Source: a virus (Duplodnaviria; Heunggongvirae; Uroviricota; Caudoviricetes). From it: a stretch of DNA of 64,000 nucleotides. The DNA is taken from IMG/VR virus record IMGVR_UViG_3300012983_000002, one strand, 5' to 3'. Both the position numbers and the translations under genes were made by a program. Below, piece by piece: positions 1 to 64,000 of this stretch (within the stretch, counting starts at the first letter, position 1; each line of letters opens with the position of its first letter). The notes beneath the pieces were generated by a model that did not search any database, was not told the DNA's origin, and saw only the letters and a list, made by a program, of their open reading frames with translations.

Positions 1-370
1 GAATATCTATGATACGTTCTGTGTCTATAGTACCCCAAGACATAGGATAATCTGTACCCCACGCCCAACCAGTATGCTCTGCTATTAAGCATTGTTCATC
101 TTGCTGCATGTGTGGTAGGAATTTGTCGAAAAACTCACAATCCTCTCCTATGCATATGCACTCAGATATTTTTATTATGTTAAAGAATGAAGTCTCTATA
201 AGCTCTGCAGCGCTATGCAGTGCAGTAGCTTTATAATCCGTACCTTCTTTGTCATCCGGCATAGCTCTGATAGACTCCATTAAGTCGGCGGCACTATATA
301 TGAGTTCGCTCCATTTAGACTTATCTACAGCGTAAAATCTAAAAGTTATATTTGTAAGGTCTTTCAACAT
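1..370 (-). CDS. hypothetical protein, partial (runs off window edge)
   Basis: ATG at 370; hand translation open to base 1 (MLKDLTNITFRFYAVDK...); not in ORF track. Confidence 0.6.
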   Translation of the reverse strand, partial: MLKDLTNITFRFYAVDKSKWSELIYSAADLMESIRAMPDDKEGTDYKATALHSAAELIETSFFNIIKISECICIGEDCEFFDKFLPHMQQDEQCLIAEHTGWAWGTDYPMSWGTIDTERIIDI

Positions 371-432
371 AAAACAAATAACGCTCCCCGGAAAACAACC
401 AGGGAGCGCGCGTTTAGTAGTGCAATATACTA

Positions 433-576
433 TTACTTAAGCTTCTTTACAGTATCGACTATAGCTTTGCAGAAACTATATACTGCATTGCTTGCAATTG
501 AGACAGCAGATCCTGCTACATCGATAACTGCTTTAGCTTCTTTACTATTGATGATTTCTTTAGCTTTATTGATCAT
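433..576 (-). CDS. small hypothetical protein (47 aa)
   Basis: Hand translation MINKAKEIINSKEAKAVIDVAG...KKLK*; directly follows the RNAP beta fragment. Confidence 0.5.
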   Translation of the reverse strand: MINKAKEIINSKEAKAVIDVAGSAVSIASNAVYSFCKAIVDTVKKLK

Positions 577-581
577 ATTAT

Positions 582-1271
582 TTAGTCTGGTATTTTAATT
601 GTTAAATTTGAGACATCCTCTGGAGATAACCAACGCATCTTCTTAGAATGTCGATCGAAATACTTTTGATATAGACGACCGTTAGATCCTAGCTTAGCAC
701 CCCAAGCTACACGCACGTCAATACCTGCGCGTTCGGATTCAGGACCCTCAATAACAGAGATATAACCGAATTGAGACGGATGAATAGCTTGAGCTTCTTC
801 TGTAATAGAATCAGAACTACCAAGTCCTCCAGGACCCATCTTAGTGATGCGTCGTGCTGATTCTGTAAGTTGCATAGGATTGATTTCTTCTAGAGGGGCT
901 GTAAGCGGATTGCCTACCAGCAAGCGTTCAACATAAGGGTCGAACATTGCCGTAGGAATGCTACTTAAATTCTTTTTCCTAGCAACCTGATACATCAGTT
1001 GTCTGGAGACCTTACCTGCGTCCATCTTAATACTCTCGCGTAGCATAGAATGAGGGCGTAATATTTTTTGAAATTTCAGACTGTCGCGTTCGTCAGGTTC
1101 ATCTAAACCTCTATTAATTGCTAATAGTTTTTCCGAAGCGGCAAGTACACCATCAGTGCCAACGCTCATATACTCCTCACCATCGTCGTCAAGTTCAAAC
1201 GCCGGTACTGACTCCTGCTTCTTAGTAGATGCAGGTTTCATCATGGCTTTAAGCTGGTCTATATCTATCAT
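582..1271 (-). CDS. rpoB: phage multi-subunit RNA polymerase, beta middle fragment (fork loop region)
   Basis: NPMQLTESARRITKMGPGGL...IHPSQFGYISVIEGPESERAGI matches RpoB [20 protein letters not shown]...[22 protein letters not shown]. Confidence 0.9.
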   Translation of the reverse strand: MIDIDQLKAMMKPASTKKQESVPAFELDDDGEEYMSVGTDGVLAASEKLLAINRGLDEPDERDSLKFQKILRPHSMLRESIKMDAGKVSRQLMYQVARKKNLSSIPTAMFDPYVERLLVGNPLTAPLEEINPMQLTESARRITKMGPGGLGSSDSITEEAQAIHPSQFGYISVIEGPESERAGIDVRVAWGAKLGSNGRLYQKYFDRHSKKMRWLSPEDVSNLTIKIPD

Positions 1272-1291
1272 AATTACTAAAACTATAGTAC

Positions 1292-2371
1292 TTATTGCAT
1301 CTTAATTTTATCCAGGACGCGCTTCATATTCATCTGCTGAACCAAAGCAACTCCAGGATTACTTGTATCTGGATTACTTTGAACCTCGTGTCCCGTCCTT
1401 ATAACATTTTTTATCTGTTCCTCTAATGCTGCCTTATTTACATTTATGTCGATAGATGTTCCAGATACAGCATTGATGTACGTAGCAATATCTTCCAGAT
1501 CATGCCGATTAAAGTTAGCTATCTTTTCCATAGCCTCTCCAGCCTGCAACCAGGCAGCCCTTTTCTTCATATTAAAAAGAGACGGCAGTGTCTTTTTGAC
1601 GACATTAGTAGCAACCTGAGAACGATCTAATGCATTCTTAATTAGCTCTATCTTCTCCTCCCTGGAGCGTCCTGGGTTATTTTTTCTATCCCACTCTGGT
1701 ACGATCTTGTTATAAGCTTTTTCGAAAACACGAGCGTCGTAGTTCTCTTTATTCTGCGAGAGAATATCTTTACCCCATCCTTCTTCCATACGCTCATCGC
1801 TCACACCTATGTCGTGCAGGAGAGAATATAAGTGAAGCTCAGATCCTGCAATACTGAATTTATACTGCGCTGTCTCAGGATTCAGCTGTACGCGAAACGC
1901 ATTACCTGTACCTGGTCGTACGTTAAATTGCGTTTCTAAATCACCATTATTCTGGTAACGCGAATATGCTCCAGGTAATAAGCGTTGTTGTGCTATAGAT
2001 GCCCACTCGTTGCCAGATCTGATGAATGTGCCTCTGTCTGTAAGATACGGAACACGCATTAATGTCATGTCCTTTTCATCTAGCAGCTCTCCGGTTTTTG
2101 TGTCTGTAAGCCTTAATTTACCTCTGAGGCGTCGCATTAAATATTTATCTTCATGCAATGCTCTCTTTTGGTCGCTTATAGAGTAACGTTCAGGATCTAC
2201 GTATTTAACATCAGATAGTTCCATACGTACACCGTTGTGTTCTTTAGGAAATTGTTTCTCTAAAGCACTTTTAGCATCCTCAAAAATTAGGTTTCTGTGG
2301 GTATCGAAATCTTCTAAGTCGTAAAGCTCTGCACCATCTGGCAACTCGGCATCCTCGTACATTCTTGGCAT
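1292..2371 (-). CDS. rpoB: phage multi-subunit RNA polymerase, beta N-terminal fragment
   Basis: MRVPYLTDRGTFIRSGNEWASIAQQRLLPGAYS matches RpoB [30 protein letters not shown]; start moved from 2410 to ATG 2371 because the 5' extension overlaps a hairpin and TACCAT-N6-ATG precedes 2371. Confidence 0.9.
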   Translation of the reverse strand: MPRMYEDAELPDGAELYDLEDFDTHRNLIFEDAKSALEKQFPKEHNGVRMELSDVKYVDPERYSISDQKRALHEDKYLMRRLRGKLRLTDTKTGELLDEKDMTLMRVPYLTDRGTFIRSGNEWASIAQQRLLPGAYSRYQNNGDLETQFNVRPGTGNAFRVQLNPETAQYKFSIAGSELHLYSLLHDIGVSDERMEEGWGKDILSQNKENYDARVFEKAYNKIVPEWDRKNNPGRSREEKIELIKNALDRSQVATNVVKKTLPSLFNMKKRAAWLQAGEAMEKIANFNRHDLEDIATYINAVSGTSIDINVNKAALEEQIKNVIRTGHEVQSNPDTSNPGVALVQQMNMKRVLDKIKMQ

Positions 2372-2398
2372 ACCATAATGGTAAGGATCTGAGAGGTA

Positions 2399-2435
2399 AA
2401 AAACAAGCACACCCTATCCGGATGTGCTTGTTTTT
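2399..2435 (-). terminator. intrinsic terminator hairpin
   Basis: 12-bp stem aaaaacaagcac/gtgcttgttttt just after ORF 2437..3309. Confidence 0.7.
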
Positions 2436-2436
2436 A

Positions 2437-3309
2437 TTATACGAACACACGTTCTTGAGTGAACGCTCTGTTGTTAATAGCATTAGACAACTGGCTAAGT
2501 TTACTGGCTCCTAGCTGACCAAAGAAGTTATTCTCGTCGTACGTCATCTCTCCTATACGTCTTCGATGAGTTTTACTCCAGTCGTACGCGTAGACCAGAT
2601 GTGTTTCAGTATCATCAAGCAGGTTAGCCTCGTAACCAACATACAATCTATCTATATTATTTTCTGTCATATAGCTATAAAGCATTGACCTTACTTTTGA
2701 TGCCAATACGCTACTACTGAGCTTATAACTAATCATCGATCTAAACTCGTCAGCAGTCTCCAGGATCATAGGTATGTTTACAGGGAGTGCTGATATTATA
2801 CCGTCTGTCGGTGTCCAGAATTTGTGACCTCCGTCAGCTTTTTTCCAGATCCTAGGTAGTGCGTGCCTTGGAGAGGTTGGCAATGCTTTGTGTGTTAGTT
2901 GACACCATTCATCTACCGTTAGATCTCTGTAGTGTATTGAGTTAGCTATACACGGAGATCCTCCACTGTAGTTAAACACATCTATACCTCCTCCACACCC
3001 TAAGTAAGCATCTGGCTCATCGTTAGGATGCGTTGCGTAGCCCATGCTAGTGTAAAGCATGTCGCGCCATCTTACTGCTGTATATAAATACATTTGCACA
3101 TCGTGTACTGCCCCATTTATATACGATAAGTCGTATATAGGAAACAGTTGGTTTGTACCCAGAATAAACTTATTAGGTCCTTCCGAAAGTACAACATCGC
3201 AGCAATAGTTGAGTTTTATCTCCTCCGTCGATGCTTGGGTCTGGTTATTATTACTTGATGTAGTGGTTACTATTCCAACATTACTGAGCAAATCACTTAA
3301 ATCGCTCAT
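2437..3309 (-). CDS. hypothetical protein
   Basis: 290 aa ORF filling the gap between two terminators. Confidence 0.75.
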   Translation of the reverse strand: MSDLSDLLSNVGIVTTTSSNNNQTQASTEEIKLNYCCDVVLSEGPNKFILGTNQLFPIYDLSYINGAVHDVQMYLYTAVRWRDMLYTSMGYATHPNDEPDAYLGCGGGIDVFNYSGGSPCIANSIHYRDLTVDEWCQLTHKALPTSPRHALPRIWKKADGGHKFWTPTDGIISALPVNIPMILETADEFRSMISYKLSSSVLASKVRSMLYSYMTENNIDRLYVGYEANLLDDTETHLVYAYDWSKTHRRRIGEMTYDENNFFGQLGASKLSQLSNAINNRAFTQERVFV

Positions 3310-3346
3310 GTGTGTTTGGTTTTGATGTTTTGCATTTATAAAAAAT

Positions 3347-3376
3347 GACAGGTGAGTTCAACAGAACCCACCTGTC
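3347..3376 (-). terminator. intrinsic terminator
   Basis: GACAGGTGGGTTC-TGTT-GAACTCACCTGTC followed by a T-tract on minus. Confidence 0.8.
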
Positions 3377-3408
3377 GCTCAAGTATATATAACCTGAATA
3401 GCGTGATA

Positions 3409-4005
3409 TTATCGGCGCTTAGAGCAGCGGAATGTAACCTCGGATCCGAACGCGTTTACGATTGTGTAGGTGATACCTTCAGCTGTAAATGTAGTAGAGT
3501 TATCAAACTCAGTCATTGATTCCAGCTCCTTTACAAAGCTATTAACACTCTTACGCAGCGCTCCAGGGAATGCTAGGATGTCGATTTCACCAGACTTCTC
3601 GTGAAGCTGCACTACCGCCATATCTTCTGTAATGTTAGGACGATTAAGAGTGGCACCGAAGTCGCACATGATGTAGTTATCATCGGGGATGCAATGAACT
3701 CCTACAACCATCTCTGTGTCGTCCACATTGTCAGTAAGCACCTGGAATCTATAACGTGACGCCATATTAATACCGTTACGTAGAGCCTCTATAGATGAGC
3801 CGGTACCCATAGCAGCACGAGACCATGCTTCAGGTGTCATGGGCAGTACTGTCTCTACAGCTCCTCCGTGACCTCCCTTACCTCCGATGAAGGCAAGATA
3901 AGGAACCTCAGAGTCGTTATCATTACTTACGATCTGAATATTAGTAATTGTACGTGCTGTATAATGTTTAAGCTTGCTTGTGTCTTTCTTCGTAATGCTA
4001 GGCAT
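3409..4005 (-). CDS. hypothetical protein
   Basis: 198 aa ORF, operon packing. Confidence 0.75.
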   Translation of the reverse strand: MPSITKKDTSKLKHYTARTITNIQIVSNDNDSEVPYLAFIGGKGGHGGAVETVLPMTPEAWSRAAMGTGSSIEALRNGINMASRYRFQVLTDNVDDTEMVVGVHCIPDDNYIMCDFGATLNRPNITEDMAVVQLHEKSGEIDILAFPGALRKSVNSFVKELESMTEFDNSTTFTAEGITYTIVNAFGSEVTFRCSKRR

Positions 4006-4012
4006 AATTTTG

Positions 4013-4432
4013 TTATTTTTTATTTTTTCTATCCCAAAGCACCTTTTCTACAATGGGATACTTAATCTTACCTGGTGCGCATAATGCGCACGATGCAAGA
4101 TGATAGGTTTTGTTAGGATAAAAGGTGAATCCTGTTTTGTCCTTTACTGGCTTGATTCGACAAATAACTCGCTTACACATAGCGCATACTACGCGAGCTG
4201 TTTCTTTATCTAACTTCTTACCTTCTGGACAATTTTTGCAGACATCATTGTATGTTTTAAATACTCCGGTGTCTAGCTCTTCTAGATCTGCTACATGAAC
4301 TTTTTTTCCGCAAGCGCAAGTCTCACGTGTATCCGTCAATATTTCCTGCTTCTCCGGAGGAGGTAATGACGCGAGGATGTTAACCATCTCGTGCATCTTT
4401 TCTCCTGTTATACTGTCGAATACGTTATCCAT
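4013..4432 (-). CDS. Cys-rich putative zinc-binding protein
   Basis: CACG, CKNC, CAMC, CALC motifs. Confidence 0.65.
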   Translation of the reverse strand: MDNVFDSITGEKMHEMVNILASLPPPEKQEILTDTRETCACGKKVHVADLEELDTGVFKTYNDVCKNCPEGKKLDKETARVVCAMCKRVICRIKPVKDKTGFTFYPNKTYHLASCALCAPGKIKYPIVEKVLWDRKNKK

Positions 4433-4433
4433 G

Positions 4434-6101
4434 CTACGAATTTAATTGGAAATACTTTAAAAGGAAAGTATGTTTTTCTTCGTCCGGACAACGAACGTAC
4501 TTACGTACATCTTCAATCTTTTCCAGCTCAGCTACACGCTTTGCGTCCGCTGCCGCAAGATCCTCGTCAGTAGGAGGATGTATAATCCTAGTAGCTTTTC
4601 CAGAGAACGGGAGGGTTACATTAAAGTACTCTTCCTTGGTCAGTTGTCGTATCTTGGACTTAATCGTAGTCTCAGCCTGCCTCAGTTTAGAGTGTAGGTA
4701 GGCGAAATCTATCTGATAAATATTGCCTTCTTCTGACTCACCCACTACTGTTCCGTACTCCCTAATACATTCTACCATAGGTTGAAGGGTCTTAGGGAAG
4801 TCATCCAGAGCTATAGATTTGTCACCGAATGTATATAATTGCTCCTCAGGAGTAAATCGATCTACACATCCTCTGGACTGTAGGAAGTTCAACGCGCCTT
4901 CTGCAGATTTAGAACCAACAGCGTCTATGATGTCAGTTATCTTTACGTGAGCTACACCGTCTGAATTGGAGGCACGTTTCACGAACTGATATGCTCTTCG
5001 TACGGAATCGCTATCCGGATTACTAGAATCCCAGAAGAATTCCTGCATCCATCTGCTGGACGGAGTCTCGAACATGTAACATACAGCCTTGCGACCGTCT
5101 CGAGCAGCGCGGCCAGTCTCCTGGGCTACTGCTTCAATGCTGCTAGGACATCCTACGTGTATGATTCCCTCAATATCAGGTTTGTCGACACCCATACCGA
5201 ATGCGTTGGTAGCTACGCATATACGAGCACGCCCGGACATAAACGCATCCATGTTAGATGCTCTCACTCCGTCTTGTGTAATCTGTCCATGATAGAATGT
5301 TACACTTTCTCCTTGTTGCTGTAAGAATTCTGTAATCTCACCGACCTCGCGTACTGTCTGACAATATATGATACAGCTACCTTCGATAGTGGCTAACTTC
5401 TCTAGCAGCTTGGGTTTCAGCATATTATTATCTTCCAGGACCTCGCTATGTAACTCGATGTTATTTCTAGCCACATAATAACGACAGATGCATGTGTTGT
5501 TCATCTGAAGTACATTCTTAACATCTTCAACGATCTCGCTTGTGGCTGTTGCTGTAAACGCGGCAATTACTTTCGGGTTGTATTGAGACACAAGTTCTCC
5601 ACAGGCCCTATATGCAGGTCGAAATGACGATACAGCTTGAGACAACACATGAGCTTCGTCGAGTACCACAAGATCCACAGGAGTAGCGCGTATAGCCATC
5701 TGGAATTGAGGGTTATTGATACGCTCAGGAGCTACATACATCATCTGCAATCTACCCTCAGACCACTCTCTCAGAGTTAGGAAGTTTTGAGCATCCGTCT
5801 GACTACTATTTACGCAACCTGCACGAATGCCCATTCTGTTCATGCTCTGTACCTGGTCTCGCATCAATGCTACCAGAGGAGAGAACACGATAGTATGCCA
5901 GTTCATAGCTACTGTAGGGATAGCGAAACAGGCCGATTTACCGAACGAGGTAGGCAAGATACATATAGTATCTCTGCCTGCCATAATACAATTAATAGGG
6001 GTTTCCTGACCCTCTCGCAGAGACGTGTATCCCATCTGCGCCAGCACTTCAGGAATTCTAGTTTGTCCTTCTAAAAAATCTTTTAGTTCTACTTTAGGCA
6101 T
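4434..6101 (-). CDS. recQ: RecQ-family SF2 helicase
   Basis: LPTSFGKS, SPLVALMRDQV, YVAPER, LDEAH, ATNAFGMGVDKPD, QETGRAARDG. Confidence 0.95.
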   Translation of the reverse strand: MPKVELKDFLEGQTRIPEVLAQMGYTSLREGQETPINCIMAGRDTICILPTSFGKSACFAIPTVAMNWHTIVFSPLVALMRDQVQSMNRMGIRAGCVNSSQTDAQNFLTLREWSEGRLQMMYVAPERINNPQFQMAIRATPVDLVVLDEAHVLSQAVSSFRPAYRACGELVSQYNPKVIAAFTATATSEIVEDVKNVLQMNNTCICRYYVARNNIELHSEVLEDNNMLKPKLLEKLATIEGSCIIYCQTVREVGEITEFLQQQGESVTFYHGQITQDGVRASNMDAFMSGRARICVATNAFGMGVDKPDIEGIIHVGCPSSIEAVAQETGRAARDGRKAVCYMFETPSSRWMQEFFWDSSNPDSDSVRRAYQFVKRASNSDGVAHVKITDIIDAVGSKSAEGALNFLQSRGCVDRFTPEEQLYTFGDKSIALDDFPKTLQPMVECIREYGTVVGESEEGNIYQIDFAYLHSKLRQAETTIKSKIRQLTKEEYFNVTLPFSGKATRIIHPPTDEDLAAADAKRVAELEKIEDVRKYVRCPDEEKHTFLLKYFQLNS

Positions 6102-6693
6102 AATGTATTTTGTACTTCTCTTTAGCTTCTGGTGTAACGGTTCGATTATCTACATCGATACCGTCTTCCAGTAGTAAGGCTTTACACTCGTCAGCAAGAG
6201 TTTTCCATTCTGGAGTTATGTCGTCAGGAAGATTGCATATCTTTGAATAATCCCACGCGATAGGATACCAGTGTCTTTCTTTATTAGTCGATACTTCAGT
6301 ATCGTCTGTTTCTATAAACTTAGGTCTACCTTTGGGCTTATATCCTGGGAATTTAGCTTTCATTCTTGCGATAGCTTTCTCGTAATAACGTTGCAGCTGC
6401 TCTCGTTGCTTTTTTCTGTAATTCTTACAGTCTTCTTCTGTCCAAGGATGCTTAGCCTTTTCTAAGTCAGGACGATCGTCATAAGTGTATACGTAATCTC
6501 CATCAGAGTCCACATCTTCAGGATCAGATAGTACAAACTGAATGTCAGGCCCGCCTAGGTTGCATAATTCCCCATCGAACCAGGCGTAACCATTACCGAT
6601 AACCACAAATAACTGATTAAGACATTCCTGCCGTGTAGTGTAGTGAGCAGGATATTTATCCATCATTGCTTGTATTGTTCTTTCTGGTTTCAT
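6094..6693 (-). CDS. hypothetical protein
   Basis: 199 aa ORF overlapping the recQ start. Confidence 0.7.
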   Translation of the reverse strand: MKPERTIQAMMDKYPAHYTTRQECLNQLFVVIGNGYAWFDGELCNLGGPDIQFVLSDPEDVDSDGDYVYTYDDRPDLEKAKHPWTEEDCKNYRKKQREQLQRYYEKAIARMKAKFPGYKPKGRPKFIETDDTEVSTNKERHWYPIAWDYSKICNLPDDITPEWKTLADECKALLLEDGIDVDNRTVTPEAKEKYKIHYA

Positions 6694-6700
6694 AATATGT

Positions 6701-7306
6701 TTATTTTAACGAATTCAAAAACTCAGGAGCCCAAGATGGAAGTTCTTTTTCGTTGATAACAATATTACTACACCGAAGTAAAATAGATGTCATACGACGA
6801 TCTTCATTGCGGATGGCCCAATATAGAGGAGGCTTTACCCTATCGCTCGCAGCGTTAACATTAATCCCTGGTACAGTCAGAAGTAATTTTACTACCCTGG
6901 GGTGTTTTAGTCTTACGGCTTCAGTGAGAGCTGTTTTACCACGCTCATTCACATAGTTAACATCAACGTTGATTTTGTCCAGCAGCGCCTGTACTATCTT
7001 AACACCTCCTACGCGGCACGCCGTATGTAACGGAGGCCACCCCATATCTTCTGAGGAGTTAACATTTATTCCTGGTATACTGAGTAACTGTTCTATTATG
7101 GGCCAGCTACCGTATAACGGATAATAACTTATAGCTAAGCAAAGGGGTTTGCTTATATTACTTATTATTTTGGTTAATAATACTTCTTCGTCTTTAGCTT
7201 TAAGTAAAATCTCTTTTACAGCATTCGCGTTTCTTACGCGTACCGCTTCATATAGTGTGTCTACAATGTTGTCTGGGTTAAGTTTAAGTTTCATATTAAT
7301 GTGCAA
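6701..7306 (-). CDS. ankyrin-repeat protein
   Basis: Repeats GWPPLHTAC...IVQALL..INVDVN, GKTALTEAV...VVKLLL..PGINVN, KPPLYWAI. Confidence 0.9.
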   Translation of the reverse strand: MHINMKLKLNPDNIVDTLYEAVRVRNANAVKEILLKAKDEEVLLTKIISNISKPLCLAISYYPLYGSWPIIEQLLSIPGINVNSSEDMGWPPLHTACRVGGVKIVQALLDKINVDVNYVNERGKTALTEAVRLKHPRVVKLLLTVPGINVNAASDRVKPPLYWAIRNEDRRMTSILLRCSNIVINEKELPSWAPEFLNSLK

Positions 7307-7809
7307 AGTTGTGCTGCTACTACGTGAACTGTTCCTTCAAGTTTTTTATCCTTATATCCTCCCATTATGATGGTAGGACATCCAGAGGAACACCAACTAC
7401 TTACTATATATCCAAGATCATCGTGCATATCCTCTGACGTATCGCTGATACTAGAGGCACACAGGAATAGAGATTCAGCTCCGCTGGTATTCTCGTCAGA
7501 TATCAGAAAATACCCATCACCCAACTCCAGGGCGATTTGTGCTATACGACAATGGCGGGAGAGTGCCCAAACACTCCCCCGCACATTCAATCGTTCGTAT
7601 ATTAACGCACACTCAGCGTCGAGGCCTTCCGGCACGTAGATATCGTCTGTTTGATTCAGCGTATCTATAGCGTCTTCAGGCTCTCGACAATTTTTTATAG
7701 CTGAGGTTTTGAATATTTGACTTAAATATCTAAGGAGAGCTGTCTTGGATAGATTAGGCGTCCTCTCCAAGCTCATATCCACTGATCTTAAGTAGAGCCC
7801 CAATCTCAT
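7291..7809 (-). CDS. hypothetical protein
   Basis: 172 aa ORF; likely start at internal MSLERTPNL. Confidence 0.65.
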   Translation of the reverse strand: MRLGLYLRSVDMSLERTPNLSKTALLRYLSQIFKTSAIKNCREPEDAIDTLNQTDDIYVPEGLDAECALIYERLNVRGSVWALSRHCRIAQIALELGDGYFLISDENTSGAESLFLCASSISDTSEDMHDDLGYIVSSWCSSGCPTIIMGGYKDKKLEGTVHVVAAQLCTLI

Positions 7810-9073
7810 CCATAAGCGCCTCGTCAGATGTCAGCTTCGCAATGAGAGCCGGAGCCTTCAGCTGATGGACGCCCATATCCTCGGATGTGTACAGCTTACG
7901 TGTACAGGTAAGACCCTTGATCTTATTAGCTACCAGGATATTAGCGAAGGACTCATCCATATCGATAGCCTGCTGGATGTATCCGGTATCGTCAGAGAAC
8001 AAGTCATTACGCATACCGTACTCGATACTACGTTTGGGACCATACGAATTCTTTACTACTCGAGCACGAATTATATCACCGATCTGATTGCCTGCGGAGT
8101 CCTTCCAGATACCCTTTCGTGTAATGGTAATCTGAATACTAGCAGACTGATTCATAGCAGTACCTCCGATACGTGTCTTATTAAGACTTGCGCCTCCGTC
8201 TGCGGCAAAAGAGGAAGAACCAGCATTCATGTTCTGGTTCTGGCCAGACACACAAATGATAGTTACATTCTCTTCATTCAGCATAGAGCAGATAGCGCGA
8301 GTCCATTCATGAAGCCACTTAGCCGTTACGCCTGGTTTCTTGCTAACGTCAGATACACTATTCTTAAGTACGTTGATATTCTTATCCTTACCTTCCTGTA
8401 CAATGAGAGCTTCAGCCTCTTCAGGATTTAGAAGCTTGGTGATAGTATCAACTACGCACACAAGAGGTACTGACTTAGGAATACCCTGCTCGTAGCGCTT
8501 AACATGTACCCACTTACGGATGAGTTTATCCATATCATCAAGGGTATACAGACGCTCGGTCACTTCCAGTACACGTTTAACCTTATCGCCAATACTTGTA
8601 TCAGAACCTACCAGACGGGAGATCCAGTCGGATTCCAACATCTTAGGCTCGGAGTTACAGAACAGACAAGGAATGTTGTACTTAATGAAGTTGCCAAGCA
8701 TAGCCATCACGAGTGAAGACTTACCTGTATTCTCCTGTCCGATAAACTCGATAATAGTGTTAACGGGAATACCGATTCGACCTATGAGATACTGCATAGC
8801 GAACCAGGGCAGTGGTAGATAATCTCTATTAATATCTGCCGCACTCTTGAATCCGTCAGCCATAGCTGATTTTGCCAGTAAGCTGCGCGTTTGTTCTGCC
8901 ATCTGTTCATTGGCAAAGATATCAAAAGCTTCTCCTCCTACTGCGAGCTTTGACTTCTTTCTTGCTCTAGGTTTCTTGACTACTACTTCCTGTTCAACCT
9001 CACCGAAAGCTTCTGTGAGGGTAGGTGTTTCTTCTACTGCTACTTCTTCTTTAATCTTCTTAGGACGTGCCAT
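7754..9073 (-). CDS. recA: RecA/UvsX-like recombinase
   Basis: Walker A EFIGQENTGKSS, Walker B CVVDTIT, IGGTAM, RARVVKNSYGP. Confidence 0.92.
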   Translation of the reverse strand: MARPKKIKEEVAVEETPTLTEAFGEVEQEVVVKKPRARKKSKLAVGGEAFDIFANEQMAEQTRSLLAKSAMADGFKSAADINRDYLPLPWFAMQYLIGRIGIPVNTIIEFIGQENTGKSSLVMAMLGNFIKYNIPCLFCNSEPKMLESDWISRLVGSDTSIGDKVKRVLEVTERLYTLDDMDKLIRKWVHVKRYEQGIPKSVPLVCVVDTITKLLNPEEAEALIVQEGKDKNINVLKNSVSDVSKKPGVTAKWLHEWTRAICSMLNEENVTIICVSGQNQNMNAGSSSFAADGGASLNKTRIGGTAMNQSASIQITITRKGIWKDSAGNQIGDIIRARVVKNSYGPKRSIEYGMRNDLFSDDTGYIQQAIDMDESFANILVANKIKGLTCTRKLYTSEDMGVHQLKAPALIAKLTSDEALMDEIGALLKISGYELGEDA

Positions 9074-9104
9074 ATTTACGTGTCTTTATTGGTACAATGG
9101 GTTT

Positions 9105-9128
9105 CCCAGGGTGGATTGTCACCCTGGG
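9105..9128. terminator. GC-rich hairpin between 9152 ORF and recA
   Basis: 9-bp perfect stem cccagggtg/caccctggg. Confidence 0.55.
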
Positions 9129-9151
9129 TATATGAGTTACTGTATTACAAA

Positions 9152-10615
9152 TTAACCGATGTAGGGAGCCATGCGAGACAGCCGAGACAGTTCGTTAATC
9201 TCCGCAGCGTCCAGATCCTCATCCTTCATAAGGGCCAGGTTAAGTGCATTCATGCGATCTTCCTGTTCCTTGGTGCGACGGGGCTTTTCGTCTCCGGCAG
9301 GGGGCATGATAGGAGCTGCCTTAGCAGGGGCTGGAGCCGGCGCAGGAGCTGGCATAGGAGCCGGTGCAGGTGCGGGAGCTACTTTATACCACGGGAACGA
9401 TGCCGCAGAAGCCCAGCTGCTGCCGTTATAAACTGGCAGGTCAGGATCCTGCAAAGCATTGATCTGCGAGATCGTCATTTTCTCTGTAGCGCCGTTGATG
9501 GTTACGTACAGAGACTCCTCGACCTTAGCAGGTGCCGGTGCAGGAGCTGGCATAGGAGCTGGTGCAGGAGCCGGATTAGTACCCATTGCAGCAACATGGT
9601 CAGAGTGGGACGGAGTGCTATCAGTTACCGCGCCAGAATCTCGACGTACGTGAGCCTTCTCACCGCACACCGTGGCGATGAGCTCGAACGGGACCAGGTT
9701 ATCCTGGATCAGCATATCTACTATTTCCTGATAAGACGGGATATAGATGATATTGTCCAGGTCCGTAAGGTCATAGCGACCTTCAAGGAACTGCGGATCG
9801 ATCTGCGTACGTTTGCAGTTAAGTACTCGCTGCATACCGTTTAGACGAACCTGCCCAAAAGACAGACAAGCATAATCCATACCATTATCCAGCTTACCCT
9901 GCGCTACAGAGAACTTAATAGCGTTATTGGGATTAGTGATATCACCGTAACAGAAGATATCTGCCCACTGGTCGCCAGAGGTATTTTCCATACCGTTGGG
10001 AGTAGGAGTATTGAGATCTGCAAACATACGATCAGTAGCTGCAGACTTCAGAATCAGAATACGGTTAGCCTCACCCTGTACGGGGTCCTTATCATACGTA
10101 GCAGGACATACCACGTTAAGAAGGGTCAGCTGAGTTACCTTCGGGAGACCGTGAGGATCTCCGAACTTCTCCGGACGATTGAGCAGATAATCATAAGTGG
10201 TATCGCCAGCGTTATGAAGCTTCCAACAATAATCACGAATATCCTGGATAGGATCAGCGCAACCTACGGACTTCGGAGAGAAGAAATTCATCTTACCGTT
10301 ACCGTAATAGTTATATCCGCTGAGAGTCATGAACCAATCAGAGAAATAAGGACAGCCAGTTTCCGGATCGGTCATATTGGGGACACGATAAGGGCTGTAA
10401 CCGCTCTTATAGGCCGTGTCCATCTTGTCCATAGAAGAGTCGAATGCAGGAAGGATGCATCCCTCCAGACGAGTCTTCTTGTTAATAAATACTGCGCTAA
10501 TCTTTGCATCCTGGTGGAACATGTACAGCTTTTTAGCATTATTGTTACTATCCTTAGTTTCGTTGAGCTTGTTGTAACCTGCAGTACCACCGACGAGTTT
10601 GAATCCGTTAGACAT
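9152..10615 (-). CDS. replication-associated protein with Pro/Ala linkers and a GYF_2-like domain (possible SSB)
   Basis: Two PAPAPAPMPAPAPAPAK repeats flank LYVTINGATEKMTISQINAL...PVYNGSSWASAASFPW; lies between polymerase and recA; SSB role inferred from position only. Confidence 0.45.
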   Translation of the reverse strand: MSNGFKLVGGTAGYNKLNETKDSNNNAKKLYMFHQDAKISAVFINKKTRLEGCILPAFDSSMDKMDTAYKSGYSPYRVPNMTDPETGCPYFSDWFMTLSGYNYYGNGKMNFFSPKSVGCADPIQDIRDYCWKLHNAGDTTYDYLLNRPEKFGDPHGLPKVTQLTLLNVVCPATYDKDPVQGEANRILILKSAATDRMFADLNTPTPNGMENTSGDQWADIFCYGDITNPNNAIKFSVAQGKLDNGMDYACLSFGQVRLNGMQRVLNCKRTQIDPQFLEGRYDLTDLDNIIYIPSYQEIVDMLIQDNLVPFELIATVCGEKAHVRRDSGAVTDSTPSHSDHVAAMGTNPAPAPAPMPAPAPAPAKVEESLYVTINGATEKMTISQINALQDPDLPVYNGSSWASAASFPWYKVAPAPAPAPMPAPAPAPAPAKAAPIMPPAGDEKPRRTKEQEDRMNALNLALMKDEDLDAAEINELSRLSRMAPYIG

Positions 10616-10669
10616 AATTTTTTATTTATTAATGCGTTAGATGTTTTTGATTTGTATTACTTCAATTTA

Positions 10670-11080
10670 TTATTCGCAACTGTATCCGTAATCTTTAACG
10701 GATGCAGCAGGATTATTTTTATAAAATTCTATGGTCTGGTCAAGCCATGTCTCGATAGTTTTCAGAGACTCTGGAGTGGCCATCCATTCTTCGTTATGTA
10801 ACTTTTCTGCAAATACTTTATCAGGCTTAGTAGACCAACCTGCATTTAACTCAGCATCAATGGGATATCGCAAAATACGACCATGATATTCCCACCCGTT
10901 TGCCAGGTACATATACAGCTGTAAGGCCTTTAGCCAAATGAACCTTTCATAGCACGGACAGTGTACTACGCAGGAGTCATATAGACATACCGACAGGTCG
11001 CCCATAAGTCCTACTTTTCGCTTGAAATCAATGAGCCACTTACACGCTCTTGCAGCAGAGGCTCCCACTGATTCCTGCAT
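10670..11080 (-). CDS. polA: family A DNA polymerase, exon 3
   Basis: MQESVGAS continues NFP of exon 2 (NAP-IQGTAAD motif); motif C LYDSCVV. Confidence 0.9.
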   Translation of the reverse strand: MQESVGASAARACKWLIDFKRKVGLMGDLSVCLYDSCVVHCPCYERFIWLKALQLYMYLANGWEYHGRILRYPIDAELNAGWSTKPDKVFAEKLHNEEWMATPESLKTIETWLDQTIEFYKNNPAASVKDYGYSCE

Positions 11081-11103
11081 CAATTATGTTATCACAACCT
11101 TGT

Positions 11104-11805
11104 TTATAAGTTGTATCTACTGATTATACGTCTAGCGTAATTTTGAAGAAATTCTGTAAATTGATCTGAAGATTTGTCTAATTTAAGAGTGTTACAATCT
11201 TTGCAACATAGACAAATGTTTTCTTTTGTATGCGTACCTCCAGAGCCCAGAGCTGTTTTGTGGTCCACGCTAAGATTATCTTTGGTGATTTGTACGCCAC
11301 AATAACAACACTCGCCGTTTTGAGTGTTAAATAATTCAACTAAATCATTTGGACCGCATATCCACGGTAGAGATTTTACCGGGACACTGGATGTAGGTAC
11401 TCCCAACTTGCGTGCTATTCTATTGCGTACTGTGTTATTTGCAGCATAAGCCCTGGCTCTCCACCATTCAGGTGACATTCCTTCTGCTCTCTTTTCTTTG
11501 CTTAAGTACGCTTTAGTAAGACATGCATCGCATATTTTATTTAACTCGTTGGTTACAGAATTTTTTCTAATAGAGTATGCTGAGTAGTATTTTAGTTTTT
11601 TACACTTAGAGCATCTCTTCATACCTTTTTCAGGATCGTCTTGTAGTAGAGCTTTTTTCTTCTCTCGAGATTTTCTCATCTCTTCTCGTTTAAATGCTCT
11701 ATGACATTCTTCGCAACGGTAAAATGGGCGCTTTGCGTTACGCTGGGGTTTTACCGGTTTTGTTTTGCAATCCTTACAAAGTTTTTCAGCACTATTCGTA
11801 TCCAT
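11104..11805 (-). CDS. intron-encoded HNH homing endonuclease
   Basis: CCYCG...VDHKTALGSGGTHTKENICLCCKDCN plus N-terminal CxxC pairs; lies after the S element (P9 region). Confidence 0.9.
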   Translation of the reverse strand: MDTNSAEKLCKDCKTKPVKPQRNAKRPFYRCEECHRAFKREEMRKSREKKKALLQDDPEKGMKRCSKCKKLKYYSAYSIRKNSVTNELNKICDACLTKAYLSKEKRAEGMSPEWWRARAYAANNTVRNRIARKLGVPTSSVPVKSLPWICGPNDLVELFNTQNGECCYCGVQITKDNLSVDHKTALGSGGTHTKENICLCCKDCNTLKLDKSSDQFTEFLQNYARRIISRYNL

Positions 11806-11960
11806 ACCTTCAGTAGTTCAGACTATATCATCATCAGTTATTATTTACTGAGCTGGGCGCTCGTGGAGGCATCATAACCTTCGCCGTTACGCGTTAAGGC
11901 GTTCCTCTAGTCGTTGCACCTTCTAAATATTTCTATTTAGCTTGGCTCAGGGTTACCTTT

Positions 11961-11989
11961 ATTATACCCTACAATATATTGAATGTAAA
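11961..11989 (-). promoter_or_regulatory. sigma70-type promoter inside intron 2
   Basis: TTTACA-N17-TATAAT, about 155 nt upstream of the HNH ATG. Confidence 0.6.
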
Positions 11990-12060
11990 TTATAGATTGT
12001 AGGGGATGTGTATGGTAGGCTTTCCCCGAATTCACCCAGTTTTACTTCCCCTAGCAGTTA

Positions 12061-12957
12061 AGGGAAATTTCGACACTCTCGTCCTAATGCTGTAAGCTGT
12101 CCTTCTCTAGTTCTAAAGGACAATCCCTTAATCCCGGCTGATAGTGTATGACAATGACGTAGACGTCCACTTGCAGCTCGTATGTAACCTTTCTCTGTAG
12201 GAACAGATTCCAGCTCCTTAAAGAATTGAGTTGCTCGCGGCTGTCTTCTTTCGATTGCGTCAAGCATTGCCTGTACATCATCTATTTCCGGTTTATTACC
12301 TGTATCAGCTTCGATCTTACGCTGAAGCGATGCGGCCTGACCTCCGTATGACGACGAGAAATTTACTACCTTGCCTGCTCCTCGATCCTTCTTCTTATCT
12401 AGTTCTTCGCGTACTTGCCCTCGGGCTAACTCCAAAACTCCCCAATGCATGTCGAATTTTGGAGATTTAATTTTACCGTTCTCGTCGCGAAGTAACTGAT
12501 CTTCAGTGAACCTGGCTTTAATAGCACCTCCAGATGTAAACGTCATTAGATACTTATCCCTATCCTCCGGATACTTAATGTACTCCGGGAATTTTATTCT
12601 TACGACGCAATCTTCGGCATCTACACCATCAGGTATACACTCAGGTTTCACAAGCGCAAAGCAATCGTCTGGTTCTTCGATTAGCTTAATAAGTTCTGCG
12701 TCACCAGAGATATACGCAAGACCTCGCATTTCTGCTGTCTGATAGTCCGCCTCCACAATACACCATCCAGGTTTAGCCATCATTACGGATCTGATGGTAG
12801 GGAAGGCTTTTGCCTTGGTGTCGGCAAATTTCTTAAACTTATCAGGTAACTGTCCAGCTTCGTTACGTTCCTTAATAATTCGTACCATGCCGGCTCCCAA
12901 ACGCGCATGTACCCAAGAGGGCCAATTCAGAACGTTCGGGTTCCAGCTCCTTATTCT
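12061..12957 (-). CDS. polA: family A DNA polymerase, exon 2
   Basis: RIRSWNPNVLNWP (GRLSSxxPNLQNIP), motif A EADYQTAEMR, motif B GKVVNFSSSYG, GRLRH. Confidence 0.93.
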
Positions 12958-14303
12958 CTTGATATTCAATGAGTTACGTTACTAACTCACCCGTTCTTTG
13001 ATGAACCGCTGCAGGTTATGTATTCCCTGCAGAGTAGACTATATCTTTACCCTCGACTTTACGTTAGGGTACCTCCCGTTTCGCCTGACTCCAGGCTACG
13101 TCCTTGCGGACTAGTCGTTGAACGTTCCTGCTCCGTAGAACAGGCTTCGCTGCTGATCAAGATCGGAAGTAATTCCGAACCGTCCCAGCAATTAAAGAGG
13201 TTTTCAGTGCCAGTTTCCTGGCATTGTGGCAGAATTTTGCATAGTAATTGTTTTGTTTGTTTAGCGTAATTTTTAAGTACGTTATACCTTATACGCAGTA
13301 AATTAATATTGTTGTCTCTTGCATATATATTCTTTTTAAAGTCGTAATTTTCGAGAAGTTCTGTATGCAAAGAATTATCGAGCTGACAGTGTTGCTCACC
13401 GTCGGCTTCCACTAGAAGATTATAAGATGGAAGATAGAAATCAAATCTAAGAGGAGCTTTGTTACCTATCAAACCTTCGAAGGTTTTTTGTGTTATAATT
13501 TCCGCCTCAGGGGCAATTTCTCGCAGCGTATTGTATATAAATAACTCAAAGGCGCTTGCTAAGTATGGTTGCCAATCAGTTATGTTTATACCAGCTATTT
13601 TAGCAGCATCTAAAACAGAAATTCCTCGCGCTGTTAAAACTTTTCTTGTTACTCCAAGATCTTTACACAAGAGCTCTAGTGAAGGAGGTAATGAGCCGTC
13701 CTTGAGACATTCTATTAATTTACCTTTAAGATATTCGTCTGAATATTTTATGCCTTTACCACTATTTTGTACGTATAAAGATTGACAGTGCCGAGAGCAT
13801 GTTTTGCATTTTGTATTTTTTCTTTTAGGAAGAAATTCTTTTCCGCATACGATACAGGTACTCTGAATACGTCCAGAAATAGATTTACAAGTGTCGCATA
13901 GTATCTGACTTCTATAAGTAGCCTTGAAGATTTTTCCGCACAATTGACATTTTTGATTTTCTAACAGCGAGTTAATTCGTCTCGCATGTCTGCAATTTGT
14001 GCATATTTTTTCTCCGTATAAAGATTTAAATTCATTTCCACAAATGGTGCATTTTATAGTAGGCGCTTTTGCTGCTACCCATTTATTTCTGCAACGTCTG
14101 CAATAAATCGTATCGGGAGACCCAAAAAATGTTGCACCGCAATGTTCGCATACACGTTCGCAAGAAGCGTTAGTATTTTTTCTACAATGCACGCACAAGT
14201 CTAAATCTTTTCGGCTTTTAAATACTTTGCCACATATTTTGCATATTTTTTCAGTCATACTTAAATGTTACTTTATTCAACAAAACAATACAATACCGAG
14301 TTT
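12958..14303 (-). mobile_element. group I intron 1 in DNA polymerase (1346 nt)
   Basis: Exon 1 ends ACTGGT; IGS AUUCU-GCCA pairs 3' exon AGAAU and 5' exon UGGU; TTAATTGCTGGGA, ATCAGCAGCGAAGC, CGTTCAACGACTAG, GATATAGTCTAC; terminal G at 12958; splicing restores TETG-RIRSWNPN. Confidence 0.93.
13059..14258 (-). CDS. intron-encoded homing endonuclease: five Zn-ribbon units plus Vsr-like/EDxHD (DUF559-type) nuclease
   Basis: Five CxxC...CxxC units; LRFDFYLPSYNLLVEADGEQH; C-terminus reads through the ribozyme core. Confidence 0.85.
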   Translation of the reverse strand: MTEKICKICGKVFKSRKDLDLCVHCRKNTNASCERVCEHCGATFFGSPDTIYCRRCRNKWVAAKAPTIKCTICGNEFKSLYGEKICTNCRHARRINSLLENQKCQLCGKIFKATYRSQILCDTCKSISGRIQSTCIVCGKEFLPKRKNTKCKTCSRHCQSLYVQNSGKGIKYSDEYLKGKLIECLKDGSLPPSLELLCKDLGVTRKVLTARGISVLDAAKIAGINITDWQPYLASAFELFIYNTLREIAPEAEIITQKTFEGLIGNKAPLRFDFYLPSYNLLVEADGEQHCQLDNSLHTELLENYDFKKNIYARDNNINLLRIRYNVLKNYAKQTKQLLCKILPQCQETGTENLFNCWDGSELLPILISSEACSTEQERSTTSPQGRSLESGETGGTLT

Positions 14304-16307
14304 ACCAGTTTCTGTTGTTGAATTATTAAGATGCACGCATCCATCAGATGCTACCCAGTAGTGTAGACCATTCTCCTTAATTACTTCGCCTGTCTCCTCG
14401 TCTATATCTGCTGATTTAAGGAAGGCCTTACAAATATTACCAACAGCATTAAGCTCCAGGAGTTTATCAATAACCTTATCCTTGTTTCGAGCAGCCAGTA
14501 CCTCGAGCGTGCCTTTATCAGATGCCGGAGTAAATGTCTTCTGCTTGTCGGGAGGATATGTGAGTACTTTATCCCAGCTTACAGAGGGCATACCTGCATC
14601 CTTGTTAGCAGTAGACTTAATCGGAGTGTATCCTTTCACTTCAAATAACCAGCGCTGCATCTGAGGTTTAGATCGGATGTTGAACGTAGGGGCTATAAGG
14701 AAATGATCGAATACAGGTTCCAGTTTAGCTATCTTTGCAGGACCTACTGTCGCTCTGAACAGCTTACCGGCTTCATCTGACTTACCTTCGCCGCACAGAC
14801 GTATGATTTCGTCATATAACCTAGTACCATCCTCTACGCCTAGAGATTTCATCAGATGCCTGCATAGAAGCGTATCAGCCTCGTGAGCAACTGCGATCTG
14901 GAAATCCTTCTGCAGCTCGTCCCTTGCCCAGGTGTACAGCTCGCGCATCTCATCCATCTTCTTTGTATCGATAGGGAGACCTGTCAGACAGAATGCCACA
15001 AATACGTCAGTTACCAGAGGATTAAGAATCTCGTTATAGTAAGTCACAAGATCCTGTTTCTTTAGCATATCCTCAATTACCAGATAAGCTCGTAATGTGG
15101 CATCAACGTCAGCTGCAGCGTACGGTAATAGAATATCATCAGGAATGAAACCGTAGCCGTCTTCGCATATCTTAGAATTACTCTTCTTCCATCTGATTAA
15201 GTCCCAGTCATATTTTCCTAGATCGGTATACTTAAGAGCTAGTGCATCCAAACCTAGGTCAGCAGCTTCGTCACAAGCCTGAAGAGCGAACTCTGTATCG
15301 AACTTAGCTTTTTCGTACCACTCCAGCCCAAGCCAATAATGCATCCACGGTAAGTCAGCTGATATATGATGACCTATATACTTAACCTGGGGCTGGTCCA
15401 GCCACTCCGACAATATAGCACCGGCTTCCTTATACGGAATATCAAACTCATATTCGAGTTTATCATTCATGAAGCGAATAGTAGCAGCTTCTCCAGGAGC
15501 CCAGCATATCTGGAAAGTTCTCAGCTTTCCGTCTACGTGATGAGGGCCATGCCATTCGCAGTCAACAGATAACTCTGTATGATTATTATCTTTTAGGAAG
15601 TTTACTAGCTGGCTTAGCTCTTCTGAATTCCTAATTACTTGATAGTCTGTCTTGAACGGCAGGGAGGCTAAACCTTCCATTGAGTTAAGCATTTTCTTAA
15701 CTGCTGCAAAGTCTGTGATAAACCTCTCATGCTTCTCAGGATTAAGAGTAAGAATCATTGTGGGCATGTAATACATACGAGCGTTAAATCTCTTCTCGTA
15801 AAACCACGCACCCATAATCTCGGATTCTCTAGCTCTGAACGACTTTCCGTTTTCTCCTGTAAGGGTTACTAGTGTATCGAACACCTGCTTGCCCATACAG
15901 ATAATGATCTTTGGCTTTATCTCTGCAATATCTGCTTCCAGGAGCGGCAGACATTGCTGAAGCATGCTCTGTTTGGGCTTAGTTCTATACTTCTTTTCAG
16001 GAAGGTATCGCACGATAGGTACAACGAAGCATTTTTCAAGATCTATACCCTCGCGTATAGCCAGGTCCTTAAGAACTACACCTTGCGGGCAGTCCAGCAT
16101 TCGAGGAGTTCGCTTGATATATTTCTCGTATCCCACCTGTACCTCTTCAGCAGCTTCCTCCTCCGACACAACACTAGTGACAATCATCACGTCAACGTCA
16201 TGCCTTGGACCGGCGCCTGCCAGCCAAGTCAATCCGCCTATCTTAGTGTTGCGTCTTATTATCTGAGGAAGTTCTGCCGTAGATAAATCTACAACTTCTT
16301 CACTCAT
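14304..16307 (-). CDS. polA: family A DNA polymerase, exon 1 (UDG-like domain plus 3'-5' exonuclease)
   Basis: QCLPLLEADIAEIKPKIIICMGK (UDG fold, SPO1-type fusion); ExoI SVDCEW, ExoII GHHISADL, ExoIII YAAADVDAT; ends NNSTTETG; spliced product 1103 aa. Confidence 0.92.
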
Positions 16308-16728
16308 CTTCAGACAGGTAAGCTAACAGTCGGGCTTTATGTTCTGCTGCAGTTTCTCCGGGAAGCCTATCTAACGTAAGAGTCGTTGCTTTCTTCTTTT
16401 CCTTGGATATTACCTCCTCCACATAATCTGCAGCACCGTCCAGAATAAGCGCCTTTATGAGAGTCTCTTTAATAACTACATATTCTTCTGTGTCTGTGGG
16501 ACCGTTCTTGTTACAGAATACGCCCATTGTCTCAGCAATCTCGCGCGTGATTTTAGCCTCATCTCGCCAGGTTTGAAGCATGTTCTTCTTTCCTGCCGCG
16601 TTCAGCCTAGCTGCTTGCTTACCTAACTCTGTGGCGACATCCAGCGCTACTTTCATCTCTTCTTCCGTGAACTTAACGTCGTCCAGCTTCAGACGATCTG
16701 CCTCATTAAAAAATAACTGCTTCTTCAT
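16300..16728 (-). CDS. hypothetical protein
   Basis: 142 aa ORF coupled to the polymerase start. Confidence 0.7.
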   Translation of the reverse strand: MKKQLFFNEADRLKLDDVKFTEEEMKVALDVATELGKQAARLNAAGKKNMLQTWRDEAKITREIAETMGVFCNKNGPTDTEEYVVIKETLIKALILDGAADYVEEVISKEKKKATTLTLDRLPGETAAEHKARLLAYLSEDE

Positions 16729-18012
16729 TTACTTTAAATTTTCTGTGTAGGGTTTTAATAACATTTCTACTTCTTCGTAGGACAAATCACCGACATCCTT
16801 TACATGGTCGGGAACTTTAATATCAACAATATCTATATTGGGTAACTTTGATTGGATCTTAGCAAAACACTGCTTGCCTGCAACGTCGTTATCCATCATG
16901 GTAAATACTTTAGAGAAATTCTTCCGTATAGCCTCTGCCTGGAAGTCAGACATAGACTTGCCAAGAAGGGCTATACCAGGCGGACCTATCTTACCGGCAT
17001 CCAGAGGACCTTCCACCAGAACACAATATCGCATGTTAAATGGCTTATCCTTCTGAGACTCTACAGCTGCATCAAATCCCATAAGGAGTTTGTTACGCTC
17101 GCATCCTGTAGCATTCATGTATTTGTGCGGCGCAAAGCCTTTAGGGAATCGTGTATCTGCAGGATACTTCTCGTACATCGTACCATCAGGTTGTCTACGT
17201 TCTATAAGCTCCCATTGCTGATTGTGCGACCAGAATAAATGATTATCTCCAGCCCAGATATCTATGTACCTGGACTGATAACCCCATCTTACCCCATCCA
17301 TACGCACAGAGAATATGATGCGGCCCTGAGGTGTATTCTTCATACCTCCAGGCAACCTACTGTAGTATCTACCTTCGCCACGACTTTCTGGCTTCTCTTT
17401 AGTGCAGTAGCACGCTTCAAATTGCTTCTCTAACTTAGCAGGATCGAAACCTCGTTGTGTTAGATATGTTATTGCTGGATGATTATCCGGAAGCGATGTG
17501 AGTGGCACCGTCTCGGATACCCATTCGGGAACAAGATTGCCAAATTCGTCTCGTACTAATAGACGCTTATTGGCGCCCACCACAACTTTGCCAGCAGATA
17601 CATTTTTAAATAGGCTGCTTCTAGCCTGAAGTGTAGGCATGTGTAGAAGATCCTCTACCCGATAAGTTTTGCCAGTTTTCATAGACACAGCACAAGGAAC
17701 CTCCTTATCCTGCGCATGATACTTTGCATACATTTCTTTATTCTCTCTAGTGGGGAATTCGTCTACATCATATCTACCTATGCCGAAGTATTTTTCAGCA
17801 TTGATAGCTAGGTGTCTAGACTGCAACTCCTTTGGACCAGAAACTATAAGTTCTTCAGGATCAGCTAGATGAATATGTATACCAGAAGCTTCATCAGCTA
17901 TTGTAACTGTACCATGTCTTGCGGCAAGACGTTCCGCCAATCTCATTATTACTTTAGGCACTCTGGAACTCGATATAGAGCCAGAGGTTAAAACTTCTTC
18001 TTCGTCGAACAT
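16729..18012 (-). CDS. dnaG: DNA primase (TOPRIM)
   Basis: AITYLTQRGFD, GRIIFSV, CVLVEGPLDA, MMDNDVAG, KDVGDL. Confidence 0.85.
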   Translation of the reverse strand: MFDEEEVLTSGSISSSRVPKVIMRLAERLAARHGTVTIADEASGIHIHLADPEELIVSGPKELQSRHLAINAEKYFGIGRYDVDEFPTRENKEMYAKYHAQDKEVPCAVSMKTGKTYRVEDLLHMPTLQARSSLFKNVSAGKVVVGANKRLLVRDEFGNLVPEWVSETVPLTSLPDNHPAITYLTQRGFDPAKLEKQFEACYCTKEKPESRGEGRYYSRLPGGMKNTPQGRIIFSVRMDGVRWGYQSRYIDIWAGDNHLFWSHNQQWELIERRQPDGTMYEKYPADTRFPKGFAPHKYMNATGCERNKLLMGFDAAVESQKDKPFNMRYCVLVEGPLDAGKIGPPGIALLGKSMSDFQAEAIRKNFSKVFTMMDNDVAGKQCFAKIQSKLPNIDIVDIKVPDHVKDVGDLSYEEVEMLLKPYTENLK

Positions 18013-18014
18013 TG

Positions 18015-18827
18015 TTATATGTTTAGAAATTCGCCACGTTTCATGTTGTCTAGGAGGCGAGAAATACTATCTTGATACTCTGTAGCCATAGCATTTATAT
18101 CAGCATGTGTGAATCCGAGTATATCGGCCAGCTCGTCGTACCTGTCGGTAAATTTGCAGGATATACGAGACAGCATACTTCTTATGTAATGATGCTGAAT
18201 AAATGCTTTTTGAATGACTGCAGCATTGCGATCCCGGTACAATTCAAAATCTAGATTGTTGTGCAGATCGTGCTCTATCAATGCTATACATACGATAGCG
18301 GGGTTAACTCTGGAAGCTTCCCCGCTTGCGATTAGTTGGCGTGCTGTATTAACTTTTACGTCTTTTATCCATAGCCTATCTCTCACCACATAATTTTTAT
18401 TGTAGTCAGATTCACCCATGGACATCAGGCGTTTGTGGTACAGCATGTTTCTGAACTCAAGATAGCTTGTCATAGGAGATGATATAGATATTTTGTTTTT
18501 TACTATACCATCTATGACTGCGAACGGATCCTTGGCTATTTTCTTAAATAGTTTTGGTGCGAGAATATACAGATAATAGAGTGCTAAAATTATTTCTACG
18601 AAATTGTTAACTTTAAAATACAGTCTACCAACACCCGTAACCTTTTTATTTCTCTCGTATCCTAGGCGCTTAAGAAATGGGCTTATTACACTTTTACTTA
18701 CAATAAAGTTACCTACCAATACCGCCGTTGTGCTCGGGATCGTCTCCCGCACAACGACACGATTCTTCTTTAGCAGAGCGTTTACCTCTGCCTTTAGAAG
18801 TCTTTGCTTTTGTTGTGCGGGATTCAT
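18015..18827 (-). CDS. hypothetical protein
   Basis: 270 aa ORF in the replication operon. Confidence 0.7.
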   Translation of the reverse strand: MNPAQQKQRLLKAEVNALLKKNRVVVRETIPSTTAVLVGNFIVSKSVISPFLKRLGYERNKKVTGVGRLYFKVNNFVEIILALYYLYILAPKLFKKIAKDPFAVIDGIVKNKISISSPMTSYLEFRNMLYHKRLMSMGESDYNKNYVVRDRLWIKDVKVNTARQLIASGEASRVNPAIVCIALIEHDLHNNLDFELYRDRNAAVIQKAFIQHHYIRSMLSRISCKFTDRYDELADILGFTHADINAMATEYQDSISRLLDNMKRGEFLNI

Positions 18828-19074
18828 ACACGCATTTATATAGGTTTATCTTATTGCCCGAAATTGGAGCGACAGCAGACCTACTTACGACCAAATTTAA
18901 TTTAATCATATTTTTAAGTTCGGCTCGCACTGTGCGCTCTGATAATCCAGACGATAATACGATATCGCAAATTTTCCAATTAAAATTCGGACCTTTTGTT
19001 CGCATGCATAAGTTAATTTTTAGGGCACTTGGAGATATCCCACTGCTTAGCAACGACTTAGGAAACCAAATCAT
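18709..19074 (-). CDS. putative winged-HTH protein
   Basis: ICDIVLSSGLSERTVRAELKNMIKLNLV; start overlaps the DnaB stop, 3' end overlaps the next gene by about 120 nt. Confidence 0.5.
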   Translation of the reverse strand: MIWFPKSLLSSGISPSALKINLCMRTKGPNFNWKICDIVLSSGLSERTVRAELKNMIKLNLVVSRSAVAPISGNKINLYKCVYESRTTKAKTSKGRGKRSAKEESCRCAGDDPEHNGGIGR

Positions 19075-29772: not shown

Positions 29773-30599
29773 ACGTATTTTTTACAAATTTTTCTGATGG
29801 TCTCAATAGCTTCGTCTCGCTCTTGTACTAACGTAACAATATCTTTATCTAACGCATCGATTATGGCCTGTCGGCTGAATGCGGTAATAAACCTTGTGTT
29901 CCAATCTACCATGTTAGGTACCACCCACTCAGGAACATAGGATTTACCTGTGAGGGTAGTTTTAGCAGTTTTTCTGACAGTACCTACATCAAACATAAAT
30001 TCACTGTCAGCTATACCGTCGGAATTCATGTTACGATATTTGTTTGTAATTAGCGTACCGTTAAGAAACATATACTGAGTACGCTCGTTTATTTTACTTT
30101 CATTCTCGCAAAGCTCACGCAGACTAGCAGCAGAAATCACAACACCAGGAATTTCCCGAGTAGGTCCTGGAGAGTTTTTATATATGTTAAATACCAACAT
30201 CGGCGCTGTATTGCTCATTTTAATCTCTCCGTCGTCGTACGTGATTTTAATTTTACCTGCAGCGGAGAATAACGGTATCGTAGCTACAGTTCGATAGTCT
30301 CTACACAATGCAGGAGAGCGCCATCCACGGAAATTTTTAGGATGCATGCTATAACTAGTGTCGGTCATGTAATTCCATGCTGTGCAGAATTTTCTTTTGT
30401 ACGCGGTTTCGTCTATACATGACAGTTCAGGAATGAGTGCATGAAGAGATTTTTCATAAAATTCTTTTTCAGCATAAGAGTGCATAGGCAGAGTTTTATT
30501 TGTAGGTCTCCACCACAATTGCGACCACCACTTAGGTGATACTGTTGCCATAATTTCTCGTAAACAATTGTGCGAACGTAAGTTACTGATCTGGTTCAT
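29769..30599 (-). CDS. hypothetical protein
   Basis: 276 aa ORF. Confidence 0.7.
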   Translation of the reverse strand: MNQISNLRSHNCLREIMATVSPKWWSQLWWRPTNKTLPMHSYAEKEFYEKSLHALIPELSCIDETAYKRKFCTAWNYMTDTSYSMHPKNFRGWRSPALCRDYRTVATIPLFSAAGKIKITYDDGEIKMSNTAPMLVFNIYKNSPGPTREIPGVVISAASLRELCENESKINERTQYMFLNGTLITNKYRNMNSDGIADSEFMFDVGTVRKTAKTTLTGKSYVPEWVVPNMVDWNTRFITAFSRQAIIDALDKDIVTLVQERDEAIETIRKICKKYV

Positions 30600-30738
30600 T
30601 TTATAAAATTAATTAATAAGATTAGCAAGGGAAACTATAAGAATCCAAATAAGATACCACATTAATACTGTACCTCCCAGTAACACACTGATCATGGAGA
30701 GAATAATAACACAGGGCAGGCAACCTGTTATTTGTATA

Positions 30739-31029
30739 TTAATTTTCTTCATTGTTATAAAGAGCTTTTCTCATAAGTTCATCAGAGAGAACTCTAAGAA
30801 TACAGTTAACAACAAACATACATATGCCTCCCACACAGCTTAATATCATTATGGCTCGTGCTATTTTTACGCACAAAGGGGCTACACTGTACGACGAAAG
30901 TAACATTACTACAAAGGCGGATAGAAGTGTAAACAGTCCATTCACAAGAATGGCGGTTGATACTTTGCTGATGGTATAATACACAGCGGTAGATACAGAA
31001 AGTACAGGTATGGATGTTTTAGAGTTCAT
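30739..31029 (-). CDS. hypothetical membrane protein
   Basis: Two hydrophobic segments. Confidence 0.6.
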   Translation of the reverse strand: MNSKTSIPVLSVSTAVYYTISKVSTAILVNGLFTLLSAFVVMLLSSYSVAPLCVKIARAIMILSCVGGICMFVVNCILRVLSDELMRKALYNNEEN

Positions 31030-31141
31030 ATTCTTCTAAGTCAATTGGATTACTACTTATACCAGCGCACTGACACTGGAGATATTCTTCATCAAACGCA
31101 TTTGCGTACTCCCATCTGTAATACTCGTCGTCGTTCATTTG

Positions 31142-31387
31142 TTAACAAATACATCCTAGAAGAAGAAGCACATCGAAACGCTCTCCTTCTTTATCTGAAT
31201 AAACTTTAAAATCTTCGCAAATTCCTCGTACTCCGTAGTTGGTACGTAACTGTTTGCTTATGGCCCGGATAATACCTCTTCTAGACTTGTCCTTTAGCCC
31301 AGGTAAGGCTAGGGTCTCTATATACGAAGGGAGGACACGGTCAGTGTCCTCCCAGTTGATTTCGTTACATCTTACCCAAGTGTTCAT
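31142..31387 (-). CDS. hypothetical protein
   Basis: 81 aa, coupled to the RNase H stop. Confidence 0.6.
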   Translation of the reverse strand: MNTWVRCNEINWEDTDRVLPSYIETLALPGLKDKSRRGIIRAISKQLRTNYGVRGICEDFKVYSDKEGERFDVLLLLGCIC

Positions 31388-31896
31388 GTTTTTGCTATGT
31401 GATCTACTGATTCTTGTGATTGTATGTAGTCCGCCATTACTAATCTAAATCCACTTGCCAAACGATCCGACAGACTGTGTAACATATTAGTCTCTCGCTT
31501 TATCCATTTAGCCTCTATATCAAATCTATCAGAATACCAAGAATATCTAGCCCACAGATCCCCATGCTTGCTTGAGTCGTATACTCCATTTATTACGCCT
31601 ACCAAATCTTCTCTGTCTGATATGATCAGAATAGTAGGCTTCTTCTTGGTTTTAGTTGATAACTTTCTCTTAACCATCTCAAAATACACATGGACTCTAT
31701 GAAGTCCTTCAAGGATTGCTGTGAGCTCTGCTCGTGTGGTATTCATACAAGAACTTCCACCAACGACACTTGTATAACTTATATCTGGGTGCTGGATGGA
31801 TAAAATATTAGCAGCGTACCCTCCGCAGTGGGCACGCTCGCCTTTTCCCGATCCGTCCGTGTATATATAAAACTCGTAATCTCTATCCACAGACAT
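31384..31896 (-). CDS. rnhA: ribonuclease H
   Basis: IYTDGS, TRAELTAILEGL, ISDRE, HSLSDRLA. Confidence 0.9.
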   Translation of the reverse strand: MSVDRDYEFYIYTDGSGKGERAHCGGYAANILSIQHPDISYTSVVGGSSCMNTTRAELTAILEGLHRVHVYFEMVKRKLSTKTKKKPTILIISDREDLVGVINGVYDSSKHGDLWARYSWYSDRFDIEAKWIKRETNMLHSLSDRLASGFRLVMADYIQSQESVDHIAKT

Positions 31897-32363
31897 TATT
31901 CTCCAGGAAGTCCTACCATACTCAGACTATGCTGCGGCATATTTGCAATTCCTGCGGTCTGACTTCTGATATAAGACAGTGGGTTATTTGTATTGGTAGA
32001 CGAGTCGAACAGGTCATACGCATCAGCGTTCACTGGCGCAAAAATATTTTGCATAAACGCTGTCTCAAACCTGCTGGGAGCGTCAGACAGTAATCGTGGA
32101 TGTAGGATAGCGTTCAATCTATGCACACCCTCGTTGTCTGACACTACTCCGTTCTTTGTTCTTAATTTTACTGTGTACTCTAATACGAGATCATTATCTC
32201 CTATATTATGAGCATCTTTAGATAGCAGAAAATCTACCTTCTCTTTAAGCTTTACCAGCTCAGCTACTGGGACCTGACTTAAATCGATTTCTGAGATATT
32301 CGACTCGAGCTGATTCTGCCTCTGTGGTGCCGGTGGTTTCGCTGTCTGTGGTTTCGCTGGCAT
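31896..32363 (-). CDS. hypothetical protein
   Basis: 155 aa ORF. Confidence 0.7.
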   Translation of the reverse strand: MPAKPQTAKPPAPQRQNQLESNISEIDLSQVPVAELVKLKEKVDFLLSKDAHNIGDNDLVLEYTVKLRTKNGVVSDNEGVHRLNAILHPRLLSDAPSRFETAFMQNIFAPVNADAYDLFDSSTNTNNPLSYIRSQTAGIANMPQHSLSMVGLPGE

Positions 32364-32493
32364 GTGTATTTACTTCTGTAGTATTAGCCTGTTTGACTGG
32401 CTCCCAGGCGATATTACCGAACCGTGCCGCAGGGAACTGATTCGGTTTGTACTTTAGAATGTTATTAGGTGATTTACTTTTATTACGCGACAT
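32260..32493 (-). CDS. possible small hypothetical protein
   Basis: 77 aa; overlaps the next gene by about 100 nt; fills the space up to the divergent terL-N. Confidence 0.35.
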   Translation of the reverse strand: MSRNKSKSPNNILKYKPNQFPAARFGNIAWEPVKQANTTEVNTHASETTDSETTGTTEAESARVEYLRNRFKSGPSS

Positions 32494-32555
32494 AATTGTA
32501 TATATTGTTATAGTGCGTTTACAAGCGCATAATCCATGTACGTCTATTTTAAACT

Positions 32556-32990
32556 ATGACCTCGGCAATTTATAGTGACCTATACAAAGACCTTACCACG
32601 AACCCAGACTTCTGTAATAAAATATCCAAAATACTTAAGGATATAGAATTAGCAGATAAAGCTGGCAACATGGAGGCAGCAAAGCAACATGTACAAGACC
32701 TTCTTGTAGCGTGCAACTTTAACGCCAGTCTCCTGGTTCCTTATTTCTTTCCGAGGTTTCCGGAATTTGAACCTATGACGTTATGGACTAGACCTCACTC
32801 ATTCTCTATGATGGGTCTGACTCTTCTTGGATCTCTTACCGTACAAGCTAGTCGCCAGATAGGTAAATGCGTTGACGGTAATACTGAATTACAAGTTAAG
32901 CTTAACGGATCCGAAAAAAGGCTTACTATCAAAGAATTATTTAATCGCAGTAAGAAGGAGGTAGCGTGTTCTCCGGAGCAGGCGGAATAA
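32556..32990 (+). CDS. terL: terminase large subunit N-extein (104 aa) plus split intein N-part (40 aa)
   Basis: TVQASRQIGK (Walker A) followed directly by intein block A CVDGNTEL...LTIKELF, then stop. Confidence 0.9.
   Translation: MTSAIYSDLYKDLTTNPDFCNKISKILKDIELADKAGNMEAAKQHVQDLLVACNFNASLLVPYFFPRFPEFEPMTLWTRPHSFSMMGLTLLGSLTVQASRQIGKCVDGNTELQVKLNGSEKRLTIKELFNRSKKEVACSPEQAE
32868..32987 (+). mobile_element. split intein, IntN (40 aa)
   Basis: Cys1 at 32868, CVDGNTELQVKLNG...LTIKELFN. Confidence 0.88.
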
Positions 32991-33099
32991 TGCTGTAAGC
33001 TATGTTGGTTGCTGTTACGATTGCGATTGTGAGCGAGGTTAATTTAAACATGTGTTGCAAAATAAATTAAATATTTGGAGTTAATTGTTAGTATTACTG

Positions 33100-33324
33100 T
33101 TAGCACCAAATAAGGGCGAAGCGGTCCTCCGCATCCCTAATGATCCTGTCACGCACAGCGCGTGCTTTCTTAACGTCTTTTGTCTTTAATGAGAAGCGCA
33201 GTCTACTCTGAGTAGGACCATCCCATACTGTAAGATGACACCACCAAATGTGTCCGTTCTTAAACAGATTGTGATTTTTATTACTAATTGTTGATCTCTT
33301 CCTTAAGACGATTGTTTGTTGCAT
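33100..33324 (-). CDS. small basic protein, possibly an integrase arm-type DNA-binding domain
   Basis: KNGHIWWCHL...RLRFSLKTKDVKKARAVRD pattern. Confidence 0.4.
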   Translation of the reverse strand: MQQTIVLRKRSTISNKNHNLFKNGHIWWCHLTVWDGPTQSRLRFSLKTKDVKKARAVRDRIIRDAEDRFALIWC

Positions 33325-34496
33325 TATAGTGTTTGTCCTTTGAAGTTAATACGAACCATCCAGCTCTCAGTACCTTCTAGCACAGTAGACTTGATGGGTT
33401 CTTCCAGTTCGTTGCTAAACTTATTAAATGTATCGGCAATAGCTGCCAACTTGGTCAGACCAATACCGATGAGAATCAAATAAACAGAATTACCTTCTGT
33501 ACACTTCACAGGCACGGTGTAGTGCGAAGTATTGTTAAGAATAACAGACAAATCCCCATGCGCTTCTTCGCAAATTCGTATAAGTTTTTCCGAAGCATAA
33601 TTGCTATTAGCTTCAATAATATCCACGTCGAATACGCGTACACCTTTTTCTACATGCAAATAGAACTCGCAAGCACCCTGGCTATCCGGCAGTTGATATA
33701 CTTCAATCTTACACGGAGTATTCTTTATTTGTCCGAGACGGTCGGTAAGTAACTTCTTAATCTCCTCAATATATACAGCAGGAGTTACCGCTGCAGACTC
33801 GGGAGAAATTACTACTTTACCATCAATGGTACACATATTAGTCGATGCGTCATATGCAGGAGTAAGTTCCAAACCTGTAACCGCAAACGGACACTTACAC
33901 AAATGTGCAGCTTCTGTAATAGCAGCCATTGTAAGCCAGGTGATGTGTGTAGTCTCCTTAGTTGCAGCCGTAGTAAGTCTTTGCTTGGATTGCTCCGTGA
34001 GGTCTACACGAACCTTAGCAAGAGGCCCAGTAAACATAAGACTTTCACCTCTTGTAAAGCGGCAATTAATGTTATCAGGAATCATCTTGTACAGATCCAC
34101 TGGAAGAGAGTGCTTGTCTAGGAAGCATAATGTTATTGCAGCGCCAGACGCATCAGCTATAGAAATTACATTCTTTTCAAAGTTAACAACCGCGTCCCTA
34201 TCTCCCGGCGTGAATGTGCAAGTACAAGCGTCTACAGTACTTGTGAACTTTAAAGCATCATCTTGTACACTATAGGTCACAACTTCATTCTGTCCGAAGC
34301 GATTAGACCCAAGAATAGTAGCCTTACTTTCAGGGAACATGCGTGCGATGGTATCTATGATAGCCAGTACTTCATCTCGCGTCACTCTGATCTTGCCTGA
34401 CTTATTATTGTTAGTGCAAAGATTTACGCGCTTACCTTCCTCGTTAATTTTGAACGGTCCGATTGTCATATGTATTAAATGAGTTAGGGGTACCAT
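33324..34496 (-). CDS. hypothetical protein
   Basis: 390 aa ORF. Confidence 0.7.
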   Translation of the reverse strand: MVPLTHLIHMTIGPFKINEEGKRVNLCTNNNKSGKIRVTRDEVLAIIDTIARMFPESKATILGSNRFGQNEVVTYSVQDDALKFTSTVDACTCTFTPGDRDAVVNFEKNVISIADASGAAITLCFLDKHSLPVDLYKMIPDNINCRFTRGESLMFTGPLAKVRVDLTEQSKQRLTTAATKETTHITWLTMAAITEAAHLCKCPFAVTGLELTPAYDASTNMCTIDGKVVISPESAAVTPAVYIEEIKKLLTDRLGQIKNTPCKIEVYQLPDSQGACEFYLHVEKGVRVFDVDIIEANSNYASEKLIRICEEAHGDLSVILNNTSHYTVPVKCTEGNSVYLILIGIGLTKLAAIADTFNKFSNELEEPIKSTVLEGTESWMVRINFKGQTL

Positions 34497-34535
34497 CCAG
34501 ATGGACGGTACCCCGATTAATGTTGTTAGGTGATG

Positions 34536-35132
34536 TTATATTACTGAATCAAAATTCATATCAACCTCAATACGCTTTCTCGATGCAAGATAATCGCATG
34601 CGTGAACAAAGCGCTGTAGCTTTGTCACTGGGATGGGAAGTTCTGTTCTGGAGAACTTATTTGTATTCCATTGTCCCATGTGTGATCTTATACAACCGGC
34701 AATAGTATCTACCACAGCAGGATCTATACGCACCCTGGGACAGTTGAAGGCTTGAGCGAAATTAATCCACTCATCTGCCCCAACCATCGGGTGCTCGAAA
34801 ATAGTCCTACTGTTGTTGGGTGGAAGTCCTTGCTTGCAGAAATCGTGCATAGCTAGGGATGCGTACACAATATCCTGGTCATTAGGATCCTGGATAGTAC
34901 TGATAATAAGCATATCCTCTGCTAACAACATTGCGGCAATGGTATGACGCACCAGTCCACCCTCACCCAAGGCGTAGGTGGGGTGGTACTTGCCTGAAGA
35001 TGATGCAGGTACGGTCCAGAAATAGTGATCTGGATCCTTGGTCATAAAATCTATAACAGCTTTGCTAAGTTCTGCGTTCTTAATACGAAATCTAATAAGC
35101 GTAATTAGTTTATCTTTATCTGTAATACTCAT
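34536..35132 (-). CDS. HD-domain phosphohydrolase
   Basis: YHP...GGLVRHT, AMHDFCK, EHP, HMGQW, HACDYLAS. Confidence 0.88.
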   Translation of the reverse strand: MSITDKDKLITLIRFRIKNAELSKAVIDFMTKDPDHYFWTVPASSSGKYHPTYALGEGGLVRHTIAAMLLAEDMLIISTIQDPNDQDIVYASLAMHDFCKQGLPPNNSRTIFEHPMVGADEWINFAQAFNCPRVRIDPAVVDTIAGCIRSHMGQWNTNKFSRTELPIPVTKLQRFVHACDYLASRKRIEVDMNFDSVI

Positions 35133-35136
35133 AACT

Positions 35137-36681
35137 TTAAATACATTCTAAACGTTTAATATGTGAGGGATGACGCAGCTTCTTGAGTGCTTTTGCTTCG
35201 ATCTGACGAATACGTTCTCTGGTAACGTCGAAACATTTACCAACATCTTCCAGGGTCTTAGGTGTTCCGTCCTCATCCAGACCGAATCGCATCATGAGGA
35301 TAGCCTGTTCCCTTTCGGTAAGAGCTTCCTTGAGTACAGCTCGAAGGTTTTCTTTAACTACCGTATCAGCTGCAGCTGTAGAGGGGCAGTCTGCAGAATC
35401 GTCCTCTATGAAATCCTCCATAGTAGCATCATCGCTTGAACCTACTGACATCTGCATCGAGATCGGTTGACGTGCTACACTGAGTAGACCCTTTACCTTG
35501 CCGGTAGGAATATCAACTACTTTAGCGATTTCTTCCACAGTAGGTTCCTGCTCTTCTCCCACAGTAAGTTCGTTCCTGGCTGTAGAGATTTTATTAATCG
35601 TCTCTACCATGTGTATAGGAACCCTGATAAGGCGCGACTTGTCTGCTATCGCGTGAGTGATAGCCTGACGTATCCACCACGTAGCGTAAGTGGAGAACTT
35701 GAACCCGCGCTGATACTCGAACTTATCCACAGCCTTCATGAGACCGATATTACCCTCCTGGATCAGATCCAGTAACGGCATACCTTTATTGGTATACTTC
35801 TTAGCAATCGAGATTACCAGACGCAGATTTGCCTTGATCATTTTTTCTTTCGCTCTTTGCTGCGCTTTTACCAATTTGAGGTATTTTGCCGCTTGAGGGT
35901 ACAGAATGCAGTGCGGTGTACGATGCTTCAGCTCAGACGATACAAGTACGTACGCTGCTTCTGGGGTTACTTTGTTAGACGACTCGATATAGACCTCTGC
36001 TTCTATCAGGCGTACCATTTCGGCTTCTAAATACTGCCGAAGTTCGTTTTCTATCTTTTCGTTAAAGTCCAGCGGAGCTACGATCTGGTACAGTACATCA
36101 GGCCCACAGCATCCCCAGAAATCAGGATCGTTATTCACAGTATTATACAAATCCTCCAGAGCCCTCTTAGCGTAGGCAAAATCCTCGCTCATATCACGCT
36201 CTTCAAGGTTTCTTATAAGTGAATCGTATCTACGATCTCCAGAAATAATAGATTCGAGAAGTTCCTTATAGAAATTTACAGCACCAAAGAACTCAAGAGA
36301 TGCTATAAATACAGCACTTGTAGCGTCTTCGATCTCTTTAGCTATAATGATTTCTTCTTCTTTATTAAGGAGCTCTGTACCGCTAACAGATTGCAGATAT
36401 GATTTGGTAGCGTCAGGAATACCCTCTTTAAGGTCTGGGCATAAATTCTCTTTACAGATTTCATCCCCTTCCTCGCACTCTTCGTTACATTCCTCGCAGT
36501 CTGTGCAATCTTCTTCTGGCTCGTCGTCAGCATCAAATTCTCCGGCTACTTCTTTTTCAAATGCTAAGAAAGGAAACCTCAGCGGGGGCATCGCGGCTAT
36601 ACGCCTCAACTCCTCCATCTGCGCTCTAGTTCTTCTTCTACGTTTTGTTTTCATAGTCGTATTACTTGATGTCATTTGCAA
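35137..36681 (-). CDS. rpoD: RpoD-like primary sigma70 factor
   Basis: Region 1.2 [16 protein letters not shown]; region 2 [13 protein letters not shown]...[38 protein letters not shown]; region 4 [28 protein letters not shown]. Confidence 0.95.
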
Positions 36682-37384
36682 AGTTTAAAATTCCGTAAGT
36701 ATCGATAGTGCCTTGAGTACCGCACTCATACTTACAACTAATGTCGTACTTAACTTCGGCCGGCAAGATTTCTCGCACAGCCAATGCCAGCTGGCGAATC
36801 TGCGCCTGAGCTGCTCCACTACAACGTTCTCTAAGAATATACCTCAGCTCTCTCAGATTAGTAGTGATGCCTATCTGCGTCTTGCATGCGTTGGGTAGAA
36901 CGGCTCTGGCCTCCTCTGGCCTTCCTTTACTTACAAGATACATGTAAGTGTCGGTGGCCTTTTCTAAGTGATCCAGAAATGCTTGCTTAGCTTCGTCGCT
37001 CCACGTATCGAACCAGATAGGTTTGATATATTGCACCTTACTGTTAAATTTACCAGACGAGTAGTTACAATAACGCTGAGACTCCTGAGAGAATGAACAT
37101 AATCGATGACGTACTAGCTGGTGAGTTACGGCTCTATCTGTTGTAATGATGGCAGATAGGGAACAGTGTTCCAGGACACTTTCGTGATGCTTGCCGATAA
37201 GCATACTTACGAACTGCATTGTCTTTTCCTCAGAGTAATTATCAGCTGGGTTTTTGTCAGCGCTTTGCCAGCAGATTCTTCCCATTGTTTCTACTTTTCT
37301 CAGTCCGCTTTTAAATTCTTCAGGCGTAGTGAGAACAGTAATGCTCTGATTAATAAGCTCAAAATTTTTTCCTACAATACTCAT
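36662..37384 (-). CDS. thyX: FAD-dependent thymidylate synthase
   Basis: [29 protein letters not shown]; start moved to ATG 37384 because the extension overlaps tRNA-Asn. Confidence 0.95.
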
Positions 37385-37418
37385 GTCTATATTTATTCTT
37401 TGGTTATTACAAAAATGT

Positions 37419-37488
37419 GCACGCCGGTCTGAATCGAACAGACGTCTCCCGGGTAACAGCCAGGGCTTTGCCACTAAGCTACAGCGTG
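37419..37488 (-). tRNA. tRNA-Asn(GTT)
   Basis: Cloverleaf, loop CT-GTT-AC, TTCGATT. Confidence 0.85.
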
Positions 37489-37581
37489 ATTATTACAAAT
37501 TAACTAAATAAGAGATACAGCAAAATTGCTATGCCTACGGCGGATAGAACCTCCATAAGAGTCACCAAACCTATAAATATT

Positions 37582-38160
37582 TCAAGGTTTCGAGTCTGAC
37601 TTGCTTCTCTGATCATCTTCAGGAACATAAAGCGTTTTACCGTATTCTTTGTAGTTTGTTGTTATGGTGTCTGTGTAATACTTATTATGACACTCACATT
37701 CAATATGTCCACTATGAATTGATAAATATTTTTTAAGTGTATTCCACCACTTAACAATAGCGTCCAGGTTTTCTACATCTCTTAGTCTGCCGTGGAATGT
37801 TATATGCCACACCAGACCGTAACACTCATCCATAGCTGGGGATACTGTCAGCTGTAAAGGACCCTCTGAGCCCGTAGGGAATGCTAACGCTTTACTATCC
37901 GCGTCCGACATTGCTATTATCTCATCATCCACGAGCTCTCCATCTTTAAACCACCTTGCGTATAAAGTAGGAGGAAGCACATAGCGATCGCCGCGAGCCC
38001 AGGCCCACTTCTCTCGATTAGACGTAATAAGCCTAGCAACCCAACAATGAGGATCTTCCATGTACTCTGGGAAATAATCATCGTCGTGCTTATACTTACC
38101 CAGTCGAGGTATCTCTGGAGCAACTACTAAATAACCTGACGCTTCTGCCCAAAAACTCAT
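37582..38160 (-). CDS. hypothetical protein
   Basis: 192 aa ORF. Confidence 0.7.
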   Translation of the reverse strand: MSFWAEASGYLVVAPEIPRLGKYKHDDDYFPEYMEDPHCWVARLITSNREKWAWARGDRYVLPPTLYARWFKDGELVDDEIIAMSDADSKALAFPTGSEGPLQLTVSPAMDECYGLVWHITFHGRLRDVENLDAIVKWWNTLKKYLSIHSGHIECECHNKYYTDTITTNYKEYGKTLYVPEDDQRSKSDSKP

Positions 38161-38283
38161 AGTAATTTGTTGTTGTTAAAGAATTCTTCAAGGATTTTTT
38201 CAGCTCTAGCTGCAGCAATTATTGCGCAAATAGCTCCTATAACCAACACCACCCCTAATACTGCGAACAATATTACTAAAAAA

Positions 38284-38619
38284 TTAAATAGGCAACTTCC
38301 CATATAGTTCTATTTGTTGTGTGTTTAGTTTTCCATTACGTATAGCGGCGTTAATAGCGTCGTTTCTCAATTCTCGCTGGCGCGTAGACCATTCCTCTTG
38401 TGCTGTAGGCGACACATAACACATTATTAATACACTTACGATAAGAATTACTGTAGTTATAATTGCACGATATACACTCAATGCTGGCGTTTGACGAAAC
38501 TCACACATAGCTGCATTAATCATGGCGACACTACCCGCAGTAATCACGACAATGAGGAATACCAGAAATCCAGGAGGCATAGTTATAGTAGAGTTATTAT
38601 GTTCTTCCTGGATTCCCAC
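38284..38619 (-). CDS. hypothetical membrane protein
   Basis: Two hydrophobic helices. Confidence 0.6.
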   Translation of the reverse strand: MGIQEEHNNSTITMPPGFLVFLIVVITAGSVAMINAAMCEFRQTPALSVYRAIITTVILIVSVLIMCYVSPTAQEEWSTRQRELRNDAINAAIRNGKLNTQQIELYGKLPI

Positions 38620-39731
38620 CAGGCATTTTCTTTATTCCAGTCATAGTGATTGCCGGTATCCTTTGTTCCATCTGGATATGTCTTATGCTCTATCCAGGTT
38701 CCGTCAGGATAGTGACCTATACCTATTACGGAAAGATCTGCACCGCGTTCCAATAACCATACAGCTGCAACAACACCAATAGACGCGTGCTCTTGTCCAG
38801 TGGATTCTGCAGCTCTAGCAAGCATTTCCCTGGGTAGATTTATATCATCATTAGTAGTAAGTACGTGTGATGGGCATGAGGGACATTCGTCTATGAATGC
38901 AGCCTCATTTCGCTCGTGTCTTAGTATGGCTAAATCTGTACGTGTACCTACGTCTTCTGGGTCGCCGTAGTAATGGTTCAGACGAGCAACAATGTCCCAC
39001 TCGCCTGAATCTATACGTTGACCTAGCTTGCGGCCTACTAAGTCTTTACCAGAACCTATTAGCAGTACTTTTTTATTTCTTACAACAAGTGGTTGTTGCG
39101 TTGTTGAATCTAAAATAGCATCTGCCCACATAGCCGAGAGTGCAGGAGGGAGTTCCTGTCTGTAATCTATATCAACAATTCCCCAGCTGGAGTTTGTGCG
39201 TAGAACTTTATGCTTACAAGAATGGTCGAATATAGCGCCAACGTTACCAGGCTTCCAGGCGTACAGTTGTCCGTTTAGTTTGAATATGGATTCTTTGTAG
39301 TCGCGATTATTTTTACAGGTCCAAGCCCCGTTCTGTACTATCTTTCGCCAGGTATCTTCAACGTGTACGGATGCCGTAATGCAGCATTCGTTTCCTGCTT
39401 TAATACAATCCGCAGCCCTCTTAAGAAGATATTGTTCTCGTATAGGTTGTGTTACTTGTAATAGCACACACACATCACCATCAGCAGGCTGGATTAACGC
39501 TTCTGCATATTCTAAGTCAGCGAGATGATCTTTGCATGCTGTAGGTATATGTTTCCATTTTTTAGGAAGTACAAGGGGTAACTCGCTTCTTTTACCTACA
39601 GTATATACAGCCACCTCGTCATCTATATACGCAGACTCGTTAAGTAACCAAGTTATAGTGTAGGGTGCTAAAAAGCGATTCTTTCCAGGAAATCTTGTAC
39701 TTTCCTTTACTGTAATAAATACATGTATCAT
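38583..39731 (-). CDS. NeuA-like cytidylyltransferase fused to a GT29 sialyltransferase-like domain
   Basis: STRFPGKN, LLQVTQPIR, LNGQLY, VDID; C-half LIGSG..L.G..LG..ID...DIVARLN...DVGTRTD, SIG..A...LL...LSVIG, H....E. Confidence 0.7.
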   Translation of the reverse strand: MIHVFITVKESTRFPGKNRFLAPYTITWLLNESAYIDDEVAVYTVGKRSELPLVLPKKWKHIPTACKDHLADLEYAEALIQPADGDVCVLLQVTQPIREQYLLKRAADCIKAGNECCITASVHVEDTWRKIVQNGAWTCKNNRDYKESIFKLNGQLYAWKPGNVGAIFDHSCKHKVLRTNSSWGIVDIDYRQELPPALSAMWADAILDSTTQQPLVVRNKKVLLIGSGKDLVGRKLGQRIDSGEWDIVARLNHYYGDPEDVGTRTDLAILRHERNEAAFIDECPSCPSHVLTTNDDINLPREMLARAAESTGQEHASIGVVAAVWLLERGADLSVIGIGHYPDGTWIEHKTYPDGTKDTGNHYDWNKENAWWESRKNIITLL

Positions 39732-39891
39732 TTATTAAGTTTGACAGATGTTGTCCAGCATATAGGTAGGTTAAACTTTTTGCTACCGTCTATAGATGTA
39801 AACTCAAATAAATCCCAACCTACCCACTTCACACATACAAGGACTTCTCCATTGTATGTTACTGTTTTTCCTATAAAGCTTTGTTGCATAG

Positions 39892-40083
39892 TCATTGGTA
39901 AGAGATTGATGTGAATTGTCGATAATCAGGATAATCAAAAAGGCAGCTGAGTTCTTTTCTCAGCTGCCTTTTAAGTCCTGCTCTGGACATCTGTTTCTCT
40001 TTCTCGCTCCGTAATACCCTACTTCCTGTATTACCTCGTACTATTACGCGCGCCTTATAAGGCACTGTTGTTTTATTTTTCAT
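39892..40083 (-). CDS. small basic hypothetical protein
   Basis: 63 aa ORF. Confidence 0.5.
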   Translation of the reverse strand: MKNKTTVPYKARVIVRGNTGSRVLRSEKEKQMSRAGLKRQLRKELSCLFDYPDYRQFTSISYQ

Positions 40084-40102
40084 AGGTCTTATTATATGTT
40101 AA

Positions 40103-40552
40103 TTACTTCTTACTAACACATTTGTGGATAACCCACACAGGTACTGCTATTATACTTATCAAAATTACTATAATGCTAGCGATAATTATCTGATTTACTG
40201 CCGGTAGTGTGCAGAACTTATAAATTATTTCCCCACACGTTACTAAACATATTACGTAGAAGAGAGAAATTAATAAGAAAAACAGCCATTTATTTACGAC
40301 GTCACTTATAGTTACACTGCGCTGATTCTTTAGAGTTTTAAGATCATCTATCAAGTTCAAGATAGGAAAGAATAGTATCGAAAACAGACAGGAGTCTACG
40401 ATACGTTTTTTTAGTGTAGGTTTAGCCGGTCCACAAAGTAACTCAACGTACTCTTCGCACGTAGCGGAAAGTTCATCTAATTCTTTACTCATTGATCTTC
40501 TTTTTGTTTTTAAAGATGTAATAGATAATCTTAGGAGCGCTGATATGCACAA
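40103..40552 (-). CDS. hypothetical membrane protein
   Basis: Three hydrophobic segments; likely start MSKELDE. Confidence 0.6.
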   Translation of the reverse strand: MCISALLRLSITSLKTKRRSMSKELDELSATCEEYVELLCGPAKPTLKKRIVDSCLFSILFFPILNLIDDLKTLKNQRSVTISDVVNKWLFFLLISLFYVICLVTCGEIIYKFCTLPAVNQIIIASIIVILISIIAVPVWVIHKCVSKK

Positions 40553-40838
40553 ATATAAGTAGTAATATAGCAGCTAGTACCGTCAGGCATGGAATAAGAT
40601 AACCTGCGACGTACATCATTAGAACAACTTGGTATATAACCCACAGCGCAGCGCAGATTACACAGTAGATTAATGTACCGAAAAGCCACAGATCCCATGC
40701 CTCCTGGCAATCGTAATACGATACGCTAGAAGAGTGTGTCAACTCGTATGCTAAGTATACCGGCCACAATACAGGAAACATAAGTAGTATCAACAGGAAT
40801 ACTCCGTGCTTTTTAAAGAAATTAATCATCGTCGTCAT
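40485..40838 (-). CDS. hypothetical membrane protein
   Basis: Three hydrophobic segments. Confidence 0.6.
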   Translation of the reverse strand: MTTMINFFKKHGVFLLILLMFPVLWPVYLAYELTHSSSVSYYDCQEAWDLWLFGTLIYCVICAALWVIYQVVLMMYVAGYLIPCLTVLAAILLLIFVHISAPKIIYYIFKNKKKINE

Positions 40839-41115
40839 CGTAAGGATCTCCGTTATTTGAGTTATAAGAATACAAACCTCTATCTACAGTAGTGTTAGTA
40901 CCTTTCCTAGCCCAGGTAAATCTATCGAATCCTGGCTCATAGGTGTAATTACATTCACCACAATTAGGACAATACATGTCATACGACGAACAGTTACCTA
41001 TACCCATCGTACAGATACGGAGCATAGCTCTAAGTACAAAAGGAGTTTGCTGTTCTCCGTAGTGTCGTGTATTTCTGCGACACGTTGGACTTGGACAATA
41101 TAGCGTCTTTTTCAT
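40822..41115 (-). CDS. small zinc-ribbon protein
   Basis: CPSPTC...CPNCGEC. Confidence 0.6.
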   Translation of the reverse strand: MKKTLYCPSPTCRRNTRHYGEQQTPFVLRAMLRICTMGIGNCSSYDMYCPNCGECNYTYEPGFDRFTWARKGTNTTVDRGLYSYNSNNGDPYDDDDD

Positions 41116-41121
41116 ATAGTG

Positions 41122-41628
41122 TTACGAATATTCAAGAATTACATAGGGATCTCCATCGGCCTTTTCGTAGGCATCTATACACTTGAGCACACCATCGAAG
41201 AACTCAAGATCCTCTACAATATGGTCTAGCTTATAGAGCATAGATGTAAAGTACTCCAAAGATCGATCCTGAATAAAGAACATCTTACATATTTCGTCGA
41301 AGAAATCCTTATGGACTTTATTATCCATATCGATATCACGGAAAGATATATAGCCTCGTTCGTTAGGCTGTAAAACCTGTACCATCTTCTCAGCTACTTT
41401 CCTGGACAGTCTCGTATACTCTTGTATCTCTTCCTTAGTAATTTCTACGGGACCGTATCCAAATCCTTTCTGGCTATTGACGTAACCTCTAAGGAAACAG
41501 GGAAGCACAGGACCTCCCACATCATAATTACCATCATCCTCGCTACTCATCACCTGGGCGTAACGCTTTTTATTTGTGCGTCCTACTTTGATTTTAGCGA
41601 ATACTTTAATTTCTGCATCCATGCTCAT
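41122..41628 (-). CDS. hypothetical protein
   Basis: 168 aa ORF. Confidence 0.7.
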   Translation of the reverse strand: MSMDAEIKVFAKIKVGRTNKKRYAQVMSSEDDGNYDVGGPVLPCFLRGYVNSQKGFGYGPVEITKEEIQEYTRLSRKVAEKMVQVLQPNERGYISFRDIDMDNKVHKDFFDEICKMFFIQDRSLEYFTSMLYKLDHIVEDLEFFDGVLKCIDAYEKADGDPYVILEYS

Positions 41629-41656
41629 AATGTGTATTATTTGGGGTTAGGTTTTA

Positions 41657-41950
41657 TTAATAGAGGATATAATCGCCGTCAGCAGTACTCACAGAGAAAT
41701 ACGGGTATGGGATAGTTTTACGTTCTCCTGTTTCGGTGAGGAACGATATGGACCCATTAACGTTACGGGTGTAATGATTTACTTTGTGCGTAATATCTTC
41801 ACCATTCGAATTGTAGCCATCCTTAATAACATATCGGTACGATGTACCTACAGCTGTAATATCATTCTTAATCATACCAGCGGCTGCGTAATTGTTGATT
41901 ACACCTGCCATGGTTGCGAGAATTCCAACGAATATAAGTGTCTTGTACAT
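41657..41950 (-). CDS. hypothetical exported protein
   Basis: N-terminal hydrophobic signal. Confidence 0.6.
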   Translation of the reverse strand: MYKTLIFVGILATMAGVINNYAAAGMIKNDITAVGTSYRYVIKDGYNSNGEDITHKVNHYTRNVNGSISFLTETGERKTIPYPYFSVSTADGDYILY

Positions 41951-41985
41951 AAGTTTTATTTATCTTTCTTTGTTATAGTTAAATA

Positions 41986-42696
41986 TTACTCATATAAACT
42001 TAACGAAATAGTCAACTCTTTAGGCAACTTATCTATCTCTTCCTGCGTTGTTTTCCACGTGTCTGGAATATTGAGTATCTTGAACGTAAGGTAGACATGA
42101 CTTCCGTCCGGAGCCACTGTAACCTTAACGTGCTCCTTTAATGCTTTAGTTACGAACCTGGTTGCTACGGCAGGAGCCCAAGAGAACTCTTTACCGTAAG
42201 TCCACTCTACTCTCTCCGGGTGACCTTCCATATCATACGGAATTTTGCGAGTATTATTCTTGATGAGCCGGGTCAATTCATCTGAGTTAATCTCTAATAT
42301 AAATTCTTCTTCATCCAGAGCGTTTTGTATGTACTGAAACCATGTCTTACCTACCTTATCGTCGGCTATCATGACATGTCCATTACGCCCAAAATACGAC
42401 TTTATTTTATCTAGTAAATACTTCTCGTCCTTAGTCCACGGAGTATCATAATGCTTATGATTCATTACAGGATTCATAGGATCGAAAAGCTCAAAGACAT
42501 GTATTATCCCGGTGTCATCCTTATAGAAAGTTTTATCAGGAGCTATGAGTAGCGATAACTGTCCTTTTTCTGTGGGATTTTCTTTTACGAAATCTTCCCA
42601 CGAATCAAAAACTTGTCCGGTCCAGCCTAACGGTTTGTTTAGACTGGACCGGACATACTCTTCTATCTTGAAACTAAGCAATGGTGACGGTTTCAC
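41986..42696 (-). CDS. hypothetical protein
   Basis: 236 aa ORF overlapping the Prs-like stop. Confidence 0.65.
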   Translation of the reverse strand: MKPSPLLSFKIEEYVRSSLNKPLGWTGQVFDSWEDFVKENPTEKGQLSLLIAPDKTFYKDDTGIIHVFELFDPMNPVMNHKHYDTPWTKDEKYLLDKIKSYFGRNGHVMIADDKVGKTWFQYIQNALDEEEFILEINSDELTRLIKNNTRKIPYDMEGHPERVEWTYGKEFSWAPAVATRFVTKALKEHVKVTVAPDGSHVYLTFKILNIPDTWKTTQEEIDKLPKELTISLSLYE

Positions 42697-43498
42697 AGAT
42701 TTTATCTGACTTTATAATTTGCAAGTAATCGTAAGAATATACAGCACGCACAGGTTGTTTACCTTCGACGCACTCTTTGATGTATGCCTTATCTGCAGGG
42801 CGTAGGTGCGTGATGTACAAATCAATGTAAGCAACACCCATAGCGTGCAGTTTAGACACAACCGTCTGTATATCTCTACATGCGCACGTAGAGGCATCTA
42901 CAACTAACAGTATCTCTTCTCCACGAAGGTCATCCTCTGTCGCCATGATATCATAGTCTGGGTAGTCGTCATTCGTAGTGTTAGGACGCTTAGAGGCATA
43001 CCTGTAGCTATACGGGCGTTCTATTGCTTTTGTATATTTAATAGCGTCCTCGCTACTCATGAAGAACAGAAAATCCCACATACCTCCAGGATATTGCTCG
43101 TTGTACTTATCGAGGAATTCCTTTACTGGATACCATACATTACATCTGCGTAGTAGTGTAGGCACTGCAGTTGAGTGTGGGTCTGCAACTATAACTGTAC
43201 TGAAATTCAGATCGTTAATAATATCTGCAACTATACGAAAAGCAGAGAGGTCCTCCTGCAGCGAGTAAGGACAATACTGAAGGTAGAGTGTAGAGAAGTT
43301 GCTTCTTTCATCGGAGGGAATGTTATCCCACATCTTCTTAGCTACCTGCAAGTTAAATAGATCGTCATTTGAGAAAAAGATAAGCTCGAACTCGTCAGGA
43401 TAGTTCTTATTACACATATCCTCTGTGAGTTTAATGTAAGAGCGCTCTCTCGCCTCAAAATCATACTTAGCTACGTCTCTGTCATTAAATAGTACCAT
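42674..43498 (-). CDS. degenerate ribose-phosphate pyrophosphokinase (Prs)-like protein
   Basis: LYLQYCPYS, INDLNFSTVIVADPHS, ILLVVDA..., IDLYITH; PRPP-binding loop is non-canonical. Confidence 0.7.
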   Translation of the reverse strand: MVLFNDRDVAKYDFEARERSYIKLTEDMCNKNYPDEFELIFFSNDDLFNLQVAKKMWDNIPSDERSNFSTLYLQYCPYSLQEDLSAFRIVADIINDLNFSTVIVADPHSTAVPTLLRRCNVWYPVKEFLDKYNEQYPGGMWDFLFFMSSEDAIKYTKAIERPYSYRYASKRPNTTNDDYPDYDIMATEDDLRGEEILLVVDASTCACRDIQTVVSKLHAMGVAYIDLYITHLRPADKAYIKECVEGKQPVRAVYSYDYLQIIKSDKICETVTIA

Positions 43499-44240
43499 AA
43501 TGTATTGTGGTTGTTTTTCTGAGTTTATTTACGGTGTCGATAAGATCTCCTATAGTACGCATACTTTCTAGCTCTTCCTCACTAAAAGAGATAGCAAACT
43601 TCTCTTCTAACGTTAACGTTATATCAGAGTAGTCAAGGCTATCCATAAGTAAGTCATCATACAATTTACTTGTGTACGTCATAGGTACTTTCGTATTAAT
43701 GTAAGGAATAGATTTAATCAGATTAAATACTTCTTCCTCTACACAGTCTTTGCAAACTCCTATAGTTGTGGGAGTTGCTATACCACAATTCTCCATGATG
43801 CTGAGTGCATATTTGTGAAGCTCTTCGGACACGTCAGCGCATAGATTTTTAGACACAGAAATAGCTATTGACCCTGGCAAACCAGACCTCAATAACATAG
43901 CGTTGCCTAGTATTTCTTTGGACGTACCTATGCCTACAAGGATAATTTCATTTACATCCGCATCATCATCTGTAAGTAATTTATCGTTAATTGTACGAAA
44001 CAGCGATGGCGATAATAGCCCGGCTGTAAACATACGAACGGATTTAATATCATCAAGATTGCTGTAAAGATTAATACCCTCACCGCAGTCAGTACATAAT
44101 GCTAAAATCTGATACGTGTCTTCTTGCTCTTTAGCAGACTTCAGATAGTGCATTATATTATCAGCAGTAGTTTTAGCCCAAGACGATCTTTTAACGAACC
44201 CGTCTTGCACATTTACTGCTATATACAATTTTTTGCTCAT
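43485..44240 (-). CDS. degenerate nicotinamidase (PncA)-like domain fused to an acyl carrier protein domain
   Basis: LYIAVNVQDGFV, IILVGIGTSKEILGNAMLL; C-terminal DDLLMDSLD...LEEKFAISF..EE....RTIGDLI. Confidence 0.7.
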   Translation of the reverse strand: MSKKLYIAVNVQDGFVKRSSWAKTTADNIMHYLKSAKEQEDTYQILALCTDCGEGINLYSNLDDIKSVRMFTAGLLSPSLFRTINDKLLTDDDADVNEIILVGIGTSKEILGNAMLLRSGLPGSIAISVSKNLCADVSEELHKYALSIMENCGIATPTTIGVCKDCVEEEVFNLIKSIPYINTKVPMTYTSKLYDDLLMDSLDYSDITLTLEEKFAISFSEEELESMRTIGDLIDTVNKLRKTTTIHYGTI

Positions 44241-44256
44241 ATTGTTGTGTTTGAAA

Positions 44257-44718
44257 TCAGGCAGTTACTTTCTCTTTAAATAAACTGGCACACGGAATAA
44301 TGTGATCTTTTGGTATCATCTCGCCTACTTTAGAACATTTCCCATTTTCCCAGAACGCACACATACCGCAGGTTCTCAGAGAATGACCTGGTTGAATATT
44401 TACCTCTGTAGTGTAAGTTACAGTGATGTATTCGTTTTGAACAAGCGAGTTAAGAATGTGCTCAGTGAGAGGTGCGTTGTCGATTCCTATGTAAGCCCAC
44501 AGCCCGTAAGGCAGTCCTGACCATTCGTCCCCCTTAGCGCGACAAGTCCACTCGCCTCCAAAGAATACCCAGTAGTCTTCGTCACAACCCAGCGTGGCAC
44601 TTTCGTTACCTTCTTCGTACACTAATAACTTAAGATCTATTTGAATGATATTATCTTCTTCATCTTTGTACGTTTCTATATTTGTACGCTTTACTGTGAT
44701 TGTTTTGGTCAGTTTCAT
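44257..44718 (-). CDS. hypothetical protein
   Basis: 153 aa, C-terminal CGMC...C...C. Confidence 0.65.
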   Translation of the reverse strand: MKLTKTITVKRTNIETYKDEEDNIIQIDLKLLVYEEGNESATLGCDEDYWVFFGGEWTCRAKGDEWSGLPYGLWAYIGIDNAPLTEHILNSLVQNEYITVTYTTEVNIQPGHSLRTCGMCAFWENGKCSKVGEMIPKDHIIPCASLFKEKVTA

Positions 44719-44727
44719 ATTGCTGTG

Positions 44728-45207
44728 TTATTTTTTAATTTCTACTGCAGGTTCGATAAATTTCTTTTTCCACATTACAGGAACTATAGCTTCCCTAGCT
44801 ATATTACTAGGACTTATAGACTCTGATTCTAAAATCTCCTCAACTAAACCAGCACGTGTAAGTTTACCTTCTGTTGTAACAAGTCCGTTTTCAATAGCTT
44901 CTTCAGAGGGATCTTCGATAAGTTTGTCTATCTCGAGGATTATTATGTGACTAGAGTCTTCCTTAAAATAGACAAAATAAGAATTAGTTAACTCGAATAT
45001 CTTTACATCATACTTGTAGTAGTCTTTCCTCGGATGCACACATTTTGCTGAGAAAACACGTTTTCCGAAAATGTGATACTCTTTGTGCGCTTTGGGATCG
45101 TACAGTACATGTTTCTCGTCTCGATCTTCCCAATATCCACCGATGTATAGTATCAGAAGAGGTAGCCCTACTATTGCGATTATTATAGACAGTGTAACTA
45201 TTAGCAT
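44728..45207 (-). CDS. membrane-anchored protein, tandem paralog A
   Basis: N-terminal TM; shares VLYDP..HKEYHIFGK..FSAKC.HP and TNSYFVY with 45217..45693. Confidence 0.8.
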   Translation of the reverse strand: MLIVTLSIIIAIVGLPLLILYIGGYWEDRDEKHVLYDPKAHKEYHIFGKRVFSAKCVHPRKDYYKYDVKIFELTNSYFVYFKEDSSHIIILEIDKLIEDPSEEAIENGLVTTEGKLTRAGLVEEILESESISPSNIAREAIVPVMWKKKFIEPAVEIKK

Positions 45208-45216
45208 ATTGTTGTG

Positions 45217-45693
45217 TTAGTTTTTAATTTCTATTACAGGGTCGATAAACTTCTTCTTACGCATTACAGGAACTACAGCTTCTTTTGCGTCTCTATAAAG
45301 AAAAATAGAGTTAATCAGTCCCTTTCGTGTAAGTTTACCATCTTCATCAATAATACCAGTCTCAATCGCATATTCGGTTGGAGAGTCTACAAATTTATCT
45401 ATTTCTTGTGTTATTACGATACCACTACTATTCTCCTTTGTATAAACGAAATAAGAATTGGTTGTATCGAATATCTTCACCTCAACTTTGTACCAATCTC
45501 TTGCAGGATGCGCACACTTTGCGGAGAAGATAAGTTTTCCGAAAATATGATATTCTTTGTGCTCAGAAGGATCGTACAGCACATACTTACCAGAACTATT
45601 AACCTTACTAATCCACGCTCTTAATGAAAATAGTATCAGGGGAAGTATAAGGCCTGAGAGCGTTAGTATTATCAGTAGTGTACTTAGTGTCAT
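45217..45693 (-). CDS. membrane-anchored protein, tandem paralog B
   Basis: Paralog of 44728..45207. Confidence 0.8.
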   Translation of the reverse strand: MTLSTLLIILTLSGLILPLILFSLRAWISKVNSSGKYVLYDPSEHKEYHIFGKLIFSAKCAHPARDWYKVEVKIFDTTNSYFVYTKENSSGIVITQEIDKFVDSPTEYAIETGIIDEDGKLTRKGLINSIFLYRDAKEAVVPVMRKKKFIDPVIEIKN

Positions 45694-45738
45694 TACTTAT
45701 TGTTGTTTGGTTATAATAATTACTTGTCTTTAATACAA

Positions 45739-45770
45739 AAATCCCGATCAATTAATCTTGATCGGGATTT
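45739..45770 (-). terminator. intrinsic terminator
   Basis: 13-bp perfect stem aaatcccgatcaa/ttgatcgggattt with flanking A/T tracts. Confidence 0.8.
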
Positions 45771-45793
45771 AAAAATATCGCGGTATTAATAGT

Positions 45794-46906
45794 TTACGAA
45801 GAGAACAGTTCACTGCCTAGCATTCCTAGTCCGGCACCAGCAGCAGCTGTTCCAGCCAAACCTACGGCACCAGCTACAGGTTTTCCTATTTTAGAAGCTA
45901 TACGGGCTATTCTTGCATAGGCTGGGCCTTGATTTTTTGTAAAGTGCGTCACCCAGTCCATTTTCTTACCATTCTTACTAGATTCACTTAGCAATGTTAA
46001 CTCTATACCTCGAATGCCTTTTCTTAATGCGCTTCTCTCATTTTTATCAGATGTCGTATTATAGGCTTCAACCAATTTATTATACACATTGCTTATACTA
46101 AAGTTATCCTCAGTAATTCCTAATTTTTTCATTAAGGGTGATAACTCTGTATGTTTACCTTTGTTAGCTAGTACTTTATCTGCCGCATTAACTTTTAATA
46201 CTTTCGGAGCATTAGCCACCTCGTCTATAATTTTGTGAAATAGTGTATCTCCTTTGGTTACCTTTTTAAAACTACCATGTCCTTCGTTGTAAATTTTCCT
46301 AGCAGAGTCGTCAATCATCATATCTAGGAACTCGTCACTACCTGGTTTGGAGTTTGTTTCAAAGATGACATTTTTAGTTGATTCAGGTAAAGCAAAATCT
46401 CTCAAGAAGTGCGCTAGAGACACCTGCCTAGAGCCGGCACCCTGGAAATGATTATGCTGACCGCCGGCAAAATCAAATATTCCAGGAAGGATTAATGGTT
46501 TTTCTTTTGGCATCCATCCCTGTACGTGCCCTCTTGAGTGTAGATAGTCGGTCGGTATATTATATATACTTTCTACCCTGGTTCCTAGGAGTTTATTATT
46601 AAGTACATTATTAGTACCTTCGTGATATAGAGAGTGGGCTAAATCAAAATCTTCTGGCGATCTTTTCAGCAGCTTTCCAGATAGAGGAGACTTAAAAGTA
46701 TATGTTCTGTTGGAAAGCACATCGTCGAGTACTTTTCCCTTTGCGTCCCACGCGTCAGCTGTATTTTCAAGTTTGGTAAAATCCAAAAAAGCTTTACCTC
46801 CTACACCAGCCCCAAGAGCACCGCCACCTGTCAGCAACGAAGCGTCCCGTATCGTGTTGTCTTCTGGTGCAAAGTATTGCTTTACTTGTTCTAAATAATC
46901 GCGCAT
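45794..46906 (-). CDS. hypothetical protein with Gly-rich hydrophobic termini
   Basis: LLTGGGALGAGVGG and VAGAVGLAGTAAAGAGLGMLG; TATAAT-N6-ATG start. Confidence 0.75.
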   Translation of the reverse strand: MRDYLEQVKQYFAPEDNTIRDASLLTGGGALGAGVGGKAFLDFTKLENTADAWDAKGKVLDDVLSNRTYTFKSPLSGKLLKRSPEDFDLAHSLYHEGTNNVLNNKLLGTRVESIYNIPTDYLHSRGHVQGWMPKEKPLILPGIFDFAGGQHNHFQGAGSRQVSLAHFLRDFALPESTKNVIFETNSKPGSDEFLDMMIDDSARKIYNEGHGSFKKVTKGDTLFHKIIDEVANAPKVLKVNAADKVLANKGKHTELSPLMKKLGITEDNFSISNVYNKLVEAYNTTSDKNERSALRKGIRGIELTLLSESSKNGKKMDWVTHFTKNQGPAYARIARIASKIGKPVAGAVGLAGTAAAGAGLGMLGSELFSS

Positions 46907-46945
46907 AAAAGTATTATAAACTACAAATAACGCGAGCTCAAACGC

Positions 46946-46972
46946 AGTCTAGCCTGGATTCGCGCCAAGACA
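46946..46972 (-). repeat. degenerate copy of the tRNA-Gln 3' half
   Basis: 24/27 identical to 47233..47259. Confidence 0.75.
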
Positions 46973-46980
46973 ACTTATTG

Positions 46981-47178
46981 TCATTGCTTATTTTTGTTTG
47001 GTCTATGGTAGCACTTATCGTATTGCTCCAGTAAATACTTATATCCAGGATCCGGAGGATGCGGTATCTCATACGTCTCTTTTTTACGTGTTGGGTAAAA
47101 AAGGAGGGCCATAAAGACAACAAAGAACAAAGTTCCTGCGGCTGCTGTAGTTAAAATAACAAACTGTATTGATGTCAT
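46981..47178 (-). CDS. small membrane protein (65 aa) between tRNA-Gln and its 3' repeat
   Basis: MTSIQFVILTTAAAGTLFFVVFMALLFYP...; the ORF-track extension to 47367 is antisense-free read-through of two tRNAs and is not credible. Confidence 0.6.
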   Translation of the reverse strand: MTSIQFVILTTAAAGTLFFVVFMALLFYPTRKKETYEIPHPPDPGYKYLLEQYDKCYHRPNKNKQ

Positions 47179-47231
47179 AATCTCAATATTACTTAATACA
47201 AAAAGCGTCCCATCTAACAGACAGGACGCTA

Positions 47232-47302
47232 TAGTCTCGCCTGGATTCGAACCAAGACAGAGGGAATCAAAATCCCTAGTGCTACCTTTACACCACGAGA
47301 CT
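47232..47302 (-). tRNA. tRNA-Gln(TTG)
   Basis: AGGGA-TTTTGAT-TCCCT, TTCGAAT. Confidence 0.9.
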
Positions 47303-47308
47303 AAAAAA

Positions 47309-47382
47309 TACCACGGGTAGGATTCGAACCTACGACCTGCCGCGTATGAAGCGGCCGCTCTAACCAACTAAGCTACCGGGGC
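47309..47382 (-). tRNA. tRNA-Met(CAT), probably elongator
   Basis: CCGC-TTCATAC-GCGG. Confidence 0.88.
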
Positions 47383-47447
47383 ATTTACCTCCCCAAGATA
47401 TACCCAGGGAGGGGGTGCAGAAGTTATCTGCACGGATTACTTAAAGA

Positions 47448-47533
47448 CGGGTTGCTGAGGTGTCGATCCCCAATGGTGTCATCCATCCAACTGTTTTCAA
47501 GACAGTGTTCGTAGCCGTACGAATTAACAACCC
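47448..47533 (-). tRNA. tRNA-Ser(TGA), atypical D and T loops
   Basis: CTGT-CTTGAAA-ACAG, long variable arm, T-loop ATCGACA. Confidence 0.75.
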
Positions 47534-47551
47534 ATTTACTTTTTATATTAC

Positions 47552-47635
47552 TGGGAAGAGGTGGATTCGAACCACCGTAGGTCGTAGACCAGCAGATTTA
47601 CAGTCTGCCCCATTTGACCACTCTGGTATCTTCCC
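47552..47635 (-). tRNA. tRNA-Tyr(GTA)
   Basis: GCAGA-CTGTAAA-TCTGC, class II arm. Confidence 0.92.
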
Positions 47636-47656
47636 TATGTTACGTGACATTATGTA

Positions 47657-47745
47657 AGCCGGCTCAGGGAGTCGAACCCTGCTTAAGGCTATTAACCCGT
47701 TTGCCATATTACAAGTATGGTGCCTAACCGATCGGCTTAGCCGGC
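47657..47745 (-). tRNA. tRNA-Thr(TGT) with an unusually long variable region
   Basis: CCATA-CTTGTAA-TATGG, 22-nt variable region, CAGGG-TTCGACT-CCCTG. Confidence 0.75.
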
Positions 47746-47751
47746 GTTAAC

Positions 47752-47823
47752 TCTGGCACACTCGAATCGAACGAGCCTCGTCCTCTGCCCAAAAGAGGTG
47801 CATACCCAGCCTGCCCGCGCCAG
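47752..47823 (-). tRNA. tRNA-Pro(TGG)
   Basis: CCTCT-TTTGGGC-AGAGG. Confidence 0.82.
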
Positions 47824-47844
47824 CTTATTACTATACTATATAGA

Positions 47845-47917
47845 TGGAGCAGAAGAGACTCGAACTCTCAACCTTCTGAATGCAAATCAGACGCTCTGCC
47901 AATTGAGCTACAACCCC
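47845..47917 (-). tRNA. tRNA-Ala(TGC)
   Basis: TCTGA-TTTGCAT-TCAGA. Confidence 0.92.
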
Positions 47918-47930
47918 GTTATGTAGCAAT

Positions 47931-47959
47931 AATATACGCTATATAAAAAATTAAAGCAA
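47931..47959 (-). promoter_or_regulatory. sigma70-type promoter of the Ala-Pro-Thr-Tyr-Ser-Met-Gln tRNA run
   Basis: TTGCTT-N17-TATATT with an AT-rich upstream tract, about 13 nt before tRNA-Ala. Confidence 0.55.
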
Positions 47960-47992
47960 CTATATTTTTGCTACATGTAATAAAAAATTTAT

Positions 47993-48514
47993 TTAATAAA
48001 GTTTAGCTGTAATCTTACCGTTACTGTTAAGCATGCAAGCGTACTTAGTACTATCCATGAACCGAGCCATACTATAAACGTAGTGTTCGATATTGTACGC
48101 CAGCTCTCTAACCTCTCTATTATACCCGTTCTTCAACATTTCATTAAGGGTGTCGATCATTTTAGGAAGATGTTCCATACATTCCTTTAAAGCTAAAAGA
48201 TCGTTGCGTTCGCAGTTAAGTGTGTGACTACGTGCCTTGCTAAACCACTTTTCTGTGTATGGCCTATCTTCCTCAGGCGCCAGAGTAAAAGATGACGTCT
48301 GTTCGTGAAATAACTTATGAGCTGCTCTAATATACTTTGCTCTATCTTCTGAGGTTTGTACAAAAGAAGGCATACCGCCGATATACCCACCAGGACCTTC
48401 CTTGGTTAAGAATGCTCTATGAACCTCGACACCATTTACTATTACTCTGAAATCTACTCTATCTTCACTAGGCTTACTGCTACGTTTCAGTGTATATTTT
48501 GTTTCTGTGTTCAT
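47993..48514 (-). CDS. hypothetical protein
   Basis: 173 aa ORF. Confidence 0.7.
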   Translation of the reverse strand: MNTETKYTLKRSSKPSEDRVDFRVIVNGVEVHRAFLTKEGPGGYIGGMPSFVQTSEDRAKYIRAAHKLFHEQTSSFTLAPEEDRPYTEKWFSKARSHTLNCERNDLLALKECMEHLPKMIDTLNEMLKNGYNREVRELAYNIEHYVYSMARFMDSTKYACMLNSNGKITAKLY

Positions 48515-48651
48515 ATTATTTGTCGAATGTAATGATTACTTTCCAATATTAAGGGCCATCTCAAGAAGAGCAACTCCGTCGTTTAGTAATGCTGTAAGTT
48601 TTCGAATGTCTATAAGTGTAGCTTTATCGATATAAGGAACAATCGGTAAGT

Positions 48652-48882
48652 TCATTTTTTTAAAATTTTATATTTAATACCATTGTCAGTATATTCTGCT
48701 GTAAACGGCGTATAGCACATACCACATAAAAACGAATCTTCTAGGTCGTCTTTAGATTTAACGATGCGAGCTTTCATTAACCGTTCGCACCCACACGAAG
48801 GACAAGAGACAACCTTACCAGCTTCGCGAGCAGAATTCAGCTTTCTGTAATACTCTTTTATTTTCTGTTGTTCTTTGGTCAT
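48652..48882 (-). CDS. small zinc-ribbon protein
   Basis: CPSCGC...CGMC. Confidence 0.6.
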   Translation of the reverse strand: MTKEQQKIKEYYRKLNSAREAGKVVSCPSCGCERLMKARIVKSKDDLEDSFLCGMCYTPFTAEYTDNGIKYKILKK

Positions 48883-48927
48883 AGTGTTTAGAAACTATAT
48901 TTTTTCTACCTGTAATAAAAAATTTAT

Positions 48928-49113
48928 TTAGCTTCTTGCTAGCAGGATTAAGATTAACGCGCCTGTAGCTAAAAAGAGACCACACCCTATGAATGCGATA
49001 AGTCCTATAGTACCAATGATATCTATATAACGTTTATGCATTTCAAATTCCTTATCAGCCTCTTGCAATAATGCAATCGCATCTTTTAACTTTTCTTTTT
49101 CTTCTTCGGTCAT
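48928..49113 (-). CDS. small membrane protein
   Basis: C-terminal TM. Confidence 0.55.
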   Translation of the reverse strand: MTEEEKEKLKDAIALLQEADKEFEMHKRYIDIIGTIGLIAFIGCGLFLATGALILILLARS

Positions 49114-49361
49114 TTGTCGAATGTAATGATTACTTCTTTATCGATAGGTATTTCCACATGCCTTTCACCGTTAATGAATTTAATAACTTTATCTGAACTT
49201 ATCTTTGGAGCAGTGGAACATTTATAAATCTTTCCATCATCCACCTTTATATTACATTCCAGGATTCTGTCCTTACCCCAAATCGCCCATGATACAAGAA
49301 AACCTAATATAAATAATCCTATACATGTTACTATACCCCCTAAAACATCAGCAGTATCCAT
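49110..49361 (-). CDS. small membrane-anchored protein
   Basis: N-terminal TM. Confidence 0.6.
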   Translation of the reverse strand: MDTADVLGGIVTCIGLFILGFLVSWAIWGKDRILECNIKVDDGKIYKCSTAPKISSDKVIKFINGERHVEIPIDKEVIITFDK

Positions 49362-49380
49362 ATTAAGTACAGGTTTAATA

Positions 49381-49620
49381 TTAATAATTATTCTTTATTG
49401 TGTATTTTCCATTGCTAGTATATTTGGTACCAGCTACGTCAAAATACAATATTCCGTCTTTTTCTTCGTAGTAATTAGAGTAGTACGTATCTGAAAAAAG
49501 ACCGTTATCCACTTCAATAGTATAGCGGTACGTCTGTTCTTTTTTATATTTATTGTCGCAAGCCGAACAACCAAAGAAAAAGACACCAAACAAAAGTAGT
49601 AATTCTAAGAGGCAACCCAT
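49381..49620 (-). CDS. small putative lipoprotein
   Basis: Hydrophobic N-terminus followed by FGCSAC. Confidence 0.5.
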   Translation of the reverse strand: MGCLLELLLLFGVFFFGCSACDNKYKKEQTYRYTIEVDNGLFSDTYYSNYYEEKDGILYFDVAGTKYTSNGKYTIKNNY

Positions 49621-49721
49621 ATAAGTTAATGTGTGATTTTATATTCTTTTGTGTAAATAAAACCACCGCCCAAGCAGATGCCTGGGCGGTGACTATCTTT
49701 AATACTTATCAATAAAAACAA

Positions 49722-49806
49722 CGGAGAGTACTGGAGTCGAACCAGTTCGACCTTTCGGTCGGCTACGGTTTAGCAAACCGACGCATTACCGTTCTGCCAA
49801 CCCTCC
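49722..49806 (-). tRNA. tRNA-Ser(GCT)
   Basis: CGGT-TTGCTAA-ACCG, long variable arm. Confidence 0.9.
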
Positions 49807-49835
49807 GTACAGGAAGTCAAGGACTCGAACCCTGA
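49807..49835 (-). repeat. exact 29-bp copy of the tRNA-Trp 3' half (att-like)
   Basis: gtacaggaagtcaaggactcgaaccctga identical to 50090..50118. Confidence 0.92.
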
Positions 49836-49846
49836 AAATTATCAAT

Positions 49847-50074
49847 TCAATTCTGTAAAGTTGTCTTTTTACAGTTTATTCTATTCGTGAGCTCGTTATA
49901 ATCAAAAGTAAGTTTCATCTTTTTAGGACACTTCTTTGAAGTGAACACAAAATCGATCGTTACTTCACTCTTATCATCATCGATCTCGTTCTTCTCAATG
50001 ATGAGTTTACCTTCTTTTATATCTTCTTGTAAAATGTCAGTTACAAGCCTCATATAGTCTTTAAGAGTTTTCAT
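49847..50074 (-). CDS. small hypothetical protein inside the tRNA-Trp duplication
   Basis: 75 aa ORF filling the space between the repeats. Confidence 0.7.
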   Translation of the reverse strand: MKTLKDYMRLVTDILQEDIKEGKLIIEKNEIDDDKSEVTIDFVFTSKKCPKKMKLTFDYNELTNRINCKKTTLQN

Positions 50075-50092
50075 AAGCTTTCTAATAGAGTA

Positions 50093-50164
50093 CAGGAAGT
50101 CAAGGACTCGAACCCTGATGACCGGTTTTGGAGACCGGGATCTTAACCATTAGATGAACTTCCT
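50093..50164 (-). tRNA. tRNA-Trp(CCA)
   Basis: CCGGT-CTCCAAA-ACCGG. Confidence 0.92.
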
Positions 50165-50178
50165 ACGATGTTAAACAA

Positions 50179-50267
50179 CACGCCAGGTAGGACTCGAACC
50201 TACAAAGACATTTCCAATTACCATAGTTTTACGTCTCGTGCTTAGAAGGCACGTTGGTTACTGGCGC
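50179..50267 (-). tRNA. non-canonical tRNA-Arg(TCT): no D-arm, 33-nt variable arm
   Basis: GCGCCAG/CTGGCGT acceptor, CGTGC-CTTCTAA-GCACG, GTAGG-TTCGAGT-CCTAC. Confidence 0.7.
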
Positions 50268-50340
50268 ATTAGCATTATAATACTCTATATTATTGCCGAA
50301 AAAATTATTACTAATTCTCTACACAAAGTAAAATATAATT

Positions 50341-50853
50341 TTAAGCGTAGTACAGAATATTTTTTTCTTCCTCTGATAACTTAATGATTTTGGCTTTCTT
50401 ATCTTTGTGTGAAATTTTATTAGCTCCACGATAATGCTCAGTCTGACCGTGACAATTAGGACATAAAATTTGTAAATTATTCCAGGCATTATCATGATGA
50501 TTACCATTTACATGATGTAACTCTAACGGAATTTCTTTACCTCTCCATTCGGATAAACCGCAACATTCGCAGCGTTTTTCTTTTAGGCCAAATTTAAATA
50601 AATAGCCTTTAAGCTTATAGGCGGTAATGTAGTGTTTATTTTGAAACACTAGTTCTAGTTTTTCTTTAGTAACCGTTCTATGACTCTTCTTGCTAGTACC
50701 TCTACCTCCCTGATTGGGCAAAAAACAGTTATATTTTTTAGCAAGACGAGCATATGCATTGTACGATATGCCCATTACGCGCGCCGCTCCTGTGATAGTT
50801 TTTGTAGAATTATATGCGGCCTCTATCTCTTCTTTTGAAAAATTATAACTCAT
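50341..50853 (-). CDS. free-standing HNH homing endonuclease
   Basis: CECCG...LELHHVNGNHHDNAWNNLQILCPNCH plus N-terminal HTH; start moved to ATG 50853 (MSYNF). Confidence 0.88.
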   Translation of the reverse strand: MSYNFSKEEIEAAYNSTKTITGAARVMGISYNAYARLAKKYNCFLPNQGGRGTSKKSHRTVTKEKLELVFQNKHYITAYKLKGYLFKFGLKEKRCECCGLSEWRGKEIPLELHHVNGNHHDNAWNNLQILCPNCHGQTEHYRGANKISHKDKKAKIIKLSEEEKNILYYA

Positions 50854-50913
50854 AATCGATAGACACTTTATAATATAATATTTAGTGTTTGTCAATTATG
50901 AGTTATAATTTTT
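50838..50913 (-). promoter_or_regulatory. 19-bp inverted repeat covering the HNH start codon, with a TTGACA-N17-TATAAA promoter in its loop
   Basis: Arms 50838..50856 and 50895..50913; -35 at 50890..50895, -10 at 50867..50872. Confidence 0.75.
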
Positions 50914-50914
50914 A

Positions 50915-51254
50915 TAGCACGGACGGGACTCGAACCCGTACAGTCTAACGACCGGGAGATTTTCTTACTACTCTCAGTTTCCTGAGCCATTTATGTTGTA
51001 GTCTGGACTATATCATCATCCTAAAAGGATGTCACGTGCATAGTCTCTGAACCTTCCTCATTTTACAGAGGCTTGGCTGCGAATTACCCAATCTCCAGAT
51101 TTTTAAGAGCGTTCGCATTTATCGTTTCCGATTGTGCTTTAGCATCTGAAGCTCTAAGGGCTTCCTCGCAATTCGCGCGATTCATTCTATATGTTACCAT
51201 ATAGACGCTCAGTATTGGTAAGTCTCCTGTGTCTACCAATTCCACCACCGTGCC
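50915..51254 (-). tRNA. tRNA-Leu(TAA) interrupted by a group I intron
   Basis: Exons 51220..51254 and 50915..50963 join to give GGAGA-CTTAAAA-TCTCC. Confidence 0.92.
50964..51219 (-). ncRNA. ORF-less group I intron in the tRNA-Leu anticodon (256 nt)
   Basis: P1 CUU/GAG; GCGAATTGCGAGGAAG, AATTCGCAGCCAAGC, GGTTCAGAGACTA, GATATAGTCCAG; terminal G. Confidence 0.92.
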
Positions 51255-51265
51255 TTATTGCTGGA

Positions 51266-51336
51266 TAGGAGCACTGGGAATCGAACCCAGAATGAACGGT
51301 TAAAAGCCGCATATTATACCATTTAATTATACTCCC
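51266..51336 (-). tRNA. tRNA-Lys(TTT)
   Basis: GCGG-CTTTTAA-CCGT. Confidence 0.88.
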
Positions 51337-51432
51337 AAAGTTGTGTTGTGCGGTTATTTTACAACTACATATTTTACAATGCTAGCTAAAAATAAAATTT
51401 TATACACGAAATAAAAATAATTTTTATACAAA

Positions 51433-51467
51433 CAGGCTGGGGAGATGTATTTAATCTCCCCAGCCTG
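51433..51467 (-). terminator. intrinsic terminator
   Basis: 14-bp perfect stem caggctggggagat/atctccccagcctg. Confidence 0.75.
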
Positions 51468-51618
51468 ATGATCAACTCCAAAAAATGAACAAGACCGTTA
51501 TTGTGTCCGTCGTCACCACGCAGAACATCCTTTTTACGCTACCAACAATTATCAGACCTGGGAGGATGTGACCCTGTGTCGATAACTGCCAACACCATCC
51601 GAGCCAACCCGAATGGAA

Positions 51619-51690
51619 TAGGGGCGGTGGGATTCGAACCCACACCCAAACGATTATGAGTCGTCCGCTCCACCTTCGAGCTGCACCCCC
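51619..51690 (-). tRNA. tRNA-Ile2(CAT), lysidine type
   Basis: CGA-CTCATAA-TCG anticodon arm as in ileX; a Met identity cannot be excluded. Confidence 0.75.
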
Positions 51691-51696
51691 ATTAAA

Positions 51697-51778
51697 TACC
51701 ACCAGTCGGACTCGAACCGACACGCTGTTACGCAGAAGAACCTAAATCTACCGGGTCTACCAATTTCCCCATGGTGGC
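51697..51778 (-). tRNA. tRNA-Leu(TAG)
   Basis: Loop TT-TAG-GT, class II arm. Confidence 0.88.
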
Positions 51779-51893
51779 ATTTACGATCGCAGATAATAAC
51801 TACGCTCATTTATATATAGCATATACTACGTTATTTTTTCAGCATCGCAACACTAAACTTTTACTATGACACATTTATTTTTATAATACCCCT

Positions 51894-52241
51894 ATGCTTC
51901 TACAAAGCGAGATAGCCGAGGAATACAGTGTAACAGATACACAAGTACTTACACCAAACGGTTGGAGAAAAGTAAATAAGGTATATAAAACAATACCCCT
52001 GGAAACAGTGCGTATTGTTACTTCTAATTGTGAACTTATATGTTCGCTCCATCACCTTATTAAGACTCCTTACGGATGGGTACACGCCTATACGCTTTGT
52101 CAGGGAGATATTGTACTTACAGAGAACGGTTCTGAGGCGGTACTAATCGCTGAAGAAACAGGAGAAATGGAGGAGCTATACGATATAACGGTAGATGATC
52201 CTAGTGGTGAGTTTTACTCTAATGGTATACTGTCGCACAAC
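51894..52241 (+). mobile_element. split intein, IntC (116 aa)
   Basis: VLTPNGW, block B ICSLHH, block F LYDITV, block G SHN followed by Ser+1. Confidence 0.9.
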
Positions 52242-53807
52242 TCTACAACGTTTGCGGCACGTCAGTTAATTCTATCGCATCTTCTTCCAAACTATAAAAG
52301 TCTGTATGTATGCCCTCAGCACGATCAATTAAAGACTTACGCCAGGCGTCTTGCTGAAATGGAAGCAGCTTTTCGTTTCGATAATGGTAAGCAGAACCTG
52401 TACAACAAGGTATACGAAGACGGATCTGCTATCGACCTTAATTACTGCTTAACTACCGCTAATGCTGTTCGTGGTAAGTCTGTAATTGAGGTACTGCTAG
52501 ATGAGGCTCAGGGTATTAATCCTGATATTGTACCAGAACTTCTTTATGTGCAGACTACGGCGCAATATCCTTCCACTATCTTCGCCGGCACAGCCCTGTC
52601 CATCGATACTCTCCTGGAAGCTAAATGGCAGGCATCCTCTATGGGAATGTGGCACATACGAGCCATGGACGATGTTCACTGGTTAAACATGTATGATAAG
52701 GATACGCTATCGAAAGTGTGTGATAATCCTCAAGGTCCTACATGTCCTTATACTGGTAAATTACTAGATGTTACTCGTGGTTGCTATGTGCATGCTAATC
52801 AGAAGGCCATGGCTATTAACGAGATTGGTATTCACGTACCGCAATGCATTATCCCTGATCTGGCGTACAATCCTATCCAGTGGGGTAAGATATATAAAAA
52901 AATACAAGACGACGATTTTAATAAAGTGTTACAAGAATGTTTCGGAATTGCAGTTGCTGAGGGTAGTCGAGAAATCACTGAACAAGACCTTCAGCGCTTA
53001 TGTGTCTTAACAGATAATCACGAAGAGATTAAGCAGAAATGCAGGAACGGCTATTATCGCCTTATTGTTTCTGGGTGCGACTGGGGTGGCTCCGACTACA
53101 ACCAGGCTATTCAGACTAAGACGTCATATACCGTGCATTGCATTATCGGTGTAGCTCCTGATGATGTTATAGATATTCTTTACTACAAGCGTTATAGCGG
53201 TATGGATTACCGAGATATTGCCGAGGAGATTGCTAATACACATAAAGCCTATAATGGGCACGTAGTAGCTTCGGACTTCGGTGTAGGTCTCGCATACAAT
53301 ACTGAACTGCGAAATCGTATTCCTTATGACCGTCACTTCATTATGAATTACGTAGGACAGGCAGCAGCTCCCCTGGCTACTCCTAAAGGACAGCACATGA
53401 TTAATCAGCTTGCTCTTAATCGTACGGAAGCTCTTACTAATGTGTTTAAGGATGTTAAGGATCCTCATCTAAAAATAAGAGCTGGTAGTTGGGGTTACAC
53501 TTCCTCCTATCTTCTGGATTGGCTCAACATGTATCGTGTGCCTGTTGATATGCCTAGCGGTCAGACTGCATTCAAATATATTCGAAGCGCTACTAAGGCA
53601 GATGATGCTCTGCACGCATTTACCTTTGCCTATGTGCTTGCTAAGTTCTTCCTAGGAGTACCCCTGGTCAATGACTTAGCTTTGGAGCAGAGGTTGAGAT
53701 CTGTGCTATATGGTCCAGGATCTGCTGGGGTTATAGCTCCCAGAAGCTCTCCTGAACTTGATCGATTACTCAGAGGAGGAGATCCTAATTACGTAATTTC
53801 TCTTTAA
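51894..53807 (+). CDS. terL: split intein C-part (116 aa) plus terminase large subunit C-extein (521 aa)
   Basis: LYDITV...FYSNGILSHN/STT; then SLYVCP, VLLDEAQ (Walker B), FAGTA, nuclease SGCDWGG, SDFGVG, DDALHA. Confidence 0.92.
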   Translation: MLLQSEIAEEYSVTDTQVLTPNGWRKVNKVYKTIPLETVRIVTSNCELICSLHHLIKTPYGWVHAYTLCQGDIVLTENGSEAVLIAEETGEMEELYDITVDDPSGEFYSNGILSHNSTTFAARQLILSHLLPNYKSLYVCPQHDQLKTYARRLAEMEAAFRFDNGKQNLYNKVYEDGSAIDLNYCLTTANAVRGKSVIEVLLDEAQGINPDIVPELLYVQTTAQYPSTIFAGTALSIDTLLEAKWQASSMGMWHIRAMDDVHWLNMYDKDTLSKVCDNPQGPTCPYTGKLLDVTRGCYVHANQKAMAINEIGIHVPQCIIPDLAYNPIQWGKIYKKIQDDDFNKVLQECFGIAVAEGSREITEQDLQRLCVLTDNHEEIKQKCRNGYYRLIVSGCDWGGSDYNQAIQTKTSYTVHCIIGVAPDDVIDILYYKRYSGMDYRDIAEEIANTHKAYNGHVVASDFGVGLAYNTELRNRIPYDRHFIMNYVGQAAAPLATPKGQHMINQLALNRTEALTNVFKDVKDPHLKIRAGSWGYTSSYLLDWLNMYRVPVDMPSGQTAFKYIRSATKADDALHAFTFAYVLAKFFLGVPLVNDLALEQRLRSVLYGPGSAGVIAPRSSPELDRLLRGGDPNYVISL

Positions 53808-53835
53808 GTAACACTAGGTAAAAAATCAACATCCT

Positions 53836-53868
53836 AGCCGGAGACGGGGTGGCGCCCCGCCTCCGGCT
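53836..53868. terminator. GC-rich hairpin between convergent genes
   Basis: agccggagacgggg/ccccgcctccggct. Confidence 0.7.
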
Positions 53869-53875
53869 GTTTACG

Positions 53876-54487
53876 TTAGAGGCCTACTTTGGAGAACGCC
53901 TCGTCACAACTGAACGTACTTACGTACTTACGTTCGTAGCTTTCGTGACGCTCCTTATCCGCCTTGCGGCGTTTCATTGCCGCTGTGTGATTATCCAGGG
54001 CTTCCTGATCCTCTTCAGACCAGGCCTGAACGTCAGCAATGCACTGACTGACTGTCGTTTTTGTCACGACATCCAGGTCAATGTGTTCGGTACCGTCGGG
54101 ATTGCGTACCATTCGTACTTGCCCTCCGTTCTTAAGGAATTTAATCCTGAGCGCGGGAGCTTCGTACACATCATCTCCTTCCTTCCACTCTACTGTACCT
54201 ACCTCTTTTATAGGCGCCTCGCTCCACTCGATACCAACGGCCTGCAAACAGGACGCAATCACAGAGAGACTGCGCTTGAGCGTATCCTTCATTTGGGATA
54301 TCTCTTTAAGTTCTTTACGCAGATCCTGTTTCTTGCTATCCCAAACTCGCCTAACCTCTACTTGTTTCCCATTGAATTCAACGGTGATTTTTTCACTGTG
54401 TTTTGACACATAGTGAGACTTCACGCGAAGGGAATTATTATTACTTGCGGCGGTATTACTTTGTGTGCGATTATTACGCTTGCTCAT
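53876..54487 (-). CDS. hypothetical protein
   Basis: 203 aa ORF. Confidence 0.7.
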   Translation of the reverse strand: MSKRNNRTQSNTAASNNNSLRVKSHYVSKHSEKITVEFNGKQVEVRRVWDSKKQDLRKELKEISQMKDTLKRSLSVIASCLQAVGIEWSEAPIKEVGTVEWKEGDDVYEAPALRIKFLKNGGQVRMVRNPDGTEHIDLDVVTKTTVSQCIADVQAWSEEDQEALDNHTAAMKRRKADKERHESYERKYVSTFSCDEAFSKVGL

Positions 54488-54672
54488 TTTTTACTTCTAG
54501 ATTTGGAGCACAGGCATCCACTCGACCTGAGCAGATAAGTAAACCTTTGCTCACAAATATATATAACATGAAGTATTACAATATTTCATGAACATAAAAA
54601 GTAATTGCTCTGTATCCCTACAGAGCAATTACCCAACAACCAAACAATACAACAATAGAAATGGCACCGCCT

Positions 54673-55776
54673 TTACCAACCGGTATTAGCAAGAACATTC
54701 AGAAGAACATTCTGCGTATCCCTGTTCAGCTCGGCAAGCTTACTATTAATGTTAACACAAGTATCAATGGATTGTCCAGCATTAATATATGACTTGGCTT
54801 CCTTGATAATAGAAGCACTCTTTGCTGAGAAGTTCACATCGATGTCTTTGTCTGCAAGATTTACAAAATCATCTACAGGAATGTTTACTCCACGAAGGCT
54901 AATGGTAGAAGCTGCAGCTTTTTCAAACTCTTCGAGTGTAGGTCCAGTAAACAGGATTGCATACGGGTCAAGAACACCTTTACCGTAGCGAACGCCTGCC
55001 TGCTTATCGAGAACAAACATCTTCTCTGCAATTTCGTTAGCCATTTCGATAGCTTCGTGTACATCAGCAGCAGACGCTATCTTTTCTTGAAGTTCGCTGA
55101 TAAGTTCATTATGTGCGGCAGACTTACGCATCTTAACAAGAATCTCAGCCGCGTAAGGATCAGGAGTGTTACGAGTACCGAATGCACGAACTTCACCTGT
55201 AAGCTCGGAAGGATCTACTCCATAAGAGATAGCAGCTTCAGTAATAGCACTGGCAATCTTACGCATAGCGCTTGAAGGAATCTTACCAGAGTTATAGTCA
55301 GAGGTGCAAGAGTCACTCGAAGCTACAACCTCATGCGCGTTATTGATAGGATAGAAATTCTCAACACCCCTGCCCTGGAATCCCTGTAGATCAAGAGTGA
55401 GAGCAAACTTCTCCATACGTTCCTCCTTATTCTCTGCGGATGCTACCTTGTTCATTTCTCCCTCGAAGATAGAGAACACTGCAGCAACATCTTCTTCGAT
55501 TCCATGGAAAGAGGCCATCTTCTCGATGTTGGCCTTTACAGTTTCGTCAGACTCGCCAGATCCTGCAAAGTAAGCTGCTGATTCCCAGCAAGCTTCCTTT
55601 GTGTGACATGGGTACAGACGCTCAGCCTGGTTTGCGAAAGCTACTTTATCCAGGCGATCTACTTCATCCTTAGTAATTTTATTGGAAGATAATACGTAAC
55701 CAGGGATGGCATCTTTTTCCTGAAGATAGCCAAAAATCGCCGGGTTATTAGCTGTTACAAAATCAATGCTAGGCAT
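54673..55776 (-). CDS. hypothetical protein rich in K-x-A-S motifs (putative virion protein)
   Basis: EKMAS, NKVAS, RKIAS, RKSAA, EKIAS, EKAAS. Confidence 0.65.
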   Translation of the reverse strand: MPSIDFVTANNPAIFGYLQEKDAIPGYVLSSNKITKDEVDRLDKVAFANQAERLYPCHTKEACWESAAYFAGSGESDETVKANIEKMASFHGIEEDVAAVFSIFEGEMNKVASAENKEERMEKFALTLDLQGFQGRGVENFYPINNAHEVVASSDSCTSDYNSGKIPSSAMRKIASAITEAAISYGVDPSELTGEVRAFGTRNTPDPYAAEILVKMRKSAAHNELISELQEKIASAADVHEAIEMANEIAEKMFVLDKQAGVRYGKGVLDPYAILFTGPTLEEFEKAAASTISLRGVNIPVDDFVNLADKDIDVNFSAKSASIIKEAKSYINAGQSIDTCVNINSKLAELNRDTQNVLLNVLANTGW

Positions 55777-55785
55777 AACTTCATA

Positions 55786-58068
55786 TTACAGATACATCTC
55801 CATTTCGTCAATTACTTTCTTACCCTCTTCCTCTAAGGCTGAGTCAGGAATGATACCTACAGCGGGCATGAAGGACGGTCCGCAATTCTTTATAAGATAT
55901 AGAGGTAGCGTCTCCATTATGTAGCGTATGTACATGCCAGCCTTTTCTTCTACCTCTGGAGTTTCTGGGTCTAATTGAGTTCCCTCTTCTCCTAACAGTA
56001 TCATTCCTACTTTGCAAGCCTTCGCCTGACTTCTATTGTATCCCTGAGCTACGAAAGGATATCCCTGTATACAGTCAATCTCACCCATAGCTCTCATATT
56101 CTTATTTAACTGTACGGCACGCAACTGTCCTGTATAAGAGAACACTCGTTGTATAGTCTCTCTGGTACACTTATCCCCAGCGTAGGTAACTGGTACAAGT
56201 GTGTGTCCTGAATAACTCCTCATAATAATACCAGCACATTGCCAGGCAAGCTGCATAAGGCACATAGGAATACCTTCGGTAAGTGGTGACTTATTAGATT
56301 TGCCTGATTCAGACGAAAAATAGCGAAGATAATCTACTCCAGGACGATACATACAATCTACTGATTCAATAGCGTCATCGTGTACGCAGAATCCGGTTCC
56401 TACGAACTTAGTTCTTGTTGGATTCCATCCTATGTAAGATGTACCCAGCTTTATAGGAAGATCTGCATAGTTACGCATGAGCCATGTTATAATAGGTCTG
56501 CTGTGTACAAAATCAAAGATAGCGGGAGATATTGTTGTAGGATTGCCGCTCAATGCCACAGTTTCTTCTATACGTTCAGAGAATCTCTTTACTGTATCGA
56601 AACTGGATGGACTGAGTAGGATGTCTCGAGTTTCGTTACCTACGGACAGTTCCATTGCCTTGTATAGCTCGCCTGTATCGTAACGTACGCTGTAAGTAGG
56701 CGTTACTGTAAAGTTAGATACAAGAACACCACCTACACGTCTAGTAGAAGGCTCTTCCCAAAGATATCCTGAAGGCGTGGAGTACAGACAACCTTGCGCA
56801 TCTTCCCATATAGCACCATCTCTTAATTCTGTTTCCAGCTGATCACTTAATACAAATTTACCTAATGCTTCGAGACGGTCCTTAATAAGCATTTTAACAT
56901 GGCGGTCTCGTCTGACGGTCTGTAACAGGAACTGAATTTGCGGCGTAAATGCCTCGTGATGCTCAAGTAATTCCACGATAGCATCAGCAACAGCGTCTCT
57001 CCAGGTAATACTATTTCCCATACGTACACTATCACTGATAGCCGGATATCTAGTAATAACACAAGCTGATCCATGTCTGACTAACGTAGCTGGAACGGAC
57101 AACGACAGAGGATTATCGTCCCGTCTTACATAAAAGAAATTCTTAGGCAACCATCCTGAACCTTCACCATCAGGATTAATCATTACAGAGAAAAATGCAG
57201 CATAGTCTTCTACGGAACGCTTCATATCTTTAATAACGTCGCTGAGCTGCAGTTCCATGAAGCATTTGTACGTATCTCCTAAACCTAGCAAACCGGACAA
57301 AGCTATCTCCTTATTATCTAGCCAGATAGTAGTATTCTCAGCATTTCGTTTACCGTGTATTAGTTCTATACAGGATATTGTATGTGCGTTAGAAAAATAC
57401 GGAACAAGAAGTACAGAGGAGTTAGGCAATTTCACATTAACACCTATCTTGCGAAGTTTATCCTCTAGAGATACTAGGTCATGCGACGTAAGATAGCTCA
57501 CACCACCTACAGCCATAAGCGCTCCTAAGTCATTATTAGCCCTCAGAGACAGTCCTCCAGGTAGGTCTGATAGAGATCTGGATTTGCACACACAGGCATT
57601 GAACACTCTTCTCTTCTTCAGAGCTTCATCAGCAATCCTATCTATCACAGTCTGATCTGTAGCGCCAGCAGGTAGAATTGTTTTGAACTTTCTTACTATA
57701 GCCCCTACAGCCTCTCTATACGTCAGTTCCCATCCTCCCGCGTTTGTACGCATCATAGCTTTCATGTCTATTACAGATCCAGCTTTGATGTTACTGCTTA
57801 TAATATCATCAGCTACGAATCCTCCTGCATGAATGCGGAATCTACCTACATTAGCAAACGTGCAGTACATATCAGCGCCATTAATGACAATACTTCCTGG
57901 CTCTGCGTATGTCTGAGCAAATAGCTGCGGTGTAACGATCTCTAGTACAGTGTTCAAATACATCGGGTATAGTGTAACTGATACGGATTTAGAGGACAAG
58001 GACGTGCGAGCTAAAAAGAGAACCAAACGGGGACCGAAGTCCCCGAATGGTTCTGATCGAATCAGCAC
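55786..58068 (-). CDS. large hypothetical protein
   Basis: 760 aa ORF, no motif recognised. Confidence 0.75.
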   Translation of the reverse strand: MLIRSEPFGDFGPRLVLFLARTSLSSKSVSVTLYPMYLNTVLEIVTPQLFAQTYAEPGSIVINGADMYCTFANVGRFRIHAGGFVADDIISSNIKAGSVIDMKAMMRTNAGGWELTYREAVGAIVRKFKTILPAGATDQTVIDRIADEALKKRRVFNACVCKSRSLSDLPGGLSLRANNDLGALMAVGGVSYLTSHDLVSLEDKLRKIGVNVKLPNSSVLLVPYFSNAHTISCIELIHGKRNAENTTIWLDNKEIALSGLLGLGDTYKCFMELQLSDVIKDMKRSVEDYAAFFSVMINPDGEGSGWLPKNFFYVRRDDNPLSLSVPATLVRHGSACVITRYPAISDSVRMGNSITWRDAVADAIVELLEHHEAFTPQIQFLLQTVRRDRHVKMLIKDRLEALGKFVLSDQLETELRDGAIWEDAQGCLYSTPSGYLWEEPSTRRVGGVLVSNFTVTPTYSVRYDTGELYKAMELSVGNETRDILLSPSSFDTVKRFSERIEETVALSGNPTTISPAIFDFVHSRPIITWLMRNYADLPIKLGTSYIGWNPTRTKFVGTGFCVHDDAIESVDCMYRPGVDYLRYFSSESGKSNKSPLTEGIPMCLMQLAWQCAGIIMRSYSGHTLVPVTYAGDKCTRETIQRVFSYTGQLRAVQLNKNMRAMGEIDCIQGYPFVAQGYNRSQAKACKVGMILLGEEGTQLDPETPEVEEKAGMYIRYIMETLPLYLIKNCGPSFMPAVGIIPDSALEEEGKKVIDEMEMYL

Positions 58069-58526
58069 TCGTTCATCATTTCCATGAGAACGTCATGCAG
58101 TTTGTTCAACGCACTCATTGTACGCTGTGCCTCAACGCATGCTACTATGTCGCGGCCGTGCTTGGCAGTAAGCCCGAACAAGTGTACCACGTGACCGTGA
58201 ACTACGTTGCACCACGCCTCGATATCGTGAGGTGTGCTAGGTGCAACTTTAGTAATAGGCTCAGTGGAATAACTTGCAAAGGTTGTTACCAATGAGTGTA
58301 ATTGACATACCAGGCTGGATCCGAGCAACCTGGCACCCTTGATGTGCTGCTTGCGGTCAGCTCCGTATGATGTCTTACACCGAACAATCACAGGAGTGAG
58401 ATCCTGGATGTTCTCTAATATGCCTGTAAGAAGACATACTGTATTAGCGTAAGCATTTGCTTCGAAAGCTTCTGCCGCATTAGACTTATTACCGAAGAGA
58501 CCAGATACGATATTTTTGATGTTCAT
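58062..58526 (-). CDS. hypothetical protein
   Basis: 154 aa ORF. Confidence 0.65.
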   Translation of the reverse strand: MNIKNIVSGLFGNKSNAAEAFEANAYANTVCLLTGILENIQDLTPVIVRCKTSYGADRKQHIKGARLLGSSLVCQLHSLVTTFASYSTEPITKVAPSTPHDIEAWCNVVHGHVVHLFGLTAKHGRDIVACVEAQRTMSALNKLHDVLMEMMNEC

Positions 58527-58662
58527 TGTATTTAGGTTGGGTTTTATGTTTTGGTTTTATCATAACATCTAGATTAAATATCATGACCCCGCACTATCAC
58601 TCGATAGTGCGGGGTTTTACCATGATCCAACCTATATGTTATGAACGGCACTTACGTGCTCA

Positions 58663-58734
58663 TATCCTGAACGAGAATCGAACTCATATCTGCTCTTTAG
58701 GAGAGAGCCGTTCTATCCATTGAACTACCAGGAC
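58663..58734 (-). tRNA. tRNA-Arg(CCT)
   Basis: GCTCT-CTCCTAA-AGAGC. Confidence 0.92.
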
Positions 58735-58790
58735 ATCTATGGGGCGTATAACTACGCTCATATTTATATAACAGGAAATAGGTAATTATT

Positions 58791-59657
58791 TCACAATAAA
58801 GAATCAGCTAAGTACTCAGCGAATGCCTCTTCTTCTAACTTATCCTTATTAACTGTTTTTAGGTAAGGAGTTGTAAACTTTTTTGTCTTAATTAGATCGG
58901 CTATCTCAGATTTAAACGCGTCCGTAGCGTGATTGTTATACAGTTCGTGTGCTAATTCGTGAGCTATAATCCTGGATGTGAATGTATCCTTATCTTCTTT
59001 GATGTTGAAAGCCTTCATTGGCTCATCCATATTCTCGTTCAGGTATATTTTCTTTTTCTTTGTCCAACTACCTCCGAATGGCAGGTTAAAATCATCCCCC
59101 ACTTTTTTCCCGTTGTTGAAATATGCAACAGGAGAATCTTCGAACTTCATATAGGATAAATCTGTATCGTATTTATCCTTGTAGGCTTCAATTATACGTT
59201 TGATGAGAGCTCGTTTTTCTGGAGACACTTTATCCAGGACTGTTTTGTTATTCTCTAACCCTGCTGTATCAATCTCGTACTCTGTAAAATCAGGAGTTTT
59301 ATTTTTTAATGTACCAACACTAGCTCCCAACTTCGAGCTAGCTATATTGTTATTGTCTACCTTGTAAATAATAGAATTAATGTCTTTCCTTAATTTAGCT
59401 TCCTCTATAGCTTTCTGCACTAATTGCTTGCCGACACCCTTGCCTTGTGAGTCAGGACTTACAGCCACAGTTAAAAACGCTTTATTTTTTTCTGATGGCA
59501 GTTTGTATAACTCTACAAATCCTTTATCTTTATTTGCCAGCAGTCTGTATAACAGATTAGGAGAATCTATAAATCTCCCTCTAGGAGCTACTAACAATTG
59601 CTGTGCCTTGGGAAGGCTATTGTATATTTTTAATACCTTGTTGAAGTTGTTACTCAT
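58791..59657 (-). CDS. GNAT acetyltransferase fused to an HExxH metallopeptidase-like domain
   Basis: LTVAVSPDSQGKGVGKQL, VDNNNIAS; IIAHELAHELY...EEAFAEY. Confidence 0.8.
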   Translation of the reverse strand: MSNNFNKVLKIYNSLPKAQQLLVAPRGRFIDSPNLLYRLLANKDKGFVELYKLPSEKNKAFLTVAVSPDSQGKGVGKQLVQKAIEEAKLRKDINSIIYKVDNNNIASSKLGASVGTLKNKTPDFTEYEIDTAGLENNKTVLDKVSPEKRALIKRIIEAYKDKYDTDLSYMKFEDSPVAYFNNGKKVGDDFNLPFGGSWTKKKKIYLNENMDEPMKAFNIKEDKDTFTSRIIAHELAHELYNNHATDAFKSEIADLIKTKKFTTPYLKTVNKDKLEEEAFAEYLADSLL

Positions 59658-59702
59658 ACAGTCGACATCGAAAATGTGTTATGTTTATTATACAATATAA
59701 AC

Positions 59703-60371
59703 ATGCTTAGCTCGTACACAATACAGGAACTTACTAAATATGCCTCTAAAGAGAAGAAGGAAGTTAGGGACTATAAAAAAAAGCCCAATAAGCGTAATAA
59801 GAAAAAGCTCATAGAGTCTATTAAGGTCGAAGAGAAAAATCATCCACTGCACATCCAGGGAGGGTATTATAAGGACACAAAGACTTTGCTCGATAGAGCT
59901 GATGAGCTAACAGATAGGGGTAACACTGTACGCGGAGCATTAACAAAATATATAGGAGTTCCCGTGTCTGCTGTTACAGAGACAGTACTTAGCCCTGTAC
60001 GAGCTATAGGTAGGGCTGTATCTCCTAATACAAATTTAGCGTTTTCTGATGTAGAAGATTTGCACAAGATAGATGATCCTGCAAAGCTTACCAGAGCTGC
60101 TAATGAACTTCTACGCCTGTATAAAGAAGAACGCCCTGATCCTACTGGTAACTGGGAAGGTGTTAAAAAGCTAGTTAAGAGTGTAAAAGCTACTCCAGCG
60201 GAACTTGCCTCTGATGTGGTAGCTCAGGCTGCTACAGGAGGAGTACCTGTGCTAGGCGACGCGGTAACTGACGTACTATCTGTACCGCATACAGCTCTCT
60301 TTGATAAGATGAATTGGAACGGTATTTCTCGAGAAGAGTATCTGCGCAGAAAAAGAAAAAAGAAATCGTAA
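59703..60371 (+). CDS. hypothetical protein
   Basis: ORF 59676..60371; start moved to ATG 59703 after TACAAT-N6. Confidence 0.7.
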   Translation: MLSSYTIQELTKYASKEKKEVRDYKKKPNKRNKKKLIESIKVEEKNHPLHIQGGYYKDTKTLLDRADELTDRGNTVRGALTKYIGVPVSAVTETVLSPVRAIGRAVSPNTNLAFSDVEDLHKIDDPAKLTRAANELLRLYKEERPDPTGNWEGVKKLVKSVKATPAELASDVVAQAATGGVPVLGDAVTDVLSVPHTALFDKMNWNGISREEYLRRKRKKKS

Positions 60372-60511
60372 CTAATAATAATTAGTAGGTGTGAAGTTGC
60401 ACATACGTGCGGATTTTTTTTCACTATATTTAATCTCTATTACACATCACATATAAACAACGAACCCTGAGGACTCCCCCAGAGTTCGTTTTATTTATAT
60501 AATGCAAATAA

Positions 60512-61000
60512 TTACACGTACCTATTAGGCAGTGGATTAGATTTATAAAACGGGTTCATTTCTTTCAGAGACGCAAAGTTGCCATTTGTATGAGCAGCAG
60601 CATCCAAAATGGACCGCTTTCTATCTTCCAGTTGTTTCATTCTCTTCAGTGTAGCAGGATTAAGCGCGTCAACTTCTCCGGAACTGATACGGTCAGCGTA
60701 ACGCATCAACGCTTTGTGCGCCCTGTCGGCGGCTTTGTAAGCTTTATCTCGGGCTAATTCGGCAAAGCGCACTGATGGGGAAACTTTAGAAAAGCTTGGA
60801 ACTATTATTAGTAATATAGCTGACCATCTTGGTAGGTGACAGAGCTCCGCTTCTAGCTCTAGGAGCTTTAGCGACTATCTTCTGCATACTGCGAATGGTC
60901 TCGGCACCTGGCTTAAAGGCTTGATGCTGTTTCTTAACAGTTGCGCAGCTTTCTTCTCTAATCCAAGCGCATTGGATAAGCCGCGCAGGTTAGAAGTTAC
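60512..61000 (-). pseudogene. probable frameshifted gene remnant
   Basis: Protein-like segments GLEKKAAQ / KQHQAFKPGAETIRSMQKIVAK / VRFAELARDKAYK lie in successive frames separated by stops. Confidence 0.35.
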
Positions 61001-61096
61001 ATTTAATTGAGTACTCATATAAAGAAATTATATATACAGAAAAGCACTTACAGCAATGCCCTATATGCTGTACGTCAATTTATGTATAATATAATC

Positions 61097-62404
61097 ATGC
61101 CTATACCGGAAACAACTGACGTAGGAGAACTTATAAGATTCTTCAAAAAAGACAAGCCTGACGCTTCACATAACCAGGTTGTAGCTATTGCTCTTAATGT
61201 CGCGAAGAAAAACAGAAAGAAGCTTAAAAAGAGTGAAGAGAAAAAAGCTTCAGTGCGAATGGTCGATACAGAAGAAGACGACGGCCCTCAGACGGGACCA
61301 GAAGCTATTGCATATGCTCTGTCTAAAATTGATATGGAGCAAGTAAAGAAAGAAGCTAGGGAAACTATTAAAGAGGGTAAGAAAACAAAGCGCCCTGCTG
61401 CGGTTGCTCTTTTACGTATTGCCGAAGGCTTGGAAAGAAATGGACTGGAACCGTCAGATTATATGATCAAAGCGGTACCAGTCATTCCGCCTAAGTACAG
61501 ACCCTTCTCAGCAATGGGAGGAAGCTTTATTCCTGGCGACGCCAATGTGCTGTATAAAGATCTTTGGGACTTAATGGAGGCGCATAAGGAAGAGAGATCT
61601 ATCTTTGGGGATAGTCACTCAGGACAATCACGTCTGGACATGTACGATGCTGTGAGAAGTGTGTACGGGTATGGTGATGCTGTAAAGCCAAAAACTAGAG
61701 CAAAAGACATTAAGGGATTCCTTAGCGTACTGACTGGTAAGACAGCAAAGCATTCTTTCTTCCAGCGAAAAATGCTATCCAAGAACCAGGATAGTACCGG
61801 TCGCTCTACTATTGTTGTAGATCCTGATTACGGCATTGATGATATCGGAATACCTGAGTCTATTGCTTTCAAAGTGTATGCTCCCTACATTCAAAGACGC
61901 TTACGTATGTCTGGTATGAGTGACATAGAAGCTCTTAAACATACGAAAGATCGTGACGAACACGCAAAGAGAGCATTGGAGAAAGAGATGGAAGTTCGCC
62001 CTGTTGTGTATTCACGCGCTCCAGCCTGGCATAAGTTCAGTGTGCTTGCTGCTAAGCCTAAATTAATATCAGACGGTAACGCTATCGCTATTAATCCGTT
62101 TGTTACGACTGGTCTCGGCGCTGATTTTGACGGGGACACTATCAATGTACACGTACCGGCCTCTCCGTCAGCTGTTAAAGAAGCTAAAGAAAAACTTATG
62201 CCATCTACTTTCCCATTCTCTAATAGAGATCAGGATAAGTTAGTACCTTTACCTAAGCAGGAGCAAGTTCTAGGATTGTATACAGCAGCAACATCACCTA
62301 AAACAACTCCTATTGATTTTCCGTCAGAGCAAGCTGCAATGGCTGCTATCAAGAGCGGTCAAATTCCTTTAAGCGCGGATATAACTATTAACGGAAAAGC
62401 ATGA
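61097..62404 (+). CDS. rpoC: phage multi-subunit RNA polymerase, catalytic beta-prime fragment
   Basis: YMIKAVPVIPPKYRP, DSTGRSTIV, SRAPAWHK, catalytic GADFDGDTINVHVP, KQEQVLGLY; start at ATG 61097 after TATAAT-N6. Confidence 0.95.
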   Translation: MPIPETTDVGELIRFFKKDKPDASHNQVVAIALNVAKKNRKKLKKSEEKKASVRMVDTEEDDGPQTGPEAIAYALSKIDMEQVKKEARETIKEGKKTKRPAAVALLRIAEGLERNGLEPSDYMIKAVPVIPPKYRPFSAMGGSFIPGDANVLYKDLWDLMEAHKEERSIFGDSHSGQSRLDMYDAVRSVYGYGDAVKPKTRAKDIKGFLSVLTGKTAKHSFFQRKMLSKNQDSTGRSTIVVDPDYGIDDIGIPESIAFKVYAPYIQRRLRMSGMSDIEALKHTKDRDEHAKRALEKEMEVRPVVYSRAPAWHKFSVLAAKPKLISDGNAIAINPFVTTGLGADFDGDTINVHVPASPSAVKEAKEKLMPSTFPFSNRDQDKLVPLPKQEQVLGLYTAATSPKTTPIDFPSEQAAMAAIKSGQIPLSADITINGKA

Positions 62405-62446
62405 AGCTCAGTATACTAATTTATAAAATTAAAATATAATAAAAAT

Positions 62447-63256
62447 ATGAGTTTACTAGATAGTATAGAGGATAAAGCAACAGACGCGAAAAATTACCTT
62501 TCAGATGTATTCAAAAAGATAACAGGTAATGAATCGCCAGGTATTCCTGTATCTGAGGGTATTGGAGCGTTAGCGCCAGGCTATCTTATTCAGAAACAGT
62601 TGCTCCCGGCTTATGCGAAGAAGGTATTACCGGATATGTTTACCGATGTAGAGTCGATTAAAAACATTAAGAATATCGATGACGCTCAAGACTTGCTAGA
62701 TTCGCTAAAATTTACTGAGTTTCTTAAATCAGAAGGGTATACTCTCGAGTCGAAGCCTTCTATAAGGAATAATGCGTACTTTCAACCTGCGATAAAGAGC
62801 ACTGATAATATTAAAGGTACTATAGGTTGGGGAGAAACGCAGATACCTCGAGCTCAGGTTCTTGCACACGAGTATGGTCATGCCAAAAATAATGAGCTTT
62901 ATAGAAAACTTTTTGGCGGACGTATAGGTGCTAATACTTTTCTGATTGGTGGTATGGCTATCCCTGCACGGTTAGGAGCTCCGGCTTTAGGAGCCGTTTC
63001 AACTGGTGCCACTCTTTTAGGAAACGACGATGTTGCGCTAGCGACAGGTTTGGCCGGACTTGGAGCTGGTGCTCCACTTGTCGCGGAAGAGACTCTTGCG
63101 TCTGCTAGAGGAGCTCTTGCATTAAAGAAGCTTGGTATGGGAGGAAAACTTAAAGCATTTATAGGACTGCCTACATACATAATGGACGCATCTTTACCGG
63201 CACTTCCTATATTTGGTAAAAAACTTGTAGAGAAACTTGTAGAGGCTTCCGAGTAA
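62447..63256 (+). CDS. membrane zinc metallopeptidase (YugP/Zn_peptidase_2-like)
   Basis: VLAHEYGHA, hydrophobic hairpin, EETLASARGALALK. Confidence 0.7.
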   Translation: MSLLDSIEDKATDAKNYLSDVFKKITGNESPGIPVSEGIGALAPGYLIQKQLLPAYAKKVLPDMFTDVESIKNIKNIDDAQDLLDSLKFTEFLKSEGYTLESKPSIRNNAYFQPAIKSTDNIKGTIGWGETQIPRAQVLAHEYGHAKNNELYRKLFGGRIGANTFLIGGMAIPARLGAPALGAVSTGATLLGNDDVALATGLAGLGAGAPLVAEETLASARGALALKKLGMGGKLKAFIGLPTYIMDASLPALPIFGKKLVEKLVEASE

Positions 63257-63276
63257 AATATAATTTTGTATAAATA

Positions 63277-63308
63277 ATAAAACCGGCCCTTAAGTGAGCC
63301 GGTTTTAT
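63277..63308. terminator. bidirectional terminator
   Basis: ataaaaccggc/gccggttttat between convergent genes. Confidence 0.75.
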
Positions 63309-63313
63309 TTTTG

Positions 63314-63688
63314 TTACACTAAACCTTCTCCGGAGGTTATGTAGTCCCACAGTTTTGTTGTTGTATTTTTCATATCCTCCCACTGACCTTTACTGGGCTT
63401 ATTAGCTTTAGCTCTAAACATCTTATCACCTAGCCTATAACCGACGTCTTCCCCTACAAACAAACCTGCAAGTGTAGGTAAAACTCTAGCAATCGCGTCC
63501 GCATCACCTCCTGTTTTCAGTTTCAAAAGTTTCGCTATCACGCTACCAGCCCCGTAACCTCCAGCCAAACCTGTAAGTCCTCCCACATCAGCTACAGCAC
63601 CTCTACCTGCTGAGCCCAGAAGGCTTATTTGTTCTGGATCTCTAATAATAGGAGCTAATACTGTGTTAGCTACTAAAAAACTTTCCAT
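63314..63688 (-). CDS. Gly-rich membrane protein
   Basis: Gly-zipper-like helices; TATACT-N6-ATG start. Confidence 0.65.
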   Translation of the reverse strand: MESFLVANTVLAPIIRDPEQISLLGSAGRGAVADVGGLTGLAGGYGAGSVIAKLLKLKTGGDADAIARVLPTLAGLFVGEDVGYRLGDKMFRAKANKPSKGQWEDMKNTTTKLWDYITSGEGLV

Positions 63689-63780
63689 AATAAGAGTATA
63701 AATTGAAATTTACAATAATACAAAAACTCTCAACATTTTGTTGTTGAGAGTTTTTGTAAATTTAAATTGTAATTTAGCTA

Positions 63781-64000
63781 TTAAGAGACTACATCCTTCA
63801 ACGCTTCCCAACCATTTACGCCAGTGTCTTTGAGTGAATTTAGCATTTCTTTGCTAGAATCTTTAAATTTCTCGTAATTAGACTTTGGACGTAACTTAGA
63901 CGTTAGGTTATCCCACAGCGATGATGCCTTTCCTCCAGCTACTTCCGCTGGAGATTTTTTACCAACCTGGGCCTCCAGAGATTTAAGAGCTATTTTATTA
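63781..64000 (-). CDS. hypothetical protein, partial (3' end)
   Basis: Hand translation ...KSLEAQVGKK...WEALKDVVS* open from the window edge. Confidence 0.6.
   Translation of the reverse strand, partial: NKIALKSLEAQVGKKSPAEVAGGKASSLWDNLTSKLRPKSNYEKFKDSSKEMLNSLKDTGVNGWEALKDVVS

What the first reader, a model, noticed from the sequence alone, without database searches (positions are those of the whole stretch)
32556..53807. Terminase split by an atypical intein whose halves lie 18.9 kb apart
Seen: terL-N ends ASRQIGK|CVDGNT...(40-aa IntN), and terL-C begins with a 116-aa IntC ending SHN|STT. Splicing would rebuild Walker A GKST in a 625-aa TerL. Both halves are on plus in the right order but are separated by 18,903 bp of minus-strand genes (sigma, thyX, tRNAs), each with its own divergent upstream region. 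Known: short-IntN TerL split inteins (AceL-TerL type) exist, and fractured genes typically have only a homing endonuclease between halves. Inference: obligate protein trans-splicing from independent transcripts controls packaging; potentially a useful new ligation tool.
Basis: partly seen in the sequence, partly recalled or inferred. Interest (0 to 1): 0.85.

Follow-up and report, generated by a model that had tools for sequence, protein, structure and literature searches.

The report
Phage terminase split by scattered intein halves
A 196-kb gut phage encodes its DNA-packaging motor (large terminase) as two separate genes 18.9 kb apart that must be stitched together at the protein level by a short-N/long-C split intein; this intein type is already known, but here it is fixed in a large phage clade whose two halves have drifted to different places in different genomes.

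Summary
Window 32556-32990 (+) encodes 104 aa of TerL N-terminus plus a 40-aa IntN that starts with Cys. Window 51894-53807 (+) encodes a 116-aa IntC ending SHN, then 521 aa of TerL starting with Ser. The gap is 18,903 bp of minus-strand genes and 13 tRNAs.

The predicted join (ASRQIGK|STTFAARQL, inside Walker A) matches an uninterrupted relative (RASRQVGK|STTIGARQL). Another relative has a contiguous intein at the same site. Cys1, the block B His, the block F Asp, the terminal His-Asn and Ser+1 are invariant in 108 IntC and 22 N-half homologues. The IntC profile hits the solved atypical split intein VidaL (E 7e-22) and CatC.

The genome holds one copy of each piece and no other terL. An independent assembly repeats the layout with an 18,437-bp gap. 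Other relatives have gaps of 1.1 and 4.5 kb, C-before-N order, opposite strands, or separate contigs.

Verdict: a real, almost certainly active, naturally split intein of the known GOS/AceL-TerL/VidaL type. Splicing is inferred, not shown, and "controls packaging" has no support. It is a new member of a known kind with an unusual dispersed arrangement. The scan had not reported it before.

The parts
32556..32990 (+). terL-N gene: N-extein plus IntN, 144 aa, with its own ATG and stop
   Evidence: There are 26 homologues of 89-174 aa with the same layout. The gene is single copy in the genome.
32556..32867 (+). TerL N-extein, 104 aa, ending in the first half of Walker A (ASRQIGK)
   Evidence: It aligns with residues 1-105 of the uninterrupted TerL P0119 and 13-115 of the contiguous-intein TerL P0121. 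G103 and K104 are invariant.
32868..32987 (+). IntN, 40 aa: Cys1, the block A motif CVDGNT, a conserved core of about 27 aa ending in LF, then a variable tail
   Evidence: C105 is invariant in 22 homologues, and tail length varies so that IntN spans 31-69 aa. It resembles the N-terminus of the Pab PolII intein and of the Kuttervirus TerL intein.
32991..51893 (-). 18,903-bp gap: about 30 minus-strand ORFs and 13 tRNA genes
   Evidence: A 93%-identical relative has 18,437 bp here, and a 60-68% relative has 4,509 bp containing sigma-70 and thyX. No direct repeat of 8 nt or more sits at the borders.
35137..36681 (-). Sigma-70 family factor inside the gap
   Evidence: Pfam Sigma70_r2, r3, r4 and r1_2, E 1e-22 to 2e-5. 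Also present in the gap of relatives L002 and L010.
36662..37474 (-). thyX (flavin-dependent thymidylate synthase) inside the gap. The listed GTG start overlaps tRNA-Asn, so the true start is probably further in.
   Evidence: Pfam Thy1, E 2e-46; tRNA-Asn at 37419-37488.
47231..51779 (-). Region holding 12 of the gap's 13 tRNA genes, interspersed with small ORFs, ending 114 bp before terL-C
   Evidence: ARAGORN.
50341..50895 (-). 184-aa ORF with a weak HNH endonuclease match; a possible free-standing homing endonuclease near the C-half
   Evidence: Pfam HNH, E 1.2e-3, below the cut-off. The 93% relative has a different ORF with a weak MTES_1575 match at this position.
51894..53807 (+). terL-C gene: IntC plus C-extein, 637 aa, with its own ATG and stop
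   Evidence: PHROG 675 terminase large subunit, E 1.5e-12. 114 of 120 relatives have the same layout. The gene is single copy.
51894..52241 (+). IntC, 116 aa: acidic N-terminus MLLQSEIAEE, block B S51-x-x-H54, block F D97, block G S114-H115-N116
   Evidence: H54, D97, S114, H115 and N116 are invariant in 108 sequences. The profile hits VidaL (6vgv) at E 7e-22 and CatC (6dsl_B) at 2.7e-9.
52242..53804 (+). TerL C-extein, 521 aa, starting S117-T118 (the second half of Walker A), with Walker B VLLDE and the nuclease domain
   Evidence: S117 and T118 are invariant. It aligns with 106-604 of the uninterrupted P0119. Weak Terminase_6C hit; tblastn to TerL of Salmonella phage Arash and Vibrio phages.

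Best explanation
The phage's only large terminase subunit is made from two independently expressed polypeptides: TerL(1-104)-IntN (16.2 kDa) and IntC-TerL(105-625) (71.6 kDa).

Proposed mechanism:
1. The roughly 27-residue conserved core of IntN carries block A with the Cys1 nucleophile. It docks into the largely pre-formed IntC, which carries blocks B, F and G, and completes a HINT fold.
2. Class 1 splicing chemistry follows: an N-S acyl shift at Cys105, transesterification to Ser117 (+1), cyclisation of Asn116, and an O-N shift.
3. The product is a 625-aa (70.3 kDa) TerL whose Walker A loop ASRQIGK-ST exists only after ligation. Neither half alone can be an ATPase, so packaging depends on trans-splicing.

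Proposed history:
1. An intein at the Walker A GK|S/T site, a site that holds contiguous inteins in relatives and in Kuttervirus phages, was broken between blocks A and B.
2. In this lineage the break then filled with opposite-strand cargo. A sigma-70/thyX block came first, then more genes, tRNAs and small cassettes.
3. In sister lineages the two now-autonomous genes were moved apart, swapped in order or inverted.

The split is most simply a frozen accident that is hard to reverse, not a regulatory invention.

Shown here: the gene structure, the junction, residue conservation, single-copy status, reproducibility of the arrangement, and homology to solved atypical split inteins. Inferred: association of the halves, the splicing reaction, separate promoters, and the order of evolutionary events.
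For: 1. Both ORFs and their motifs are as described.
2. The predicted ligation product matches the uninterrupted homologue P0119 residue for residue across the junction. P0121 has a 166-aa contiguous intein between the same GK and ST.
3. Cys1, G103 and K104 are invariant in 22 N-halves. H54, D97, S114, H115, N116, S117 and T118 are invariant in 108 IntC sequences that are only 35-94% identical overall.
4. The IntC profile hits VidaL at E 7e-22, CatC at 2.7e-9, and gp41-1, DnaX, NrdJ-1 and other inteins.
5. The 196.5-kb genome (CheckV 100%) has one copy of each of the four pieces. It gave no match to two Pfam TerL ATPase-domain models, Terminase_6N and TerL_ATPase, and it has no orphan intein half; the two other inteins are contiguous, in NrdD and an RNAP subunit.
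6. An independent ENA assembly at 93% identity has the same collinear layout with an 18,437-bp gap, and Logan contigs cover each border.
7. Relatives place the halves 1.1 kb apart (G003), 4.5 kb apart (L010), 11.7 kb apart in C-before-N order (G002), on opposite strands (L013), or on different contigs (G001). No transcript-level or DNA-level rejoining can be general.
8. The flanks of the uninterrupted terL in L006 are Metallophos and SMC_N upstream, and 174-aa, about 370-aa and 435-aa genes downstream. These equal the outer flanks of the N-half and the C-half in the 93%-identical relative (L002/L004), whose layout matches the window. The gap is therefore an insertion into an ancestral one-piece locus.
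9. On a C-extein tree, a 76-row clade with 100% SH-aLRT support contains only split forms.
10. Co-folding of IntC with IntN gave ipSAE 0.59 against a best control of 0.00. Partner pLDDT was 65-66 and the runs shared at least 77% of contacts. This is a weak pass by the tool's calibration (the mark was reached by 58 of 80 solved complexes and 2 of 110 mismatched pairs, but at 0.60 or under by only 7 of those 80 and by both mismatches). It may also reflect likeness to solved split inteins.
Against: No experiment or protein-level data show the ligated product.

No promoter could be assigned with confidence to either half. The sigma-70 consensus scan is unsuited to this host range. An AT-rich box upstream of terL-C may belong to the opposite strand.

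The co-fold support is only weak. Public runs gave only short contigs of roughly 90%-identical relatives, so transcription of the halves is not demonstrated.

The order of evolutionary events rests on a midpoint-rooted quick tree with long basal branches.
Confidence: 0.85

Rival explanations
1. The two polypeptides associate through the intein halves but do not splice. The terminase would work as a non-covalent two-chain enzyme, with the intein remnants acting only as a dimerisation module.
For: No product has been observed. Some split inteins have low activity in vitro (PMC11766414, PMC11923092). The co-fold support is only weak.
Against: Every residue needed only for chemistry is invariant across 108 IntC and 22 N-half sequences whose other positions vary freely: Cys1, the block B His, the block F Asp, the penultimate His, the terminal Asn and Ser+1. 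Leaving 156 intein residues inside the Walker A loop would be expected to block ATP binding (inference).
Confidence: 0.07
2. The arrangement is an assembly artefact, or the 18.9-kb segment is an excisable or invertible element whose removal restores a contiguous intein-containing terL before late expression.
For: The window comes from a metagenome assembly. Developmentally excised elements that restore genes are known in bacteria (my own knowledge).
Against: An independent ENA assembly and Logan contigs repeat the layout. Each half has its own stop or start codon. No direct repeat of 8 nt or more lies at the borders. No recombinase was found in the gap. None of the joints listed among laid contigs removes the gap; 13 further joints were not shown. 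Relatives with swapped order, opposite strands or separate contigs could not be repaired by excision.
Confidence: 0.03
3. The two ORFs are decaying remnants of a dead terL, and packaging is done by another, unrecognised terminase.
For: The Pfam match of the C-half to terminase models is weak, so a very divergent second terminase could in principle also escape detection.
Against: Both halves are intact, single-copy and conserved without frameshifts in more than 100 diverged genomes. No other TerL-like sequence was found in a genome rated complete, searched with this TerL's own pieces and relatives and with two Pfam ATPase-domain models. The C-extein keeps Walker B and 60 or more invariant positions.
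Confidence: 0.02
4. The split is adaptive. Expressing the small N-half and the large C-half from different temporal promoters would gate terminase activity.
For: The halves must have separate promoters. Splitting inside Walker A makes activity strictly dependent on both. The split state is fixed in a large clade.
Against: There is no evidence of different timing. The positions and neighbours of the halves differ among relatives, which argues against a conserved regulatory context. Fixation is equally expected from an irreversible neutral ratchet. This rival concerns purpose, not mechanism, and is compatible with the best explanation.
Confidence: 0.15

Closest known systems
GOS-TerL and AceL-TerL atypical naturally split inteins, and their consensus Cat (Dassa 2009, PMC2677866; Thiel 2014 and Bachmann & Mootz 2015 as cited in PMC11766414)
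   Same: The host protein is a phage large terminase. The break lies between block A and block B, giving a short IntN (25-37 aa there, 40 aa here with a core of about 27) and a long IntC (104-122 aa there, 116 here). AceL-TerL, like this one, uses Cys1 and class 1 chemistry. The IntC profile hits CatC at E 2.7e-9.
   Different: Those came from aquatic or Antarctic metagenome fragments; the GOS locus was described as a 'fractured gene'. Here the halves sit in a complete 196-kb gut phage genome 18.9 kb apart, and they are rearranged among relatives. GOS-TerL uses Ser1/Cys+1; this one uses Cys1/Ser+1.
VidaL atypical split intein (PDB 6vgv/6vgw)
   Same: It is the best solved relative of the IntC: profile E 7e-22, single-sequence E 8e-13, aligned over IntC residues 11-117 including block B, block F and the terminal SH(N).
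   Different: VidaL was developed as a tool with a short IntN sequence (PMC11185735). Its native host gene and genomic context were not available to me. The aligned sequences are clearly diverged.
Contiguous TerL mini-intein of Kuttervirus phages (e.g. Salmonella phage Maynard, intein Cys110-Asn268)
   Same: Same insertion site in Walker A (ARQSGK|C...SHN|TT) and a related sequence: tblastn covers residues 18-212 of the C-half at 28% identity, and the N-terminal strand CVRGDT...LTIEELHKRF is similar.
   Different: It is one uninterrupted ORF that splices in cis; there is no split.
'Fractured genes' of phages (Dassa et al. 2009, PMC2677866)
   Same: A conserved phage enzyme gene is broken at an intein, with foreign DNA between collinear halves. 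A relative (G003) has just 1.1 kb between the halves.
   Different: The definition has a single free-standing homing-endonuclease gene and hundreds of bases between the halves. Here there are 18.9 kb, about 30 ORFs and 13 tRNAs, with only a sub-threshold HNH candidate.
Cyanobacterial DnaE split intein (Ssp/Npu DnaE)
   Same: The two halves of an essential enzyme are encoded at unlinked loci, expressed separately and joined by protein trans-splicing (my own knowledge; the problem is discussed in PMC2677866).
   Different: It is a cellular chromosome gene with the canonical split site (long IntN, short IntC), a different host protein and a different intein family.

Membership tests
Class 1 intein (HINT splicing domain) | Nucleophile (Cys/Ser/Thr) as first intein residue, within block A | tested here: met
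   C105 in CVDGNT is invariant in 22 N-half homologues.
Class 1 intein (HINT splicing domain) | Block B T/S-x-x-H | tested here: met
   S51-L-H-H54. The His is 108/108; the Ser is 100/108, with Ala in 8.
Class 1 intein (HINT splicing domain) | Block F Asp, block G penultimate His, terminal Asn, and a +1 nucleophile | tested here: met
   D97, H115, N116 and S117 are each 108/108.
Class 1 intein (HINT splicing domain) | Significant sequence similarity to solved inteins | tested here: met
   VidaL E 7e-22, gp41-1 3e-13, DnaX 1e-11, CatC 2.7e-9. Pfam Intein_splicing alone is below its cut-off.
Class 1 intein (HINT splicing domain) | Catalyses excision and ligation | not testable with these tools
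   Needs co-expression or in vitro assay.
Naturally split intein | The N and C parts are encoded by separate genes, each with its own start and stop | tested here: met
   Reproduced in an independent assembly.
Naturally split intein | No contiguous copy of the host gene in the same genome | tested here: met
   tblastn of the four pieces and of P0119/P0121 finds one copy of each. No other match to two Pfam TerL ATPase-domain models, Terminase_6N and TerL_ATPase.
Naturally split intein | The halves bind each other | tested here: inconclusive
   Co-fold ipSAE 0.59 against a best control of 0.00; partner pLDDT 65-66; at least 77% shared contacts. This is 'weak support' by the tool's calibration (the mark was reached by 58 of 80 solved complexes and 2 of 110 mismatched pairs, but at 0.60 or under by only 7 of those 80 and by both mismatches) and may reflect memory of solved split inteins.
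Atypically split inteins (GOS-TerL / AceL-TerL / Cat / VidaL) | Break between block A and block B: a short IntN and an IntC of more than 100 aa carrying blocks B, F and G | tested here: met
   IntN is 40 aa (conserved core about 27 aa). IntC is 116 aa with blocks B, F and G.
Atypically split inteins (GOS-TerL / AceL-TerL / Cat / VidaL) | Homology of IntC to characterised members | tested here: met
   VidaL E 7e-22; CatC E 2.7e-9.
Atypically split inteins (GOS-TerL / AceL-TerL / Cat / VidaL) | Same insertion point in TerL as GOS-TerL and AceL-TerL | not tested
   The extein sequences of those inteins were not retrievable (searches failed).
Fractured gene arrangement (Dassa 2009) | The halves are adjacent and collinear, with one free-standing homing-endonuclease gene between them | tested here: not met
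   The halves are collinear, but the gap is 18,903 bp with about 30 ORFs and 13 tRNAs. The only candidate is an HNH match at E 1.2e-3, below the cut-off.
Large terminase subunit (T4 gp17-like / Terminase_6) | Walker A, Walker B and a C-terminal RNase H-like nuclease, with homology to known TerL | tested here: met
   PHROG 675 E 1.5e-12. tblastn to annotated TerL of Salmonella phage Arash (E 1e-29) and Vibrio phages. Walker A is rebuilt as ASRQIGKST and Walker B is VLLDE. Pfam Terminase_6C is only weak.

The most novel reading that the evidence does not exclude
In this clade of large gut phages the split of terL is not just tolerated but used. Because the two halves are free-standing genes under separate control, and the Walker A loop exists only after ligation, trans-splicing would act as a post-translational switch that times, or conditions, the start of DNA packaging. 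The break point itself would have become a preferred landing site where new cargo accumulates: the sigma factor, thyX, tRNAs and small cassettes.
Probability: 0.12. Interest if true: 0.8.

Novelty: new member of a known kind. Interest (0 to 1): 0.5.

Why it matters
1. It gives a complete-genome context for the atypical TerL split inteins. Those characterised so far that I could trace came from metagenomic sequence: GOS-TerL (PMC2677866), AceL-TerL (PMC11766414) and PolB16 (PMC10189870).

2. One set of relatives shows nearly every stage that the 'gene-breaking' model of Dassa et al. postulates:
   - no intein
   - a contiguous mini-intein
   - a contiguous intein with a LAGLIDADG endonuclease
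   - halves 1.1 kb apart
   - halves 4.5 and 18.9 kb apart
   - halves swapped in order, inverted or unlinked

   This makes the origin and irreversibility of split inteins directly testable by comparative genomics.

3. It supplies more than 100 diverged natural Cys1/Ser+1 short-IntN split inteins from gut phages, presumably adapted to about 37 °C. AceL-TerL, by contrast, is cold-adapted and slow (PMC11766414). They are candidate starting points for protein-labelling tools.

4. For phage annotation, terL in this clade (probably the 'Zeta' crAss-like group) is incomplete unless the 140-aa N-half gene is found elsewhere in the genome. This matters for completeness checks and TerL phylogenies.

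Tried and rejected
- **IMG/VR relatives of the N-half:** found none, with a single protein or with an alignment. Megablast and tblastn of the halves against GenBank phages gave no near relatives.
- **The genome search on ENA/Logan loci:** not possible. Distances in L008, L011 and L012 are therefore known only as 'partner not within 10 kb'.
- **Promoter work:**
  - The sigma-70 consensus scan was uninformative.
  - TATATAG is not enriched.
  - The longer TATATATAGCA box (4 copies, one upstream of terL-C) probably serves the opposite strand, so I make no claim of co-regulation.
- **Electrostatic pairing of the halves:** the IntC N-terminus is consistently acidic (mean -4.1), but the charge of the matching IntN segment varies from -4 to +5. 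Not claimed.
- **Public reads:**
  - Only short Logan contigs of roughly 90% relatives from animal gut runs were available.
  - Contigs from an RNA library touch both halves, but this does not prove transcription.
  - Uncovered parts mean nothing.
- **Co-fold:** weak pass only.
- **Papers I could not read:** Bachmann & Mootz 2015, Stevens 2018 and Burton 2020 are not held, and Dassa 2009 has no supplement text.
- **'Gratiaviridae':** considered as the phage group and rejected after reading PMC8008677.

Full report
**Observation**

The window is the minus strand of positions 78918-142917 of a 196,501-bp IMG/VR virus record that CheckV rates as complete.

- ORF 32556-32990 (+) gives 144 aa ending ...TVQASRQIGK|CVDGNTELQVKLNGSEKRLTIKELFNRSKKEVACSPEQAE*.
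- ORF 51894-53807 (+) gives 637 aa beginning MLLQSEIAEEYSV... and reading ...FYSNGILSHN|STTFAARQL... at residues 107-125.
- The distance from stop to start is 18,903 bp.
- The space between is filled with minus-strand ORFs. These include a sigma-70 factor, an HD-domain protein, ThyX, a PP-binding protein and a weak HNH candidate, plus 13 tRNA genes.

**Is it a terminase, and is the junction right?**

The C-half matches PHROG 675 (terminase large subunit, E 1.5e-12). By tblastn it matches the annotated TerL of Salmonella phage Arash and several Vibrio phages.

Among the 120 best relatives in a 5.8-billion-protein collection:
- 114 have the same architecture, with IntC at the very N-terminus followed by the C-extein.
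- P0119 (618 aa) is an uninterrupted TerL. Its sequence RASRQVGK-STTIGARQL aligns without a gap to the predicted ligation product ASRQIGK-STTFAARQL.
- P0121 (796 aa) carries a contiguous 166-aa intein (C...SHN) between the same GK and ST.

The cultured Kuttervirus phages have a related contiguous mini-intein at this same Walker A position (ARQSGK|C...SHN|TT). In phage Maynard it is annotated as Cys110-Asn268.

**Is the intein likely active?**

- In 22 N-half homologues (45-96% identical), Cys1 and the preceding G-K are invariant. A core of about 27 residues (C-x-x-x-x-T ... [IL]-x-x-[LI]-F) is conserved, followed by a tail of variable length.
- In 108 IntC sequences (35-94% identical), the block B His (H54), the block F Asp (D97), S114-H115-N116 and the +1 Ser-Thr are all 100% conserved. 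The block B Ser is 93% conserved.
- A profile of the IntC hits the solved atypical split intein VidaL at E 7e-22, the consensus atypical TerL intein CatC at 2.7e-9, and many canonical inteins.

IntN holds only block A, and IntC holds blocks B, F and G. This is the 'atypical' split first noted for the GOS terminase locus (PMC2677866) and later exploited as AceL-TerL, GOS-TerL, Cat and VidaL (PMC11766414, PMC10189870, PMC11185735).

A co-fold of IntC with the last 50 residues of the N-half scored ipSAE 0.59 against 0.00 for the best of three controls. Partner pLDDT was 65-66 and the runs shared at least 77% of contacts. The tool calls this weak support: the mark was reached by 58 of 80 solved complexes and 2 of 110 mismatched pairs, but at 0.60 or under by only 7 of those 80 and by both mismatches. 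Solved split inteins may also have been remembered.

**Is it an artefact, or is there another copy?**

- tblastn of the four pieces, and of the intact relatives, against the whole genome finds exactly one copy of each. Two Pfam TerL ATPase-domain models, Terminase_6N and TerL_ATPase, find nothing else.
- The genome has two other inteins, but both are contiguous. One is in NrdD and carries an HNH domain; the other is in an RNA-polymerase subunit and carries LAGLIDADG and Hint modules. There is therefore no orphan half that could pair with either terL piece.
- An independent ENA assembly (202,268 bp; halves 93-95% identical) has the N-half at 94661-95086 and the C-half at 113524-115425 on the same strand, 18,437 bp apart. 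Its gap also begins with the HD, sigma-70 and thyX genes. Logan contigs from another sample cover each border.
- No direct repeat of 8 nt or more flanks the gap. None of the joints listed among laid contigs removes it; 13 further joints were not shown.

**What relatives show**

The uninterrupted terL of L006 sits, as a lone plus-strand gene, between a minus-strand Metallophos/SMC_N/helicase block and minus-strand genes of 174 and about 370 aa followed by a 435-aa plus-strand gene. In the 93%-identical relative, whose layout matches the window, the first block flanks the N-half on its outer side and the second set flanks the C-half on its outer side. The gap is therefore an insertion into an ancestral one-piece locus, at the intein.

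The gap and the arrangement vary widely:

| Relative | Arrangement |
|---|---|
| G003 (high-GC MAG contig) | 1,100 bp, collinear, IntN 29 aa |
| L010 | 4,509 bp, collinear, with sigma-70, thyX and HU |
| ENA relative and this window | 18.4 and 18.9 kb, collinear |
| G002 (horse-gut MAG, 203-kb contig) | C-half first, N-half 11.7 kb downstream, same strand |
| L013 | N-half about 8.7 kb downstream of the C-half, opposite strand |
| L008, L011, L012 | partner not within 10 kb |
| G001 (rabbit-gut MAG) | halves on different contigs |

Two more distant relatives (G004, G005) have contiguous inteins with LAGLIDADG endonucleases at the same GK|S site.

On a quick maximum-likelihood tree of C-exteins, a 76-row clade with 100% SH-aLRT support, which includes this phage, contains only split forms. 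The intein-less and contiguous forms lie in a poorly resolved basal grade among other split forms. That tree is midpoint-rooted and has long basal branches, so the order of events is not settled.

**Mechanism**

I conclude with about 85% confidence that TerL is produced by protein trans-splicing of two separately made precursors. The ATPase cannot exist before ligation, because the break lies inside Walker A.

Separate transcription is inferred for this genome: a common transcript would have to run about 21 kb antisense through some 30 genes. It is forced in the relatives with inverted or swapped halves.

I found no evidence that the split regulates packaging. The lack of a conserved context for the halves fits a frozen accident followed by drift.

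**Comparison with what is known**

- The intein is a new, diverged member of the known atypical split TerL/VidaL family.
- Unlinked split-intein halves are known from cyanobacterial DnaE (my own knowledge).
- Phage 'fractured genes' were defined with a single endonuclease gene and hundreds of bases between the halves (PMC2677866). That definition is not met here.
- The phage itself fits the 'Zeta' crAss-like group: 145-192 kb, rich in inteins and introns, fragmented RNAP genes, and recoding in some members (PMC7886860). That paper mentions 'unknown forms of gene fragmentation' and, in the passages I read, no split terL. I did not test the group assignment by phylogeny.
- Searches of the held literature for split inteins in terminases found no description of this clade or of dispersed halves in a phage. 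The library is incomplete.

**Verdict**

Interest is moderate. This is a clean, well-populated natural example that is useful for intein evolution, tool mining and phage annotation, but it is not a new kind of system.

Noticed in passing
G000:C1:73211-73942 and about C1:33017-36262 (same genome, outside the window): There are two further, contiguous inteins. One with an HNH_3 endonuclease sits in the anaerobic ribonucleotide reductase NrdD. LAGLIDADG and Hint modules sit in an RNA polymerase Rpb1-domain-5 protein. The phage is intein-rich.
   Followed up: partly
Relatives P0018, P0023, P0039, P0041, P0118, P0122 and others (31 of 114 split-type TerL-C proteins): A second, contiguous intein lies in or next to the Walker B motif of the C-extein (...LLDE|C...HN|CQ..., or a few residues upstream in P0041). 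Some terminases therefore need one trans-splicing and one cis-splicing event. This window's copy lacks it.
   Followed up: partly
L008, L009, L012 (relatives): Their terL halves translate to the database proteins only with TAG read as Gln. Stop-codon recoding and the split terL therefore coexist in part of the clade; this window uses the standard code for both halves.
   Followed up: no
window 51811-51821 (and genome C1 positions 180782, 156482, 27444): The 11-mer TATATATAGCA occurs four times in the 196.5-kb genome, always on the window plus strand and in intergenic DNA, each followed 17-18 nt later by TTT(T/A)CA. One copy lies between tRNA-Leu and terL-C. The other three have no same-strand ORF downstream, so it may be a promoter read on the opposite strand.
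   Followed up: partly
window 46945-47233 and 49806-50090: Contigs from one animal-gut run skip exactly 287 bp and 283 bp here. These are the two small tRNA-bracketed cassettes that another note on this window describes. They are therefore present or absent among related strains, and the terL gap is still gaining or losing small inserts.
   Followed up: partly
window 50341-50895 (-) and L004 8164-9066 (-): Just upstream of terL-C, this phage has a 184-aa ORF with a sub-threshold HNH match. The 93%-identical relative instead has a 300-aa ORF with a weak MTES_1575 match, which I take to be a restriction-endonuclease-like domain. This may be turnover of free-standing nucleases next to the C-half.
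   Followed up: no
L023 1483-3401 (G003, MAG labelled Lysinibacter, high GC): The same atypical split (IntN 29 aa; IntC starting MLLDIEIAEE) occurs with only 1.1 kb between the halves on a high-GC contig binned with an actinobacterium. The split allele thus spans very different phage and host backgrounds. A 414-aa opposite-strand ORF with no Pfam match fills the gap.
   Followed up: partly
window 36662-37488: The longest thyX ORF (GTG at 37474) overlaps tRNA-Asn (37419-37488) on the same strand. The real thyX start is probably downstream, since the Pfam match begins at residue 59.
   Followed up: no

Follow-up and report, generated by a model that had tools for sequence, protein, structure and literature searches.

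Repeated tRNA 3′ parts around single-gene inserts in a gut jumbo phage as probable scars of unequal recombination between relatives

Results

Two phage tRNA genes are followed by a small gene and a displaced copy of their own 3′ part

The stretch of DNA analysed here (the window, 64,000 nucleotides) belongs to the 196.5-kb, CheckV-complete genome of a lytic-type gut jumbo phage, in which tRNA genes were called with ARAGORN and Rfam and protein-coding genes were annotated with Pfam and PHROG. At the tRNA-Trp site, the intact tRNA-Trp(cca) gene (50093–50165; ARAGORN, and 54.4 bits in Rfam) is followed on the minus strand by ORF75 (49847–50074), the cargo of a 283-bp insert, by a displaced tRNA-Trp T arm with acceptor 3′ strand and trailer (49807–49835), and by tRNA-Ser(gct) (49721–49806; ARAGORN and Rfam); a terminator-like hairpin (49661–49694) lies beyond tRNA-Ser. 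The displaced segment is identical (29/29, spacing 283) to positions 50090–50118, which comprise the 3′ part of the intact tRNA-Trp and 3 nt of its trailer (TAC), and it directly adjoins tRNA-Ser at its first base; tRNA-Ser was originally next to tRNA-Trp on the right (compare positions 1819–1980 of the relative L024).

At the tRNA-Gln site, where all features likewise lie on the minus strand, the intact tRNA-Gln(ttg) gene (47232–47303; ARAGORN and Rfam) precedes a 287-bp insert that starts with a terminator-like hairpin and T run (47204–47230; kept in the relatives L003, L015 and L024) and carries ORF65 (46981–47178) as its cargo. The tRNA-Gln 3′ part (47233–47259) recurs on the far side of this 65-aa ORF as a displaced T arm and acceptor 3′ strand (46946–46972; 24/27, spacing 287), the T loop of which is mutated from TT to CG. 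Four nucleotides past this fragment starts a sigma-70-like promoter, judged by its sequence motif (46913–46941, TTGAGC-17-TATAAT), of a 370-aa gene (P370, 45794–46906), itself an alternative cargo of the tRNA-Gln/P158 framework. The right end of the ORF65 insert (46973–47002, repeat B) is a remnant of a P158-like leader and first four codons, as indicated by its match to the leader and start of P158 (45682–45711, repeat B′; 27/30 over 30 nt), which is its only match in the window; in L003, the homologous stretch is the genuine start of the next gene. The insert ends 12 nt into a P158-like gene, i.e. it has no donor-independent end, and the second repeat pair, B/B′, brackets the neighbouring 370-aa gene, such that the repeats are interleaved in the order A-ORF65-B-A′-P370-B′.

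At both sites the tRNA repeat comprises the final 1–3 nt of the variable loop, the T arm and the acceptor 3′ strand. A comparison of all tRNAs with the whole 196.5-kb genome (blastn-short) recovered only the Trp and Gln fragments as tRNA pieces outside tRNA genes, and a second match to either repeat was obtained in none of the 100 dinucleotide shuffles made for each site.

ORF75 is a small conserved protein, with 96 homologues at 53–100% identity and many invariant alignment columns. Its AF2 model (pLDDT 74) comprises a helix and a four-stranded sheet; no significant match to this model was obtained in the PDB, and the protein has no Pfam or PHROG hit. ORF65, which is represented by only 3 protein clusters among 5.8 billion sequences, is predicted to be a small single-pass membrane protein.

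Empty sites and parental layouts are found in relatives

The relatives compared (designated by L-numbers) are all metagenome contigs; for L015 and L016 there is one short assembly each, and L024 (JGI) and L026 (ENA) are independent assemblies that are 100% identical. In L024/L026 the tRNA-Trp site is empty, reading tRNA-Trp-TAT-tRNA-Ser without a fragment, and in L016 tRNA-Gln is directly followed by the 370-aa gene with an equivalent promoter. Because these exact empty sites are present in relatives, both ~285-bp units are true indels at tRNA junctions that were once contiguous, the empty alleles being either ancestral or secondary losses. The preliminary description of this locus had given the repeats correctly (Trp 29/29 at an offset of 283, Gln 24/27 at an offset of 287, one copy abutting tRNA-Ser), and the empty-site alleles that it suggested looking for do occur at both sites. 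Its view of ~285-bp single-gene units at tRNAs holds in that both are true insertions into tRNA junctions, but the ORF65 unit is without a defined end.

The Gln fragment also represents the original upstream flank of the 370-aa gene promoter, a position occupied by an intact tRNA-Gln in L016. The 370-aa gene has only two homologues, in L015 and L016, and L003 lacks it. The layouts of both parents occur among the relatives, namely Gln-ORF65-P158-like gene in L003 and Gln-P370-P158-like gene in L016. In L015, the T stem of the Gln fragment (CTAGG/CCTGG) equals that of the intact tRNA-Gln of L003, whereas the intact L015 gene has CTTGG/CCAGG; by this comparison fragment and intact gene in L015 represent different tRNA-Gln alleles, and the fragment switches from one allele to the other just 5 nt from the junction.

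The displaced 3′ fragments differ in their state of decay: 29/29 positions are retained for Trp in the window and 26/29 in L018, 24/27 for Gln in the window and 23/27 in L015. The 26/29 Trp copy occupies the equivalent junction in L018–L022, and the L024 Gln fragment has derived changes in common with the window fragment. In L003 most of the Trp fragment is deleted and only a remnant is left, with ORF75 and tRNA-Ser retained. L008 and L023 carry the tRNA-Trp and ORF75 unit without any tRNA fragment; in the otherwise unrelated L008 array this 328-nt unit is 90.5% identical. Trp-linked ORF75 alleles are 86–96% identical to each other, compared with only 84% for the allele of L010, which is closer genome-wise and lacks tRNA-Trp, and ORF75 homologues elsewhere occupy tRNA-free contexts without a tRNA-like site. 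The Trp-site trailers also differ, with TAC after the intact tRNA, as in the L008/L023 unit, and TAT after the displaced copy, as in the empty allele.

The tRNA/ORFan region is mosaic

A third repeat-flanked module (935 bp, minus strand, 47955–48930, family D5 repeat) contains P76, a 39-aa ORF and P173 (genes at 47993–48882). It is flanked by a 41-nt motif (47955–47995 and 48890–48930, 93% identical) that is promoter-like by sequence and overlaps a 16-bp inverted repeat; in L003 the module is missing and a single motif copy is present. Each site has flanking repeats of its own kind (Trp, Gln, 41-nt promoter-like motif), and the cassettes have no attC-like element in common.

Across the window, L003, L018, L024 and L010, gene content between tRNA-Ser and tRNA-Ala is combinatorial, and their terminase proteins are 93–98% identical despite the differing ORFan content. 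The mosaic boundary can be abrupt: identity between L024 and the window is 99.4% as far as tRNA-Trp, beyond which the two are ~92% identical or non-homologous. Within the variable region, L024 also contains a frameshifted stub of the start of a 95-aa gene, and two different gene starts share the 23 nt immediately before them, without a mismatch. On the basis of these sequence comparisons, the tRNA/ORFan region adjoining the terminase gene is a recombination patchwork, resembling PeSL-type shuffling and 3′-end displacement.

Recombinase and endonuclease genes

In the complete 196.5-kb genome, the Pfam profiles PF00589 (Phage_integrase), PF00239 (Resolvase) and PF07508 (Recombinase) gave no hit at E ≤ 1, control genomes being positive, and PF00665 (rve) and PF01797 (Y1_Tnp) likewise gave no hit in the complete genome, control genomes scoring with both. 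A free-standing HNH endonuclease gene (50341–50895, minus strand; Pfam HNH; PHROG HNH, 3.8e-28) resides in the tRNA cluster and is shared with L003 and L024 but not with L010. In L021 and L022 a different endonuclease-like gene (Vsr/PD-(D/E)XK-like) is inserted between tRNA-Arg and tRNA-Trp.

Discussion

Taken together, these results make it probable that the tRNA 3′ repeats are scars of unequal, largely illegitimate recombination between co-infecting relatives. Such relatives would share a framework of tRNA genes, promoters and terminators, with differing small genes in between. At the Gln site, one parent would have contributed tRNA-Gln, the terminator, ORF65 and a P158-like gene, and the other tRNA-Gln, the 370-aa gene and a P158-like gene; a single crossover between a point 12 nt inside the P158-like gene of the first parent and the variable-loop/T-stem boundary of tRNA-Gln in the second would place ORF65 and the 370-aa gene in tandem and double the framework between the breakpoints (27 nt of tRNA-Gln and 30 nt of P158 leader and start). 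The joint (AAGT|TGTC) has 0–1 nt of microhomology, the tRNA array as far as tRNA-Gln being the homologous anchor. With only ~8–11 nt between the ORF75 stop codon and the right end of its insert, too few for tracing a donor, the Trp event is explained on the model of the Gln site. The tRNA-Trp and ORF75 unit, which is also found in an unrelated array, would have been joined likewise into a resident Trp-TAT-Ser junction, leaving the resident T arm and acceptor strand ahead of tRNA-Ser. Once formed, the direct repeats would permit exact removal of an insert, or its recovery from a relative, through homologous recombination, which is how we propose that empty and filled alleles arise; the genome also encodes a RecA-like ORF.

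Two aspects fit this explanation less easily. The allele switch in L015, 5 nt from the junction, needs either a conversion patch or a second event at nearly the same point. Moreover, both tRNA breakpoints fall within ~2 nt of the variable-loop/T-stem boundary and the inserts are nearly equal in size (283 and 287 bp), neither of which is predicted by random illegitimate joints; some targeting of the tRNA breakpoints is thereby hinted at, and this counts against an explanation by random joints. The breaks may have arisen when a homing endonuclease residing in the cluster, with the HNH enzyme as a candidate, cut both strands of tRNA genes in the region of the T arm. In a stronger form of this idea, which we regard as rather unlikely, the tRNA genes would be programmed landing pads: the cluster endonuclease would cut them at the variable-loop/T-stem boundary, just 5′ of the T arm, and nuclease-less single-gene units lying beside the matching tRNA in a co-infecting phage would, with similarly low probability, be copied in by one-ended repair. 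If so, the tRNA would be regenerated and the old T arm displaced, and tRNA genes would be recurrent sites of targeted insertion for the trans-homing of cargo. The duplications do start 4 and 6 nt before GGTTCGA, the HNH gene is in the cluster and the other endonuclease-like gene in the L021/L022 tRNA array, and the L015 fragment, derived from another tRNA-Gln allele, nevertheless has the identical junction. Furthermore, the recognition site of SegB spans exactly the T arm and the remainder of the tRNA as far as its 3′ end (PMC2330249). Against this stand the small number of events (two, with putative cut sites), the insert end inside a neighbouring gene, which leaves the cargo unit undefined, the lack of alternative cargo between a tRNA and its fragment in the relatives compared, and the non-tRNA repeats of the third module; selection for intact tRNAs, promoters and leaders could equally position the joints.

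The preliminary description had instead proposed an integron-like system of minimal gene cassettes mobilised in trans. Under such a model a tyrosine or serine recombinase would excise the units as ~285-bp circles and insert them into tRNA 3′ halves. This is now very improbable, even though direct repeats of tRNA 3′ parts match the typical extent of tRNA att sites, empty sites exist and the two units are similar in size. The recombinase that was to be sought elsewhere is not represented among the Pfam recombinase or transposase families searched in the complete phage genome, although one encoded by the host is conceivable, and the different cargo to be looked for at the same tRNAs was not found between a tRNA and its own fragment in the relatives compared. 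The ORF65 unit stops inside the donor's next gene, L008 and L023 have the tRNA-Trp and ORF75 unit without a fragment, ORF75 homologues occur where there is no tRNA-like site, and a third insert in the region has non-tRNA flanking repeats. The interleaved A-ORF65-B-A′-P370-B′ order, in which a repeat brackets the 370-aa gene, is predicted by one unequal crossover and not by att recombination. One old tandem tRNA duplication had been named as the explanation that would undo the cassette reading. In this view the fragments would be what is left of duplicated tRNA-Trp and tRNA-Gln genes with later overwritten 5′ halves; tRNA arrays do duplicate, and the fragments are on the same strand as their source genes and just downstream of them. 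We nevertheless find such an origin scarcely credible in view of the exact empty alleles in close relatives, the differing tRNA-Gln alleles in L015, the unlike Trp trailers (TAC versus TAT) and the tRNA-free contexts of ORF75, and it leaves the donor-gene remnant and the interleaved repeats unexplained.

Retention of the T-arm hairpins for a function as RNA would add to a recombination origin rather than replace it. The hairpins could serve as a processing or stability signal at the 3′ end of the ORF message, as a tRNA-Ser leader or as upstream context of the 370-aa gene promoter, options to which we give, like the proposal as a whole, little credence. All five T-stem substitutions in the fragments preserve pairing (C-G to U-G and G-U to A-U in L018; U-A to U-G in L024; U-A to A-U in L015), the Trp fragment is the immediate 5′ leader of tRNA-Ser, and the Gln fragment lies 4 nt before a −35 box. 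However, three of these changes are transitions, which are often pairing-neutral by chance, the L015 pair can be put down to another tRNA allele, decay of T-loop and acceptor bases is unconstrained, and L003 keeps ORF75 and tRNA-Ser with most of the Trp fragment gone.

An origin by unequal recombination would place the locus beside several known systems. The icd/icdC pair at e14 is an example of 3′-end displacement. A further example of such homology-facilitated illegitimate recombination is provided by the orphan immunity arrays of Vibrio cholerae T6SS loci (PMC5361080). Common to these and the present case are an insert anchored by homology at one end and joined illegitimately at the other (at the Gln site, with a Trp layout that is alike), and a resident anchor-gene 3′ end that is moved downstream as a decaying fragment; here, however, a tRNA gene of a phage array acts as the anchor, and co-infecting phages would be the partners in the exchange. 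Tycheposons, tyrosine-integrase elements at tRNA genes with partial-tRNA flanks (bioRxiv 10.1101/2020.12.28.424599), similarly have an insert downstream of an intact tRNA, then a partial tRNA 3′ copy, with older fragments decaying. They reside in a cell chromosome, in contrast to the lytic-type jumbo phage analysed here, whose genome is without an integrase and whose inserts are ~285 bp with one gene, one end lying inside a donor gene. Integrons differ as well, since there is neither an IntI integrase nor a shared attC-like element here and the repeats vary from site to site.

T4 SegB, a free-standing homing endonuclease of the tRNA cluster, has a 27-bp recognition site and cuts many tRNA genes (PMC2330249), and SegB breaks together with UvsX/UvsY recombination at microhomology rearrange the tRNA region (PMC13096335). 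The present locus resembles T4/T6 SegB in having an endonuclease gene among phage tRNA genes and in that the 27-bp site corresponds to the segment duplicated here; through its breaks, SegB causes the tRNA region to be preferentially inherited and rearranged (PMC2330249, PMC13096335). SegB, however, is a GIY-YIG enzyme, whereas the enzyme here is an HNH protein, and the reported outcomes of SegB activity are gene conversion and tandem amplification, not cargo genes with tRNA-fragment flanks.

In T4-type phages, PeSL-flanked ORFans are shuffled in hyperplastic regions (Arbiol et al. 2010, PMC2839356; Comeau et al. 2014, PMC4122927). Of the three repeat pairs described here, two differ from PeSLs in being tRNA 3′ parts made by the event itself and not pre-existing promoter-terminator units, and the Gln-site data favour one unequal crossover of two genomes over excision and reinsertion. 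The likeness lies in single ORFan modules that are bounded by short, conserved direct repeats and occupy a variable part of a large lytic phage genome, in close relatives with an empty site and one repeat copy, and in the integrase-free setting; the 41-nt promoter-like repeat around P76–P173 would be a direct analogue.

Repeated tRNA 3' parts bracket two small genes in a phage tRNA array

The window corresponds to the minus strand of nucleotides 78918–142917 in a 196.5-kb IMG/VR record that is rated complete by CheckV. No close cultured phage was found: the region has no megablast match among the INPHARED phages, and the terminase protein is ∼23% identical to those of Vibrio phage D69 and Salmonella phage Arash. 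Relatives are almost absent from IMG/VR as well, being limited to one 5.2-kb near-identical fragment and one ORF75 pseudogene context, and four DNA patterns for tRNA 3' parts and junctions gave no match there. Downstream of the terminase gene, the minus strand carries a tRNA array (47231–51779) with 13 tRNAs detected by ARAGORN, an odd tRNA found by Rfam only (50179–50267), a group I intron (50983–51229, Rfam) and a free-standing HNH gene (50341–50895), and small genes of unknown function are scattered through it. The N-terminus of the terminase large-subunit ORF (51894–52260, first ∼120 residues) gives weak, sub-threshold matches to Hint/intein-splicing domains, ending ..SHNS, and may contain a mini-intein or its remnant.

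The two repeats on which the preliminary description was based were recovered with the lengths and spacings claimed for them. At the Trp site, 50090–50118 is identical to 49807–49835 (29/29, spacing 283), and at the Gln site 47233–47259 matches 46946–46972 at 24 of 27 positions (spacing 287); in shuffled windows, neither repeat found a second match at ≤3 mismatches. Both start 1–3 nt ahead of the T stem and span, on the coding strand, the T arm and the 3' strand of the acceptor; the Trp repeat additionally takes in the 3-nt trailer TAC and abuts the first base of tRNA-Ser(gct). ORF75 (49847–50074) lies between the Trp copies and ORF65 (46981–47178) between the Gln copies. A search of every tRNA against the whole genome (blastn-short) revealed no other tRNA fragment outside tRNA genes.

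In relatives, the only further candidate was one doubtful orphan stretch (L008:4240-4273), located directly after tRNA-Phe in the unrelated 23-tRNA array of a metagenome contig. It resembles a T arm plus acceptor (gcgtcgcgatgtcggttcgagtccggttcacgc) and could represent either a minihelix or one more displaced tRNA 3' part; close to it lies what may be an odd tRNA (∼4350–4430), and a full tRNA(CAT) at ∼232–305 was apparently missed by ARAGORN. At the Trp site, ATTGATAA follows both ORF75 and tRNA-Ser, forming a further repeat pair that was too short to be counted.

Parental layouts and a donor-gene remnant at the tRNA-Gln site

Comparison with related metagenome contigs revealed alternative alleles of the Gln site. 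Contigs L015 and L024 are filled like the window and share the junction AATGACAATAAGT/TGTCT. In L016, an intact tRNA-Gln is directly followed by the promoter and start of the 370-aa gene, without ORF65 and without the fragment, and in L003 the order is tRNA-Gln, hairpin and ORF65, with a P158/P159-like gene immediately after ORF65; the fragment and the 370-aa gene are both missing there. The last 30 nt of the ORF65 insert (46973–47002) match the leader and first four codons of P158 (45682–45711) at 27 of 30 positions, a match unique in the window, and the homologous stretch of L003 is where the following gene really starts. The locus thus has the interleaved order A (tRNA-Gln 3' part), ORF65, B (P158-like leader and start), A' (Gln fragment), 370-aa gene, B', P158. 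Relative to the two parental layouts, both of which are seen (L003 and L016), the sole new joint is B/A' (AAGT/TGTC), with essentially no microhomology.

Only two homologues of the 370-aa gene were found, and the one in L016 (94-1211) appears as a pair of overlapping ORF calls (169 and 209 aa), owing to a frameshift or a sequencing error. P158 and P159 are tandem paralogues in the window (44728–45693), and a hydrophobic segment is present at the N-terminus of each; a single copy of this type, nearer P159, is found in L003 and L010, and the extra copy came in with the 370-aa gene.

Filled and empty alleles at the tRNA-Trp site

We identified 96 homologues of ORF75 (53–100% identity), all from gut metagenomes, on contigs reaching 255 kb in length. 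The site is filled at the same junction (GATAATTT/T..) in L018–L022, five contigs of separate sample origin, with a fragment matching at 26 of 29 positions and a TAT end, and in L003, whose terminase is 97.8% identical, the fragment is shrunk to ctcttgTAT. The empty allele, consisting of tRNA-Trp, TAT and tRNA-Ser, is carried by L024 (JGI), which we found in a metagenome scan for the predicted empty junction, and by L026 (ENA), which surfaced independently and is 100% identical to L024 across 4428 nt. Assembly collapse is unlikely to have generated this junction: it is present in two assemblies made independently, the strain can be told from the window at other positions, and a repeat of just 29 bp is involved. 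Identity between L024 and the window is 99.4% from tRNA-Leu to tRNA-Trp; past tRNA-Ser the two are only ∼92% identical or non-homologous, which places a mosaic boundary exactly at the Trp site. Empty-site alleles, which the preliminary description had named as the main thing to look for, are present at both sites (L024/L026 for Trp, L016 for Gln). Each insert is a real gene insertion at a tRNA gene, and each is polymorphic. The empty sites may be ancestral or may be secondary losses.

ORF75 also occurs next to tRNA-Trp in a different genomic setting. Contigs L008/L009 and L023 have a different tRNA array, and the DNA that L008 shares with the window is limited to tRNA-Met, tRNA-Gln and a 328-nt unit comprising tRNA-Trp, its trailer and ORF75, which is 90.5% identical and whose match stops 3 nt short of the window's fragment. 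Trp-linked ORF75 alleles are 86–96% identical to each other; L010, despite its 93% identical terminase, carries an ORF75 only 84% identical and has no tRNA-Trp. In more distant relatives, ORF75 is found among consecutive small genes, and there is no tRNA nearer than 6 kb. As judged from sequence, the Trp unit moves together with its tRNA.

The ORF75 homologue at L025:2494-2633 (IMGVR_UViG_3300012979_002166), with a GTG start, a large internal deletion and a tRNA-free context, is apparently a pseudogene. Another homologue, 59% identical, is encoded by L030 (JAFQOW010000041.1, 238.7 kb), which was deposited within a goat-colon Lachnospiraceae MAG; its size is in line with that of the jumbo-phage relatives, and it probably represents a phage genome that was placed in a bacterial bin. 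The assignment is possibly a hint to the host. In L021 (106-948) and L022 (112-969), a gene of 280–285 aa with HTH and MTES_1575/DUF559 (Vsr-like endonuclease) domains is located exactly between the odd tRNA-Arg(tct) and tRNA-Trp, which in the window are separated by a 13-nt spacer only; it is probably another free-standing homing endonuclease of the tRNA cluster.

Further scars in the region

More scars of this type occur in the region. A 935-bp module (P76, a 39-aa ORF and P173) sits between two copies of a 41-nt promoter-like motif, of which L003 has one copy and no module. An identical 23–24-nt stretch (AAGTAATCATTACATTCGACAAAT, minus strand) is present at 48518–48541 and 49112–49135, ahead of the P173 and P61 starts, as well as in L018 and L024; in one of its two places it is the 3' end of P83, and the duplicate is another recombination scar. 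Between the terminator after tRNA-Ser and the P76 start, L024 retains a frameshifted stub (2035-2062), an illegitimate-deletion scar in which ∼25 nt remain from the beginning of a 95-aa gene; L018–L020 have this gene intact. From tRNA-Ser to tRNA-Ala, gene content varies combinatorially among the window, L003, L018, L024 and L010.

Origin of the inserts

The preliminary description had proposed integrase-less cassettes mobilised in trans, in an integron-like system with tRNAs as landing pads. Our results do not support such a system: the complete genome contains no Phage_integrase, Resolvase, large serine Recombinase, rve or Y1 transposase domain (control genomes scored), the ORF65 insert has no defined end, alleles are mixed, and scars not involving tRNAs lie alongside. 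Self-mobilisation of the cargo genes was likewise discarded as an explanation. Neither ORF75 nor ORF65 is nuclease- or recombinase-like, and the ORF75 model, in which a helix packs against an antiparallel sheet of four strands (pLDDT 74), has no significant structural match in the PDB and does not resemble a GIY-YIG or other nuclease fold. A tandem tRNA duplication as the source of the fragments was rejected: close relatives carry exact empty alleles, ORF75 occurs in tRNA-free contexts, the interleaved repeats and the donor-gene remnant would be left unexplained, and alleles differ. In L015, the T stem of the fragment (CTAGG/CCTGG) is that of the intact tRNA-Gln of L003, and the intact L015 gene has CTTGG/CCAGG; at the Trp site, the trailer after the intact tRNA is TAC, as in the Trp+ORF75 unit of L008/L023, and that on the displaced copy is TAT, as in the empty allele. 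Fragment and intact copy can thus derive from different alleles, which points to recombination between genomes and not to duplication within one.

The inserts are best explained by recombination scarring in a hyperplastic tRNA/ORFan region, with the Gln site showing both parents and the product. We infer that co-infecting relatives underwent unequal and mostly illegitimate recombination, after which inserts were lost precisely through the repeats or re-gained by homology. At the Gln site, a single unequal crossover between parents sharing the tRNA-Gln to P158 framework, with different genes in between, would yield the interleaved repeats. In the simplest history of the Trp site, a Trp+ORF75 unit would have been joined into a resident Trp-TAT-Ser junction, the left join being homologous, inside tRNA-Trp, and the right join illegitimate, at the variable loop of the resident gene; the right-hand join is read by likeness to the Gln site, because the right flank of ORF75 (∼8–11 nt) is too short to trace.

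What triggered these events is a matter of speculation. Initiation by a nuclease of the tRNA cluster is conceivable, and we consider it rather improbable. A cut at the boundary of variable loop and T stem of the resident tRNA gene would start the process, its left end would invade the donor tRNA gene so that the T arm and downstream gene are copied, and the right end would be captured illegitimately, a series of steps that would account exactly for the layout seen. In favor of it, the resident breakpoints almost coincide in tRNA position, 4 and 6 nt before GGTTCGA, and candidate nucleases are at hand in the HNH gene of the window's tRNA cluster and the HTH plus Vsr/MTES_1575-like gene of L021/L022. 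A precedent is SegB of T4, a homing endonuclease from the tRNA cluster with a 27-bp recognition sequence reaching from the T arm to the tRNA 3' end, which cuts many tRNA genes (PMC2330249) and whose breaks, together with UvsX/UvsY recombination at microhomology, rearrange the tRNA region (PMC13096335); the genome encodes a RecA-like protein. If nuclease initiation were true, a tRNA-targeting homing endonuclease would set the breakpoints, and selfish nucleases would be directly tied to gene gain in phage tRNA arrays.

Among described systems, PeSL-mediated modular shuffling in T4-type phages comes closest: it operates without an integrase on ORFans flanked by short repeated motifs, with the empty site seen in close relatives (PMC2839356). 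In their layout, the displaced 3' fragments match homology-facilitated illegitimate recombination and 3'-end displacement (e.g. PMC5361080). Flanking partial tRNAs are shared with tRNA-gene integrase elements including tycheposons (bioRxiv 10.1101/2020.12.28.424599), from which the locus differs in having neither an integrase nor defined ends. Conserved tRNA genes can be a shared framework for gene exchange between diverged phages, and a duplicated tRNA 3' end in a phage should therefore not be read as pointing to an integrase. The locus constitutes an unusually complete natural record of large phages gaining small genes of unknown function, in which parental alleles, the two-gene recombinant and later decay or loss of the scar are all legible in metagenome relatives.

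Cargo genes and their expression

ORF75, ORF65, the 370-aa gene and the neighbouring small genes have no match in Pfam or PHROGs. Given its many invariant alignment columns, ORF75 is clearly a genuine gene; ORF65, which is restricted to this small clade, looks like a single-pass membrane protein when read from its sequence. A terminator-like hairpin (47204–47230) opens the ORF65 insert, and the Gln fragment lies 4 nt ahead of the predicted promoter of the 370-aa gene (TTGAGC-17-TATAAT). There is no terminator ahead of ORF75, which is probably co-transcribed with the tRNAs.

An RNA role of the retained T-arm hairpins would be a minor addition to their recombination origin. All five T-stem substitutions in the fragments preserve pairing. 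This retention lacks significance, given that transitions make up several of them and that a different tRNA allele can account for one pair.

In relatives, a TGTATAAT-type box lies ∼6 nt ahead of the ATG of many small genes (L004:5985-6000, L006:5985-6000 and L012:5985-6000; e.g. tataattgactt-ATG; compare window 46913–46918), and the motif is repeated at the next gene downstream. This pattern suggests extended -10 promoters giving leaderless or near-leaderless messages, one per small gene.

What the first reader, a model, noticed from the sequence alone, without database searches (positions are those of the whole stretch)
50179..50267. D-armless tRNA-Arg(UCU) whose variable arm carries a D-loop-like GGUAA
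Seen: perfect acceptor, anticodon and T arms, but only TAACCAA where the D arm should be. A 33-nt variable arm AGACGT-AAAACTATGGTAATTGGAA-ATGTCT contains GGTAA, and its TTGG is complementary to the CCAA linker. Known: D-loop GG contacts the T loop to form the elbow, and D-armless tRNAs are mainly mitochondrial. Inference: a topologically swapped tRNA in which the variable arm rebuilds the elbow; standard scanners may miss it.
Basis: partly seen in the sequence, partly recalled or inferred. Interest (0 to 1): 0.72.

Follow-up and report, generated by a model that had tools for sequence, protein, structure and literature searches.

The report
Rewired, pseudoknotted phage arginine tRNA
This gut-phage gene is very probably a working arginine tRNA (for the AGA codon) that is not a cloverleaf: it rebuilds its missing D arm from two distant strands, and it belongs to a large, mostly unannotated phage family that ARAGORN almost always misses.

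Summary
Window 50179-50267 (minus strand) is an 89-nt tRNA-shaped gene with intact acceptor, UCU anticodon and T arms. Only 7 nt sit where the D arm should be, and a 31-nt hairpin fills the variable region.

It is not an orphan. My scans found over 140 distinct relatives in viral, metagenome and genome collections. When the scan did not specify the anticodon, 101 of 105 hits carried arginine anticodons. Cultured phages have it too, including Felix O1, where it is unannotated.

Covariation defines two helices:
- **Helix X:** linker nt 10-13 pair with nt 45-48. This helix encloses the anticodon arm and stands in for the D stem.
- **Helix Y:** nt 32-37 pair with nt 57-62, forming a class-II-like variable stem.

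X and Y cross, so the fold is a pseudoknot. X is followed by a conserved 8-nt motif that matches the D-loop consensus, with counterparts of G18, G19 and A20.

UGG is the helix strand, and UUGGA is the D-loop-like element.

Function as an ArgRS-charged AGA decoder is inferred, not shown. This scan had already found the same family on other DNA. I found no published description.

The parts
50179..50267 (-). Whole 89-nt rewired tRNA-Arg(UCU) gene. RNA position p equals 50268 minus the window coordinate.
   Evidence: Rfam tRNA 35.4 bits; own model R1 91.3 bits; 100% identical in L003 and L389, 94% identical in L006.
50261..50267 (-). Acceptor stem, 5' strand (p1-7).
   Evidence: Pairs with 50180-50186. 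The acceptor helix is 98-99% paired across the family, and 6-7 of its 7 pairs change on both sides. L311 and L371 have a wholly different but still complementary stem.
50259..50260 (-). U8 and A9.
   Evidence: Invariant in 77 and 33 family sequences, although no search pattern specified them.
50255..50258 (-). Helix X, 5' strand (p10-13, ACCA). It stands in for one strand of the D stem.
   Evidence: Covaries with p45-47. The alignment was not fitted to X.
50237..50253 (-). Anticodon arm (p15-31), with anticodon UCU at 50244-50246.
   Evidence: 5-bp stem and 7-nt loop with U33, A37 and A38. One compensatory C-G to U-A change in L006.
50231..50236 (-). Helix Y, 5' strand (p32-37). A class-II-like variable stem that starts directly after the anticodon stem.
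   Evidence: Pairs with 50206-50211. All 5 modelled pairs change on both sides across 38 sequences, and 91.6% of cells are paired.
50224..50230 (-). A-rich connector (p38-44) between Y 5' and X 3'.
   Evidence: An A-rich stretch recurs here throughout the long subclass. Its role is inferred.
50220..50223 (-). Helix X, 3' strand (p45-48, UGGU).
   Evidence: Same covariation as for 50255-50258.
50213..50220 (-). D-loop-like motif UAAUUGGA (p48-55). Proposed counterparts: A14, A15, Y16, Y17, G18, G19, A20.
   Evidence: A nearly invariant motif in members found without specifying it. Matches the D-loop consensus. A after GG is the position of the main bacterial ArgRS determinant, A20 (PMC9976931). 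The mapping itself is inferred.
50206..50211 (-). Helix Y, 3' strand (p57-62).
50204..50205 (-). UU connector (p63-64). The last U is the proposed counterpart of position 48.
   Evidence: U directly before the T stem is invariant in both alignments and was not specified by any pattern.
50187..50203 (-). T arm (p65-81).
   Evidence: 5-bp stem and canonical loop. One compensatory U-A to C-G change in L006.
50179..50186 (-). Acceptor stem 3' strand (p82-88) and discriminator G (p89). No CCA is encoded.
   Evidence: Most of this phage's other tRNA genes also lack an encoded CCA.

Best explanation
The gene encodes a working arginine tRNA (anticodon UCU, codon AGA) whose core is wired differently from the cloverleaf.

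Shown:
- It has standard acceptor, anticodon and T arms.
- Linker nt 10-13 pair with nt 45-48 (helix X), so this helix encloses the anticodon arm.
- Nt 32-37 pair with nt 57-62 (helix Y).
- X and Y cross, so the fold is a pseudoknot.
- A conserved UAAYUGGA motif follows X.
- The design is shared by over 140 distinct sequences that carry almost only arginine anticodons.

Inferred:
- The RNA is made as part of the phage tRNA array, cut out by host RNase P and 3' nucleases, and given CCA by the host.
- Helix X stacks on the anticodon stem as the D stem does.
- The motif takes the roles of A14, R15, G18, G19 and A20, so U8-A14 and the GG-to-T-loop elbow contacts form an L shape.
- Helix Y acts like a class II variable stem.
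- Host ArgRS charges it through the A20-like A55, C35, U36 and G73.
- It reads AGA, one of the phage's two most used arginine codons.
For: Structure:
- Rfam tRNA hit at 35.4 bits with only the D arm missing.
- Helix X is 100% paired, with GC/UA/AU/CG and GC/CG/AU variants, in an alignment not fitted to X. It is 87% paired against 22-40% in shifted registers, and 0 of 1000 shuffles reach that value.
- Helix Y: 14 different complementary strand pairs, always starting right after the anticodon stem. All 5 modelled pairs change on both sides.
- U8, A9 and the U before the T stem are invariant although no pattern specified them.

Identity:
- A scan that did not specify the anticodon gave UCU 56, ACG 33, UCG 8 and CCU 4 among 105 tRNA-shaped hits; 73 of the 105 encode CCA.
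- The bacterial arginine identity set (A20, C35, U/G36, A/G73; PMC9976931) is matched by A55, C35, U36 and G89.

Context:
- The gene lies 13 nt from tRNA-Trp in a same-strand array. All close homologues sit 4-10 nt from neighbouring tRNAs.
- It is the only UCU tRNA in the 196.5-kb genome. AGA makes up 30% of arginine codons, 14.1 per 1000.
- Relatives L003 and L006 carry it in the slot where L004 has a canonical tRNA-Arg(UCU).
- The 94%-identical copy differs by two compensatory stem changes plus one linker change.

Other phages:
- Felix O1 carries an unannotated member with an encoded CCA. Its genome paper notes that a tRNA for the over-used AGA codon was expected but not found (PMC3185647).
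Against:
- L006 keeps a canonical tRNA-Arg(UCU) beside the rewired one, so the rewired gene is not always the sole AGA reader.
- The host presumably has its own tRNA-Arg(UCU), so being the phage's only copy does not prove need.
- Helix X is short: 3 Watson-Crick pairs plus a possible A-U. Alone it adds only about 0.4 kcal/mol by nearest-neighbour rules.
- Whether X and Y can coexist sterically is untested.
- Several conserved positions (anticodon loop, motif, T loop) were fixed by my own search patterns.
Confidence: 0.7

Rival explanations
1. The RNA is a conserved, structured tRNA look-alike that is not used for decoding. It could be a decoy or sponge for host tRNA-targeting nucleases, or for ArgRS, or another regulatory RNA.
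For: The core is unusual. L006 keeps a canonical tRNA-Arg(UCU) beside it. Nuclease genes lie next to it in this window and in close relatives. No function has been measured.
Against: Four different arginine anticodons are kept with proper U33/R37 loops, and 73 of 105 members encode CCA. Discriminators are those accepted for arginine, and the A20-like base is retained. The gene takes the slot of the canonical gene in relatives. A decoy would not need all of these at once.
Confidence: 0.13
2. The gene is a working tRNA, but the rewiring exists mainly because it makes the gene, or the RNA, immune to a nuclease. That nuclease could be a neighbouring homing endonuclease that cuts canonical tRNA-Arg genes, or a host anticodon nuclease. 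This concerns why the design exists and does not exclude the main explanation.
For: An HNH gene ends 73 nt upstream in the window. A PF18741 nuclease-like gene lies directly downstream of the Arg(UCU) gene in L003, L006 and L004, and is an insertion relative to the window. An HNH gene is adjacent in Klebsiella phage Roth37. The family is spread patchily over unrelated phages.
Against: In a sample of 139 flanking ORFs, homing-nuclease families were only slightly more frequent than among 109 distant ORFs from the same loci. L004 has the same nuclease-like gene beside a canonical tRNA. No cleavage site is known.
Confidence: 0.15
3. One reading: GGUAA in the variable loop is the D-loop mimic, and UUGG pairs with the CCAA linker.
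For: The complementarity exists in this one sequence.
Against: Across the family this pairing equals the shuffled expectation and shows essentially no compensatory change: none in one alignment and no more than the shuffles in the other. YUGGA stays constant while the linker varies. The UGG upstream of the motif covaries with the linker instead.
Confidence: 0.03
4. The gene is a decaying pseudo-tRNA that lost its D arm and gained an insertion.
For: ARAGORN rejects it, and this genome copy encodes no CCA.
Against: Covariation is seen in five helices across more than 140 distinct sequences. The flanks diverge while the gene is conserved. The canonical Arg(UCU) genes of relatives are unrelated in sequence, so it is not a recent wreck of them. 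Lack of an encoded CCA is normal in this genome.
Confidence: 0.03
5. Because of its long variable stem the RNA is charged by SerRS, LeuRS or TyrRS, and so inserts another amino acid at AGA.
For: Helix Y resembles a class II variable arm. Allo-tRNAs with mismatched anticodons are known (PMC5389517).
Against: Most family members lack helix Y yet carry the same arginine anticodons and the same A20-like motif. AGA is used at 30% of arginine codons in ordinary phage ORFs. The acceptor and T stems are 7/5, not 8/4 or 9/3.
Confidence: 0.03

Closest known systems
Canonical bacterial and phage tRNA-Arg(UCU) (Rfam RF00005), for example the genes at L004:9151-9223 and L006:1890-1963 in close relatives, and E. 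coli argU (from my own knowledge)
   Same: 7-bp acceptor stem, anticodon arm with the same loop, T arm, A/G discriminator, a GG-A element, a place in a tRNA array, and the same slot in the genome.
   Different: There is no D hairpin. One D-stem strand precedes the anticodon arm, while the other strand and the D-loop-like motif follow it. An extra helix Y crosses helix X to give a pseudoknot. There is no sequence similarity to the relatives' canonical genes.
Class II tRNAs (bacterial Leu, Ser, Tyr) with long variable arms
   Same: A stem starts right after the anticodon stem and ends 2-3 nt before the T stem (helix Y).
   Different: The loop is 19 nt and holds the D-stem strand and the D-loop motif. 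There is no separate D arm, and the anticodon is for arginine.
Mitochondrial D-armless tRNAs, such as metazoan mt tRNA-Ser(AGY) (from my own knowledge; review PMC7609411)
   Same: No D hairpin between the acceptor and anticodon stems.
   Different: Those tRNAs lose the D-loop/T-loop elbow elements and work with organellar machinery. This one keeps U8, GG and a canonical T loop, and must work with bacterial enzymes and ribosomes.
Allo-tRNAs and 8/4 or 9/3 tRNAs (Mukai et al., PMC5389517)
   Same: Non-standard tRNAs found in bacteria, phages and metagenomes, often with long variable arms.
   Different: Those remain cloverleaves with shifted acceptor and T stem lengths. Here the stems are 7/5 and the topology itself differs.
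Permuted and split tRNA genes of algae and archaea (from my own knowledge)
   Same: The parts of a tRNA appear in an unusual order in the gene.
   Different: Those genes are processed into a normal cloverleaf. Here acceptor strands at both ends of one gene enclose the rearranged core, so the mature RNA itself would be rearranged.

Membership tests
Canonical cloverleaf tRNA (Rfam RF00005) | 7-bp acceptor stem with a discriminator base | tested here: met
   covariation.
Canonical cloverleaf tRNA (Rfam RF00005) | D hairpin (positions 10-25) between the acceptor and anticodon stems | tested here: not met
   Only 7 nt lie there, and the Rfam alignment deletes 15 model positions.
Canonical cloverleaf tRNA (Rfam RF00005) | Anticodon arm (5 bp, 7-nt loop, U33, purine 37) and T arm (5 bp, canonical loop) | tested here: met
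Canonical cloverleaf tRNA (Rfam RF00005) | Score above the curated Rfam cut-off | tested here: met
   35.4 bits against 29 in sensitive mode. Not listed with default filters.
Canonical cloverleaf tRNA (Rfam RF00005) | Aminoacylation and use on the ribosome | not testable with these tools
   No expression or charging data are available.
Rewired-D-domain phage tRNA-Arg family (defined operationally here; no published name found) | U8-A9, then a 3-4-nt strand that pairs with the strand directly 5' of a UAAYUGGA motif placed after the anticodon arm | tested here: met
   Nt 10-13 pair with nt 45-48, and the motif lies at nt 48-55.
Rewired-D-domain phage tRNA-Arg family (defined operationally here; no published name found) | Arginine anticodon | tested here: met
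   UCU here. The family shows UCU, ACG, UCG or CCU in 101 of 105 hits from the scan that did not specify the anticodon.
Rewired-D-domain phage tRNA-Arg family, long (pseudoknotted) subclass | Helix Y between the start of the post-anticodon spacer and the end of the pre-T spacer, crossing helix X | tested here: met
   6 bp here. 38 distinct members show covariation.
Mitochondrial-type D-armless tRNA | Loss of the D-loop/T-loop elbow elements, in an organellar setting | tested here: not met
   The GG-A motif and canonical T loop are conserved. The genome is a 196.5-kb virus record with a terminase gene.
Class II tRNA (Leu/Ser/Tyr) | Long variable arm together with a normal D arm and a Leu, Ser or Tyr anticodon | tested here: not met
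   A variable-type stem is present, but there is no D arm and the anticodon is UCU.
Allo-tRNA / 8/4 and 9/3 tRNAs (PMC5389517) | Acceptor stem of 8-9 bp with a T stem of 4-3 bp | tested here: not met
   7/5 here.

The most novel reading that the evidence does not exclude
This is a natural elongator tRNA that is not a cloverleaf. It would be a pseudoknotted RNA in which the D-stem strands are swapped around the anticodon arm, yet it is processed, charged by bacterial ArgRS and used by bacterial ribosomes. It is widespread in phages of many bacterial phyla, including Felix O1. If so, bacterial translation tolerates a different tRNA topology, and phage tRNA inventories are systematically undercounted.
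Probability: 0.55. Interest if true: 0.9.

Novelty: new variant of a known kind. Interest (0 to 1): 0.8.

Why it matters
All bacterial and phage tRNAs are usually assumed to be cloverleaves, and gene finders build that assumption in. A conserved arginine tRNA design in which the D stem forms around the anticodon arm, here with a crossing second helix, would show that RNase P, ArgRS, EF-Tu and the ribosome accept another connectivity, provided the L shape and identity bases are kept.

It also has practical effects. Phage tRNA sets are undercounted, and with them arguments about codon-usage compensation. Felix O1 was reported to lack the expected AGA tRNA (PMC3185647), yet it carries a member of this family.

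The design gives a new scaffold for tRNA engineering. It also raises the question of whether the rewiring helps phages escape nucleases that target tRNAs or tRNA genes. Cultured members in Salmonella, E. coli, Klebsiella, Listeria, Streptomyces and Vibrio phages make the idea directly testable.

Tried and rejected
- **Exact-sequence scans of IMG/VR** for pieces of this gene found nothing. The window's own record appears to be withheld.
- **blastn of the gene against GenBank phages** gave only T-arm matches.
- **More distant TerL relatives** (73% identity or less) have no tRNA array beside the terminase gene, so synteny could not reach far.
- **ARAGORN's tRNA-Leu(CAA) call on the L006 copy** is a forced fold with a mismatched stem, and I discarded it.
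- **Recent derivation from the relatives' canonical Arg(UCU) gene:** no sequence similarity.
- **A phage-encoded ArgRS:** none found.
- **A second rewired tRNA in this genome:** none found.
- **Enrichment of homing nucleases next to family members:** 139 flanking ORFs against 109 distant ORFs showed only a slight, uncounted excess. I treat this as inconclusive.
- **Sigma-70 promoter and terminator scan** around the gene gave no more sites than shuffles.
- **The MAFFT alignment misplaced helix Y** (72% paired). I corrected this with a covariance model fitted to Y only.
- **Literature searches** for a description of such tRNAs found none. The 2020 review of non-canonical tRNAs does not mention them.

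Full report
**What is there**

On the minus strand of window 50179-50267 lies an 89-nt sequence with these parts:
- a 7-bp acceptor stem (one G-U pair) and discriminator G;
- a 7-nt linker;
- a perfect anticodon arm with loop C-U-UCU-A-A;
- a 6-bp stem closing a 19-nt loop, then UU;
- a perfect T arm.

The minimum-free-energy fold is this structure (z = -2.3). ARAGORN does not call it. Rfam lists it only in sensitive mode, at 35.4 bits against a cut-off of 29, with the D arm deleted and a 31-nt insertion.

**Setting**

The window belongs to a 196.5-kb virus record with 42.8% G+C. A large terminase gene lies at 51894-53807. The gene sits in a same-strand tRNA array:
- tRNA-Trp lies 13 nt downstream.
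- An HNH gene (50341-50895) lies 73 nt upstream.
- Beyond that is a tRNA-Leu(UAA) gene split by a group I intron.

The genome has 20 ARAGORN tRNAs and no other UCU tRNA. It has no ArgRS gene. AGA is 30% of arginine codons in long ORFs, 14.1 per 1000. Most of the phage's tRNA genes encode no CCA, so its absence here is unremarkable.

**Close relatives**

I fetched contigs that encode 87-97% identical terminases.
- L003 holds an identical copy and L006 a 94% copy. The five differences in L006 are two compensatory stem changes (C-G to U-A in the anticodon stem, U-A to C-G in the T stem) and one linker change, while the flanks diverge.
- L004 and L005 (93% terminase identity) lack the gene. They have a canonical tRNA-Arg(UCU) in the corresponding slot, upstream of a PF18741 nuclease-like gene. 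L006 has both genes.
- The canonical genes share no similarity with the odd one.

**A large family**

Earlier notes from this scan reported 'rewired' phage arginine tRNAs on other DNA. I treated them as leads and tested the idea independently.
- A viral-contig scan required only the UCU loop and a T loop 22-45 nt apart. It gave 43 hits, 42 of them distinct sequences, with full acceptor, anticodon and T stems and no D hairpin.
- Nearly all of these share a UAAYUGGA motif after the anticodon arm.
- A second scan used that motif and the T loop but did not specify the anticodon. It gave 105 distinct tRNA-shaped hits, with UCU 56, ACG 33, UCG 8 and CCU 4. The other four are canonical class II tRNAs or misparses. 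73 of the 105 encode CCA.
- The same pattern in bacterial genome contigs mostly hits ordinary tRNA-Ser variable arms. About 15 hits are rewired arginine genes, including a close homologue of ours on a 238-kb contig binned as Lachnospiraceae.
- Further scans raised the long subclass to 38 distinct sequences.
- ARAGORN gave any overlapping call for only 7 of 143 family members, and 2 of those were correct.

**Structure from covariation**

*Helix X.* In members with a 7-nt linker, linker positions 11, 12 and 13 pair with the three bases just 5' of the motif.
- The pairs are 88/88, 87/88 and 55/88 paired. Overall this is 87%, against 22-40% in shifted registers, and 0 of 1000 shuffles reach it.
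- The counting tool gives CG 34, GC 21, UA 15 and AU 6 for the middle pair in 77 sequences.
- The first pair is fixed as C-G by my pattern, but it appears as U-A and G-C in the scan that did not specify the motif.
- In ours the helix is A10-C11-C12-A13 with U45-G46-G47-U48.

*Helix Y.* Ours belongs to a subclass with longer spacers, and these spacers pair with each other.
- I saw 14 different complementary strand pairs. Each starts directly after the anticodon stem and ends 2-3 nt before the T stem.
- I built a covariance model that contains Y but not X. On its alignment of 38 sequences, Y is 91.6% paired and all 5 modelled pairs change on both sides.
- On that same alignment X, to which it was not fitted, is 100% paired (GC 17, UA 9, AU 6, CG 6; and GC 16, CG 13, AU 9).

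Because 11 < 32 < 47 < 62, X and Y cross, and the fold is a pseudoknot.

**How it probably works (inference)**

Read along the RNA, the strand after the anticodon arm, together with the motif, matches the canonical order: D-stem 5' strand, then A14, R15, Y16, Y17, G18, G19, A20. The strand before the anticodon arm takes the place of the canonical 3' strand, which normally runs on into the anticodon stem.
- Helix X could therefore stack on the anticodon stem as a D stem does.
- The GG could reach the T loop.
- U8 is invariant and could pair with the A14 counterpart.
- The invariant U before the T stem could act as position 48.
- Helix Y occupies the place of a class II variable stem.

The A after GG sits at the position of the main bacterial arginine determinant, A20. 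C35, U36 and G73 complete the known identity set (PMC9976931). This would explain why the design is confined to arginine anticodons. None of this has been tested by experiment or by 3D modelling.

**Cultured phages and literature**

- A typical family member matches 191 GenBank phage records, and another matches 32. Their hosts include E. coli, Salmonella, Klebsiella, Listeria, Streptomyces and Vibrio, and most matches have no annotation.
- Felix O1 has an unannotated copy with an encoded CCA at about 25951-26032 of AF320576.1. Its genome paper found 22 tRNAs with tRNAscan-SE and remarks that a tRNA for the over-used AGA codon would have been expected (PMC3185647).
- Klebsiella phage Roth37 annotates its copy as tRNA-OTHER, with an HNH gene next to it.
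- I found no paper describing this architecture. The library I could search is incomplete.

**Alternatives**

- A pseudogene is very unlikely, given covariation in five helices.
- A non-decoding decoy cannot be excluded without experiments. It fits poorly with the retained anticodon loops, CCA ends, identity bases and slot replacement.
- A link to mobile nucleases is suggestive at this locus. It was not clearly enriched in a sample of the family.

**Verdict**

This gene is one member, of the pseudoknotted long subclass, of a widespread and apparently undescribed class of phage arginine tRNAs. This scan has already met the class on other DNA.

Noticed in passing
window 50915-51248 (-): A tRNA-Leu(UAA) gene is interrupted in its anticodon loop by a group I intron. 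The Rfam intron hit is at 50983-51229 (80.8 bits), and I read the exon halves by eye. ARAGORN does not call the gene. A free-standing HNH gene (50341-50895) follows it. Close relatives L003 and L006 have an uninterrupted tRNA-Leu(UAA).
   Followed up: partly
window 47657-47745 (-): tRNA-Thr(UGU) is 89 nt long, with a normal-looking D arm but a variable region of about 22 nt, which is unusual for threonine. Rfam scores it 44.7 bits in sensitive mode only. Same-length tRNA-Thr(UGU) calls appear at the matching array position in L004 and L389.
   Followed up: partly
window 47446-47534 and 47752-47823 (-): ARAGORN's tRNA-Ser(UGA) and tRNA-Pro(UGG) get no Rfam tRNA match at E <= 0.01, even in sensitive mode. 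They may also be atypical.
   Followed up: no
window 11802-12096 and 13017-13285 (-): Two more group I introns (69.5 and 68.7 bits). Their host genes were not examined.
   Followed up: no
L003:91-933, L006:2079-2921, L004:8164-9066: A 280-300-aa gene with HTH and PF18741 (MTES_1575, nuclease-like) hits lies directly downstream of the Arg(UCU) gene. That gene is the rewired one in L003 and L006 and the canonical one in L004. Relative to the window, it is an insertion of about 0.9 kb between the rewired tRNA and tRNA-Trp.
   Followed up: partly
L406:1495-1576 (AF320576.1 about 25951-26032): Salmonella phage Felix O1 carries an unannotated rewired tRNA-Arg(UCU) with an encoded CCA, overlapping the start of 'ORF100'. 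The published tRNA table also lists an 88-nt 'Pseudo (Tyr)' gene at 24258-24345, which may be another non-canonical tRNA.
   Followed up: partly
L063, L089, L021, L067, L105, L062 and others: A second UCU subfamily has a 9-10-nt C-rich linker, a GGGAWGGA-type motif, a 4-bp T stem by my parse, and its own covarying long-range helix plus a crossing helix. It is probably a related but distinct rewired design.
   Followed up: partly
proteins P0016, P0021, P0032 and many others: Many terminase relatives are 770-1080 aa and carry intein/Hint domains (PF14890, PF07591, PF01079). The window's own terminase (637 aa) has none.
   Followed up: no
L004:9373-9442; L311:2248-2318 and 3219-3292: ARAGORN reports tRNAs with abnormal two-base 'anticodons' (tRNA-???) in the arrays of related phages. 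Not examined.
   Followed up: no
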